The translations under genes were made by a program, and so were the position numbers. From Lepidodermella squamata (lineage: Eukaryota > Animalia > Gastrotricha): 64,000 nt of DNA. The stretch spans positions 124,001 through 188,000 of the forward strand of contig JBLDXI010000001.1 of NCBI GenBank assembly GCA_047495785.1. The letters run 5' to 3'. Under the pieces are notes generated by a model. That model saw nothing but the letters and a program-made list of their open reading frames with translations. It searched no databases and was not told the DNA's origin. Below, piece by piece: positions 1 through 64,000 of the stretch (its first letter is position 1; every line of letters begins with the position of its first letter).

Positions 1-28
1 GGCGTGTTCATCGCTCTCCAAAGCTTTT

Positions 29-68
29 TTGTTTGACGCTGACATGAGTTGTTTGACGCTGACATGAG
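29..68. repeat. Perfect 20-bp tandem duplication (TTGTTTGACGCTGACATGAG x2)
   Basis: Units at 29-48 and 49-68 are identical. Confidence 0.9.
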
Positions 69-3000
69 CGCACTGAAAGGGAAAAGGAGACCGCTGACCG
101 TTTGCACAACCAAGGGCTTGGGACTGCCCGCTGATGGCGTTATTCAGCAAAAGTAAGGCCCCTTACAACTGTCGCTCCACTGATATAGTTGCCCTTTATG
201 ATGATACAATTATTTAGATAATTTACATGCTTATAGATTATGCATGAAAATAAATAGCTGTTGACGATTTTAGTAAAGAGATTTTTTATGCTTGAAAAAT
301 ATGAGCGGCAAAATTTGAAAATTGATGATGAGAATCGCCATCATCAAAAGCGGTGCCCGGGCCTCCTTTCTAGTTTCGCTGACGAGATTCTGATCTCTCA
401 TATTTCAGGCGATATTGTGTTCTTCTTTATCAACAACATCAGTTCAAGATCAAGGGTTTTTACTAAAAATTGTTGACAGAATAACTGGAGTTGCTCGAGG
501 CACCTGATGCGCAAGCGTCAAGCGTTGCAAGATATGGCACTCATCATTATCATCAACGTTGTAGCACACACGACGGCTGCGGCGAGAACTAGCGAATGAT
601 AGCGGATGGCAGCTAAAAATTGTTTGGGAGGGAAGTCATTTTATGAGACACGACTGCTAAATCCGAGGTCTAAGACGACCTGACCGAAAATGAAAGAATA
701 AACTGTTGAACTAAATAAAGAATGAATATGGACTTCGCATGGCGGCAGACGAATATTGGCGGACGACAGACGACAATCAAATTTCCATTTCCTCAGTTTC
801 CACCGAGAATTAAACCACACCAGTTGACATTTACTGAGGAAACATTTAATTGAATTCAAACGAAAACATGAATTCTTCTGTGATTAGAGAAGGTATTCGA
901 CCACGGCTATAATTTGTGATCATGTGATATAAACAATGCGCGAGTGTTTTGCCGCCTTCGACGAAGAATCACAAATTCACGCAGTCAGATGCTCGCAGTC
1001 GGTAGCGAGTTAGCGCTGATGTTGTTATCTCCAGTTTCGGCCTTAGATGTAAACACAAATTACCTAGCAACAATACGGTTAGGCGATCAGTGATCCTTTG
1101 TTCGAACCTTTTAATTTCATCTGATGGTGGAAATTTCTGATTTTAAATGCTTAACCGCTCGTCATTTATCAGTTCAGTCAAATTTTTCTTTGCTTGATAA
1201 CAAAGTTCCCATGCAAAGAATAAAGAGCTCCGGGGTGATCGAACTAGCTGCCCTTGTGTAAGTGAAACTAGATGAACGATACTGCAATAATAAGTCGTTA
1301 CATCTATCTTGTTTATATCGTGCTTTATGCCAATGCCGAACAAGTACTATTCATTACACATAATTTCTGGTCGACATCCGGGTGGAAGTTTTGGACAGAG
1401 CTGATCTCTCAAATAATGTGTTACAGACAACTTTTTCACCTCAACTCGCCAAATTATTCGAACACGGTTAATAACACTGCCACGTAAGAAAAGCGTTAAA
1501 TTTGTCGGAACGAAGCACCAACACCAGATATTGACGAAGTAATTTGCTTAATCGTACTAATACCAAGCGCGCTTTTGGCGTGCATCACGGCCGGGTGCAC
1601 TGCAACATATAAGCGCAGTATAATGAGGGCTGGTGCGTTCGCGCGAAGACACACGGCGAATACTAGCAAAGCGAGCACCCGTCAAAAAGGCGTCCTTTCT
1701 TTGCAAGCTTACATCTTCCACCCGCGGTTAATAAAGTTGCCGCCGCGCAGCTAAATCGGCGTCTTTTGGATGCCGAGTCGTTGTTTTGTTAACTTGTTGT
1801 ATTGTGTTTTGCGTATCAATTAGCGTTTTGTTTTATGTAAAAGCGCACAACAATAGGCACACCTGATGATGAACAACCTATACACACACCTCCTCAGAAT
1901 GAAACTTTTCTAGACCGCCTGAGCCTCTTGAAAGAAAAATTCTTAATTTTCACTTAAGAATGAAGAACAATTAATTTGCAAGCAATCAAACAAAAAGATG
2001 ATTCTCAGCCAATTTTTTATCGTAAATAAAACTCTTCTTGCACGTTTCTTTTCAAATGGCGCGATTTGTTTTCAGGTGTTTCTATGTTCAATAAGCCATC
2101 TTGAATTTTTCATTCATATTGACGAGAGAGCAACTACCACTTCAGCGGCGCAAGAGACTAGAAATAATCTGCCTGTGCCCGGATCAGATTCAGCACGATA
2201 GCTCATACTTTTAAGCAGTTTCAAAATGAGGCAAAAGTCAGGCTGAAGGGCGAACACCTATTCCATTGTTGTCATAACTGCGCTGCGAAAACTGTTGCGA
2301 AAGTTTATTTTAACACGAGCCAAAACTCACATTCTCTCTCATAGTCTGCGAGTGTTCAAGCGTTCATGCACAATTGCATGAGCCCACATTTCTAGTCAAC
2401 GGTAAATAGTTGGGAAACGCACGGAAAAAAACTACTGGTTTGCCGCTTGCGGGTAGTTTGCATCCTATAGAAAAGTACATCATATCGCAAACTTAAGAGT
2501 GACGTCAGTGCTTAGTTTGATAGTTTCTATGATGATAACTTTATATTCGACTCTTCTTTAAAAAACTCGTACGCTTTGATCTTCAAGTTACGAGGCTTTT
2601 TGCCGTTTGCCGGTTCTAAAACTCTCGCACTGGTGCTCGTCGCATTGCATCGAAATAGTGTCAAGTTGAATATTGTGATGATAAAGATATTATACATGCA
2701 TAACACACCTTGTTGATAATAATTCGTTTTTGTCATTTGAGTCACTTCGCCTAAAAACAAGCGAGCAAATTTATTCTGAACAAGACTATCTTACTTGTTT
2801 GCTTTTTAGTTATTTAATATTATTTTTTTGTTTACAGCTGCAGCGTCATTGGGAGTATCAACTTGCAAAAATAGATCATTGCACTTGAATTGTAGCACTA
2901 TGCCGGTAATTATGCACCTGCGACTATTTTAAGCACATCGCAAGATGCGCGACGTGAGCATTTGTAAAATACAGCCGCGCTTATTGCCAATAAACGCAAT

Positions 3001-6000
3001 TATTGTAGCCTTCAAATAATTTGGAAGCGTGGTGCTGCGCCGGGAAAATATTCGATAGTTTTCCAGCAGATGCGATGTTTGTTGCAGTCGCAAAAAGAAG
3101 GCAGAAATTTGTTTATAAATATTGGCTAATCGCGCCGTCGAATTGTTATTTTTGTTTTTGTTTTCGGTGTTGTATTGTTTCTTTAGCATTTTCTCTCCAC
3201 TTAATATTAAGATTGCTATAGCCTCACCTGCGCGCGCAGTCAAGCCGATGAAATAATATTATTTCACGTAGAAATTGCCGCGTGGCCGTCTTTATTAAAA
3301 AAACATACTGTTTACCCGCGTTTAAAAATCAGTACGGCCCGGCCCAGTCGATACAACTGTCCTCGTGTGTCGAGCGATCGCGCCATCGATTTGCATTTGC
3401 GGTCACTTTGTGGTTTTGCGCGTGTTTTGTTATTCCACTCGTTCACGGCGCATTATTTACTGCGATATTTTTACGCTCACCTGACTTGGCCCGGCGGCTC
3501 GATATAATTTGTCTCGACTAATGATGATACTGCTGAAATATCCTCTCGATTCGCCTCGAGTCTCGCCGACTATTTAAACGATCAACAAACAAGGAAGAAG
3601 GCGCAGAGTAATTTATGCTGCGCCCAGGAAGGAATTTATTTGGCCTTTATATTTACGCTACTTTTTTCCCGCTGCTAATCGCATCCGCAACGGTCAGCGT
3701 CTGGCGCCCAGTTCACAGTTCGTTTTTGACCGCGCACTCGACAGACTGTGACCGGAAAGTAATAACATATTATGTGTTCAGAGTTGCTGCTGATGGCGAT
3801 CGGCCTACGGCCGCGCGTTTTTTCGCGGCGATTTGTTTACTCTTTGCTCTAAGGTAATTACATAAATTAGCCATCATCATAGCGGTGTCCGCAAAGTCGT
3901 AGTCGCACTGAGCTTTATTTCTGCGCGCATGATATTGCCTCCACCTTGATTTTTTCCGAAAAGTGTTTTCGAAAAGTCGACCGGAAAAAAATAACTCATA
4001 TCATAGCCGACTTAATTGCTCGAAACTTAACTCGTTTTTAATTGTCACGAGAATACAAATAAACACTTTCTGCCTTTGGTTAATAGTGACAAAAGTGGTC
4101 TAAATGTATCCCGTAGTGAAATTCATCCACCGCCAGCCAGCCGCGCGCACCTAAATAATATTATAGCTTCGGAGGGCGCACGTCGCGCGCGAACAAACAT
4201 TTTATTACACAGAACCCGTATTTATTTGCCCTTTTTTGTGCGCCGCAATTTGCCATGTCACTTTCTGCCCTCCGCGTGCGTCTTTAAAAAATCTCAAAAA
4301 ATTACACTGGCGTTTGACTTTCTGCTTGTCTTACGATGTCTTGCTGACTCCTCAGTGCACATTTGGTTTTTAGTCAATCAGTTCTTCAATTATATCGGTG
4401 ACTTGTTTTCGTGTTTTTTTTCCTTGTCGCTTTGCCGCATTTCATGAGTATTTAGAGCATACGTGCGACTTTATTTACGACACGGGCTATTATAGTTGGC
4501 GTCTTGAAGCATCTCCACTTATGAGCATATATCCCTGGTGAATATTAATAGCGCGGCTTGGACTGTCGAATGCAGCGCGTATAGGCGCTGTTTTTCGATC
4601 TAAATGCTTCCGATTGCCACTTGTTAAATTCGATAATACAGGTGGCTTTGAAGGGCGCAGGCGTACGAGTGGCCACTCGGGATCGCAAGCGATATTTTAA
4701 CATACGTCATCACCGCGCGCTGCTCTGTTGTAAATAATCGGCTGAGAAAAGGAGTAAATAAATTGTGTTGAGCTGCGCCTGCCAAAAAAGTGTTGTTTAT
4801 TTGTCGGTGCCGCCGTGCACCGGGCGACGTGTGCCGACGTTTGCCCGCGTGCCTAATTAAGGTAACGAGCGAGCGCGTCTAAGAAAGTGACCGGTGTCGG
4901 CTGGCAGGTAGGCGCAAAATACGCGCGTAAACAACGGTAAAGTTCCCATCCGCGCTTTAATTTTAATTTTATTATTCTATTATCGATAATAGCCGGTCGG
5001 CTCGCATGCCAGCCTGCCGGCTCATCGAGATTCGCATGTCATTATCCTTGCGACAGTGCGTTTGGGCGAGACGTCACCGCGCCGAGTCGATATCGATAGG
5101 CCGCGGCTACCGCTTACTTATTCATGACCGGCTTCGATCTTTGTTTATCTGCGGCGGCGTAAACATATAGGGTTTGCCCGCGCATTACCATCGCCTTTTG
5201 CCATTGAATTGTCTCACCTTGGCGCCGAAACGGTACGCAGAGATAGAATTAGAGTGATCGCAAGTGCACACCGATGTTGTTATTATAACTATTATTGTAA
5301 ACTTCACAGGCGACAATGGCCTCCGCGCAGCCTTCCTATCTTATTCTGCGCCAAAAGAGGCCTCTTCACGCGAACATCGCCCTGTTTTGATCGCCGGTGG
5401 CCGCCCCGTCGCTATTCGGAAATCGTAATGACCCCGCGCCGAACAATCGAAACGTCTCACGCCCGTGAATCGTTTTTGACGGTGGACTACGCGCTCTCCA
5501 TTGTTGCCGGACAAATCGCTGATTAGGAAAAAGCCGAGCGCAGCTAGCACCTTCTTGCGCTCGCCGGTAACTCAATTCTGTTGCCGTCGACGACACTCCT
5601 TCGTCTCTGCCTAGTCGTATTACCCACGTGGAGCAGTTAGCGCGCGCTCGCTCGCACAACAGCGCGCAACAAAACACAAAATAACACAACAGGCGCGGCT
5701 TGTTTTTCTTCCTGGCCCGGCCCTGCTTTTCAACAGCCACTCGCGCGAGTGTTTAAGCACCTTGTTTTGTTGTTGTTGCGATTCGCCGTCGCCGTCGATG
5801 ATTTCAGCGCGAAAAGATGTTGTTAAAATAACGAAGTCCTCGGACAATATTTTTACGTATTTTTTCTCAATTTCACCTGTGCGCATAAAATCGGGACTCT
5901 TGCTGAATAACTCCGGCGGTATATTTTAAGAGCAGCCTATCAAAATGGAGACGGAAAAAGCGACTCGATTACAAGCTCTTGTTTTTTCTGCGCCTGGCAC

Positions 6001-6533
6001 CCGCACGGCAACAACAAGTCGCGCGCCCGAAAAAATACGCTTTGTTCGTACAGCACGGGCCTGGCGGGTCCTAATATTTAACAAAAATAAAGGATCACTA
6101 GCACAATTGTTGTTACAAACTGAGCTTTGTATTCGCGCTAAACAGCCGCGCTGTGAAACGCAACGTGCAATTTTGTCGCCACACGGTGCGTGAAGGCGCG
6201 TTTTTTTTTCTAGGCGTCGCGTTTTAGTGCGCTCGGGTAGCCGGTGTATCTCGCCGGCAAACAACCGCTGTTGCACTTTTTCCGCAACTTCCTTACTATT
6301 AACTACTACCGCTCGTAAACAAATGACAGGTCTAAGTGAACATGAGCTTATCAAAATGTCAATCGCATCGTTAGCTACTTGTAATATGCTTCCTTTTTCA
6401 ACATCTATTTTTTTAGAATGTTTAAGACATTATTAAAAGGATGATAATAACTGGTGGTTAAGTTCTGCTGCCGTAGCGCAAAAATCGCTGATACTTCACT
6501 CTGATCTCCTGAATTATCTTGTGTCTCCCGATT

Positions 6534-9500
6534 ATGCTTCCGCCGCTCGACCGGTTTTACAGTGGTCGGCAGCCTAAGGTGCCAACTACAACAGCAATAA
6601 TACACAGGATAGCCTGGTTTATATTGGCTTTGGTCGCAATCAGCTACTCTTCGATGGCGCAAACATCGCCGCCAGCCATCAACTCTGCGTATTTAACAGC
6701 ACGGGAAATAGCTGATTTGCGGCTGGCCTTTCCACTTTGTTTGGCCGATATGCCCAATGAAACCGTGCAACAGCCGATCATTCGAATCTCTGTCAATGTG
6801 ACACAACTCTCAAAGCCGGGAGAACGGCTGCAAGGTAAGAAATTGAAATTGAGGAGGCTAAATCGAGGCACTTAGCATTCGAAAATCAAGTGCGGAAGAC
6901 TTATAGATTACAGAGTCATTGCCTTCAAATCAAATAGGGACGTCGAGGGGTTTTTACTGAGAGGCTTTTTACCTATTATCATAACCAATTCTTAGATATT
7001 CGGAAATATTTAAATTACCTATACGGATTACTTTCCTTTCTAGTTGCTGTCGACAGCGCGCGTCTCGGTGTGCTTTTCAATTCAATATTCATCACTGCAC
7101 AATACATCGATCCCGTCTCGAATCGGCGAGTGTTCGGAAAAATTGGTAAGTTTCGTTCTATTTTAGACTGGTATCAATTTATCCATTCATACGGTATTGA
7201 AAATGATTTAACACAAGTAAACTCACCTCGGTTTCTGGCTGCTTCGTTTGCCGCAGAGTTTTTGTTCCTGAGCACTGATGCGAAATCCTAACCTAACGCC
7301 ATTCTAATCTGGGCTTTCATGTTGTCGGATGCCTGATCGTGTCATGTAGGACATGCTATAAATGTGTTTTAAGTATTCGTATTGAAGCGATATAACTATA
7401 ATATATTCTGATATCAAAATCGGTGTTGTACTGCGTTTTTCAATTTCAGTTTTCTCTTGCGTGACCTTTTAACTTTTGTCTCTTTATCCAAATATTTTGA
7501 CATACAGATTGTGGCAGAGGTTGGTAAAGGATTGACTGCTTAAAAATTATTTCGTTTTCCTTTCCTCATACATACGTGTATCCAAAAAATCACCTGTTTA
7601 AATTAACGTCGCTGCAATACACGTTGAAACTGCACGATTGTGGGAAATGAACATCTTGAAAAATGTTTAGACACCCAACCCACTTATATAATATTATTAC
7701 ACGATTTGTGCAGTTTTATACTTTGAAATCAGCATTCATATTTCATTTTCCGCATCGAATTCTCTGGCGTTTTATGTTACTCGTAGTGGCCTGTTTCATC
7801 TCATCATCGGAACTTGATGAAAATGTGTTGCACGCTTTGAGCTTTCCTGTTTAATGCATTATAACAATGCCTGCTTTGCACGTGAAAAATTGCTCCGCTA
7901 ATGCACCAAGCCGAAGTTGTGATGCTGCTTAATTTTTTCATTGCTGCTCCTATGATTTAGCACTCGAATTTTTGTCAAGAATTCGAAAATATTTCAAAGG
8001 GAATGCCTTTCCGCAGCGTAACTCACTTGATTAGTTGATTTTCCCATTTCCCGAGTTGGTTGACAAGTTTAATGTGCCCGTTTGCATTTAAGGCCGCTGG
8101 ACGTCAGAGAACAGACGCCCGTTCACACCGGCCGTGACAACATGCGAGGCAGCCGAGACCCTGCCGCCGGCTTCGGGCGCCGTGCTGCAGTCCGGGCGCA
8201 ATTCGCTGACCTCGGTGCGCTTTCTGTGGGACGCTCCCAACGCCGCTGCCGTTACCTCGACCGGTTCGGCGGAAGTAACCGACGCGAGCACGGAGGTTGA
8301 GACAACTGCAACGCCAATCGACAAATCAGTCTTTCAATACATCAGCTTTTTGTAAGACTGGTAGCTATATCACAAATCACCTATTTTAACTTTGACTTAA
8401 CAACAGGGTTGTCGTTTGGCAGAGCGATGCTCGCGTAAAATGGGTGCTGGCGTGGCGGACGCCTGCCATTCAGCTGTTGTACATGCCGCAGGGCCTCCCG
8501 ACGCCGGCGATAGATCAGCAAGAAGTCGACCCGACTAACGCCACCCTGGGCCCGTCAGTTTCACCCCCGGCCGAAACTCTGAATCTATTCTCAAAACTGC
8601 TCGGAATCGAGAACTGTCTCGTTCAAAGTCAACCAGCCCCCGGCGCTAGTTTAGGCACCACGGTTCGGCCGACCCGTTTGTCAGCGGTCATCGACGCTAG
8701 CGATGCGAATGGCGTATCGCCGTTTACCATGACCGTGACCAAATCGGCCGTTTCGATGCCAGGCGAACGCGTTACCGTTACGATCACGGGCCCGGCTAAC
8801 ATGAGTATGGACAACGTTGTGCTGGCGACAGCTGTCATCGTAGCCCGGCGCAACGTGCCGCCGTATTTGAAGGGCGTCGAGGGTAGCTGGGTGCCGAGCG
8901 ATGCCAGTGAGACGGTCCTGTGCAATGGCTACGTCGCAGTCCGGACGAAGCGCACGTCGACGCGAACCAGTCCGCCGTCGTTCAGCGCTACCTGGCTCGC
9001 GCCGGCAATCGTGCGGGAGAAGATTTTCATCGTCAGTGCGGTTGTGGCATCAGGCTCAGCGGTTTATAAGCTGTCGCCGGCGGCCGTCATTGGACCAAGC
9101 GCCGCCGTGTCGACACAATCGCTCATCGGCGACAGCTTGAACAGCTTCTTGGGCAGCCTGCGATCGATTTGCTCGCCCGACTCGACGCCACTTTCGCCAA
9201 CTTCATCACCCGCTGACTGGCCGCCGCCGACTGGCACGACCAACCTGCCGTTCACAATCGAAGCCGTTCCGTCATTCGTTCGGAATGACATTGTATCTGG
9301 CAGCAAGATGGCCTCTGTTTTCAACAGTAAGTATTTTAATAACTATTGTAGGTAGAGTGTCATTTGCGTAGTCAAGTCGGCTATAAAACGTAATTTCCGA
9401 ATTTCCTAGAAAAATCGGAAACCTTCTATATTTGGGGTGAAATAGCGATTTTAATCGCTCATTTCGCTGTACACGGGAAAAAACCCATGAATTCATCGAC

Positions 9501-12500
9501 CTGCCACATGAATTAAGTGTCGTCCCATGAATTCAATTACTTTTTTATCAATATTTTCATGCACATGAATTGTTTATTGAAACATTTAAAATAACTTAAT
9601 CCATGCTGGTGAATTCAGAGCTCCAACAATTAATTAGTTTTTATATCGTTAATTAGGCAAAAAAAGTTGTGCATATGCAAATGAGCTGTGAGGATGATGA
9701 GGATGAAACCTAGGACTCCAGGTATTCATTACTCATTGGCCGAGACAGGCACTTGGATCCTGGATGCCAATGGAATGCCTTGGATGTCCCGAGGGTTCCT
9801 TTTTAGGCATTGGCAAATCATGATCGGCATTGCCGGTTATAAGTAATGTTGTAATGTAAGTAATGTATAACAATATTTAATTTTAAGAAAATAAAAAATC
9901 ATAATATATATTAATAAAATAAATCGCAATTGAATTCATGGGCATCGATTTTAAAAGATAAAAAACCCATTAATTAATTGTTTTTCGAAACATCCATGAA
10001 TTAGGGTACCCCCAGGCCATGAATTCATGGAAGTTAGAAACTAATAATAAGCCAAAATTGCCACATGAATTCATGGGTTTTTTTTTCCCGTGTAGCTTTA
10101 ACCACTTTTCCGTGGAATTCCGCTGCCGTCTTTGAAGATGGTTCCATCATCCTTCACAGTTTTCGAATTCTTTTTATCAGATTGCCAAGAGCTTTGCTTT
10201 CCATTTCACTTATTTTACGGACCTTATAAGGCCTGACCAAACTATCAAAATTTGAGAAAAATATATTAGTGTATTTCATATGAATTTTCTTAAATAAATT
10301 TGCTCTTTTTCGTACTGATAATAACCTTTGTCTTGACGTATTTTTTCAGTTTCGGTGGTTGGCAATGGGCGAGGCGATAATTTTCGGTTTTTGTTCATTC
10401 AATGCCGCCCGCCGGATTCACCTGTGACGGTGACCACCGCGCAGCCTAATCGTCAGCGCACGGTAACAGGCCGGCGCGCCAACAACAACATCGCATTCCA
10501 GCGCGCCACACCGCCAAGCTTCTATCGACGCCGGCAGGTGCGGTCTCAGAGCATCGGCTACTGGCGCTCAGCCGACCAGCCATCGATGCGCCTGCGTTCT
10601 GGGCCTTGCATCGACTCGGCACTGCTGACCGACGAGGGCGGCTCGGGCATGCATTCAGCCGCGTTTCAACTCCATCTACTGCCGACGACTCAAGGCGATC
10701 TCGTTTGCAGGTGAGCTATACTTTTCATACTTTGTCTACATAAGTTTTCCGCCGCTAACTTGAGTTGACGTGAATATCACGCTTCTCGCAATGCGTAATT
10801 GGCTTGGAATTAATATCGAGTTGATTAGCCGGAAGCTGTATCGAAGAGCTCGATTTCTTGAAGGCCAAGCCTCTTCAGCGCAGAAGAAAACATGATGTTT
10901 ACTTTTTAGCTTTGTTTTCTTTGTTTGTGTATTTTGAATGTGCCGTAAGTACCTATATTTTCCGACAAAGCGCAATGCAATTAGACGCTAAGCAGGCCGA
11001 TGTGAGGATCAATGCTTTTTACACTCGACAAAGTTTTTTGCTCTCGAAACGCCCATCTAACTTAGCGTTGGCCATTTGGCCGGTCGCGGCGTTCAATGAC
11101 CGGCCTTCTCACGCCCTTTCAGCGATGCGCTTTTGTACGACGCGTGCTACACTTAATTGAAGATACATGGCCGGTATCTAGCCACAAGTAATCGTCGCGT
11201 TAGCCCGCGCCGAAGCGAATGCCCGATTACTACTACTACTAAGTTTATATCATCAGCTTCGCGAAAATGTTGACGTTAAGCTCAGCCATTCCAATTAAAT
11301 GCGGCTCGCCAACTGTTAGGCCGCAACATCCCGATTCGCAAACACCGCGGTTTCGCACGACGATTTGTTTTTGCAACCGAAGCAACAACGATAATTCGAC
11401 GCGCCACCGTGCGAGATGAGGCGCTTCAGCCAAAAACTCGCGTATATTGAATTCACACACTACCTGCACGCTATTAGGCTTTTCGCAAGCAGCAGCGAAT
11501 AATCTATCAATCGAATTACGTATAGGCAATTTTTTAGATTTTGAACAAGAACGCACGCCGCTTAGCACGGCGTTATTAAGGCATGATTGCCGCCGCGACG
11601 CGTTGTCTCGATTATCGAAGCCTCGCTCATGCACGAACAACGTTATTTACACCTGCGCGCTCTGTTTTTCGCTAGCTAATTGCCACCCCGCATGCTGCAA
11701 CATGTGACTAAATAGCTATTAACTTTTTGAAAATGTCATTTTTCTGTTTACTTTTCTTCTGCTGAAAAAAGTCTTTTACTATGATTACATGTTATTGTTA
11801 TTTCCCGTCAGATTTTTTCCTCCGTGTTTGTTTTTCGCCATGCCCACTATTAAGATTAAGTAGATAAAAAGTCGCATTGTTACATTGTATAAATAACAAT
11901 TTTGTTTATATTTGCGTCAGTCTGAGGTCTCGTGGGCTCACCTTAATAGATTTTTCTGAGCTCTATAACAAACGCGCGCCTGTATACGAGAACAGGAAAA
12001 GCAACGTGTGAAGCAGTATTTTGACACTCGATTCATAATGTCACGCGCCCGCATGCCACAACCCAACTCCCTAGCGATTAGCTATTTTGGCGTTTCAATG
12101 GGCGATGCAATTATATTTACCTTTCCGAGTGTAAATATACCCCATTTAAACGTAAACAGCAAGATTTTTGTTGCAATATTTTGTGCAGAAAATTAGCTCT
12201 TTATTTATCGCGCTGGTGACGAAGTATTTTCGAGAGATAAGCACCTATAAGTTTTTCAAAAGACACCACAATGTTTTCGCACTTTTTTCAACCCGCGGGC
12301 GTAGGCGGGGGTTCGCTGGACCGGCGCCCAACGCGCTGTCCTTATTCACCGGAATCGAATTGCCAGCGATGGTGCGAGCTTAGACTTTTGTTGTGTTTAA
12401 GTTAGCGCCTTCGCCAAATCGACGGCAAACACACGGGTATCCGACAATAAATAACGAAGACGCACGCTCGAGCGACTCATGAATTATGCACCGGGCGGGC

Positions 12501-15500
12501 GCTCGCGGGCCGGCCAGCTCGGCTAAATGGGAAACGGGGCCTTTTCTAAGCCGGCCTAGCCTAGTTTTATTGCGCGACAAAGGCGCGCGCCGGGCGGCTG
12601 CCGTGTTATTTTAAAGACAAGAAAATGCAATATCGCGCATTTAATGAATATTCATGCCCGGGCGAGAGCTTAATTTTTAACCATCCAACCTAACCGGCCA
12701 GGCCGCTTTCGCCCCGTCGCAGCGCGAGGCCGATCAATTTTTACGGCACGGCCTTCGGGTTTTGTTTTTCTTCGTTTACTTCTTACTAAGTCAACTCGGC
12801 CTAAAACCTACAACAATGGTTCTTTACCTACTTTTTCCTAGATATTTTTAAGGAAGCGCAAGTCATGACGTAACAAAAATTAGTGTTTTTTGCCTTGCGA
12901 AAAAAATGCGAGACGCGTTCCTGCTTCTGAACATCCTGCTTTTTACAAAATGTTTCAGAATGATCCTCGGCAAAGACAACGCTACCTACTGGTCGACCGA
13001 GTACGTGCTATATCGAACCGTGACGGACGATGGTGATAACAATGTAACTGTGACTCGCCCGGCCGCGTCAAGCACAGCGGCGCCCAGGGTATCCACGACA
13101 ACGATGATGGCTCGAACAACCAGGCCGCCGGCTATTTCAACGACAGCCCCCGTGGCTGGCGGTCTTGACTATCTGTCGACGGTTACGCTTGATGTCGCCA
13201 TGTGCCTACTACCCCAGGCAATGATAAACAGCCTGGATGCCAACATGCTAAGAGATATAATTGCGCCAAATTCAAGCAATAACCCGTACTCGATGTCGGT
13301 TAGTCCGAGCGAACTTCGCGCATCTGATCCGTACATCAAGGTGACGATCAGATCATCGGACGAATCGCGGCCTATCACAGCTTTCTTATCTTTCATCATG
13401 TGGATATCACCGAGGACAGGCCTCATCGCCGGTAATTTCACCGAATTGTGGGACACATCATCGGCGGGCTTCTTGCAACTCGACTCGTCATCGCCTAACA
13501 TGGCCGCCTTGTTGCTGACATCTGTAAATGGCGACGCTACGGTCTACTGCCTGCACAACAGGTACGGGCGCGTCAACGGCATCGCGACTCTGACGCCCGG
13601 GCTCATGCAGGTCGATGCTCTGTACTTCACGCCGTCGGTATGGGATCGTATGATCAGGTTTTCGACAGCCAACAATCTCACGCCAGTTCTAATGTAAGTC
13701 TTTTCATTTTTTACCTCAAAACTATGGGTGAAGATCTTGAATTAATTTTGGGCAAATAATCCAGAATTTTCGAAAATTCGATGGAAATTCAGAATTAAAA
13801 GGGTTCTTATCGCAAAAATCGACATGTATTAGGATATCCGTGAATTCTGATTATCTTTTAATTGTTCCGAGGCAAAATATTTTTACATTTTTGTCTTTTC
13901 CTTGACTAGGACCGCTGTGTTTGGTGACGGAAAGTTGTGGCGTTTGACACCTGCTATCCTGACAATTTCGAACCAGACTACGGTTGCACCCACTTTGCCA
14001 ACAGAGCCAAGCCCGTCCGCCACAACCCGCGGTGCAGCTACCACGGCACAGGCCTCGACTGTCACCGTGCGAAATGTCACCTCGATCGCGATGAACACCA
14101 CCGCTCGACCGGGTGGGGCGTCGAGCAGCACTGCGCGCCCAGCTATCACTGCGACTGTAACCACTGCGAGGCAGGCGAGTAGCACGGGACCGGCTGCGAC
14201 GACTCAGCGGCCAAGTGCTGCAACGGCGACAACAGCGGCATCGATTGTCACGATGACAACTACCCGCGCGCCGGCAGTCACCACGACCACGGCACGGCCA
14301 GCGACTAGTGCGGCTGCGACAACAGCGAGACCGGCTGGATCGACGACTCGGGTTCCGTTGATCTCATCGACAGCCGCACCCTCAGTTACGGCTTCAACTA
14401 CCCGAGCGACGCAGCAACCTCAAACTGTTCCAGTAGGTTCGCAGAATCGAACTTCCAACGCGACAACCGCCAGCCCAGGCGTTTCTACCGCAAGACCGGT
14501 TACAACTGCTAGCCCGGGTGTTTCTACTGCAAGGCCGGTTACAGCTGCAGCGCCTTCGACAACCAGGCAGCCGGCTGTTTCTAGCGCTGCTCCGGCCGTG
14601 AGCTCGACTACCGCACGAGCGGCGTCAACCACGGCATCTCCGGCAGCGACTACGAAACAAGCGGCGGCGACTTCGGCGGCAGTTACAACGTCTGGACCGG
14701 CGGCGGCCACTACGGCACGGTCGGCTACAACGGTAAAATCAGCCGCTATCACCACGGTCGCCCAAGCAGCGGGTTCCACGGATGACGGCCTGCCTTACGC
14801 GTTCGTTCGCGATGTGGCGCTTTGTTTACTGCCGGCATCGCTTGGCGGCATTGCCAATTCATACTCGTTCGAACCTCGAACAGGCCGCAACAGCCCATTC
14901 ACACTCGCCGTCCAGCCTGCTGATGGTTCTGTGGCTTATGGGGCCGATGCTAATGGTATGCAACTTTTTTATGGGGAAATTCAAGCTATTTTCATCGATA
15001 TTTGTTTTAGTGACGATTTCATCTTCTGACGAAAATCTACCAATCACGGCGTACCTAATGTTCGCTGTTTGGACCATGCCGAAAACCGCGTCGACTTGGA
15101 CTCAAGTGCCGTATAACAACACACCAGCCGGCATTTTCAGCCCCGGCCAAGAGACGATTTCTTTCATCGGCAGCAATCCTGAGTTGACGCGGGTTCGCTG
15201 CTCCAGCAACGATTTCGGAGAGGTTACCGGCTTGGCATCCTTAGCGCCCAGCCTGAAAACTGTCTCTTCACAATGGTTCGCTCCTCTCAGCTTGCCGCGT
15301 GGCGCTAGTTCTTCGGTCCAACCGACAATTTTGTGAGTAACCTAAAACAATCGCACGTGATTTGACTTAATTTTTGTTGTTTAGTGCTGGAGTTTTTGCT
15401 GATCAAAAGCTGTGGGAACTTCGCCCGGTTTTCCTCTCATTGTACCAGGTCTCCTCAACGGCTCAAGTACGATCTTCGACGGCTGCAGCTGGCAGTGGCA

Positions 15501-17899
15501 CTACTACGACAGCGAGACCAGCCGCGCAGTCAACAGCAACGGCATCAACAACTGCCGCTTCGATAACAACGAGAAGTGCACCGCCTCGTCTCTCGACGGC
15601 AGGCCCAGTGGCTGTTTCGACCCCGAGAATTCCGGGCGTCAATCTGACTGTAATGCCATCCAGCGTTCGAACACGCCCGCCTACTACCGTTCCGACCGAG
15701 CCTACTACAACGACGAGGGCGCCGACGACGAGCTCGACCGCAGCTCCAGCTACTACAAGAGCAGCGGCTACAACAGCCCGACCAGCAGCTACGACTGCGG
15801 CGCAGACAACGGTCAGGGCGCCTGCTGTAACTACGGCTCGTGCTGTCGGCCAGGTGACCACAGTGGGCACATGGCGGCCGATAGACGGCGGCAATGTGAC
15901 AGTCGCTGATACTGCCGTGCCGATTTCGTTCGACTGCCGGCGGCACAACCACGACTGCAAGCTCACTGGTGGTTATTGCGACACCGACTCGGGCAAGTGC
16001 CGGTGTTCCAGCTATTACTCAGCTTATGATTGCCGTGTACTCAGTAAGTTGAACTTTTTTAATTCTGATGAAAATAGTCAATGCTCTTTCCAGCTGCCCT
16101 CGTTCGCGAGGACGCTGCTTGCAACGATGGCAAAGGGTGCGGAAAGGGCGAGAAAAACGGAGATTACTGTCTTGCGACTGCCCGCGACCGAGATGGCGTG
16201 AAAGAGTTTACTCAATGCTCATGCGCCTACGGCTCTTACGGGCCTGACTGCAATCGGTCTAGAGGTATTCATTCCCGCTCATTAACTCTGATATTATAGA
16301 AGTGATCATTTGTTTTTAGTGGAACTGTCCTGCAGCGAGAGTGAAATGTCAATCGCCATCAACCCGTTCCCGTCATTCGCTGTTTTCGAGGGGCATATTT
16401 TCCTGCTAAATCAAACCAACGATGTTATGATCGAGGACGAAGAGTGCCGTTTCAACATCTCAGACATGGCCTACACCTTCAACATGCCTTATGAAACGCT
16501 GATAAACCGATGCGGCGGCACTAAACTTGCTGATAACGTGAGCGTTAAAAAATTTCAATTTTTTAATTTACCTCCTTAATTTATTTCAGACGTTCAATAT
16601 GAGATTCATAATTCAAAATCACCCGCATTGGCTGACGGCGTACGACCAAATTCTGAGTGCAAAATGCGTGCTAACAGTCATGCAGCCTTACGAGAAGTCG
16701 ATCGTCATTCAGACCAACGGCAATGTGCGGCTGTTCAGCGGCGCCAACGCACTGTCGAACTTGGCCGAGAACGTGATTGTTGGCGAACACACGCGCATCA
16801 TCCCGCGGCCGGTTCCGCAGCCCAACTTCAGCCTGCGCCGCGTCAACTTCGACCAGAACGGCGTGTGGTCGACTGCCGAGGTTCAAGGACCGGTCAAGAT
16901 CGGTGACACGATTCAATTCTCAATTGAAAATTCGAACAACACGTACTACTCGCATCTACGCACCGAGGACTGCACGCTTACGATGGACAACTCGATTGAG
17001 ATGAAACTCATTTCTCGCTCTTGCCCGGCTTCTAGAGCTGCCTGGACTCTTCTAAGGTTAGAATTGTTCATTAATTAGATATGCGTTGGTTCAAGAAAAT
17101 TTCGATTTTTAAGGTGGGATAAGACCATGTACACGAACTCATCCGTGGCTTTCTGGCTTCGACTGCCGGCCAATGCGTTGTCAGGGTGGCCGAGACAGAT
17201 CGACATCTACTGTAGGATCAAGCTGTGCCTTCATGACAGTTACGATCAGTGCGATATCGTAAGGAAAATCTTAGAAATTATCAACTTGTTTTAAAAATTC
17301 CATTCCAGAACAACAACGGCTGTAAAGGAGTGACGAATTTCTTGCCGCCAACCCTGGCGCTCAAGAACTACGGCAGGAGGCGGCGTGAAGTTGCCGATGT
17401 CATCAACAGCAAGCTACACGCCGACTCGTCGTCCGAGGAGGACAAAACGCCGGTAGTTTACGCGACCGTCCACTATTCGTTCCAGCTGGATGTCGACGAG
17501 CAGGGCAACAACCAGCAAGAGGCGAATGCGCCCACCGATGACAGCAATAGCGATTGGACACCCGGCGCCGCTGCTGCAGATCCGAGCCTGATGAGCGCAA
17601 ATGCAGACGCGTTGCGGCAACAATCGGCGTCTAGTTTCGACGAGTTTGCGCATCTGTCGTCGAAATCACCAGCGAATTCGCTGTTGCTGACCCCCGGGCT
17701 CACCAGCGATGACCTGGTGATGAGCGGCGGCAAGGGCGCGGCGCCTGTTGTCTCGCCGAGCCTCAGCCTCATCAACCAGTGGCTGCTCATCGGCCTCATG
17801 TTCGTCGTGTTCTTGCTGATCGCCGCCGCCGGGCTCATCTTCTACCTGAGCTACAGGCTGCGGCACTCACAGGCCTATTCGCTCTCCCATGCCGGTTAA
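6534..17899 (+). CDS. Multi-exon ZP-domain membrane protein 'ZP-A': signal peptide, ~5 Reeler-like domains, Thr/Ala/Arg/Pro mucin stretches, 2 EGF-like, ZP module, furin site, TM
   Basis: Hand-spliced with GT-AG introns keeping frame. Hydrophobic leader IAWFILALVAISYSSMA. Reeler-like motifs VRFLWDAP, FSATWLAP, NFRFLFIQCR, RPITAFL, VSSQWFAP. EGF CDTDSGKCRCSSYYSAYDC. ZP cysteines VELSCSE..ECRF..NRCG..SAKC..EDC..IYCRIKLC. RRRR furin site, then TM WLLIGLMFVVFLLIAAAGLIFYL; stop at 17899. Start codon choice is uncertain. Confidence 0.85.
9472..10092. mobile_element. Non-autonomous TIR element (621 bp), CAC..GTG termini, TA flanks; CMC/EnSpm-like MITE in an intron of ZP-A
   Basis: Left TA|CACGGGAAAAAACCCATGAATTCAT, right ATGAATTCATGGGTTTTTTTTTCCCGTG|TA. 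Several subterminal CATGAATT repeats at both ends. AT-rich, no ORF. Superfamily is inferred from the termini only. Confidence 0.8.
14463..14540 (+). repeat. 39-bp coding tandem repeat (TTASPGVSTARPV x2) in the ZP-A mucin region
   Basis: Two 13-codon units encoding the same peptide, with 6 synonymous differences. Confidence 0.85.
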
Positions 17900-19480
17900 A
17901 ACACAGACACAAACTCGCCATCGTGTGCTGCCAGTCTCCTCAAACAAAAATTTGCTACGTTTTATCGCGCCTGTAAAAAAAAGCCTCGCAAATTCCCATA
18001 TAAGAGATGTGAGAAGAAGATATTTTCTACTCTGCCAGTTGAAAAAGATGTGTACAGCTTAACCTAATACTGTAGAGTAAAAAGGTTGTGCGTAGGGCTG
18101 TTTAAGGCCGCATGCTATTATTTGTTTTTATGATGATCGAAAACGTTGTTGTGAAATTGCGGCGAAATTTCTTCTTTTGCTATTCTTCTTCTGATTGTGA
18201 TATCAATTGTTCATGATAACCATGAAGTGTATAGTTTGATTTCTCTTGTTTCGTCTTTTTCGGCGATCATCATCTTCTATGTAGCACGCGCATGACACCT
18301 ATCGACGCATGCCCGGCTTGTAATTCGCAATAGAATATCGCGCGCTGTTTTCTCCGCATGCGCTTTAACGCTATATATTTTGATGAAAGATGAAAAGTTA
18401 TCATAATAATATATTACAAGAGTTTTATCAATTGTGTAAAAATATTCACAGAATTTATTTTCTATTTTTGATAAAAAAAATCTCAGCGTCTTCAGTTGTA
18501 TAAACGTTTATCATTGGATTGATTGAAATTTGATTGATTTGATTTTTTATTGATCACTTTTGTGAACCTCGTAGAAATTCGTTCAGAAGTCTTCGTAACC
18601 AAGGCGATAGCTCACTTTTCGTTAAGGACCCCCTGCCAGCCATTACTACTCGAGATTCCTCTGATTACTGATGAATGCATTTACTCAACCTGAAACTCCA
18701 AGGCAATAATGTTACCTCAAACTCATTTTTCGTTATGGGTTGTTCCTCTTTCGATTTGTTTGTTGCGATTAGATCGTACAATTTTGATGTTCCAATTTCT
18801 CAATTTTCTTTGGCTAAAAACAATTCGCTCACCGCTCACTCAAATCAATCTTGCTATATCGTACTATCGAGAAGGAAAACAATACCTATATGAAATGTCT
18901 AATGGAAGCCAACTCGAACCGAACCGTTCATTTTTATACAAATGCGCCACAAAACTTCAATCATAATCAACTGTCAATTGTAGCTATAAATATATTTCTT
19001 CCTTTATTATATAATTATTATTTAATAATTGAGAATGAATTCTTAAAATAAAGATACGAAAGAGTCATAGTATTTCCTGACCAGGTAATTAGGCAAGTGG
19101 AGACTAAAAAACTTAGTTAACTGGTTTTACTATTCGCAATGCGGCTTTATCAATTATGTTTTCAATTCAGTCATGTTGGTCAAGTGTCGCAGACGAAGCT
19201 GCCCATTGATGCGGTCATTCATCAAGAGCCTCAAAAGGTTAAAAATTCGATAAGGCGTCCGCATTATCACTTATAGATTGCTTAGCAACTCAAAGCAAGG
19301 GTTTCATAAATAATTAACCGAATGCACTCAGAAAGATAACACTGTCGTAGCAGACCGTTCCTACATTGCGTTATCAGCAGAGTAGAAATCATGATAACCT
19401 ACTTGTAAGCGGTGTGACAATGAGGGTCAATTCAAAGCATTAGCAATATAGCCGTCGAAACGCGAAATTCAATCGAAACA

Positions 19481-20599
19481 ATGAAATTCAATCAATCAAT
19501 GATTTTATGGCTCCGAAATAAGAAGTCCCTTATTGCGAACAGTTTAGCTTACGCTGGCTTTCTTGTGGTCGGTGATTACCTGGTATGAAGATTCAAGTAT
19601 ATATCATTTTCTAAGGATGTTATTTAATATAGTCGATGCAACTTGAGAAAAGATTAAAACAAGGGCAATCGCTGGAGAAATTAAAGGAATTATCCGTTAA
19701 ACACAACGTTGAGCCATACCATTACATTCCAGATCCAACTCATCATCAACATGTATCAATGAGTGAAGCCTCGTCTCCAGTGGAATCTGTCGATGAAGAG
19801 ATGAGTGGAACAAAACTCGCTCGCAAATTGGGCTGCGTATTCGCCTCTGGAATTCTCGTTGGCGCTTTTTTAGATCGATGGTACATTTTTCTAGGTAAGT
19901 CATTTTTGCAGATTATTTTCATAATAGTAAGCTCCCATTTAAAACGAATAAAGCTTTACACACATGTACAATGGGCTCATCGAAATTCTATTTTTATCTG
20001 TAGATGGGAAACTTAGTGCGACGAGCGGTAAAACCATAGCAATAAAAGTAAGGATTTCAACCCGATAACCATCGATAACAATCGACCTCGTCTATTTCAA
20101 GGTACTCATAGACCAGCTGGTAGCATCGAATGTCGCCAATGCTGGATTTTTCATAACCTGCGGTCTATTCGAAGGTAATATTGTATAAACATTTCACGCT
20201 TCTCAGCTAATTATTTTTCAACTACAGGGATGACCCCAGCAGAGTGCTATGCTGAGCTTCGAGAGAAATACATGCTATTAGTCATGAGGTAAGGATACCT
20301 GTCTGATTTGTTTTGCGCTCCATGGCCGGTTTTCTTCCAGTGACATTGTTTTCTGGGTTCCAGCTCAAACGATCAATTTTAAATTTGTGCCGCCCAAGTA
20401 TTTTTAAAGACCAAGGAATAATTATTGCTAAACACCGTTAAAAGGTATCGAGTACTGTATATCTCCGTGGCGAATGTCTTATGGAACATACTGCTATGCT
20501 ATCATCGCGTAAGTACCGAGCTTTCTTTTGACATCTCATCAAAGACTTAAACTTTCTACACAGAATTATGACCTTCAAAAGTTAATATCGCGTAAATGA
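19481..20599 (+). CDS. Mpv17/PMP22-family membrane protein (MPV17L2-like), 8 coding exons
   Basis: Spliced product MKFNQ..VVGDYLSMQ..DRWYIFLDG..IKVLIDQLVA..ELREKY..FWVPAQTINFKFVPPKYRVLYISVANVLWN..K*. The KVLIDQ and WVPAQTINF..VP..YRVL motifs are typical of the family. Confidence 0.88.
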
Positions 20600-21331
20600 A
20601 GTCGATTGACGAGCGAATCTCGGTGAAGTCAACTACTATTATTATTATTATTATTAGGAACAGCTGATGCATATTTTCCGCTGCCATACCTGTATAATTT
20701 TCTACTCAGTGCTCGTTTATTGGTAAATAAAATAAATCGACGAAAATGGGCCGAACTGGGCCTAAGTGTAACGATGGTTATAACAATAACTAATTTATAC
20801 GCTCATTTTGCTACTTTCGCTAGTTGAAGCTGAGAAATGGCTGTTCTGCGCTGCGTCTTGACATTTGGTTTAAATATCTTCATTATATTCAAGTATACCT
20901 GAATGCATTTAATTAAAAGCGGATCCGAGTTCGCCTCAATAGCAATTTACGTAGTACTGGCTCATCGTGAGAGTGAAATAAGCTGGTAATCTTATAAGCG
21001 ATATCGGCCATAAATCGCCTCAATTTATCCGTAATCTCGTAAAGATGATACGTAAGAAAAACACGCGGCTAAATCTACATTTAGCGGATTTCGAAGTAAC
21101 TTGCCGACCTGCCGTCTGTACTGGATAGTACGCTGTTTGACGCAGTTTGACGTCTGTCGCCGCGCATTTGGACAAACAGAGCAATTTCAGCCGTGCAATC
21201 CGATCATTTTTTCATTTTAAGCTGGATTCCTAGCAAAAATCGGCAACTGCGTCATGAGACGAATAAGAAGCCGTAAGATGCCGCCAGATCACTGTTGGTT
21301 GAAATTTCGGCAATAAATAATTGGCTGATCC

Positions 21332-22710
21332 ATGGTCTGCATTGTCCTGATCTCGGCAAAACTGGCGGCCAGTTTTGTAATAGCTGTCTCAGTTCTGGCT
21401 GGCTATTTTATCTTCCTTAGTGGATTCGACCCAACTAGCAGTGAAGAACTACAGAATCCTCACGAAGTCATGCCGAGAGAGGCCGTGCTTAACATTGAAA
21501 GTGAAAGAAAAGTTATTCTTCTATTGACGCCCTTGCATAGCAATCGAAACTGGTTCTTCCCGAAACTTGACCTTGCGCTCAACCAATGCCCAACTAGGCA
21601 ATCGAGAAATTGCGTTCTGACCAAGGACAAACGAAAGCTGAGAACTGCTGATGCCGTCGTAGTACACCCTCGCGACGGCTTGGATATTCGGGATGTATCA
21701 CGGCCAAATCGACTGAGCAGCAAACAACAACTTGTGTTTTTCAGCTTCGAATCACCTGCCCATACTTATGCGGGAGAATTTCCAGCCGGTGTTATTCCCA
21801 ACTCTGCCTACAGCGATTTAAGACTCTTCGATGGATTGTTCAATCTCACGATGACATACAGGTCAGTTGAAAAAGCGACTGAGAAGGTCTCAGCATTTTG
21901 TTTCATGCTTATAGAACTAATTCGGACATTCCGATTCCATACGGAAAATTCATTCGGAAAGGTTCTTCTATCAACGTTAGCGACGTTAGCGTTGGGAATA
22001 AGACTAAAGCGGTGGCTTGGATAGTTTCGAACTGTGAAACAGCTTCCCGACGCGAGCGCTACATCGAAGAGCTGAGCAAATATATCCAAGTCGATATATA
22101 TGGCCGATGTGGAACCAAGTCTTGCTCTTGTCCTAGGCGCGATCTCTCGGGAGATTCTGGCCTAGAAATATGCTCAGAGTGCTATGAAGAAATTGAAAGA
22201 GATTACTACTTCTACGTAGCCTTCGAAAACTCGCACTGCAGCCAGTATGCAACAGAAAAGCTCTTCGTACCCTTATCGAGGAATGGTCGCAATCGCGTGA
22301 TACCATTGGTCTTTTCACTTCACCTCGAATCTATGATCGGGAATGGCAGTAGAAGATGGCCTGGTTATTCAGAGCTCGCACCACCCCATTCTTTCATCGA
22401 CGCAGCCGATTTCAAGGAAGGTCCAAAACGACTAGCTAAATACCTCAAGTACTTGATGGAAAATCCAAGCGAATATTTGAGCTATTTTCAATGGCGAAAT
22501 GAATACGAAGTTATTGACACTTTCTCCGACCTCAAGTGGCAAGCAGGGTTCTGCGAGCTCTGCCGAAAGCTCAATGAAGAAGAAGATGCTTATTCGTCTT
22601 ACGGCAGTATTCACGACTGGTGGTTCGGGAAAAACGTCGAAGCTAACGGGATGAACGCGTCGTGTCAAGTTCCATCGAATGATTTCACGCCCGTAAGTGT
22701 GATAGCTTGA
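21332..22710 (+). CDS. Alpha-1,3-fucosyltransferase (GT10), 2 coding exons
   Basis: N-terminal signal anchor, ADAVVVH, FESP, NLTMTYR|TNSDIPIPYG across one GT-AG intron, AWIVSNC, VDIYGRCG, alpha3-FucT motif YFYVAFENSHCSQYATEK, YLSYFQWR, FCELC. Confidence 0.93.
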
Positions 22711-23426
22711 GAAAAAGGTCTGAATAAACAAGAGGAGAGCTGTATCAAGATTTTTTATTCTAATATAATCATCGAAACATCTCATCAATCGAAGACAGGT
22801 GGTATACACAATACATCAAATATATTTCAAAACAATAATCGGGACTTCTTTGTACAAGTTCAAGATGCGCTTGTCGTAAAATCCAAGCCTTTCTCTCATA
22901 TACAATAATAAACAATAATTTTTCAACACAAAACATTTCAACATAAATTCGATGGATGTGTTTGAAAGCAATGGCGATAATGCCGTTCTTTCATGCATAT
23001 GTATAAGTGGAAGATTTGCGCTTATATGCATCATCGACAAGTGACAAGTAGTGAAAAATTGAAAATCCGCGCAGCGCGCAGAGTTGCAAAAAGTTTAACG
23101 ACAATCTTTACAATTTTAGTCGATTTCTTCTCATTTTAGCTTTCTTCGATAAAAAAAACCACGACAAATAAAGGGACAAGCTTCGTTTTTTTTGCAGTGA
23201 AAATTGAGCGACGGCAAGCTTCATGTTAGGCGACAGTATGCAATGATCGTACTTTCAGCAGTTGAGCTAGTTAGGATTATTTACACACGTACTTTAGAAG
23301 AGAAAATGAAATATTTTGTTGTTAATAATATAACTCATTAGCAGGTCGATTGAGTGGCCTTATAATTTATAACGATATTTTTCCTAATGGCACCATATTT
23401 TGTTGTTTTGCTGAAGCCTATTACAA

Positions 23427-26188
23427 TTACACATCGTAGCCGAGCATTCTAGCGACTTTTATCACGTTCATAATTACGAAGTAGAGCACGGCAGCGTAGA
23501 AGAGAAAGCAGACCAGCATCCAGATAAAGGTCCATACCGCTTCGGCGTAATCAAAGTCCCCTGTATCATGTCAACGGAATGTCAATGAATAAGTTCGAAA
23601 TTCAAAATTATTGCTTACGTGGTAGACCCTTCATCTTCTTTCGCATCGATTTCGCCGTCCGTTTACCTCCGATGGTTTTCACTTCTAGATTTTCTCTCGC
23701 CTTCTTCTTCGCTGCTGCTTTCGATTGCTTTGTCGTCTGTGCCGTTCGTTTCGAAACTTCGACCGGTTCAACTTCGCGCCGTCGCCTTCTGTGGCGGAAA
23801 GTGAAGCCTGGTATAGACGGGCACGCACGCCTCGGGCACCCGTCTGTTGTTTCATCGGCGCACAGGTGGACGCTACAGTTGAAGGAAAGCGACTTCGAAT
23901 CGGCTGGCCAGAACGCGGAGTAAGAAAACATCGCCATAGCGTTTTCAGATTCATTCGAAGCGGAACCAACAGCAGACAGCAGAATTTCGCCAGCAGCTAC
24001 GTCACCGTCAGCATTCATCCAGCCAAGCAGGTAACGCCTGACAGTGGCAGTTGGGCACCTGGAAAAGCAATACACCTAGAATGATCATATAAAAACTGAG
24101 TCTACATACCCTTCAGAGATAAGCATGGCACTGCTTTGCCGGCTGTCATCGAAATCGACACGACACTCGTCAAGGTAAACATGTTTGAAATCTGTTTGAA
24201 AAACGAGCTTAAACAAAGGAAAAATCAGTGGATTGAGAAATTTACAAGTAGTATCGTGGTTGGCAACTTCGATTTCCAAGACATCTGACAACTTGATCTC
24301 TTCGGCAGTGACAGCCATGTTGGTCTTTTCGTCAAGTGAATTGCCGTAAGAGCGCTTGCGGATGGCGAAGCTCAAATTATGCAGGGCGAGTAGGCTTTCA
24401 TCGAAGGGCTTCTCTCCAGCCTGGAAGAGTCGCGTCGAGTTGGCGATGCCTACAACAACCTGGCGCGGCATTTGGTCAAGCGAACCGCTGACGGCTACGG
24501 TCGAGGCGAAGCTGACTTGCAGGCGGGCTTCGTTCTTAGTCAGTGTGCCTTTCTTCACGGCGAAATGCGACAATTTACTAGTTTCAGCTTTCTTCTTCTT
24601 AACCGCCATCTGATTCGACTGTTCAGCGGAATTGGGGGTCGGCGGGCTGACGTCGCAGTAGACCAGGTAGACGGGGTCGAAGGCGGTGAGCATGTCGTAG
24701 GGTGAGTATTGGATCATGAACTGAACGTAGATGGTGTTGTTGTCCGTCAAATGAGCGCCGCAGTTGTCGATAAGGTGACTGAACGGCCGGTCGAGCACGT
24801 AGACGCCACTGCCGTCCTGAACCCGGCGGAAACTACAGCTAGGCAGCTCGCCTTCAGCGGACTTGAGCAACGCCGTTGTTAACGATGATTTCGACTCGTT
24901 TCTGTTCGCGGTGGATCGTGTTATAGTCATTTGAATGGGAAATATTTGCGCAGCCGGAGGAGCATCACTTTCAATGATCGTAACCGTACCAGGTAAATTT
25001 TGGAAAACCGGAGCGTAGGCCAAGTCAGTGATGGTCATATCTAAGGTCCTAGTCACAGAAAGACCGCCTGCATCTGTAGCTTGGATGATGAAGCGGATAA
25101 TGCTGGGAGCTCCGGTTCCGCTGTCGTACCACGAGTCGAATTGCGCCAAGCAAGTCGAGACAACCGGGCAACGAGAGACATCGTATTTCAAGACTGTGTC
25201 GTTGCCATTGGAGTTCATGAAGTTGTACCCCGTGATATAGAACGGTGTCGGGTCGACTCCCATGTTGCCTTTGTTAGGACGATAAATCTGTTTGATGGTG
25301 ACAGTCACGTTGCCGTAAACGTCGTTGAATGTATCAGGGTCAAGAACAAGAAGAGTAGCGATAGCGCCAGCATATTGGTTGGAAGTTCCGGTGTACTGAG
25401 GGACGCTGACATTGACGGGCGTACTAGGATCGAATCTCGGGTACTCATCTATATTAAGGTAGATGGTGTATAAAAGATTTATCGTTCTACTCAATATTAG
25501 ACTTACTGCAGTCTTGAACTTGGACTGTTACGTTGGCAAGCATCTGCCACGGGCAAACTCCAGTGCGAGCCATTCTCAGCCTAGCTGAATACTGAAAATT
25601 GGACCCGTACAGTGTCTCATAGTCCAAATATTGGCCAGCAGGAAAATTAACTTGGAATACAACTGAAAGACAGAGAATTTAATTTCTTAGCTCAAGCTCA
25701 ATTTGAAGTGCGAAATGTTCTTACACTGGCAGTAAGTAACCGTGTTCTGCGATGACGGGATGCCATGACAAGTATTGAAGCTACTCATGTCCCAGTTAGT
25801 TGATGTGAAGGTGGGAGCTGCCAAGAATTAAATTAATTACTTATATCATATTTTTACTACTCATCGAAGCTTACATAAAGGAGTGACTGTAACGGTAGTT
25901 TGCGCACTTGTTGGAGCGAAATCGTTGACTGTGATGGTGTTCGTACCATCGGTACCAGTAAACGAAACATTGCCCATTGCCAGGTAGAGCGTGGTGTTTT
26001 GGCACTCATAAATGTAAGTAACAGTGGGAATAACTACTACGACTGCGACTTGGTTGCCGCCGCTGCACAAAACAGCAGAAGTGGCCTCGAAACCTGTGAA
26101 AAGGACGAGATAGACTTGCAGAAATTAACAATGTTCGAAACTTACCAAACGCAGCGCAGAGAAACAAAGCTTTCAGCAAGATTTGCAT
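23427..26188 (-). CDS. Chimeric cadherin-like / ZP-domain gene created by the 24908/24909 junction (predicted 789 aa)
   Basis: Exons (minus strand) 26188-26146, 26093-25875, 25817-25725, 25662-25507, 25448-24246, 24191-24110, 24058-23619, 23560-23427 total 2370 nt, all GT-AG and in frame. Cadherin motifs LDYE, CNEYPRF, LDPD, ATDAGG, APVF. Junction reads ..QMTITRSTA-NRNESK.., followed by the ZP-B C-terminal part, RHRRRRR and TM. Expression is unknown. Confidence 0.8.
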
Positions 26189-27206
26189 TTCTATTAAAAG
26201 TAAAACGAAATTTTAAGTGGTGAGCAAAAGTTAGCAATCAATTTGAAAGATATATTATACGTTTGGTTACAGGGGAATGATGCAATGCAGCGATGAATTT
26301 CAGATGATACGCTATTCAGTAAAAAAAAATCACCCACGCAATTGTCATGGGAAGCGACTGGTGAAAGGCAGGGCGGTTTCTTTTTTGCAAGTTGTGAATA
26401 CCTTTGAATAGGCATCACCCTGCAAGTTCGCCCACGTGCCGCGACCTTGGCGCATTTGTAAAACTCTCTTGCATCAATGCATCAATCACTGATAATTCTA
26501 AGAAATCGGTGTAAATACATTTCAATTCATAGAATCTATTGATTAAGTTTTTTCTGGAACATATTCATCCTTCGCAGACGTGGGAGTTTGAGTGCACCAT
26601 TATTCAGTTGAATCACTTGGCCTTCCCACCATTTTTTACGTCATGAAATATTTGCGCGCCATTAATTTTGGGAGAAACCAGCCAAGGATATCAGTTGAGT
26701 GATGATTGGCGGAGAGACTTATAAAAGTAATTACTAATTTGTGATAATTAAACTCTTCAGATATTTAGATGTCAGATTGGGCTTTTAAGAAAATTCGATC
26801 CATGAGGTAGTTAATTTGATCCAAAAAATATTGCCGTAGCCGAGTAGCTGCGCGGGCTATTAAAATTCAAGCGTCGGTATTTTGACAATTCGCGGAAATT
26901 AATTTTTGGTGAATTATTCATTTTATGTTTTCAAACCGACTTCATGCCTTGACCTTTCTCCGAGATTTCATCCATAGTTATCCGCTATTTTCCTGATATG
27001 TCTGAAGAGTTAGGAATGATGCAGCCTAAATTATTTATATAGTGTATAAGAATCGGAGACACAATTCAACTCTTATAGGGTTGTATTGTAAAAATGCATC
27101 ACACATGAACGCCAATCGAAATGGAAGATGAAAATGCTCACAATATTATTTTATTTTTTCTTCAAATATATCGTCGATGCACTGAATATGATCAAATGGA
27201 TTCTCA

Positions 27207-30200
27207 TCAAACTGTCGTGTGCCGAAGAGTGTTGCTCGGCATTTTCATTGAGCTGAAAAAAGACGAATCAAAATTAGTTATAAAAAAGTTATTCGCAACT
27301 AACTCTACTATGCCTTCGCGTTTTGCCTTGCGTTGTAGTGCCCTGGCGATGCCCCACGCTGACAGAGCTAACACAAGAGCGCCCAGTAGCGAGCCGACAA
27401 TTGCGCCGATCTCTGTGGAAAATAGAATACTCCCGAATGAAAAAGAATCGATTAACGATCAAAAGACAAACCTTCAGGGGTTAATAAATCGCCGGATGAG
27501 CTCGCTTGACTTTCCATGCCATTGTCCGGTCTTGTAGTTCTCGGTAACGGCGTCGTCGATGTTGTTGAAGTTTTCCACAACACAACAACAGTCAGAGTGC
27601 CAGTTGTCGTATAAAACCCGTTTGAACACAACGCTTCCACGTAATAAAATGGTTCGTCGGAGTAGGAGAAGTTAGCCTGCGCTGTTGTCGAGATAGCGCC
27701 ATTTGCTGCAATGCTGAACTTGTTGTAACCAGTGTTCGGCAGAACGTTGTAATTCCAACTCAGTTGCCGGCTGTCTTGATCAACACACTTAGTGTTGTGA
27801 AGGCCGCCATAAACAACGCCAACTGAACCTTCTCGCACCGAGGCGACACTTGGCAAGCTGGTGATAACGGGCGGTTGCGGGTCATCGATCAGACTCACGG
27901 TTAGCGTGAAGGTCGTCGCCATGCCGAAACGATCTGTTGCCGTTGAAGTAATGACATAAACTGGTACTGATCTGTAGTTGAAATTCGGTTTGTCCACCGA
28001 TCTTATAACTAAACAATTCGCCGTTATTTCAAAAGATCATGAGATTTTTTAGAAAAAACCTACTTCCTTGGGGTGTTATATAGAACTTGCTAGGGGAGAA
28101 GGGATTAATATCTCGAATTTGATAGGTCATAGTTAACGACGAGTTGCTTCGAACTCGCATATCCCACAACGATTGGGCAACAGTGACGTTTTCGTGCAAG
28201 AAAACTGTAGCACTCGTCAAATTCATGTAAGGCCCAGTGGGTATTTGAATGACATTGATGACAACAGAGCTCGTCACAGTCGGCAGTATGGTATTGAAAG
28301 CCGCAAAAACCATCGTGTAAGAATTGATCAGGTTGTAGTTGAGTTGCGGGTTCAAGTTGTACCCAACAGCTGAAAAAGCCAAACTCTCAGAATTTCGAGA
28401 AAACACTAAATCGCTACTTACTCTGCGTAGTGACGTTGTAGTAAAATTGCGAGGATCCGGAACTTGGCAAAATGCCTATGTAGGTGATGTTAACGGGATA
28501 CAGCCCATTAGGATCGATAGCTTGAATTGAGACGAGATCAGTCGGGCCCCAATATACATCTTCGCGGACTGAAACATAAGCTGGTAACGACGTGAATTTC
28601 GCTGGTTTGTCTACTCGATCGATCGAAACCGTGATGGTGCATGTTGAAGTTGGCGATGTCTTTTGGTCGCTAGCCTCTATTACAATGTAATAGATCGGGT
28701 TACGGGTGAAGTCGAACATAGGACTTGTTCTTGCCACGGCAGCGTTGTACTCGAGCACTGATTTATTAGAATATTAAAGCATGTTTTTCAAGTGGATGAA
28801 ACTCACGGTTAGAGTAAGGCGGAATGTTGAAAGCGTAGTTCCAAGTAGGCCGAACTTGGGTGATGTTGTAGTAGATCAGGTCGTTCTCGCGATCAGTTGC
28901 TTGTAACGTGTATATATACTTCTGCCCTGTCGCATCCTCCCTGACATTGGGAAAAACAGTCGCGGTTGGCTGGTTCGGCCCCGGTGGAGGCTGGGTAAAA
29001 GTTGGCGCCGTTTGATTCATCACAATGTAAACAACAAAAGTCGTCGTCGACGTGGCTGGCAAGTTAGGCGCTGGTGGCGAATCGACGCAGCAGATAGTCA
29101 GCGTATAGGTTGGGGAGGTAAAGAAATTGAACCCAGGCGAGGCCGGTCCGATGTTCGTAGTGATTACTTCAAATATTAAAATTATTTAAAACTCATTAAA
29201 AAATCTATAATTTTTACCATCAAGTGCTGGGTCGATGTAGAAGAATCCAGATGTATCATAAGAGCTGAGAACGCCAGTTGCCGGGTTGCGGAAGTAAACT
29301 AGCCGCGGATCGTTCTCGCGATCAGCAGTTGTCAACGAAAAGATCGTTACATAGCCTCTAATCGACTCGGCAATCGATGTACTATTCTGTAAAAATAATC
29401 AATAGGCCTTCTTAGAATCGACATTTTTAGGTTGAATTTTACCGGTAAGTTGAGAAAAACTGGTGCTGTATTGACGCGTTGAATGAAGAAGGTTATCATT
29501 CCGGTAACAGTGTACGTTGGGGTGTAGGCGATGACGTTCAAGTATATCACTGGCGCCACTGAATTATTAAACATGGGCGGTGGATAGGAAGGGCTTGTCG
29601 AAATCGCTAGAAATTAATTAATTTGAATTTATAACAAAATTTTGGTGCGAGCAACTTACTGGCCGTGGCCAACGGTGATGCAAAGGAGGAAGCTTGGCCG
29701 GAAAGGAACCACATAGTATTTTGATTAGCTGGACTTTGACCGATCAGCGCGAACTGCAACGCTGCTTGATTAGCCTCTTTCGTGGCTGTAATGGGAACGC
29801 TCCAAGTCGTAGCAGTCTCCGGGATGAGTTGAAACTAAATTCAAATTTTAATCAAACACATATCTCACGGCAATTTTTGATGTGATTACCAAAGGGTAAG
29901 TGAGTATTGGTGGATCTTCAACGTTGACGATGTTAACAGTCATAGTGAAGACAGGTGGTGCCATTGTTGATAACGGGTCGCTAACTATGACTTGCAAGGT
30001 GTACAACGAAGTAGCGGCTGCGTTGAAAGTCCACGTCGGAGCCGCTGCTGGACCGCTAGCTTGTCGATTGCTGTCGTAACAGATCGCTTTAAATTTGGTG
30101 CAAACATTACTGATTACGCTTTTCTCATTTCAAATAAAAATACCATTTCCGCTTAGGTAAAATGCGTTATGCGTTGGGGCGGTTACGAAGCTGTAAAGGA

Positions 30201-32131
30201 AGCTGGTGTGACCATTGGGACTTGAAGCGCCCGAGATTGTGTAGAAGCACGCTTGGCCGGTTACATTTTCTTTGATGAAAGCTACATCCTATATCAAAAC
30301 ATGAAACATACTTATTGACGTGAAATTATCGAATTAGCACTCACATTATTTGGAGTCAGAGTTGGTTGGTAAATTCGCTGCAAAATGTTGATAATAACCG
30401 AAGACTGAAATTCGATAAATCAATGACGAATTTTTTATGACAATTTTACGAATAATTACCGAAATTGTGAGAGTGGTTCCGCCGACTTGATTCATCAACC
30501 AAACCGTAACATTGTACTGCTGATTAGCAGCGTAGCTCAGCGTTGCAGGTCCAACAGCTGCCGTTAGCCTAAGTCCGGCACACCGAACTGCGGTTGAAGC
30601 AGCTGGAACACAGGCTGCGGTTCCAGTTATGTACGGCCCTCCAGTAAACGATATAGCCGGTGCGACATTTATGATAGCGAAAGTCGCCGTGTTCACCGCG
30701 GGGTTGAAATTCGGAATAATCGCCTGCATAGGGTAAAGCTGCAAGGGCCCTGTCGTTCCTTCAACCACAGAAATAGTAGCCTGTAACAAAAACCCAAACT
30801 CGAAAATGAAATTCGTTGGTCTATCATAATCAAACCGGTAGATTGACCCAACTAGGGGTGGTCGGCGTGTTGAGAATGGTGATGTAGTACTGAAAAGTTG
30901 AAACCAACCCACCACCGTCGATTGCTGTCACGTAGACGGTGAAAATCGGAACAGCCGCGCCGGAATATGAATATTGAAACATGTTCAAACAGGCTAAGGC
31001 GCCGCCGCCGCATCGACTTGCGTCGTAGCTCAGAACTGATGTGTTTGTATTGCTGCCGACAAACCGGGTGTTCGTGATGTAGAAGGGTATAGGGTTGACA
31101 GCGCCGACGTTGGTCAAATCAACTCGTTGAACGTTAAGGTCGACTGTGTTGAATGCAGTTGTATAGATGTCAGGGTCCGAAACGAACACGTTCATCGCTG
31201 GGCCGGCAAAGGTTCCAGAAACTCCGTCATACTGATAGATGGAGACAGAATTTCCAGTCTGAGTGAATACCGGGTACTCATCTATAGAAAATCGGGTAAT
31301 CTGTGTGAAGCAAAATTTGCATTTAAAACTCACTGCAATCTTTGACGTAAACAGTCAAATTGGCCAGGGCTTGGGCATTGCAAGCGTAACACCCAAGAGT
31401 CCTTTGCAGAACACGGACTTGGTAAGAGAAGTTCGATGATGCGAGAGATTCGAAGTCAAGCCGGTTGTTAGGATTGATCGCCGCCATTGCAACTTAAGAG
31501 AAAAATGTATTTTAGTTTTAAAATTAAGGTTGTTTCAATCCTTACATTGACAAACAGTAGGAGTTAAAAGCTGGCCATTAGTCGAAAACCAGCCGTCGTG
31601 ATTGCACTGCAGGCAGCTTCCACCCTGGTTATTCCAATTACCCCACCAATTGTTGTTGGTCTGGCAGTTACAGCAAGCGGAACAACCAAAGCATGGATCC
31701 TGGCAGCAGTTCCACCACCACGGGTTGTTAACTCGACAGGTACAATTGCACCCGCCGCAGTTTCCACAGCCCCCGGCGTTATCGCAAGAGTTGAAGGTAT
31801 TGACATCGAAAACAGCCGCCGCCGGGCCGGCTGGAACCGTTGTAGAGCAGGTAACGGTGTTGACGAAGATATTAACCGGTTGATTTTGCGAGTTGAAAGC
31901 CCGCAGAGACATGTTGAAGACACCGAGAAACAGCGTCGAGTTTTGGCACTCGTAGATGAATGACCATGTCGGAACTGGTTGCATGAAACTGACGTCAGTT
32001 ATCAGACCGGCAGTCGACGAGCCTAGAGCTGCGTTGAAGCCGGGATTAGCCGCGCAACCGTTAGGCTGTCCCAAGACGGGACATAACACGCTGAGAATCA
32101 GGACTAAACAAGCTATTATAGTTGCAATCAT
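27207..32131 (-). CDS. Non-classical cadherin-like type I membrane protein (~10 repeats, Cys/Trp-rich N-terminal insert, short tail ending HTTV)
   Basis: Signal MIATIIACLVLILSVLCPVLG. Motifs LDFE, CNEYPVF, AIDGGG, VRED, ATDRENDL, NTAPVF, DPQPPVI. TM IGAIVGSLLGALVLALSAWGIA. Tail ..DSMKMPSNTLRHTTV*. Many short GT-AG introns; repeat count is approximate. Confidence 0.85.
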
Positions 32132-32706
32132 TTTTTGTTTTATTCTCGAATTGAACGGAATGATATGGTAAAAGCAAACTTCTGGTCATTCAACCTATAC
32201 TTCTTTTGATCGCCATTCAGCAGCCACTCGCCTATTCATGAGTGTGATGCAATTTTTTCGCACCGAATAACGCCCACGCTGATGTTGTAGGTGGAAATGC
32301 GGGGGCTTAATTCCACTATTCACTACCTTATAATTGGCTGTCAACGCGTTCTGCCGTTGAGTAGCGGGGAAGCTGTGATTCAGAACTTCGAAAAATTGGG
32401 CCATAAAATGAAACGTGATCATCTGCTTTTATAAATATGTTCAGTCCAGGGAAAAAACTCCGATCAAATTTAAAACCGACGTGTATCGGTTAACATTTCA
32501 GCTTCAATCTTGGGAAAATAAAATGTTTACTCAATTTGAAACATCGGTTCTCTTAATTGGAAAGTTTGCTCCGGAAAGCACAGGTGACGTTTGTCGGCGC
32601 TTGTTAGGCGCGTGCCAATGTTTGTCGCACGTGCGACCATGAAAGAAGGGGACGATTTTAATTACTTGAGTTATTTCATTCTTCCTTAATCAAAGTGCCT
32701 AAAAAC

Positions 32707-34179
32707 ATGGCAATAATTTGTTTTGTTTGCCTATTTTTACTTTCTTTGCTAACTGATACGGGGCTTTGCCGGGCCGCTAGAAAAATTCCGATTCGCCACC
32801 CGAGAGTTATCACCGAGAATTACAAGCCGAGTCAAACGCTGAAATGGGCGCCTACCTCAGCTCCTGGTTTATGTCTGGAATTTAAGTTGAACTGTAAGCT
32901 CCTTTTGATTATAGCCATTACTTTTGTTATAAATGGAAATGGAATTGACGTAGCCTTGGACATGGAAGAGAGCGAGGAATGCGCCAATGACGTACTCGGT
33001 GTATACGACGGCCAATCACAACAGAACAATTTGACGTTCTGGACATGCGGTACCGATAAGAAGACACCTGTTTACTCATCAAGCCATCAGATTTTGATCG
33101 TGTTTAAAAGCGATTCGAACCCGGCAACTGTTGGCAAGGGCTTTTCGGCCGTAGTTAGTTCAGTGGCGTGTACCAACAATCCGACACCGCCGGTCGATAT
33201 CATACCTTCTAGTCTTCGAGCCTCAGTCGCAACTACAGCAACTACCACTACTCAGCGAACCACACCAATGACTACGCCTTACGTGCCACCAACTTGCGGA
33301 ATTCCGAAATTCAAACCCACCGAACAGGCGGTCGGGATGGCTGGGTTTCAACAAGATTCTGTAAGTAGAATCGTTGGAGGCATGATCGCTCGGCCTCATT
33401 CGTGGCCTTGGCAAATCCTTATCTTCCATGACGGCACGCCAATTTGCGGCGGCACCCTCGTTTCTCGTCGCCATATAATCACCGCTGCTCATTGTTTCCC
33501 GGCAGACATAGCGAAAAAGCTCAACGAGTACGAATTCTGGGCTGGTCGCAATTACAAATTTATTTTGGACGTTACTAAACGAGAGCAAAAGTTGAATGTC
33601 GAGGAAATTATTATCCATCCCGAATACAAAAAGGTAAACGAACACGATTCTGACATAGCAATCATCCGCCTTGGAGCACCTGGAGCCATTTATGACGATT
33701 GGGTGCAGCCTGCCTGCTTGCCTTACAACGAAACTCACCATCCAGCCGACGGTGCATTTTGCTTCGTAACAGGATTTGGAGCCACGAAAGGAACTGGCGG
33801 AGACGAGGATCTGAAACAAATAAAGATTCCAGTCGTCAACAATGACGAGTGCGCAAGTTGGGAAAAGACGCTCAAGGTTTGAACTGCAGATGATTCATTT
33901 AAAAATCAACAATTTATGATATTTCTTATTTTACAGAAATTCATGACACCTCGCATGATGTGTGCTGGCTTCAAAGAAGGTGGCCATGACTCGTGTCAAG
34001 GTGACTCTGGAGGTCCGTTAGTGTGCAAAATCGGTCCTAACGACAACTGGGTGCTTAATGGCGTGGTTTCCTACGGCATCGGCTGTGCGGAACAAAACAA
34101 AGTTGGAGTTTACGCTCGCGTTACCTCCATGTTGCAATTTATACATGAGAAAGTTTTTGACTATAAGCACGTTATCTAA
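32707..34179 (+). CDS. CUB-domain trypsin-like serine protease (S1A), paralog 1
   Basis: Signal peptide, CUB motifs [11 protein letters not shown] and CG..FKSD..GKGF, Thr-rich linker, [25 protein letters not shown] (Asp in S1 pocket). Confidence 0.93.
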
Positions 34180-34741
34180 TTAATACATCATACTTTTTTG
34201 TCGGTTTGATCACTTGCATCCTGTTGTTTTTACATTTCATTTTACCTGTTGGTCAATTGAATAAACGCGATCTTGGAAAAAATCGGAATTTTCGTCATTT
34301 TCCGCTTTTGCAAAGAATTACTGACTGTGGAAACTAGAACTAAGCATCTGGATCTTTTGGCGTTCAGCAATTTTTAGCGGGATACGTTCAGCATATTGGC
34401 TTCAAGCTTCAAGGTGTCAAATGAATGGCAGTCCTATGAAACGGCTGTATTTCGCTGCTCGAATCAGGGTTAACAAATTTAGAATGCTCATCTCCATATG
34501 GCGAGGAAATTCCCATTTCCTGGGTAAAAGTGCGCAAAGCTTTTAAGCTTCACGAGAAAGCTAACTTGTATTTCAAAAAGCTTATTCGAATTTTCAAAAA
34601 TGGATAATATTAATAAATCAGAGCGCTCGATTGGTTCATTGGTCGTATTGACATTTCAAATGCGAAAAACTCAATTATTGATTAATAAGAGCGATTAATA
34701 GAGCGATCCTTTATCCCTTTATTCTTTTTTTATTGCAATTA

Positions 34742-34926
34742 GGGTGTGTTTTTATTCACCCCGGAATTTCGCATAGCTGTGTAGGCACCGGATGACAGAT
34801 TTTTCGATGTAAACACCAGAGGTTTTCGGGCAATGAAGTCTTCTAAACAGCTCCAAATTTTCATTTTAAGATGAGCTTCAGAAGTGGGCGACCCGAAAAT
34901 TCGGGGTGAAATAAAAAAACACACCC
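34742..34926. mobile_element. PIF/Harbinger (Tourist-like) MITE, 185 bp, TTA target-site duplication
   Basis: TTA|GGGTGTGTTTTTATTCACCCCGGAATTTCG ... CGAAAATTCGGGGTGAAATAAAAAAACACACCC|TTA: ~30-bp imperfect TIR starting GGG, with 3-bp TTA on both sides. Confidence 0.8.
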
Positions 34927-35214
34927 TTAGGGTCGGAGAATACGTTTGAATCATATAGTTTAACTCCATAGACGGGCACGCGTCGCGCTAAAAACATGTA
35001 GCCAAAAGAACATGCTCGTGTCAACATGATTGTTTTCCTCGTGTTGTATGCTCCTGATAGCTGAAAATCTGGTCCCAATTACGCTGCTGTAGCAAATGGC
35101 GCCATTTTGGCGCCGAACTGCAATAGCTAGGTTTCTATAGCTTCAACTTTTAAATAAGATTTAATTTCTATCTGTACTAAAAACACACCTGGTTGTTGCC
35201 TCCGATTGTCGGAA

Positions 35215-36761
<1,547 letters not shown>

Positions 36762-36883
36762 TAATTGTTTTCTTTGTAATAACAGTTTGTTTCGCTACGT
36801 TTTCGTATTGTCGTCAGGCAAAAATAAAACTTTTGTACGGTGTCACTTTCCTTGTTTTAATATTATACGAAAATTATATTGAG

Positions 36884-38027
36884 TTAATTTTTATAAATAT
36901 TCGGATTTATATAAGATTCGATTGGGTAGAAGCCAGACGGGTGATGGCGCTTCTGCGACCAAAATAGCTTGAAACCGGCGACGTCGCGCAATCGCCGATA
37001 AGTTTCGATTGCGTCGACGTAGAATTTCGCGTCCGACTCAGCGCCGAGCGGCAAATGCCACTCCATGACCAGACTAGCGACTCGTTTAGCCAGGAAACCG
37101 CTGTCGATCGCCTGGCGAAGTGCCTCGACTTCCGCCCCTTCAGTGTCCACTTTCAACAGAGAAATCACTCGCTAGGAAAACGAATGAACAAAATAGAGTA
37201 AAAAACCGCGTGAAACAAATTAGGATACCTCATCATCATGCCCGAGAAATTCGCTGATTCCAGGTAGATTTTTCATCGTCCAGTAAGCATTTTGATTTTT
37301 ATAAATTGAGCTGTCATGGCCCTTGCGGACCTCATTGGCACCAGCAAGTCCAAATGGGAAAAACCGAACTCCTGATTCGCGCTTCGTAGCGTTTAATGGC
37401 AGACTGTGAGATATTAATTAAGATAGGAGCGAAATTGACAGGATAGTTTTACCTTGGATCGAATGAGTAGACCGAGCAGCCATTCTAATAACCAAATAAG
37501 CCATCAGTGTCATGAATCTAAAGCAAAATTACCTCAGCCATTTTATCATCAAACGACCAGTCATCGGCTATTCTGAAATTAATGGGACATTTATTTTCTA
37601 GAGGGAAAGCTATTTGAGGAGGATATCGAACCCGAATGAATAAACCAAACATTCGTTGGGAGTATTTTTCAATTTGTAAGGCTCGTCCTCGCATAGCCGA
37701 TACATTTCCTGGCCGAAGAACCACATTTCATCACCGCCAACAGTCTTGATCAACTGGCAGGCGGTGTTAGGCTCCCGCGACATGGCTAACATCGCTGATT
37801 GATAGATATCGCTTTTAATCAACTGCGGGACATTTGCCGCCGATTCGCGACCGTCTTTCATCGCCGCAGCTCGGTATAATTTCCAAGCATTTTCAGCATG
37901 TCGAGCGTAAACCTCCTCGTTACTGTAAAAATTGAATACGTCCAACGTATCATCAGCTACTTCGCCGCGGTAGTTGATGATTCTGTCGCCGGATAGCACC
38001 AGGTAACGAGTCGAACGAGTCCAGGGG
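36884..38027 (-). pseudogene. METTL24-like (Methyltransf_22/FkbM-type) methyltransferase, 5'-truncated at the junction
   Basis: Spliced CLVYSFG-IADDWSFDDKMAE-NGCSVYSFDPS..LGHDDE-RVISLLKVDTEGAE..LVMEWH. The frame runs into the duplicated segment at 38028 and meets a stop with no ATG or signal anchor. The remaining coding part is undisrupted. Confidence 0.75.
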
Positions 38028-41000
38028 AACTGCAACGCCAATCGACAAATCAGTCTTTCAATACATCAGCTTTTTGTAAGACTGGTAGCTATATCACAAA
38101 TCACCTATTTTAACTTTGACTTAACAACAGGGTTGTCGTTTGGCAGAGCGATGCTCGCGTAAAATGGGTGCTGGCGTGGCGGACGCCTGCCATTCAGCTG
38201 TTGTACATGCCGCAGGGCCTCCCGACGCCGGCGATAGATCAGCAAGAAGTCGACCCGACTAACGCCACCCTGGGCCCGTCAGTTTCACCCCCGGCCGAAA
38301 CTCTGAATCTATTCTCAAAACTGCTCGGAATCGAGAACTGTCTCGTTCAAAGTCAACCAGCCCCCGGCGCTAGTTTAGGCACCACGGTTCGGCCGACCCG
38401 TTTGTCAGCGGTCATCGACGCTAGCGATGCGAATGGCGTATCGCCGTTTACCATGACCGTGACCAAATCGGCCGTTTCGATGCCAGGCGAACGCGTTACC
38501 GTTACGATCACGGGCCCGGCTAACATGAGTATGGACAACGTTGTGCTGGCGACAGCTGTCATCGTAGCCCGGCGCAACGTGCCGCCGTATTTGAAGGGCG
38601 TCGAGGGTAGCTGGGTGCCGAGCGATGCCAGTGAGACGGTCCTGTGCAATGGCTACGTCGCAGTCCGGACGAAGCGCACGTCGACGCGAACCAGTCCGCC
38701 GTCGTTCAGCGCTACCTGGCTCGCGCCGGCAATCGTGCGGGAGAAGATTTTCATCGTCAGTGCGGTTGTGGCATCAGGCTCAGCGGTTTATAAGCTGTCG
38801 CCGGCGGCCGTCATTGGACCAAGCGCCGCCGTGTCGACACAATCGCTCATCGGCGACAGCTTGAACAGCTTCTTGGGCAGCCTGCGATCGATTTGCTCGC
38901 CCGACTCGACGCCACTTTCGCCAACTTCATCACCCGCTGACTGGCCGCCGCCGACTGGCACGACCAACCTGCCGTTCACAATCGAAGCCGTTCCGTCATT
39001 CGTTCGGAATGACATTGTATCTGGCAGCAAGATGGCCTCTGTTTTCAACAGTAAGTATTTTAATAACTATTGTAGGTAGAGTGTCATTTGCGTAGTCAAG
39101 TCGGCTATAAAACGTAATTTCCGAATTTCCTAGAAAAATCGGAAACCTTCTATATTTGGGGTGAAATAGCGATTTTAATCGCTCATTTCGCTGTACACGG
39201 GAAAAAACCCATGAATTCATCGACCTGCCACATGAATTAAGTGTCGTCCCATGAATTCAATTACTTTTTTATCAATATTTTCATGCACATGAATTGTTTA
39301 TTGAAACATTTAAAATAACTTAATCCATGCTGGTGAATTCAGAGCTCCAACAATTAATTAGTTTTTATATCGTTAATTAGGCAAAAAAAGTTGTGCATAT
39401 GCAAATGAGCTGTGAGGATGATGAGGATGAAACCTAGGACTCCAGGTATTCATTACTCATTGGCCGAGACAGGCACTTGGATCCTGGATGCCAATGGAAT
39501 GCCTTGGATGTCCCGAGGGTTCCTTTTTAGGCATTGGCAAATCATGATCGGCATTGCCGGTTATAAGTAATGTTGTAATGTAAGTAATGTATAACAATAT
39601 TTAATTTTAAGAAAATAAAAAATCATAATATATATTAATAAAATAAATCGCAATTGAATTCATGGGCATCGATTTTAAAAGATAAAAAACCCATTAATTA
39701 ATTGTTTTTCGAAACATCCATGAATTAGGGTACCCCCAGGCCATGAATTCATGGAAGTTAGAAACTAATAATAAGCCAAAATTGCCACATGAATTCATGG
39801 GTTTTTTTTTCCCGTGTAGCTTTAACCACTTTTCCGTGGAATTCCGCTGCCGTCTTTGAAGATGGTTCCATCATCCTTCACAGTTTTCGAATTCTTTTTA
39901 TCAGATTGCCAAGAGCTTTGCTTTCCATTTCACTTATTTTACGGACCTTATAAGGCCTGACCAAACTATCAAAATTTGAGAAAAATATATTAGTGTATTT
40001 CATATGAATTTTCTTAAATAAATTTGCTCTTTTTCGTACTGATAATAACCTTTGTCTTGACGTATTTTTTCAGTTTCGGTGGTTGGCAATGGGCGAGGCG
40101 ATAATTTTCGGTTTTTGTTCATTCAATGCCGCCCGCCGGATTCACCTGTGACGGTGACCACCGCGCAGCCTAATCGTCAGCGCACGGTAACAGGCCGGCG
40201 CGCCAACAACAACATCGCATTCCAGCGCGCCACACCGCCAAGCTTCTATCGACGCCGGCAGGTGCGGTCTCAGAGCATCGGCTACTGGCGCTCAGCCGAC
40301 CAGCCATCGATGCGCCTGCGTTCTGGGCCTTGCATCGACTCGGCACTGCTGACCGACGAGGGCGGCTCGGGCATGCATTCAGCCGCGTTTCAACTCCATC
40401 TACTGCCGACGACTCAAGGCGATCTCGTTTGCAGGTGAGCTATACTTTTCATACTTTGTCTACATAAGTTTTCCGCCGCTAACTTGAGTTGACGTGAATA
40501 TCACGCTTCTCGCAATGCGTAATTGGCTTGGAATTAATATCGAGTTGATTAGCCGGAAGCTGTATCGAAGAGCTCGATTTCTTGAAGGCCAAGCCTCTTC
40601 AGCGCAGAAGAAAACATGATGTTTACTTTTTAGCTTTGTTTTCTTTGTTTGTGTATTTTGAATGTGCCGTAAGTACCTATATTTTCCGACAAAGCGCAAT
40701 GCAATTAGACGCTAAGCAGGCCGATGTGAGGATCAATGCTTTTTACACTCGACAAAGTTTTTTGCTCTCGAAACGCCCATCTAACTTAGCGTTGGCCATT
40801 TGGCCGGTCGCGGCGTTCAATGACCGGCCTTCTCACGCCCTTTCAGCGATGCGCTTTTGTACGACGCGTGCTACACTTAATTGAAGATACATGGCCGGTA
40901 TCTAGCCACAAGTAATCGTCGCGTTAGCCCGCGCCGAAGCGAATGCCCGATTACTACTACTACTAAGTTTATATCATCAGCTTCGCGAAAATGTTGACGT

Positions 41001-44000
41001 TAAGCTCAGCCATTCCAATTAAATGCGGCTCGCCAACTGTTAGGCCGCAACATCCCGATTCGCAAACACCGCGGTTTCGCACGACGATTTGTTTTTGCAA
41101 CCGAAGCAACAACGATAATTCGACGCGCCACCGTGCGAGATGAGGCGCTTCAGCCAAAAACTCGCGTATATTGAATTCACACACTACCTGCACGCTATTA
41201 GGCTTTTCGCAAGCAGCAGCGAATAATCTATCAATCGAATTACGTATAGGCAATTTTTTAGATTTTGAACAAGAACGCACGCCGCTTAGCACGGCGTTAT
41301 TAAGGCATGATTGCCGCCGCGACGCGTTGTCTCGATTATCGAAGCCTCGCTCATGCACGAACAACGTTATTTACACCTGCGCGCTCTGTTTTTCGCTAGC
41401 TAATTGCCACCCCGCATGCTGCAACATGTGACTAAATAGCTATTAACTTTTTGAAAATGTCATTTTTCTGTTTACTTTTCTTCTGCTGAAAAAAGTCTTT
41501 TACTATGATTACATGTTATTGTTATTTCCCGTCAGATTTTTTCCTCCGTGTTTGTTTTTCGCCATGCCCACTATTAAGATTAAGTAGATAAAAAGTCGCA
41601 TTGTTACATTGTATAAATAACAATTTTGTTTATATTTGCGTCAGTCTGAGGTCTCGTGGGCTCACCTTAATAGATTTTTCTGAGCTCTATAACAAACGCG
41701 CGCCTGTATACGAGAACAGGAAAAGCAACGTGTGAAGCAGTATTTTGACACTCGATTCATAATGTCACGCGCCCGCATGCCACAACCCAACTCCCTAGCG
41801 ATTAGCTATTTTGGCGTTTCAATGGGCGATGCAATTATATTTACCTTTCCGAGTGTAAATATACCCCATTTAAACGTAAACAGCAAGATTTTTGTTGCAA
41901 TATTTTGTGCAGAAAATTAGCTCTTTATTTATCGCGCTGGTGACGAAGTATTTTCGAGAGATAAGCACCTATAAGTTTTTCAAAAGACACCACAATGTTT
42001 TCGCACTTTTTTCAACCCGCGGGCGTAGGCGGGGGTTCGCTGGACCGGCGCCCAACGCGCTGTCCTTATTCACCGGAATCGAATTGCCAGCGATGGTGCG
42101 AGCTTAGACTTTTGTTGTGTTTAAGTTAGCGCCTTCGCCAAATCGACGGCAAACACACGGGTATCCGACAATAAATAACGAAGACGCACGCTCGAGCGAC
42201 TCATGAATTATGCACCGGGCGGGCGCTCGCGGGCCGGCCAGCTCGGCTAAATGGGAAACGGGGCCTTTTCTAAGCCGGCCTAGCCTAGTTTTATTGCGCG
42301 ACAAAGGCGCGCGCCGGGCGGCTGCCGTGTTATTTTAAAGACAAGAAAATGCAATATCGCGCATTTAATGAATATTCATGCCCGGGCGAGAGCTTAATTT
42401 TTAACCATCCAACCTAACCGGCCAGGCCGCTTTCGCCCCGTCGCAGCGCGAGGCCGATCAATTTTTACGGCACGGCCTTCGGGTTTTGTTTTTCTTCGTT
42501 TACTTCTTACTAAGTCAACTCGGCCTAAAACCTACAACAATGGTTCTTTACCTACTTTTTCCTAGATATTTTTAAGGAAGCGCAAGTCATGACGTAACAA
42601 AAATTAGTGTTTTTTGCCTTGCGAAAAAAATGCGAGACGCGTTCCTGCTTCTGAACATCCTGCTTTTTACAAAATGTTTCAGAATGATCCTCGGCAAAGA
42701 CAACGCTACCTACTGGTCGACCGAGTACGTGCTATATCGAACCGTGACGGACGATGGTGATAACAATGTAACTGTGACTCGCCCGGCCGCGTCAAGCACA
42801 GCGGCGCCCAGGGTATCCACGACAACGATGATGGCTCGAACAACCAGGCCGCCGGCTATTTCAACGACAGCCCCCGTGGCTGGCGGTCTTGACTATCTGT
42901 CGACGGTTACGCTTGATGTCGCCATGTGCCTACTACCCCAGGCAATGATAAACAGCCTGGATGCCAACATGCTAAGAGATATAATTGCGCCAAATTCAAG
43001 CAATAACCCGTACTCGATGTCGGTTAGTCCGAGCGAACTTCGCGCATCTGATCCGTACATCAAGGTGACGATCAGATCATCGGACGAATCGCGGCCTATC
43101 ACAGCTTTCTTATCTTTCATCATGTGGATATCACCGAGGACAGGCCTCATCGCCGGTAATTTCACCGAATTGTGGGACACATCATCGGCGGGCTTCTTGC
43201 AACTCGACTCGTCATCGCCTAACATGGCCGCCTTGTTGCTGACATCTGTAAATGGCGACGCTACGGTCTACTGCCTGCACAACAGGTACGGGCGCGTCAA
43301 CGGCATCGCGACTCTGACGCCCGGGCTCATGCAGGTCGATGCTCTGTACTTCACGCCGTCGGTATGGGATCGTATGATCAGGTTTTCGACAGCCAACAAT
43401 CTCACGCCAGTTCTAATGTAAGTCTTTTCATTTTTTACCTCAAAACTATGGGTGAAGATCTTGAATTAATTTTGGGCAAATAATCCAGAATTTTCGAAAA
43501 TTCGATGGAAATTCAGAATTAAAAGGGTTCTTATCGCAAAAATCGACATGTATTAGGATATCCGTGAATTCTGATTATCTTTTAATTGTTCCGAGGCAAA
43601 ATATTTTTACATTTTTGTCTTTTCCTTGACTAGGACCGCTGTGTTTGGTGACGGAAAGTTGTGGCGTTTGACACCTGCTATCCTGACAATTTCGAACCAG
43701 ACTACGGTTGCACCCACTTTGCCAACAGAGCCAAGCCCGTCCGCCACAACCCGCGGTGCAGCTACCACGGCACAGGCCTCGACTGTCACCGTGCGAAATG
43801 TCACCTCGATCGCGATGAACACCACCGCTCGACCGGGTGGGGCGTCGAGCAGCACTGCGCGCCCAGCTATCACTGCGACTGTAACCACTGCGAGGCAGGC
43901 GAGTAGCACGGGACCGGCTGCGACGACTCAGCGGCCAAGTGCTGCAACGGCGACAACAGCGGCATCGATTGTCACGATGACAACTACCCGCGCGCCGGCA

Positions 44001-47000
44001 GTCACCACGACCACGGCACGGCCAGCGACTAGTGCGGCTGCGACAACAGCGAGACCGGCTGGATCGACGACTCGGGTTCCGTTGATCTCATCGACAGCCG
44101 CACCCTCAGTTACGGCTTCAACTACCCGAGCGACGCAGCAACCTCAAACTGTTCCAGTAGGTTCGCAGAATCGAACTTCCAACGCGACAACCGCCAGCCC
44201 AGGCGTTTCTACCGCAAGACCGGTTACAACTGCTAGCCCGGGTGTTTCTACTGCAAGGCCGGTTACAGCTGCAGCGCCTTCGACAACCAGGCAGCCGGCT
44301 GTTTCTAGCGCTGCTCCGGCCGTGAGCTCGACTACCGCACGAGCGGCGTCAACCACGGCATCTCCGGCAGCGACTACGAAACAAGCGGCGGCGACTTCGG
44401 CGGCAGTTACAACGTCTGGACCGGCGGCGGCCACTACGGCACGGTCGGCTACAACGGTAAAATCAGCCGCTATCACCACGGTCGCCCAAGCAGCGGGTTC
44501 CACGGATGACGGCCTGCCTTACGCGTTCGTTCGCGATGTGGCGCTTTGTTTACTGCCGGCATCGCTTGGCGGCATTGCCAATTCATACTCGTTCGAACCT
44601 CGAACAGGCCGCAACAGCCCATTCACACTCGCCGTCCAGCCTGCTGATGGTTCTGTGGCTTATGGGGCCGATGCTAATGGTATGCAACTTTTTTATGGGG
44701 AAATTCAAGCTATTTTCATCGATATTTGTTTTAGTGACGATTTCATCTTCTGACGAAAATCTACCAATCACGGCGTACCTAATGTTCGCTGTTTGGACCA
44801 TGCCGAAAACCGCGTCGACTTGGACTCAAGTGCCGTATAACAACACACCAGCCGGCATTTTCAGCCCCGGCCAAGAGACGATTTCTTTCATCGGCAGCAA
44901 TCCTGAGTTGACGCGGGTTCGCTGCTCCAGCAACGATTTCGGAGAGGTTACCGGCTTGGCATCCTTAGCGCCCAGCCTGAAAACTGTCTCTTCACAATGG
45001 TTCGCTCCTCTCAGCTTGCCGCGTGGCGCTAGTTCTTCGGTCCAACCGACAATTTTGTGAGTAACCTAAAACAATCGCACGTGATTTGACTTAATTTTTG
45101 TTGTTTAGTGCTGGAGTTTTTGCTGATCAAAAGCTGTGGGAACTTCGCCCGGTTTTCCTCTCATTGTACCAGGTCTCCTCAACGGCTCAAGTACGATCTT
45201 CGACGGCTGCAGCTGGCAGTGGCACTACTACGACAGCGAGACCAGCCGCGCAGTCAACAGCAACGGCATCAACAACTGCCGCTTCGATAACAACGAGAAG
45301 TGCACCGCCTCGTCTCTCGACGGCAGGCCCAGTGGCTGTTTCGACCCCGAGAATTCCGGGCGTCAATCTGACTGTAATGCCATCCAGCGTTCGAACACGC
45401 CCGCCTACTACCGTTCCGACCGAGCCTACTACAACGACGAGGGCGCCGACGACGAGCTCGACCGCAGCTCCAGCTACTACAAGAGCAGCGGCTACAACAG
45501 CCCGACCAGCAGCTACGACTGCGGCGCAGACAACGGTCAGGGCGCCTGCTGTAACTACGGCTCGTGCTGTCGGCCAGGTGACCACAGTGGGCACATGGCG
45601 GCCGATAGACGGCGGCAATGTGACAGTCGCTGATACTGCCGTGCCGATTTCGTTCGACTGCCGGCGGCACAACCACGACTGCAAGCTCACTGGTGGTTAT
45701 TGCGACACCGACTCGGGCAAGTGCCGGTGTTCCAGCTATTACTCAGCTTATGATTGCCGTGTACTCAGTAAGTTGAACTTTTTTAATTCTGATGAAAATA
45801 GTCAATGCTCTTTCCAGCTGCCCTCGTTCGCGAGGACGCTGCTTGCAACGATGGCAAAGGGTGCGGAAAGGGCGAGAAAAACGGAGATTACTGTCTTGCG
45901 ACTGCCCGCGACCGAGATGGCGTGAAAGAGTTTACTCAATGCTCATGCGCCTACGGCTCTTACGGGCCTGACTGCAATCGGTCTAGAGGTATTCATTCCC
46001 GCTCATTAACTCTGATATTATAGAAGTGATCATTTGTTTTTAGTGGAACTGTCCTGCAGCGAGAGTGAAATGTCAATCGCCATCAACCCGTTCCCGTCAT
46101 TCGCTGTTTTCGAGGGGCATATTTTCCTGCTAAATCAAACCAACGATGTTATGATCGAGGACGAAGAGTGCCGTTTCAACATCTCAGACATGGCCTACAC
46201 CTTCAACATGCCTTATGAAACGCTGATAAACCGATGCGGCGGCACTAAACTTGCTGATAACGTGAGCGTTAAAAAATTTCAATTTTTTAATTTACCTCCT
46301 TAATTTATTTCAGACGTTCAATATGAGATTCATAATTCAAAATCACCCGCATTGGCTGACGGCGTACGACCAAATTCTGAGTGCAAAATGCGTGCTAACA
46401 GTCATGCAGCCTTACGAGAAGTCGATCGTCATTCAGACCAACGGCAATGTGCGGCTGTTCAGCGGCGCCAACGCACTGTCGAACTTGGCCGAGAACGTGA
46501 TTGTTGGCGAACACACGCGCATCATCCCGCGGCCGGTTCCGCAGCCCAACTTCAGCCTGCGCCGCGTCAACTTCGACCAGAACGGCGTGTGGTCGACTGC
46601 CGAGGTTCAAGGACCGGTCAAGATCGGTGACACGATTCAATTCTCAATTGAAAATTCGAACAACACGTACTACTCGCATCTACGCACCGAGGACTGCACG
46701 CTTACGATGGACAACTCGATTGAGATGAAACTCATTTCTCGCTCTTGCCCGGCTTCTAGAGCTGCCTGGACTCTTCTAAGGTTAGAATTGTTCATTAATT
46801 AGATATGCGTTGGTTCAAGAAAATTTCGATTTTTAAGGTGGGATAAGACCATGTACACGAACTCATCCGTGGCTTTCTGGCTTCGACTGCCGGCCAATGC
46901 GTTGTCAGGGTGGCCGAGACAGATCGACATCTACTGTAGGATCAAGCTGTGCCTTCATGACAGTTACGATCAGTGCGATATCGTAAGGAAAATCTTAGAA

Positions 47001-47623
47001 ATTATCAACTTGTTTTAAAAATTCCATTCCAGAACAACAACGGCTGTAAAGGAGTGACGAATTTCTTGCCGCCAACCCTGGCGCTCAAGAACTACGGCAG
47101 GAGGCGGCGTGAAGTTGCCGATGTCATCAACAGCAAGCTACACGCCGACTCGTCGTCCGAGGAGGACAAAACGCCGGTAGTTTACGCGACCGTCCACTAT
47201 TCGTTCCAGCTGGATGTCGACGAGCAGGGCAACAACCAGCAAGAGGCGAATGCGCCCACCGATGACAGCAATAGCGATTGGACACCCGGCGCCGCTGCTG
47301 CAGATCCGAGCCTGATGAGCGCAAATGCAGACGCGTTGCGGCAACAATCGGCGTCTAGTTTCGACGAGTTTGCGCATCTGTCGTCGAAATCACCAGCGAA
47401 TTCGCTGTTGCTGACCCCCGGGCTCACCAGCGATGACCTGGTGATGAGCGGCGGCAAGGGCGCGGCGCCTGTTGTCTCGCCGAGCCTCAGCCTCATCAAC
47501 CAGTGGCTGCTCATCGGCCTCATGTTCGTCGTGTTCTTGCTGATCGCCGCCGCCGGGCTCATCTTCTACCTGAGCTACAGGCTGCGGCACTCACAGGCCT
47601 ATTCGCTCTCCCATGCCGGTTAA
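38028..47623 (+). pseudogene. 5'-truncated duplicate of ZP-A (lacks promoter, signal peptide and most of the first Reeler-like domain)
   Basis: Identical to 8304-17899 but starts inside the third coding exon; upstream lies the antisense METTL24-like exon. Confidence 0.8.
39196..39816. mobile_element. Duplicate of the 621-bp CAC..GTG MITE (copied with the segment)
   Basis: Same sequence and same flanks as 9472-10092. Confidence 0.8.
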
Positions 47624-49204
47624 AACACAGACACAAACTCGCCATCGTGTGCTGCCAGTCTCCTCAAACAAAAATTTGCTACGTTTTATCGCGCCTGTAA
47701 AAAAAAGCCTCGCAAATTCCCATATAAGAGATGTGAGAAGAAGATATTTTCTACTCTGCCAGTTGAAAAAGATGTGTACAGCTTAACCTAATACTGTAGA
47801 GTAAAAAGGTTGTGCGTAGGGCTGTTTAAGGCCGCATGCTATTATTTGTTTTTATGATGATCGAAAACGTTGTTGTGAAATTGCGGCGAAATTTCTTCTT
47901 TTGCTATTCTTCTTCTGATTGTGATATCAATTGTTCATGATAACCATGAAGTGTATAGTTTGATTTCTCTTGTTTCGTCTTTTTCGGCGATCATCATCTT
48001 CTATGTAGCACGCGCATGACACCTATCGACGCATGCCCGGCTTGTAATTCGCAATAGAATATCGCGCGCTGTTTTCTCCGCATGCGCTTTAACGCTATAT
48101 ATTTTGATGAAAGATGAAAAGTTATCATAATAATATATTACAAGAGTTTTATCAATTGTGTAAAAATATTCACAGAATTTATTTTCTATTTTTGATAAAA
48201 AAAATCTCAGCGTCTTCAGTTGTATAAACGTTTATCATTGGATTGATTGAAATTTGATTGATTTGATTTTTTATTGATCACTTTTGTGAACCTCGTAGAA
48301 ATTCGTTCAGAAGTCTTCGTAACCAAGGCGATAGCTCACTTTTCGTTAAGGACCCCCTGCCAGCCATTACTACTCGAGATTCCTCTGATTACTGATGAAT
48401 GCATTTACTCAACCTGAAACTCCAAGGCAATAATGTTACCTCAAACTCATTTTTCGTTATGGGTTGTTCCTCTTTCGATTTGTTTGTTGCGATTAGATCG
48501 TACAATTTTGATGTTCCAATTTCTCAATTTTCTTTGGCTAAAAACAATTCGCTCACCGCTCACTCAAATCAATCTTGCTATATCGTACTATCGAGAAGGA
48601 AAACAATACCTATATGAAATGTCTAATGGAAGCCAACTCGAACCGAACCGTTCATTTTTATACAAATGCGCCACAAAACTTCAATCATAATCAACTGTCA
48701 ATTGTAGCTATAAATATATTTCTTCCTTTATTATATAATTATTATTTAATAATTGAGAATGAATTCTTAAAATAAAGATACGAAAGAGTCATAGTATTTC
48801 CTGACCAGGTAATTAGGCAAGTGGAGACTAAAAAACTTAGTTAACTGGTTTTACTATTCGCAATGCGGCTTTATCAATTATGTTTTCAATTCAGTCATGT
48901 TGGTCAAGTGTCGCAGACGAAGCTGCCCATTGATGCGGTCATTCATCAAGAGCCTCAAAAGGTTAAAAATTCGATAAGGCGTCCGCATTATCACTTATAG
49001 ATTGCTTAGCAACTCAAAGCAAGGGTTTCATAAATAATTAACCGAATGCACTCAGAAAGATAACACTGTCGTAGCAGACCGTTCCTACATTGCGTTATCA
49101 GCAGAGTAGAAATCATGATAACCTACTTGTAAGCGGTGTGACAATGAGGGTCAATTCAAAGCATTAGCAATATAGCCGTCGAAACGCGAAATTCAATCGA
49201 AACA

Positions 49205-50323
49205 ATGAAATTCAATCAATCAATGATTTTATGGCTCCGAAATAAGAAGTCCCTTATTGCGAACAGTTTAGCTTACGCTGGCTTTCTTGTGGTCGGTGAT
49301 TACCTGGTATGAAGATTCAAGTATATATCATTTTCTAAGGATGTTATTTAATATAGTCGATGCAACTTGAGAAAAGATTAAAACAAGGGCAATCGCTGGA
49401 GAAATTAAAGGAATTATCCGTTAAACACAACGTTGAGCCATACCATTACATTCCAGATCCAACTCATCATCAACATGTATCAATGAGTGAAGCCTCGTCT
49501 CCAGTGGAATCTGTCGATGAAGAGATGAGTGGAACAAAACTCGCTCGCAAATTGGGCTGCGTATTCGCCTCTGGAATTCTCGTTGGCGCTTTTTTAGATC
49601 GATGGTACATTTTTCTAGGTAAGTCATTTTTGCAGATTATTTTCATAATAGTAAGCTCCCATTTAAAACGAATAAAGCTTTACACACATGTACAATGGGC
49701 TCATCGAAATTCTATTTTTATCTGTAGATGGGAAACTTAGTGCGACGAGCGGTAAAACCATAGCAATAAAAGTAAGGATTTCAACCCGATAACCATCGAT
49801 AACAATCGACCTCGTCTATTTCAAGGTACTCATAGACCAGCTGGTAGCATCGAATGTCGCCAATGCTGGATTTTTCATAACCTGCGGTCTATTCGAAGGT
49901 AATATTGTATAAACATTTCACGCTTCTCAGCTAATTATTTTTCAACTACAGGGATGACCCCAGCAGAGTGCTATGCTGAGCTTCGAGAGAAATACATGCT
50001 ATTAGTCATGAGGTAAGGATACCTGTCTGATTTGTTTTGCGCTCCATGGCCGGTTTTCTTCCAGTGACATTGTTTTCTGGGTTCCAGCTCAAACGATCAA
50101 TTTTAAATTTGTGCCGCCCAAGTATTTTTAAAGACCAAGGAATAATTATTGCTAAACACCGTTAAAAGGTATCGAGTACTGTATATCTCCGTGGCGAATG
50201 TCTTATGGAACATACTGCTATGCTATCATCGCGTAAGTACCGAGCTTTCTTTTGACATCTCATCAAAGACTTAAACTTTCTACACAGAATTATGACCTTC
50301 AAAAGTTAATATCGCGTAAATGA
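49205..50323 (+). CDS. Mpv17/PMP22-family protein, complete duplicate
   Basis: Matches 19481-20599 including its flanks. Confidence 0.87.
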
Positions 50324-51055
50324 AGTCGATTGACGAGCGAATCTCGGTGAAGTCAACTACTATTATTATTATTATTATTAGGAACAGCTGATGCATATTT
50401 TCCGCTGCCATACCTGTATAATTTTCTACTCAGTGCTCGTTTATTGGTAAATAAAATAAATCGACGAAAATGGGCCGAACTGGGCCTAAGTGTAACGATG
50501 GTTATAACAATAACTAATTTATACGCTCATTTTGCTACTTTCGCTAGTTGAAGCTGAGAAATGGCTGTTCTGCGCTGCGTCTTGACATTTGGTTTAAATA
50601 TCTTCATTATATTCAAGTATACCTGAATGCATTTAATTAAAAGCGGATCCGAGTTCGCCTCAATAGCAATTTACGTAGTACTGGCTCATCGTGAGAGTGA
50701 AATAAGCTGGTAATCTTATAAGCGATATCGGCCATAAATCGCCTCAATTTATCCGTAATCTCGTAAAGATGATACGTAAGAAAAACACGCGGCTAAATCT
50801 ACATTTAGCGGATTTCGAAGTAACTTGCCGACCTGCCGTCTGTACTGGATAGTACGCTGTTTGACGCAGTTTGACGTCTGTCGCCGCGCATTTGGACAAA
50901 CAGAGCAATTTCAGCCGTGCAATCCGATCATTTTTTCATTTTAAGCTGGATTCCTAGCAAAAATCGGCAACTGCGTCATGAGACGAATAAGAAGCCGTAA
51001 GATGCCGCCAGATCACTGTTGGTTGAAATTTCGGCAATAAATAATTGGCTGATCC

Positions 51056-52434
51056 ATGGTCTGCATTGTCCTGATCTCGGCAAAACTGGCGGCCAGTTTT
51101 GTAATAGCTGTCTCAGTTCTGGCTGGCTATTTTATCTTCCTTAGTGGATTCGACCCAACTAGCAGTGAAGAACTACAGAATCCTCACGAAGTCATGCCGA
51201 GAGAGGCCGTGCTTAACATTGAAAGTGAAAGAAAAGTTATTCTTCTATTGACGCCCTTGCATAGCAATCGAAACTGGTTCTTCCCGAAACTTGACCTTGC
51301 GCTCAACCAATGCCCAACTAGGCAATCGAGAAATTGCGTTCTGACCAAGGACAAACGAAAGCTGAGAACTGCTGATGCCGTCGTAGTACACCCTCGCGAC
51401 GGCTTGGATATTCGGGATGTATCACGGCCAAATCGACTGAGCAGCAAACAACAACTTGTGTTTTTCAGCTTCGAATCACCTGCCCATACTTATGCGGGAG
51501 AATTTCCAGCCGGTGTTATTCCCAACTCTGCCTACAGCGATTTAAGACTCTTCGATGGATTGTTCAATCTCACGATGACATACAGGTCAGTTGAAAAAGC
51601 GACTGAGAAGGTCTCAGCATTTTGTTTCATGCTTATAGAACTAATTCGGACATTCCGATTCCATACGGAAAATTCATTCGGAAAGGTTCTTCTATCAACG
51701 TTAGCGACGTTAGCGTTGGGAATAAGACTAAAGCGGTGGCTTGGATAGTTTCGAACTGTGAAACAGCTTCCCGACGCGAGCGCTACATCGAAGAGCTGAG
51801 CAAATATATCCAAGTCGATATATATGGCCGATGTGGAACCAAGTCTTGCTCTTGTCCTAGGCGCGATCTCTCGGGAGATTCTGGCCTAGAAATATGCTCA
51901 GAGTGCTATGAAGAAATTGAAAGAGATTACTACTTCTACGTAGCCTTCGAAAACTCGCACTGCAGCCAGTATGCAACAGAAAAGCTCTTCGTACCCTTAT
52001 CGAGGAATGGTCGCAATCGCGTGATACCATTGGTCTTTTCACTTCACCTCGAATCTATGATCGGGAATGGCAGTAGAAGATGGCCTGGTTATTCAGAGCT
52101 CGCACCACCCCATTCTTTCATCGACGCAGCCGATTTCAAGGAAGGTCCAAAACGACTAGCTAAATACCTCAAGTACTTGATGGAAAATCCAAGCGAATAT
52201 TTGAGCTATTTTCAATGGCGAAATGAATACGAAGTTATTGACACTTTCTCCGACCTCAAGTGGCAAGCAGGGTTCTGCGAGCTCTGCCGAAAGCTCAATG
52301 AAGAAGAAGATGCTTATTCGTCTTACGGCAGTATTCACGACTGGTGGTTCGGGAAAAACGTCGAAGCTAACGGGATGAACGCGTCGTGTCAAGTTCCATC
52401 GAATGATTTCACGCCCGTAAGTGTGATAGCTTGA
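51056..52434 (+). CDS. Alpha-1,3-fucosyltransferase (GT10), complete duplicate
   Basis: Matches 21332-22710. Confidence 0.92.
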
Positions 52435-53150
52435 GAAAAAGGTCTGAATAAACAAGAGGAGAGCTGTATCAAGATTTTTTATTCTAATATAATCATCGAA
52501 ACATCTCATCAATCGAAGACAGGTGGTATACACAATACATCAAATATATTTCAAAACAATAATCGGGACTTCTTTGTACAAGTTCAAGATGCGCTTGTCG
52601 TAAAATCCAAGCCTTTCTCTCATATACAATAATAAACAATAATTTTTCAACACAAAACATTTCAACATAAATTCGATGGATGTGTTTGAAAGCAATGGCG
52701 ATAATGCCGTTCTTTCATGCATATGTATAAGTGGAAGATTTGCGCTTATATGCATCATCGACAAGTGACAAGTAGTGAAAAATTGAAAATCCGCGCAGCG
52801 CGCAGAGTTGCAAAAAGTTTAACGACAATCTTTACAATTTTAGTCGATTTCTTCTCATTTTAGCTTTCTTCGATAAAAAAAACCACGACAAATAAAGGGA
52901 CAAGCTTCGTTTTTTTTGCAGTGAAAATTGAGCGACGGCAAGCTTCATGTTAGGCGACAGTATGCAATGATCGTACTTTCAGCAGTTGAGCTAGTTAGGA
53001 TTATTTACACACGTACTTTAGAAGAGAAAATGAAATATTTTGTTGTTAATAATATAACTCATTAGCAGGTCGATTGAGTGGCCTTATAATTTATAACGAT
53101 ATTTTTCCTAATGGCACCATATTTTGTTGTTTTGCTGAAGCCTATTACAA

Positions 53151-56100
53151 TTACACATCGTAGCCGAGCATTCTAGCGACTTTTATCACGTTCATAATTA
53201 CGAAGTAGAGCACGGCAGCGTAGAAGAGAAAGCAGACCAGCATCCAGATAAAGGTCCATACCGCTTCGGCGTAATCAAAGTCCCCTGTATCATGTCAACG
53301 GAATGTCAATGAATAAGTTCGAAATTCAAAATTATTGCTTACGTGGTAGACCCTTCATCTTCTTTCGCATCGATTTCGCCGTCCGTTTACCTCCGATGGT
53401 TTTCACTTCTAGATTTTCTCTCGCCTTCTTCTTCGCTGCTGCTTTCGATTGCTTTGTCGTCTGTGCCGTTCGTTTCGAAACTTCGACCGGTTCAACTTCG
53501 CGCCGTCGCCTTCTGTGGCGGAAAGTGAAGCCTGGTATAGACGGGCACGCACGCCTCGGGCACCCGTCTGTTGTTTCATCGGCGCACAGGTGGACGCTAC
53601 AGTTGAAGGAAAGCGACTTCGAATCGGCTGGCCAGAACGCGGAGTAAGAAAACATCGCCATAGCGTTTTCAGATTCATTCGAAGCGGAACCAACAGCAGA
53701 CAGCAGAATTTCGCCAGCAGCTACGTCACCGTCAGCATTCATCCAGCCAAGCAGGTAACGCCTGACAGTGGCAGTTGGGCACCTGGAAAAGCAATACACC
53801 TAGAATGATCATATAAAAACTGAGTCTACATACCCTTCAGAGATAAGCATGGCACTGCTTTGCCGGCTGTCATCGAAATCGACACGACACTCGTCAAGGT
53901 AAACATGTTTGAAATCTGTTTGAAAAACGAGCTTAAACAAAGGAAAAATCAGTGGATTGAGAAATTTACAAGTAGTATCGTGGTTGGCAACTTCGATTTC
54001 CAAGACATCTGACAACTTGATCTCTTCGGCAGTGACAGCCATGTTGGTCTTTTCGTCAAGTGAATTGCCGTAAGAGCGCTTGCGGATGGCGAAGCTCAAA
54101 TTATGCAGGGCGAGTAGGCTTTCATCGAAGGGCTTCTCTCCAGCCTGGAAGAGTCGCGTCGAGTTGGCGATGCCTACAACAACCTGGCGCGGCATTTGGT
54201 CAAGCGAACCGCTGACGGCTACGGTCGAGGCGAAGCTGACTTGCAGGCGGGCTTCGTTCTTAGTCAGTGTGCCTTTCTTCACGGCGAAATGCGACAATTT
54301 ACTAGTTTCAGCTTTCTTCTTCTTAACCGCCATCTGATTCGACTGTTCAGCGGAATTGGGGGTCGGCGGGCTGACGTCGCAGTAGACCAGGTAGACGGGG
54401 TCGAAGGCGGTGAGCATGTCGTAGGGTGAGTATTGGATCATGAACTGAACGTAGATGGTGTTGTTGTCCGTCAAATGAGCGCCGCAGTTGTCGATAAGGT
54501 GACTGAACGGCCGGTCGAGCACGTAGACGCCACTGCCGTCCTGAACCCGGCGGAAACTACAGCTAGGCAGCTCGCCTTCAGCGGACTTGAGCAACGCCGT
54601 TGTTAACGATGATTTCGACTCGTTTCTGTTCGATGATTTGTTAAACGTGCTGACGATGCGGACTGCTCCGGCGAAGTTCGAATGCTGGATGTTTTCGTTG
54701 GTGAATGGGATGACGACGATGCGCATGCCTTGCGAGCTGTCGCACTGAGCTGAGACGCGGGGGATGTCGCAGTCGGCGCCCATGTAGTCGTACGGGCAGA
54801 AGCACTGCTCGTTCGAGATGCCACCGTGGCCAACTGATATGTACCGTCTCCCGCAGACACCGCCGTTCGAACAGCCTCGACCCTTGTTGCACTTGGAGTT
54901 CTCAACAACCTCTGAAATTCGGAAAAATTTGCATAATTTATTGATAAATTGAGTTTCAAATCTTACCTGAAATTGAGCAATCGTAGCCGGTGAATTTGGT
55001 GCAGATGCACTTGCCGGTGAGTCTATCACACTTGGCTCGTGTATCGCCGCCAAATCGGCAAAAGTGTCCATCTCTTCGACAGTCGAAACCGCGCGAAAAC
55101 ATCGAAGAAGACGCGTTTTGCTCTCCGAAACCTAATCCTGCCGTAGTGTCGTTCTCGACCAAGTTGGATGAATTTCCAACTTGGACAACAGCTGGCAAGC
55201 GTTCAGCAGCAATAGGGTTAGGCTTGGATATTTCTAGGAAAAGGTATTTTATATTAATACAGAAAGCTAATTGGATTAACGAATTTACCAATTGCTACAG
55301 GAACTTCCATGATGTTAACGTCCGATTCAGTTGCGTCAACGCTAGGGGCAGCCTGAGGAGGTTCAAAGACGTCGTTATCACTTTCGTTGGTCGAATTGAG
55401 CGCGACTTCAGTTGAGTTCAACTCCAATTTAGGCTGATTGGTTATGAGGATCGTCTGATTCTCGATCTGTGGCTCATTCGGCGCAATTTCCCCACTTCCC
55501 ATCAAAGAAATGATCGGCAATGCTGTTGTTTCAACCGAAGCCGTAGTAGCTTGAATTCCTGAGGTTGATTCAGTTGAGGTCGAATTGGCATCACTCGCAT
55601 TCACCGTTGCCGGGAGGCCAGTTGTAGAAGCTTCAATGGTCGTAGTTGTCCCACTGCTGAATGACGTAGTTTCAGTAGGCGAGAACTCGGTCGCATCTAC
55701 AGGAATAAAATTTTCTGACTCGATCTCCTTTTTCACGCTTATGCTCATAGTCGTCAAGGTTTCCGGCGTGGGAGTGCTCAATTTTTTCCGATCAACTTTT
55801 TTCGCGATCTTGAACTGTTGGCCTGTTCTCTGGAGCATGTTCGAAACTTCGGGCTCGCCAGATCCAAATGATGAGTCGACAATAGTTGTATCGTCATTGC
55901 CTGAAATCAACGCTTCTGCCGTCGAATTTTCGACAGCTGCTGGCGTGGTTGTAGTCTCGAAATTCTCCTTGACCTGCGTTGAAAATTCGACTGGAAGCGA
56001 TGAAGAAACGTTGTACGCTGACATTGCCTCGACCAGTTCGGTTATTGATGTTTCGTTCAGCCCAAACAAGTCGAATGGAGGGAGAGTTTTGTTGTAAATT

Positions 56101-59100
56101 CCACCACCAACAGTTACGTAGATAATTTTCTTCGGCTGAATGGTGGTCGCAACTGTCTCGCCAACAGTAGTTTCGGTCGCAGGTGAAGCCGTTGTTGGTT
56201 TAACGATATGCATGATTGGACCATTGAGGCTCCAGTAGCTGGTTTCATTCTCGACGATGATAGCTCGGCATTGAATCGGGAATTCGGAGAAAACAGGAGC
56301 TTTCCACAAGAACGCGACGCTTGTTTTGAGTTGGCGAGCCGAAACCTCAACTCGAGACCCGCAACCGCCCGCTGCCGATAGAACGCGCTCGTCAACCAAT
56401 GTTTCAACTAAACGACCAGCCGGCGCCTCGGCTTGGAACCGGGCCTTGTTACCCGCGCTTTCACCCAGGATATGAGCGCAAAGAACCATGAAGCCACGGA
56501 AAGGTCGCGATTCTGTTGAATTTACGATGATTCGCAAATTCTGGCCGTCTTGAAACTCGCTAGATGAGACGTATAGACTGTAAGGCGCCGTTTCGTTCAA
56601 CGACCGGTCCCTAACATCGGCGCGAGGCAAACGAACAGTAAATGCGAAGCAGTCGTATTTAAACCGGCTGTATGGGCTTCGGTAATCGATATCACCGCCG
56701 AGCCCCCGGTCGTTCATTCCGGTTAGATGCGGTAAGATTCGGAACTTCATGTACGTAGTTGTCTGCTTGCTCAGCGGCGTAGTCGTGGTCGTTTGGGTAA
56801 CCTCAGGTTTAGACAATGTCGTCGTCTTAGCCAGCAAATAAGCTGGAATTTCGAAGTAAGGCCCGACTCGGCGAAGTGGGAACGAGTCGACTACGACAAG
56901 GTTCTCGCTTGGCAACGATGGAAAAGTGACACTAAGAATTTTCAATTTATTCAAGTGATTTCCTCAAAACTTCATTAACAAACCTGCAACGGAGTTGTTT
57001 GGCGGTATAAGGAATCCACTTGGGCAAAGTCCAGACGAAGAAAACTGCATAAAATTCGGATAAAAATAAATTTTACCTCGGGTGAAAGATTGCAAACCTT
57101 CGTAAACAGGCGGGACATCTCGATTACGGTAGACTCCATCGCGGCAAGGAATTGTGGCAGCCTCTATTGTTTCGTTCTTGGCCGGCAGTTGGTTCGGCAA
57201 AATAGTGGCCTCGCGTAGAGTTCCAACCGGTTCGCCGGTCGATTCTACGTAACACGCTAGAACGTAGTCGGCGATGGCAAAGCCAGAATCTGCGCTAACA
57301 ACGGCGACTAACGAAAAATGACGGTTTAAATTATTATCAATTAACGCTGAATAATCTTACTTGTCATGTTTTCGCCGAGTTTCACCCTCGTTTCGACGAA
57401 TTCCATCGTAGCCGCTTTGTCGCTGCAACCCAAGCAGTCGCGGAATCGCTGGGGTGATAGCAGCGTCGAGGCTATGTAACCGCATGCCATTGATGTTGGG
57501 AAACCGGGCAGCATTTCAGGCGATGGCGTTTTAGTCGTCCCACTTGGCGTTGCTGAAATCGACGTAGTTGTCTGCTCGGCGACAATCTCAATCAGCGAAC
57601 TTTCAGCCAGAGCGTAACTGCCATTCGTCAGCAGAACCACAGCCTTGCAAATGCCGGACGTGGATTCAAAAGCTGACGGCAGTTTCCAGACGAAATGAAC
57701 GTGCCGGGTTGATTCGATGAAGAGGCCATTCTGTTGTCGGAAATTTTCACCGCAACTCGATGACATGGTGATAATGCTGGCGCTGTTCTCGTCATCCGGC
57801 GTAGTCGTCTCTAGCAAGTTGCCAGTTGAAATTGTCGCATTGGAACCGAGGGCCATGCAACCGAACAGGTAAGCAGCGATGGATTCGTTGCCGAAAAACA
57901 GCGAACCGGCAATCTCGCCATTCGGCTGTTGAACCAGCGTTGTAGAAATGTTGAAGGCAATGTCTTCGAGACGAACGACGTCGTAGCCAGTTGCGTTTTC
58001 AAACAATCCCATCGCCGAACAATCAACATTGGTGGGTATGGCTTTTGTTGTTGTTGTCTGGTCGTATGTGGTCGCATTGGTAACTTCGGCCAACGTTGTA
58101 GTCGGCGCTTCAGTTACAGCTGTAGTTGCTTCTTCGACAAAAGCTGTCGTTACAAGTTCCCCGATCGTTGATGCCCACGTGTAGTGGGACTCGGCTGTAT
58201 CGGTCGTCATCGGTGGTACACTTCCTGTTACCTCAGGTATCACTGAAACTTCACTAGTGCTTCGTCGAATCAGCGGCAGCGAAGAGGAAATTATCCAGTA
58301 ATCAGTCGAATTCACAACCATAGTCGCCCTGAGTTAAATTACGTAAATTTCCAACAAAAAACTTGAGAACAAATCCTTACCAGCAACTGACTACGATGTC
58401 GTAGTCATGTTGCTCCTTCGGTAGAGTTAGGAATAGAATCTGTTCGACCTTCGGCTTGAGATCGGCCTGCTTCGCAGCTGCGCCGGTGAAGTTGCAGTTT
58501 TCAACAGGTTTCGACCGATAGCCAGTCAATTTCATAACTTCAAACGGCATGACTGCTTCCTCGCGGTGAACGTTGACAGGCGTTCTTTCAGATCGGTTCG
58601 GTGGCAACAGGTATCGAGTTCCGCATTTGACGAAAAATCCACGGAAATAATGCTCTGGTTCAAGCGTTAACAAAATCACTGAAAAATTGAATTTACCACC
58701 AATATTCTAGGAAATTGTAGAGGTGCACTTACCACTCAAATACTGATTGTCGCTTATGTTGGCTGGCACGAAGGTAATGGCGAAGGGGCCAACTTCTTCG
58801 TAGGTTTTTTCGACGCCATCGAACGAGTCAGTCTCGCCGATAATGTACTTAGGAGTCGAGTTTGTCCCCGATAGAACCATGGTAGCACAGTCGTATTCCA
58901 TATCCGTCTCGACAGGGGCTACTAACTTCGGCGCTTCTTCTACCACCTTATCGACCGCTTGCGAAGATGAGTCAGGCTCGTACTCAGCAATTATCAAGGT
59001 ATCGTTCGGGTCTAAAATAAAATTCAAAGTTAGGACTCTCAATTTAAGCAAATTCAGAGTAACCTACTTAATTCTGTTGAAGCAGTTGTGAGCGTGAAAT

Positions 59101-60755
59101 TTTCGATAAAAGCTCCGTTTTCGCCGTCCAAAACCATAATAGTGATCGTTTCATTCTTCTCATCAACATCCTCCGGCTCGGTTGAGTTCGCCATGATCGT
59201 CGTCACCCGGTGATCGTCGTGCTTTGGCACAGAAACAGCCGTCGTGAACGTAGTTGTCTCGACCGATTTCAAAACAACCGGCTCTGACGGCTGGACAATC
59301 GTAACGTTTCCATCGCCGAGCACGATCAAAGCCTGGCAATCTATTTGCTGATCAACGAGTTCGCCATCTTCCGCCGGCGGAGCGTAGACCATTTTCACGA
59401 CAAATTTCCGTCGACGATCGAACTCGCGGAAGCTTGAGTATTCGCATTCAGAACGTTGAGCCATCGTCGAGCCATCGTCGGCCAGGAACCAGCGTCCGAA
59501 CCCAGCTTGAGGCCGAGCTTTGTCCGCCTCGGCATCGAATGGCGAGCAAACAGCGAGGAAGCCCTGTATTCCTACCTGCTTGCTCGTGTCTTCGATGGTA
59601 ACTATAAAAATTATTCAAAATAAACTATGAAATATTATTTAAGGTGGAAAATAATTACGAGTTATTGTTTGCTGGTCAGCAGGCGCCGAGCGATTGAGTG
59701 CGGTCGCGTACATCTTCACGCCAGAACGTTCAGGAATCCAAGGCAGAATAGGTTTCCCCTGAACGGTGAATGAATCGCAGTCGTAATTGATGCTCACGCC
59801 GTGAACAGCACTGTGGCCGAACAAGTAGCTGATCATCTGACGATCTCGACTCACAGTAAAGACGCTGCAAAAATTAAATATAGAATTCGAGCTTCTTGAA
59901 TAGTTAGAAATCTTACTGAAGCTGGATTGTATAATCGCGTCCAATCGAAGGCCCTTGCCACTGTATTAGCCAAGTCGTATTCGAGTTGTCCCAATCAGCG
60001 ATTTTGCTGCTGTCGTAGTTCATGACAAAGCTGTACAATGGCACGATGTGGCTTGAAGATCCGCAAAATCGTTGATAAATCGCCTCGGTCGAAGCGTTGA
60101 TCTTCTCAACGGCGCCATCTACGGAGACAACGCTGACGCTGACTTTCGATTCGTGTAGAGCCAGGACATTGTTAGACAAATTGGCCACAACCGCGACATG
60201 AATATATTTGGCCATAATTGTTTTTGTTGTCAAGGTGACTGATTGTGGGGAAAAAAATGAGAATTTTATACATCAAAATTTGAAAATAAATTTACATTGC
60301 GAGTAACTATCTTCCTCGACCGGTCCGTTATGAGTAGGTTTGAGTTTAAAACTAGGATCATCATCTACGTCGTTGACATACACCGGCTTCGTTCCAAAGA
60401 GGCACTGAGTCAAACTCGCTCGTTGGTAAGTTGGCACGAGGTGGTTCGATGACGCCTCCGCCAACGAGGCCCATATGAGTAGAAATAGCCACAACATGGC
60501 GGCTAGGAGAGGCGTCGATGTCCTGTTCGGAGCAGCTTTTCGAGGGTAAGGCATATACGCTGTTTGAATCGGGTTTTCCCGATTGTCATGTTCATTTTCT
60601 ACGGCTACATGAAGCAGGCGGGAGCATTCGATTGATGGGTCGAGTAAGGCGCTTTTAGCGATTGGGGCATCGTTCGACATGGCGAATCGAGGGCTGCGGC
60701 GAGCCTTCTCTCGCTTCGACAAAAGCCGAGTGAAGTAGTCGGCTTGTTGGCTCAT
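53151..60755 (-). CDS. Multi-exon ZP-domain membrane protein 'ZP-B': signal peptide, ~6 Reeler-like domains, acidic Thr/Ser/Glu mucin stretches, 2 EGF-like, ZP module, furin site, TM (intact parental gene)
   Basis: Signal-like MLWLFLLIWASLAEA (ATG at 60497; an upstream in-frame ATG at 60755). Clearest Reeler: PYSLYVS..LRIIVNS..RPFRGFMVLC..VAFLWKAP..IQCRAIIVENETSYW; others show YFRGFFVKC, IQGFLAVC, HFVWKLP, FVWTLP, IQWQGP. EGF CDRLTGKCICTKFTGYDC and CFCPYDYMGADC. ZP from VSAQCDS to FNCSVHLC, then RHRRRRR, TM VWTFIWMLVCFLFYAAVLYFVIM, ending GYDV*. Confidence 0.85.
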
Positions 60756-63700
60756 CACTGCAGCATGTTCGTCTTCTTAAAAACGCCGAAAATGTATTGT
60801 CGATTGGGCACGACACAGATGATTGTTTATGAAGTTGTAAGTAAAGACCTATAACAGCTAAAGCTCACAAACATAAGGGCCTGTTGAAATTAGTTGAAAA
60901 GCGTTAAGGCGGATGCGTTGTTGCTTTTTAGATAATTTTAATTTCTGCCATGTCAAAAGTCAGCGGCGGACGCGCTGCGGTGAGATTAACACACGTCAAA
61001 AGAAGCGCGCACTTATTGTTATTGCGCGCACATGCGGGCAGGTACAACTAAGCGAGGCATCGTGGAGCCGGCAGCGGGCACGTGGCACGAAAATAACGCC
61101 AACGGAACTGCGGCTGTGGGTGATGATTTATACGAGCAAAGTTAGCCATTTAATTTACATTTATTAGCGCAACGCAGTGACACTAGGATTGCAACAAATC
61201 TCGGTTATTATTTACACGACGATGACGAGTGATGCACCTGAATTGTCAATAAATAAACCATGGGAAGGAGAGCTCAATGAGCTAAATGTCAAACAAGGAA
61301 ATATGCTCAAGGAAGAGAAACTTACAAGTTCAGAATATACTATCGCTTCTGCCATTGGGATTAGCTTTCGAGTCTGATTTGTCATCAGATCCCTCGTTTC
61401 AACTGAAATCATCTTTCATCACTAAATAAAACCTCCAACTCCCAAGCCCAAGATCTAATTCTCCTGAATTTAAATAATGTGCCCGAGTTGTGAAATCGAT
61501 TTAGGGCTCCTTCAAGACAGCACTGATCGGAATATAACGGTATATCTGATGTTATCTATGTAGCTATCGTTTGCTTGATTGAATTAAAAACGAGAAATGC
61601 CACGAAGAAATGGCATGGTCAACCGGAATGACGAAATTGCAGACTAAAATGCTGAACTTGGAAGAAAACAATAATCGAGATTACAAGAGCAAATGAAAAC
61701 AGATAATTATTGCTCTGGATTCAGTAAGTTAGGATTGAAGCTTAAAAGAAACGTAGCCATTTGCTTGGTTGAACCATAAAATTTGGTGGTCAAAATTAGC
61801 CTTTTTGATGTTTTGTTGACAGTGTAAAAATCTATAATTGTTTAGTCTATAAAAATACGAAGGTGTACAAAATTGTTTCTTTTTGTTTTCATATGAGCAT
61901 GAAATGGGCATTCACTTTCGTGATAAAACAAATGAATATCGAGCAATTATTATTATTACCATTAATATTTGTTGTCAATGATGATGCAGAGATGGCGAGC
62001 AAAGGCGCGGCCTGTTCAAAAATAATGGACGATTTGGTCCGGCGTGGGCAGAAAGACACAGAGGGAGAGGCAGAGAGAGAAGACGTACAAATGTGTTTTC
62101 AACAAAAAGACGCGCGTTTATTGAAAAAGCAGCACGAGCCGGCGATGCGCGCGGCAGCTCGATCAATTTTGTAAAACAAGCGGCCAAGTGCGCCGAGACA
62201 GCAGGTGACAAAGAAGCCTGGCGGTGAGACGCGTCGACGTCTAAAAAGAACACACCCCGCGATGTATTGTTGTCCGGCGGTTCGGTGTTGCGCCTTCATT
62301 GACAGCCGCTGTGGTTTTGTAATTGCTTTACTACTATACTGCTATCGAGATAGCCACAAGTGACACGCGTACGCACTAGCGATTTTACAGCAGCTATCAT
62401 AGTCATCGCCATAAATGCATCATTTATTGCGCGGTTGTGATGCGTCTCGTTGATCTTTGCAAAATCATGGGTGTCAGCCAGATTTGTGGCAACAAGCTCG
62501 AGTTGGCCGGCGCGCGCCAACAATATTCGGGCCATCGACGACGAAGACGACGCGCTAATCACTCGGCTGTTTGTTTAAATAAATATTAAGATGACGCGGG
62601 CTCGGTGTGTTGACGCGCAAGTGCGAGGTGACGGGGGTGAGTTCGGGAGAAGCGCGCGGGTATGGTGTTTAAATAATGCAGCCGTACAACGTTGATAGCA
62701 GCCCCCGATTGATCGGGTTGCACACGGCGATGATAGCCCGGCTGACCGGCACCTCGCCTCTCACACCACTGTGACAGGCTAATTTTTACAGTCCTAACCG
62801 GCTTTGTTGTTCCACAGCAGCGTCGCAGAAGACGCTTAGCTGCCAATTATCTACATTGGCACACCTGTGCGGCGAATACGTCACTTCCTACATCTAGCCT
62901 AGCTGGTCCGGAAAAGCGCGCGTAAATGGAACGACTGAAGCGCCTTCAATAATAGATTAGCAAAATACAAGCGAAATTCACTGTGCTTTCGTGAATTTTG
63001 TCTGAAAAACTAGAATCATGCATGATTGAGTTGAGCTGAGTCTTAGTTGTTAAAACTCATGATTTTCCTAAATCATATCGCTCTTTCGAGCTGATAAAAC
63101 TAGCTCACACTAGGGCGTACTTGTATAGGCAACATCTTCAAAGCTAGTGCCAACTTAAATCACGCAATCCGACCTGAACATAGCGTCGCACCGCTTCGCC
63201 CCTAATTGGGAAAACGCCTTCGAGATGAGGCGAATTTCAGCATTTCTCCGAGTCATTACGTGCGAATATGCCCAAGGACTAGTAGTAAATTTTTAGCAAC
63301 ATTGCTATCATGGGTATGGATCGCCTTGGGTCATCACCAAGACTCGAGGCTCTGGGAATAACTCTGGGAATAAATCTTCAAGACTTTCTTGGGAGCAATG
63401 AGGGCTAATCCCGGTGAACATTGACAGACGTTTCTCTCAGCGGTAACATAAGCCGTTAAAAAACCAAACAGTAATTCCGGCACTTGTGAAGCTCTTTAAT
63501 TAATTCATGCTTAATTGAAAACGTGAAAAGACAGGAATGAAAATAATGCTGCGGCTTATCACTTTTAGCAAGGCCGGTCAACGACCAATTATTTTCGGCC
63601 CGAAAAAACAAAAGAGCTACTACGCTGTATAACTAATTATTACGATCGTCTGTTTGATGATGGCAAAAGTGATGATAGCGGAACATTATTTCTTAAGGTA

Positions 63701-64000
63701 ATATAACGCGGCGTATAATTTTGTCGCGCGTAATTTGGCGACACGCTCGCTGGGTCTTTAGCGTTCTGTTATTGTTTTTGCAAATGTTGAAAATATTAAT
63801 CGCAATAAGCGCCACATTAAAAATGTTGTAACGGCCAAGACGGCGAAACATTTTTATTTGACTAAATATGCAACATTTTGTTAGCGATGATGATGATGAT
63901 GATGATCTGCTGTTGGCAACCGCCTGGCGCCATCTAAACGTTGGCGGCGCTTTATTGCGTTAACCTGAGTATAAAATTCAGAAGTCGCATTTTGCGGTCT

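What the first reader, a model, noticed from the sequence alone, without database searches (positions are those of the whole stretch)
8304..54632. DUP-insert-DUP architecture: 16.6-kb direct repeats around 13.1 kb of unrelated DNA, equivalent to an integrated 29,724-bp two-locus circle
Seen: A-D-B-D-C, where removing D+B restores a clean locus (ZP-A reads from A into D, ZP-B reads from C into D) and B is broken within genes at both ends, so B comes from another locus. No transposon ends or transposase are visible. Inference: this is what results from a chimeric extrachromosomal circle (D+B) integrating by homologous recombination into D, or from a double template switch during replication (FoSTeS/MMBIR). 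The repeats should allow pop-out of a 29,724-bp circle or (D-B)n amplification. Apparent complete identity means a very recent event or assembler reuse of one consensus. The alternative layout X-B-D-B-Y at the donor locus has the same two junctions.
Basis: partly seen in the sequence, partly recalled or inferred. Interest (0 to 1): 0.82.

Follow-up and report, generated by a model that had tools for sequence, protein, structure and literature searches.

The report
Two-segment linked duplication, unverified assembly
A 16.6-kb stretch occurs twice, perfectly identical, around a 13.1-kb copy of DNA from 285 kb away; it looks like a very recent copy-and-paste rearrangement of a known kind, but this genome was probably assembled from enzyme-amplified DNA of one tiny animal, so the raw reads must confirm it.

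Summary
Window 8304-24908 and 38028-54632 are identical over 16,605 bp and bracket 13.1 kb (B).

New here:
- **Donor.** B copies C1:432,861-446,011, 285 kb downstream, same orientation, 95% identical. The two genes cut at B's ends are whole there.
- **Age.** B differs from its parent almost only at synonymous sites (pN/pS 0.02-0.08, no frameshifts). B is therefore a freshly cut copy of the other haplotype's allele, not an old insertion. This reconciles 95% (B) with 100% (D).
- **Junctions.** D-end|B has 1 nt of microhomology. B-end|D-start carries a 21-nt filler, partly copied in reverse from 8-18 nt inside the D end (P about 0.006), as polymerase-theta-type repair does.
- **Genes.** D-end|B fuses two exons in frame.

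The architecture matches linked interspersed duplications (DUP-NML-DUP, "cycle of templated insertions"), a known kind.

Caveat: the assembly statistics match Lepidodermella squamata, built by hifiasm from phi29-amplified DNA of one animal. An amplification chimera or an over-amplified free circle is not excluded, and no reads were available.

Earlier notes of this scan report smaller inserts bracketed by perfect duplications elsewhere in this genome.

Odds: real rearrangement about 0.6. Interest is modest.

The parts
8304..24908 (+). D1, first copy of the 16,605-bp perfect direct repeat
   Evidence: 0 mismatches to 38028-54632; only two copies in the assembly
38028..54632 (+). D2, second copy of the repeat
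24909..38006 (+). B, a copy of C1:432,861-446,011 (285 kb downstream, same orientation). It has 3.5% mismatches plus small indels, which is allele-level divergence.
38007..38027 (.). 21-nt filler at junction J3 (B end | D2 start), found in neither parent sequence
   Evidence: alignment
24890..24900 (-). Template of the filler. Its reverse complement is the last 2 nt of B plus the first 9 nt of the filler, and an 8-mer of it is copied a second time. It lies 8-18 nt inside the D end at junction J2. The same sequence occurs at 54614-54624.
   Evidence: Monte Carlo P(match of 11 nt or more within 150 nt of a breakpoint) = 0.006
24088..25527 (-). Open frame across J2. It is an in-frame fusion of an exon of B's large secreted Ig/cadherin-like repeat gene (5' part) to the 3' part of the Reeler/cuticlin-like gene of D.
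   Evidence: The frame equals the parental exon at C1:432527-433480, and it shares its stop with 53809-55071.
53812..55131 (-). Intact parental exon across J4 (D2 | C), the unrearranged form of the D-end gene
8092..8352 (+). Open frame across J1 (A | D1), ending at a GTAAG donor. It is a probable early exon of the mucin-like Reeler gene that fills D to about 17.9 kb. The D2 copy lacks the part in A.
37613..38065 (-). Open frame across J3. It is the FkbM-type methyltransferase exon of B, cut about 25 codons after its start. The start Met and membrane anchor are present only at the donor.
31535..32131 (-). First exon, with signal peptide, of B's Ig/cadherin-like gene. The fusion gene at J2 therefore keeps its own 5' end.
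   Evidence: weak Big_9, Cadherin and PKD hits only
32695..33882 (+). CUB-trypsin serine protease gene 1, carried whole inside B
   Evidence: Trypsin 8e-31, CUB 3e-9
35206..36764 (+). CUB-trypsin serine protease gene 2 (several exons), carried whole inside B
   Evidence: Trypsin 3e-42
21332..22710 (+). Alpha-1,3-fucosyltransferase (GT10) gene, whole inside D1. The duplicate is at 51056-52434.
   Evidence: Glyco_transf_10 8e-53; Glyco_tran_10_N 2e-17

Best explanation
This is a real, very recent linked interspersed duplication, also called DUP-NML-DUP or a two-junction 'cycle of templated insertions'. It sits on one haplotype of a highly heterozygous animal, probably the gastrotrich Lepidodermella squamata.

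Most likely course, in one concerted event (inferred):
1. A broken or stalled 3' end at the D end (window 24908) was joined to, or primed on, a site 284 kb ahead, using 1 nt of microhomology.
2. 13.1 kb (B) was taken from there.
3. The B end made two abortive primings on single-stranded DNA right at the original D end. These left the 21-nt filler.
4. The strand re-entered 16.6 kb upstream at the D start, so D is present twice.

The junction scars are of the polymerase-theta (alternative end-joining) type.

Shown: the layout, the donor, the junction sequences, the origin of the filler, and the allele-like divergence of B.
Inferred: the order of steps, the enzyme, and that the event happened in the animal and not in the test tube.

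Consequences:
- a second copy of a fucosyltransferase gene and of two CUB-trypsin genes;
- one in-frame fusion gene with its own 5' end;
- two truncated gene copies.

The equivalent placement at the donor locus (X-B-D-B-Y) is not excluded.
For: - **Layout.** Exact 16,605-bp identity and abrupt edges. Only two D copies, and B plus its parent B', in the assembly.
- **Donor.** B' lies at C1:432,861-446,011, with both edge genes intact there.
- **Age of B.** B against B' gives pS 0.105-0.163 and pN/pS 0.08 and 0.02 in the two genes that are truncated in B, with no frameshifts or stops. An 'old truncated copy' model is rejected at p<1e-20.
- **Allelic level.** 3.5% mismatch fits the 2.99% heterozygosity reported for the matching assembly. 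A human DUP-NML-DUP case shows the same pattern of one identical and one heterologous duplicate.
- **Junctions.** J2 has 1 nt of microhomology. J3 has a 21-nt filler whose first 9 nt, plus a 2-nt overlap, are the reverse complement of D-end bases 24890-24900, with a second 8-nt re-copy (P about 0.006). This ties the two junctions to one event. It is the 'templated insertion' hallmark of polymerase theta (PMC7368036).
- **Size.** Pol-theta-dependent tandem duplications in C. elegans brc-1 mutants are mostly 10-20 kb. D is 16.6 kb.
- **Enzymes.** A family-A polymerase gene and Ku genes are present in this genome.
- **Assembler.** hifiasm joins reads only by long exact overlaps, so each junction must exist in reads (inference).
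Against: - No reads, depth or independent assembly could be examined.
- The assembly statistics match a genome built from phi29 MDA of one animal, without chimera removal. The same method gave 17 'translocations' in a C. elegans control, against 0 for unamplified DNA.
- D (16.6 kb) is longer than the mean HiFi read (13.4 kb), so the threading through D rests on the longest reads only.
- Perfect identity is also what an artefact would give.
- The enzyme assignment rests on a single filler.
- The species identity is inferred from assembly size, contig number and GC content, not from sequence.
Confidence: 0.6

Rival explanations
1. In-vitro artefact. During multiple displacement amplification a phi29 nascent strand switched templates: D end to B start on a molecule of the other haplotype, then B end back to D start. 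The chimeric amplicon was re-amplified enough for hifiasm to thread it into the primary contig. The animal itself would have only A-D-C.
For: - The matching assembly was made from MDA DNA of one animal with chimeric reads left in.
- The C. elegans MDA control assembly carried 17 translocations against 0.
- Direct-orientation joins more than 10 kb apart make up 58 of 475 MDA chimeras, and most of those lack complementarity of 2 nt or more, like J2.
- A nascent strand stays tethered near its origin, which could explain the return to D.
- The filler contains an inverted copy, and inversion is the commonest MDA signature.
Against: - Two long-range switches are needed that close a perfect cycle.
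- Each junction would need multi-read support against roughly 2,000 normal template copies per locus (my own rough estimate of about 1,000 cells times 2 haplotypes).
- phi29 is highly processive, so two abortive copies of 9 and 6 nt primed from 2 nt are not what it typically leaves. They are typical of Pol theta.
- 85% of MDA chimeras are inverted and mostly join sites less than 10 kb apart. Both junctions here are direct and span 284 kb and 314 kb.
Confidence: 0.2
2. A free 29.7-kb D+B circle (extrachromosomal circular DNA) existed in the animal's cells. Rolling-circle synthesis by phi29 over-amplified it, and the assembler wrongly threaded it into the chromosome through D.
For: - The two junctions are exactly those of a 29,724-bp circle.
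- phi29 amplifies circles preferentially. This is the principle of circle-enrichment methods (own knowledge).
- The filler shows that the D end was single-stranded and close by when the B end was joined, as in end-joining of two fragments.
Against: - A circle made of two segments 285 kb apart is rarer than a one-segment circle.
- The assembler would still need reads joining A-D-B and B-D-C consistently. A concatemer would more likely come out as its own circular or tandem contig.
- There is no depth information either way.
Confidence: 0.1
3. A chimeric D+B circle formed first and later integrated into the chromosomal D by homologous recombination. By the same junctions, the true structure could instead be X-B-D-B-Y at the donor locus.
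For: - It has the same junctions and copy numbers as the assembled layout.
- The ambiguity between these placements is documented for human linked interspersed duplications.
Against: - It needs more steps than a single templated-insertion cycle.
- B (13.1 kb) is about the mean read length, so many reads should span it. hifiasm would then see D on both sides or X/Y (inference), which favours the assembled placement.
- The third placement, an exchange between homologues, is disfavoured. Both the J2-side and the J3-side ends of B differ from B' (99% and 95%).
Confidence: 0.15
4. An old insertion, a transposon, or unequal recombination between pre-existing repeats.
For: The 95% identity of B to its parent, taken alone, would suggest an old copy.
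Against: - pN/pS of 0.02-0.08 in the truncated genes rejects long residence as a broken copy.
- D1 equals D2 at 100%.
- No terminal repeats, transposase or extra copies of B exist beyond a 190-bp dispersed repeat inside it.
- The breakpoints share no homology beyond 1 nt.
Confidence: 0.03

Closest known systems
Linked interspersed duplications (DUP-NML-DUP) of human genomic disorders, ascribed to FoSTeS/MMBIR template switching (PMC12616954; PMC6902434)
   Same: Two same-orientation segments, separated by copy-neutral DNA, are each gained once. Two junctions link them reciprocally (end of 1 to start of 2, end of 2 to start of 1). The junctions are blunt, microhomologous or carry a small insertion. 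The alternative placements cannot be told apart without spanning molecules. One reported case has one duplicate identical and the other copied from the heterologous chromosome.
   Different: The segments here are far smaller (16.6 and 13.1 kb against hundreds of kb). The host is a compact invertebrate genome. The structure is seen only as an assembled contig, not as a validated variant.
Cycles of templated insertions in cancer genomes (PCAWG, PMC7025897)
   Same: A string of copied template leaves the host locus and returns upstream of its departure point, re-replicating a host segment. Most such events have just two junctions.
   Different: Those events are somatic and the templates are usually on other chromosomes. 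Here the event is apparently germline or clonal and the template is on the same contig.
Polymerase-theta-dependent tandem duplications and templated insertions in C. elegans brc-1/brd-1, helq-1 and tnsl-1 mutants (PMC7368036; PMC8654963 and PMC13031629 seen as titles and abstracts only)
   Same: The duplicated segment falls in the 10-20 kb class. Junctions have 0-few nt of microhomology, or insertions copied from sequence next to the break.
   Different: Reported junction insertions are short. Here a 13.1-kb distant segment sits at the duplication junction together with the short filler. No mutant background is known and no genetic dependence was tested.
phi29 MDA chimeras (Lasken and Stockwell 2007, PMC1855051)
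   Same: They join distant sequences with little or no complementarity when the sites are more than 10 kb apart.
   Different: They are mostly inverted, mostly join sites less than 10 kb apart, and are single random junctions. They are not two junctions closing a cycle.

Membership tests
Linked interspersed duplication / cycle of templated insertions | Two non-adjacent reference segments are each present in one extra copy | tested here: met
   D occurs twice. B plus B' makes two copies. This holds at the level of the assembly only; true copy number needs read depth.
Linked interspersed duplication / cycle of templated insertions | Two novel junctions link the segments reciprocally in the same orientation (end of 1 to start of 2, end of 2 to start of 1) | tested here: met
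   J2 joins D end (C1:148,908) to B start (432,861). J3 joins B end (446,011) to D start (132,304). Both are on the + strand.
Linked interspersed duplication / cycle of templated insertions | The intervening DNA is copy-neutral | tested here: inconclusive
   The A end and the C start are single-copy.
Linked interspersed duplication / cycle of templated insertions | Junctions lack long homology and are blunt, microhomologous or carry a short insertion | tested here: met
   1 nt at J2 and a 21-nt filler at J3
Polymerase-theta-mediated end-joining scar | The insertion is templated from sequence within tens of nt of a break end, primed from a 1-4 nt microhomology, often with repeated abortive copies | tested here: met
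   An 11-nt match (2 nt overlap plus 9 nt) to the reverse complement of 24890-24900, and a second 8-nt re-copy; P about 0.006
Polymerase-theta-mediated end-joining scar | Genetic dependence on Pol theta | not testable with these tools
   Only the presence of a family-A polymerase gene in the genome was shown. It was not confirmed to be Pol theta.
Transposon insertion with target-site duplication | Defined element ends (terminal repeats), a transposase or reverse transcriptase, and further copies with the same ends | tested here: not met
   B's ends lie inside host exons that continue at the donor. B carries only host-type genes. The genome search finds no further B copies apart from a 190-bp internal repeat.
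Non-allelic homologous recombination duplication | Pre-existing homologous repeats at the breakpoints | tested here: not met
   The breakpoint flanks share no similarity beyond 1 nt. No other repeats exist in the window.
MDA (phi29) chimera | The junction is present only in amplified DNA, as one amplicon lineage | not testable with these tools
   No reads are available. Orientation and distance are atypical but not excluding.

The most novel reading that the evidence does not exclude
This locus may be the extreme case of a lineage-specific mutational habit of this gastrotrich. Earlier notes of this scan describe many young inserts (LINEs, an EnSpm, a Maverick, small genes) bracketed by perfect duplications of 0.2-3.7 kb of target DNA. 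If those and this 16.6-kb case share one mechanism, the germline of this parthenogenetic animal would routinely repair breaks by 'duplicate the target and capture DNA at the junction'. That mechanism could be widely staggered breaks, or fork-restart tandem duplication closed by Pol theta with capture of whatever DNA is at hand. It would be a steady source of gene duplicates and in-frame fusions.
Probability: 0.15. Interest if true: 0.65.

Novelty: new member of a known kind. Interest (0 to 1): 0.3.

Why it matters
If real, this is a cleanly resolved, essentially zero-age example of a templated-insertion cycle in the germline or clonal line of a non-model animal from a barely sampled phylum. 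Both junction scars are readable. The inserted copy shows allele-level divergence from the assembled parent locus. The products are immediate: an in-frame fusion gene that keeps its own 5' end, extra copies of a fucosyltransferase and two CUB-trypsin protease genes, and two truncated gene copies.

It also gives a concrete test case for how far structural variants in assemblies made from phi29-amplified single animals can be trusted.

As a kind of event it is already well described in humans, cancer genomes and C. elegans, so the general interest is modest.

Tried and rejected
- **Whole-segment searches.** Searching the whole of B or the whole of D against the own genome returned only short dispersed repeats and missed both the self-match and the donor. 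The donor was found with a 1-kb junction probe, then local BLAST against 60 kb fetched around it.
- **RNA genes.** No tRNA and no Rfam family in the window.
- **Independent evidence for J2.** The search for homologous proteins with the 469-aa frame across J2 gave nothing. Exact look-ups of that frame and of its unrearranged counterpart were not on record. No transcript or independent assembly evidence was obtained. These blanks say nothing about the junction's reality.
- **Interval between window and donor.** I did not try another route.
- **Earlier notes at the donor.** A look-up there is not possible, because coordinates are limited to the window.
- **Readings rejected:**
  - old insertion with later homogenisation (pN/pS test);
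  - transposon;
  - recombination between repeats;
  - exchange between homologues, since both ends of B differ from B';
  - a paralogue elsewhere in the fetched DNA as the source of the hypervariable linker in CUB-trypsin 1.
- **'ZP' labels.** Pfam did not confirm them above threshold.


Full report
**1. Observation**

Comparing the window with itself at an offset of 29,724 gives one uninterrupted run of 16,605 identical bases. The copies are 8304-24908 (D1) and 38028-54632 (D2). There are no mismatches and no N, and similarity ends abruptly at all four edges (seed seen). The spacer B is 24909-38027.

The window is G000:C1:124,001-188,000 of a 121.2-Mb, 151-contig eukaryotic assembly. One-kb probes over all four junctions hit only contig C1. 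D therefore has exactly two copies, and the assembly holds no alternative haplotig of A, D or C. The window has no tRNA, no Rfam hit and no other repeat of 30 nt or more.

**2. Gene content**

D holds these features:
- The bulk of a plus-strand gene for a mucin-like, Thr/Ala-rich secreted protein with a Reeler domain and a C-terminal membrane anchor. A probable early exon (open frame 8092-8352) crosses A|D1.
- A GT10 fucosyltransferase gene at 21332-22710.
- The 3' part of a minus-strand gene whose 5' part, with a Reeler domain, lies in C. Its frame 53812-55131 crosses D2|C.

The 'ZP' labels rest only on a sub-threshold cuticlin-C hit. D contains no transposon-like genes.

B holds these features:
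- A minus-strand gene for a large secreted protein with Ig/cadherin-like repeats (only weak Big_9, Cadherin and PKD hits). Its signal-peptide exon is at 31535-32131, and its 3' end is missing.
- Two complete CUB-trypsin protease genes on the plus strand.
- A minus-strand FkbM-type methyltransferase gene that lacks its start.

**3. The donor**

The B half of the J2 probe matched C1:432,861-433,361 at 99%. BLAST of the window against 60 kb fetched around that site gives a single alignment: window 24908-38009 to C1:432,861-446,015. It has 95.2% identity, 458 mismatches and 81 gap openings, in the same orientation. Nothing in A, D or C resembles the donor's flanks.

At the donor, the Ig/cadherin-like exon (432,527-433,480) and further exons continue past the left breakpoint. 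The methyltransferase exon (445,618-446,130), with its start Met and membrane anchor, continues past the right breakpoint. B' is therefore the intact parent and B is a cut-out copy. All four breakpoints lie in probable exons.

**4. The age paradox and its resolution**

D1 and D2 are identical, but B is 3.5% diverged from B' in substitutions, fairly evenly along its length. A one-step event seems to require B to equal B'.

The coding comparison resolves this:

| Gene truncated in B | pS | pN/pS |
|---|---|---|
| Ig/cadherin-like | 0.105 | 0.08 |
| FkbM-type methyltransferase | 0.163 | 0.02 |

There are no frameshifts and no premature stops. If B had sat here as a broken copy while the divergence built up, about 63% of the differences should be non-synonymous. 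Only 18% are (p<1e-20). The divergence therefore arose while both copies were intact genes. B is a freshly cut copy of a diverged allele of B', or of an unassembled intact twin.

**5. Probable source of the genome**

Earlier notes of this scan call the genome 'probably a gastrotrich'. The only gastrotrich genome paper found describes Lepidodermella squamata (PMC11660948). It reports 122.8 Mb, 157 contigs, GC 43-45% and heterozygosity of 2.987%. The window's assembly has 121.2 Mb and 151 contigs, and the window itself averages about 45% GC.

I take the identity as probable but not proven. If correct:
- B against B' is simply allelic divergence.
- The primary contig either switches haplotype between the window and the donor, or the copy was templated from the homologue.
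- A human DUP-NML-DUP case shows the same pattern: one duplicate identical, the other from the heterologous chromosome (PMC12616954).

**6. The junctions**

*J2 (24908|24909).* The D end meets the B start with one shared G. The donor-side breakpoint abuts a short (GGC)n run.

*J3.* Homology to B' ends at 38006 (...GGTAA). The next 21 nt, CGAGTCGAACGAGTCCAGGGG, occur in neither parent. D then starts at 38028.

The 11-mer made of the last 2 nt of B plus the first 9 nt of the filler is the reverse complement of 24890-24900. That site lies 8-18 nt inside the D end at the other junction. An 8-mer of the same template is copied a second time. In 3,000 shuffles, a match of 11 nt or more within 150 nt of any breakpoint occurred with P = 0.006.

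The D-end region was therefore single-stranded and close by when the B end was being joined. This ties both junctions to one event. [quoted passage not shown] A family-A polymerase gene and Ku genes exist in this genome, but I did not verify that the polymerase is Pol theta.

**7. Mechanism**

Relative to the unrearranged order A-D-C...X-B'-Y, J2 is a deletion-type join and J3 is a duplication-type join. Together they form a closed two-junction cycle that gains D and B once each.

My preferred reading is a single concerted event:
1. A 3' end at the D end engages the B locus 284 kb ahead.
2. 13.1 kb is copied or captured.
3. The end returns and primes abortively twice at the original break.
4. 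It re-enters 16.6 kb upstream.

Sequence cannot tell whether this was replicative (break-induced replication with template switches) or end-joining of fragments, including a transient D+B circle that later integrated.

Of the three placements known for such events, exchange between homologues is disfavoured. Both ends of B carry the non-B' allele. The assembled layout and the donor-locus layout (X-B-D-B-Y) remain open. Because B is about one mean read long, many reads should span it. That modestly favours the assembled layout (inference).

**8. Artefact risk**

The matching assembly was made from one animal by phi29 multiple displacement amplification. HiFi reads averaged 13.4 kb, hifiasm 0.15.2 was used, and suspected chimeric reads were kept. 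The same protocol on C. elegans gave 17 'translocations' against 0 for unamplified DNA.

MDA chimeras are 85% inverted and mostly join sites less than 10 kb apart. Direct joins more than 10 kb apart do occur (58 of 475), and most of them lack complementarity of 2 nt or more (PMC1855051). An amplification chimera is therefore a serious rival.

Against that rival:
- Two direct long-range switches would have to close a cycle.
- Both junctions would have to outcompete thousands of normal template copies.
- The filler is a stuttering 9+6-nt product that does not suit a highly processive enzyme.

A free D+B circle over-amplified by rolling-circle synthesis and mis-threaded by the assembler is a second artefact route. 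'Assembler reuse of one consensus' is unlikely, because hifiasm lays out corrected reads and joins them only by long exact overlaps. Each junction must therefore exist in reads (inference).

My odds are:

| Reading | Odds |
|---|---|
| Real chromosomal rearrangement | about 0.6 |
| MDA chimera | about 0.2 |
| Free circle | about 0.1 |
| Everything else | remainder |

**9. Consequences if real**

- The frame 24088-25527 (minus strand) crosses J2 with both parental frames preserved (586 and 439 nt upstream of the junction, both 1 mod 3; same stop as the parental frame).
- A fusion gene therefore exists. It has the promoter side, signal peptide and Ig/cadherin-like repeats of the B gene, and the C-terminal part of the Reeler/cuticlin-like gene.
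- The fucosyltransferase gene and the two CUB-trypsin genes gain a copy.
- The D2 copy of the mucin-like gene lacks its 5' end.
- The methyltransferase copy in B lacks its 5' end.

**10. Comparison and novelty**

[quoted passage not shown] D's size falls in the 10-20 kb class of Pol-theta-dependent tandem duplications. It fails the tests for a transposon and for recombination between repeats. It is a new member of a known kind.

**11. Link to other notes of this scan**

Several earlier notes on other parts of this genome describe young inserts bracketed by perfect duplications of 0.2-3.7 kb (LINEs, an EnSpm, a Maverick, small genes). I could not test them. If they share a mechanism with this 16.6-kb case, the genome-wide pattern would be more interesting than this single locus.

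All protein work was done exon by exon, by reference.

Noticed in passing
window 32900-33400 (and C1:440,926-441,334): The Thr-rich linker between the CUB and trypsin domains of CUB-trypsin gene 1 is far more diverged between B and B' (77-91% per 100 bp, with indels; gene-wide pN/pS 0.32) than the rest of B (about 97%). No paralogous donor for gene conversion was found in the 124 kb at hand.
   Followed up: partly
window 34738-34928: A dispersed repeat of about 190 bp (MITE-like in size) inside B has 40 or more copies on many contigs at 77-95% identity.
   Followed up: no
window 9471-10095 (and 39195-39819): A repeat of about 620 bp inside D has copies on contigs C28, C29, C36, C4 and C34 at 80-95% identity. 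Its short inverted matches suggest terminal inverted repeats.
   Followed up: no
C1:432,840-432,861 (L026): The donor-side breakpoint of J2 abuts a short (GGC)n run. This could be a fork-stalling or secondary-structure site, or coincidence.
   Followed up: no
window 13902-16201: A local GC peak (58%) comes from long Thr/Ala/Ser/Pro-rich mucin-like coding repeats, which keep several overlapping frames open on both strands. ORF lists are unreliable here.
   Followed up: no
C1:446,737-447,883 (L027): A second FkbM-type methyltransferase paralogue lies head-to-head with the one cut by J3, followed by another CUB-trypsin-like gene. The donor region is thus itself a small tandem gene-family cluster.
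   Followed up: no
C1:453,790-456,560 (L028): A perfect 123-bp direct repeat (plus a 66-bp one) with 2.6-kb spacing in the donor region may be another small insert bracketed by a duplication.
   Followed up: no
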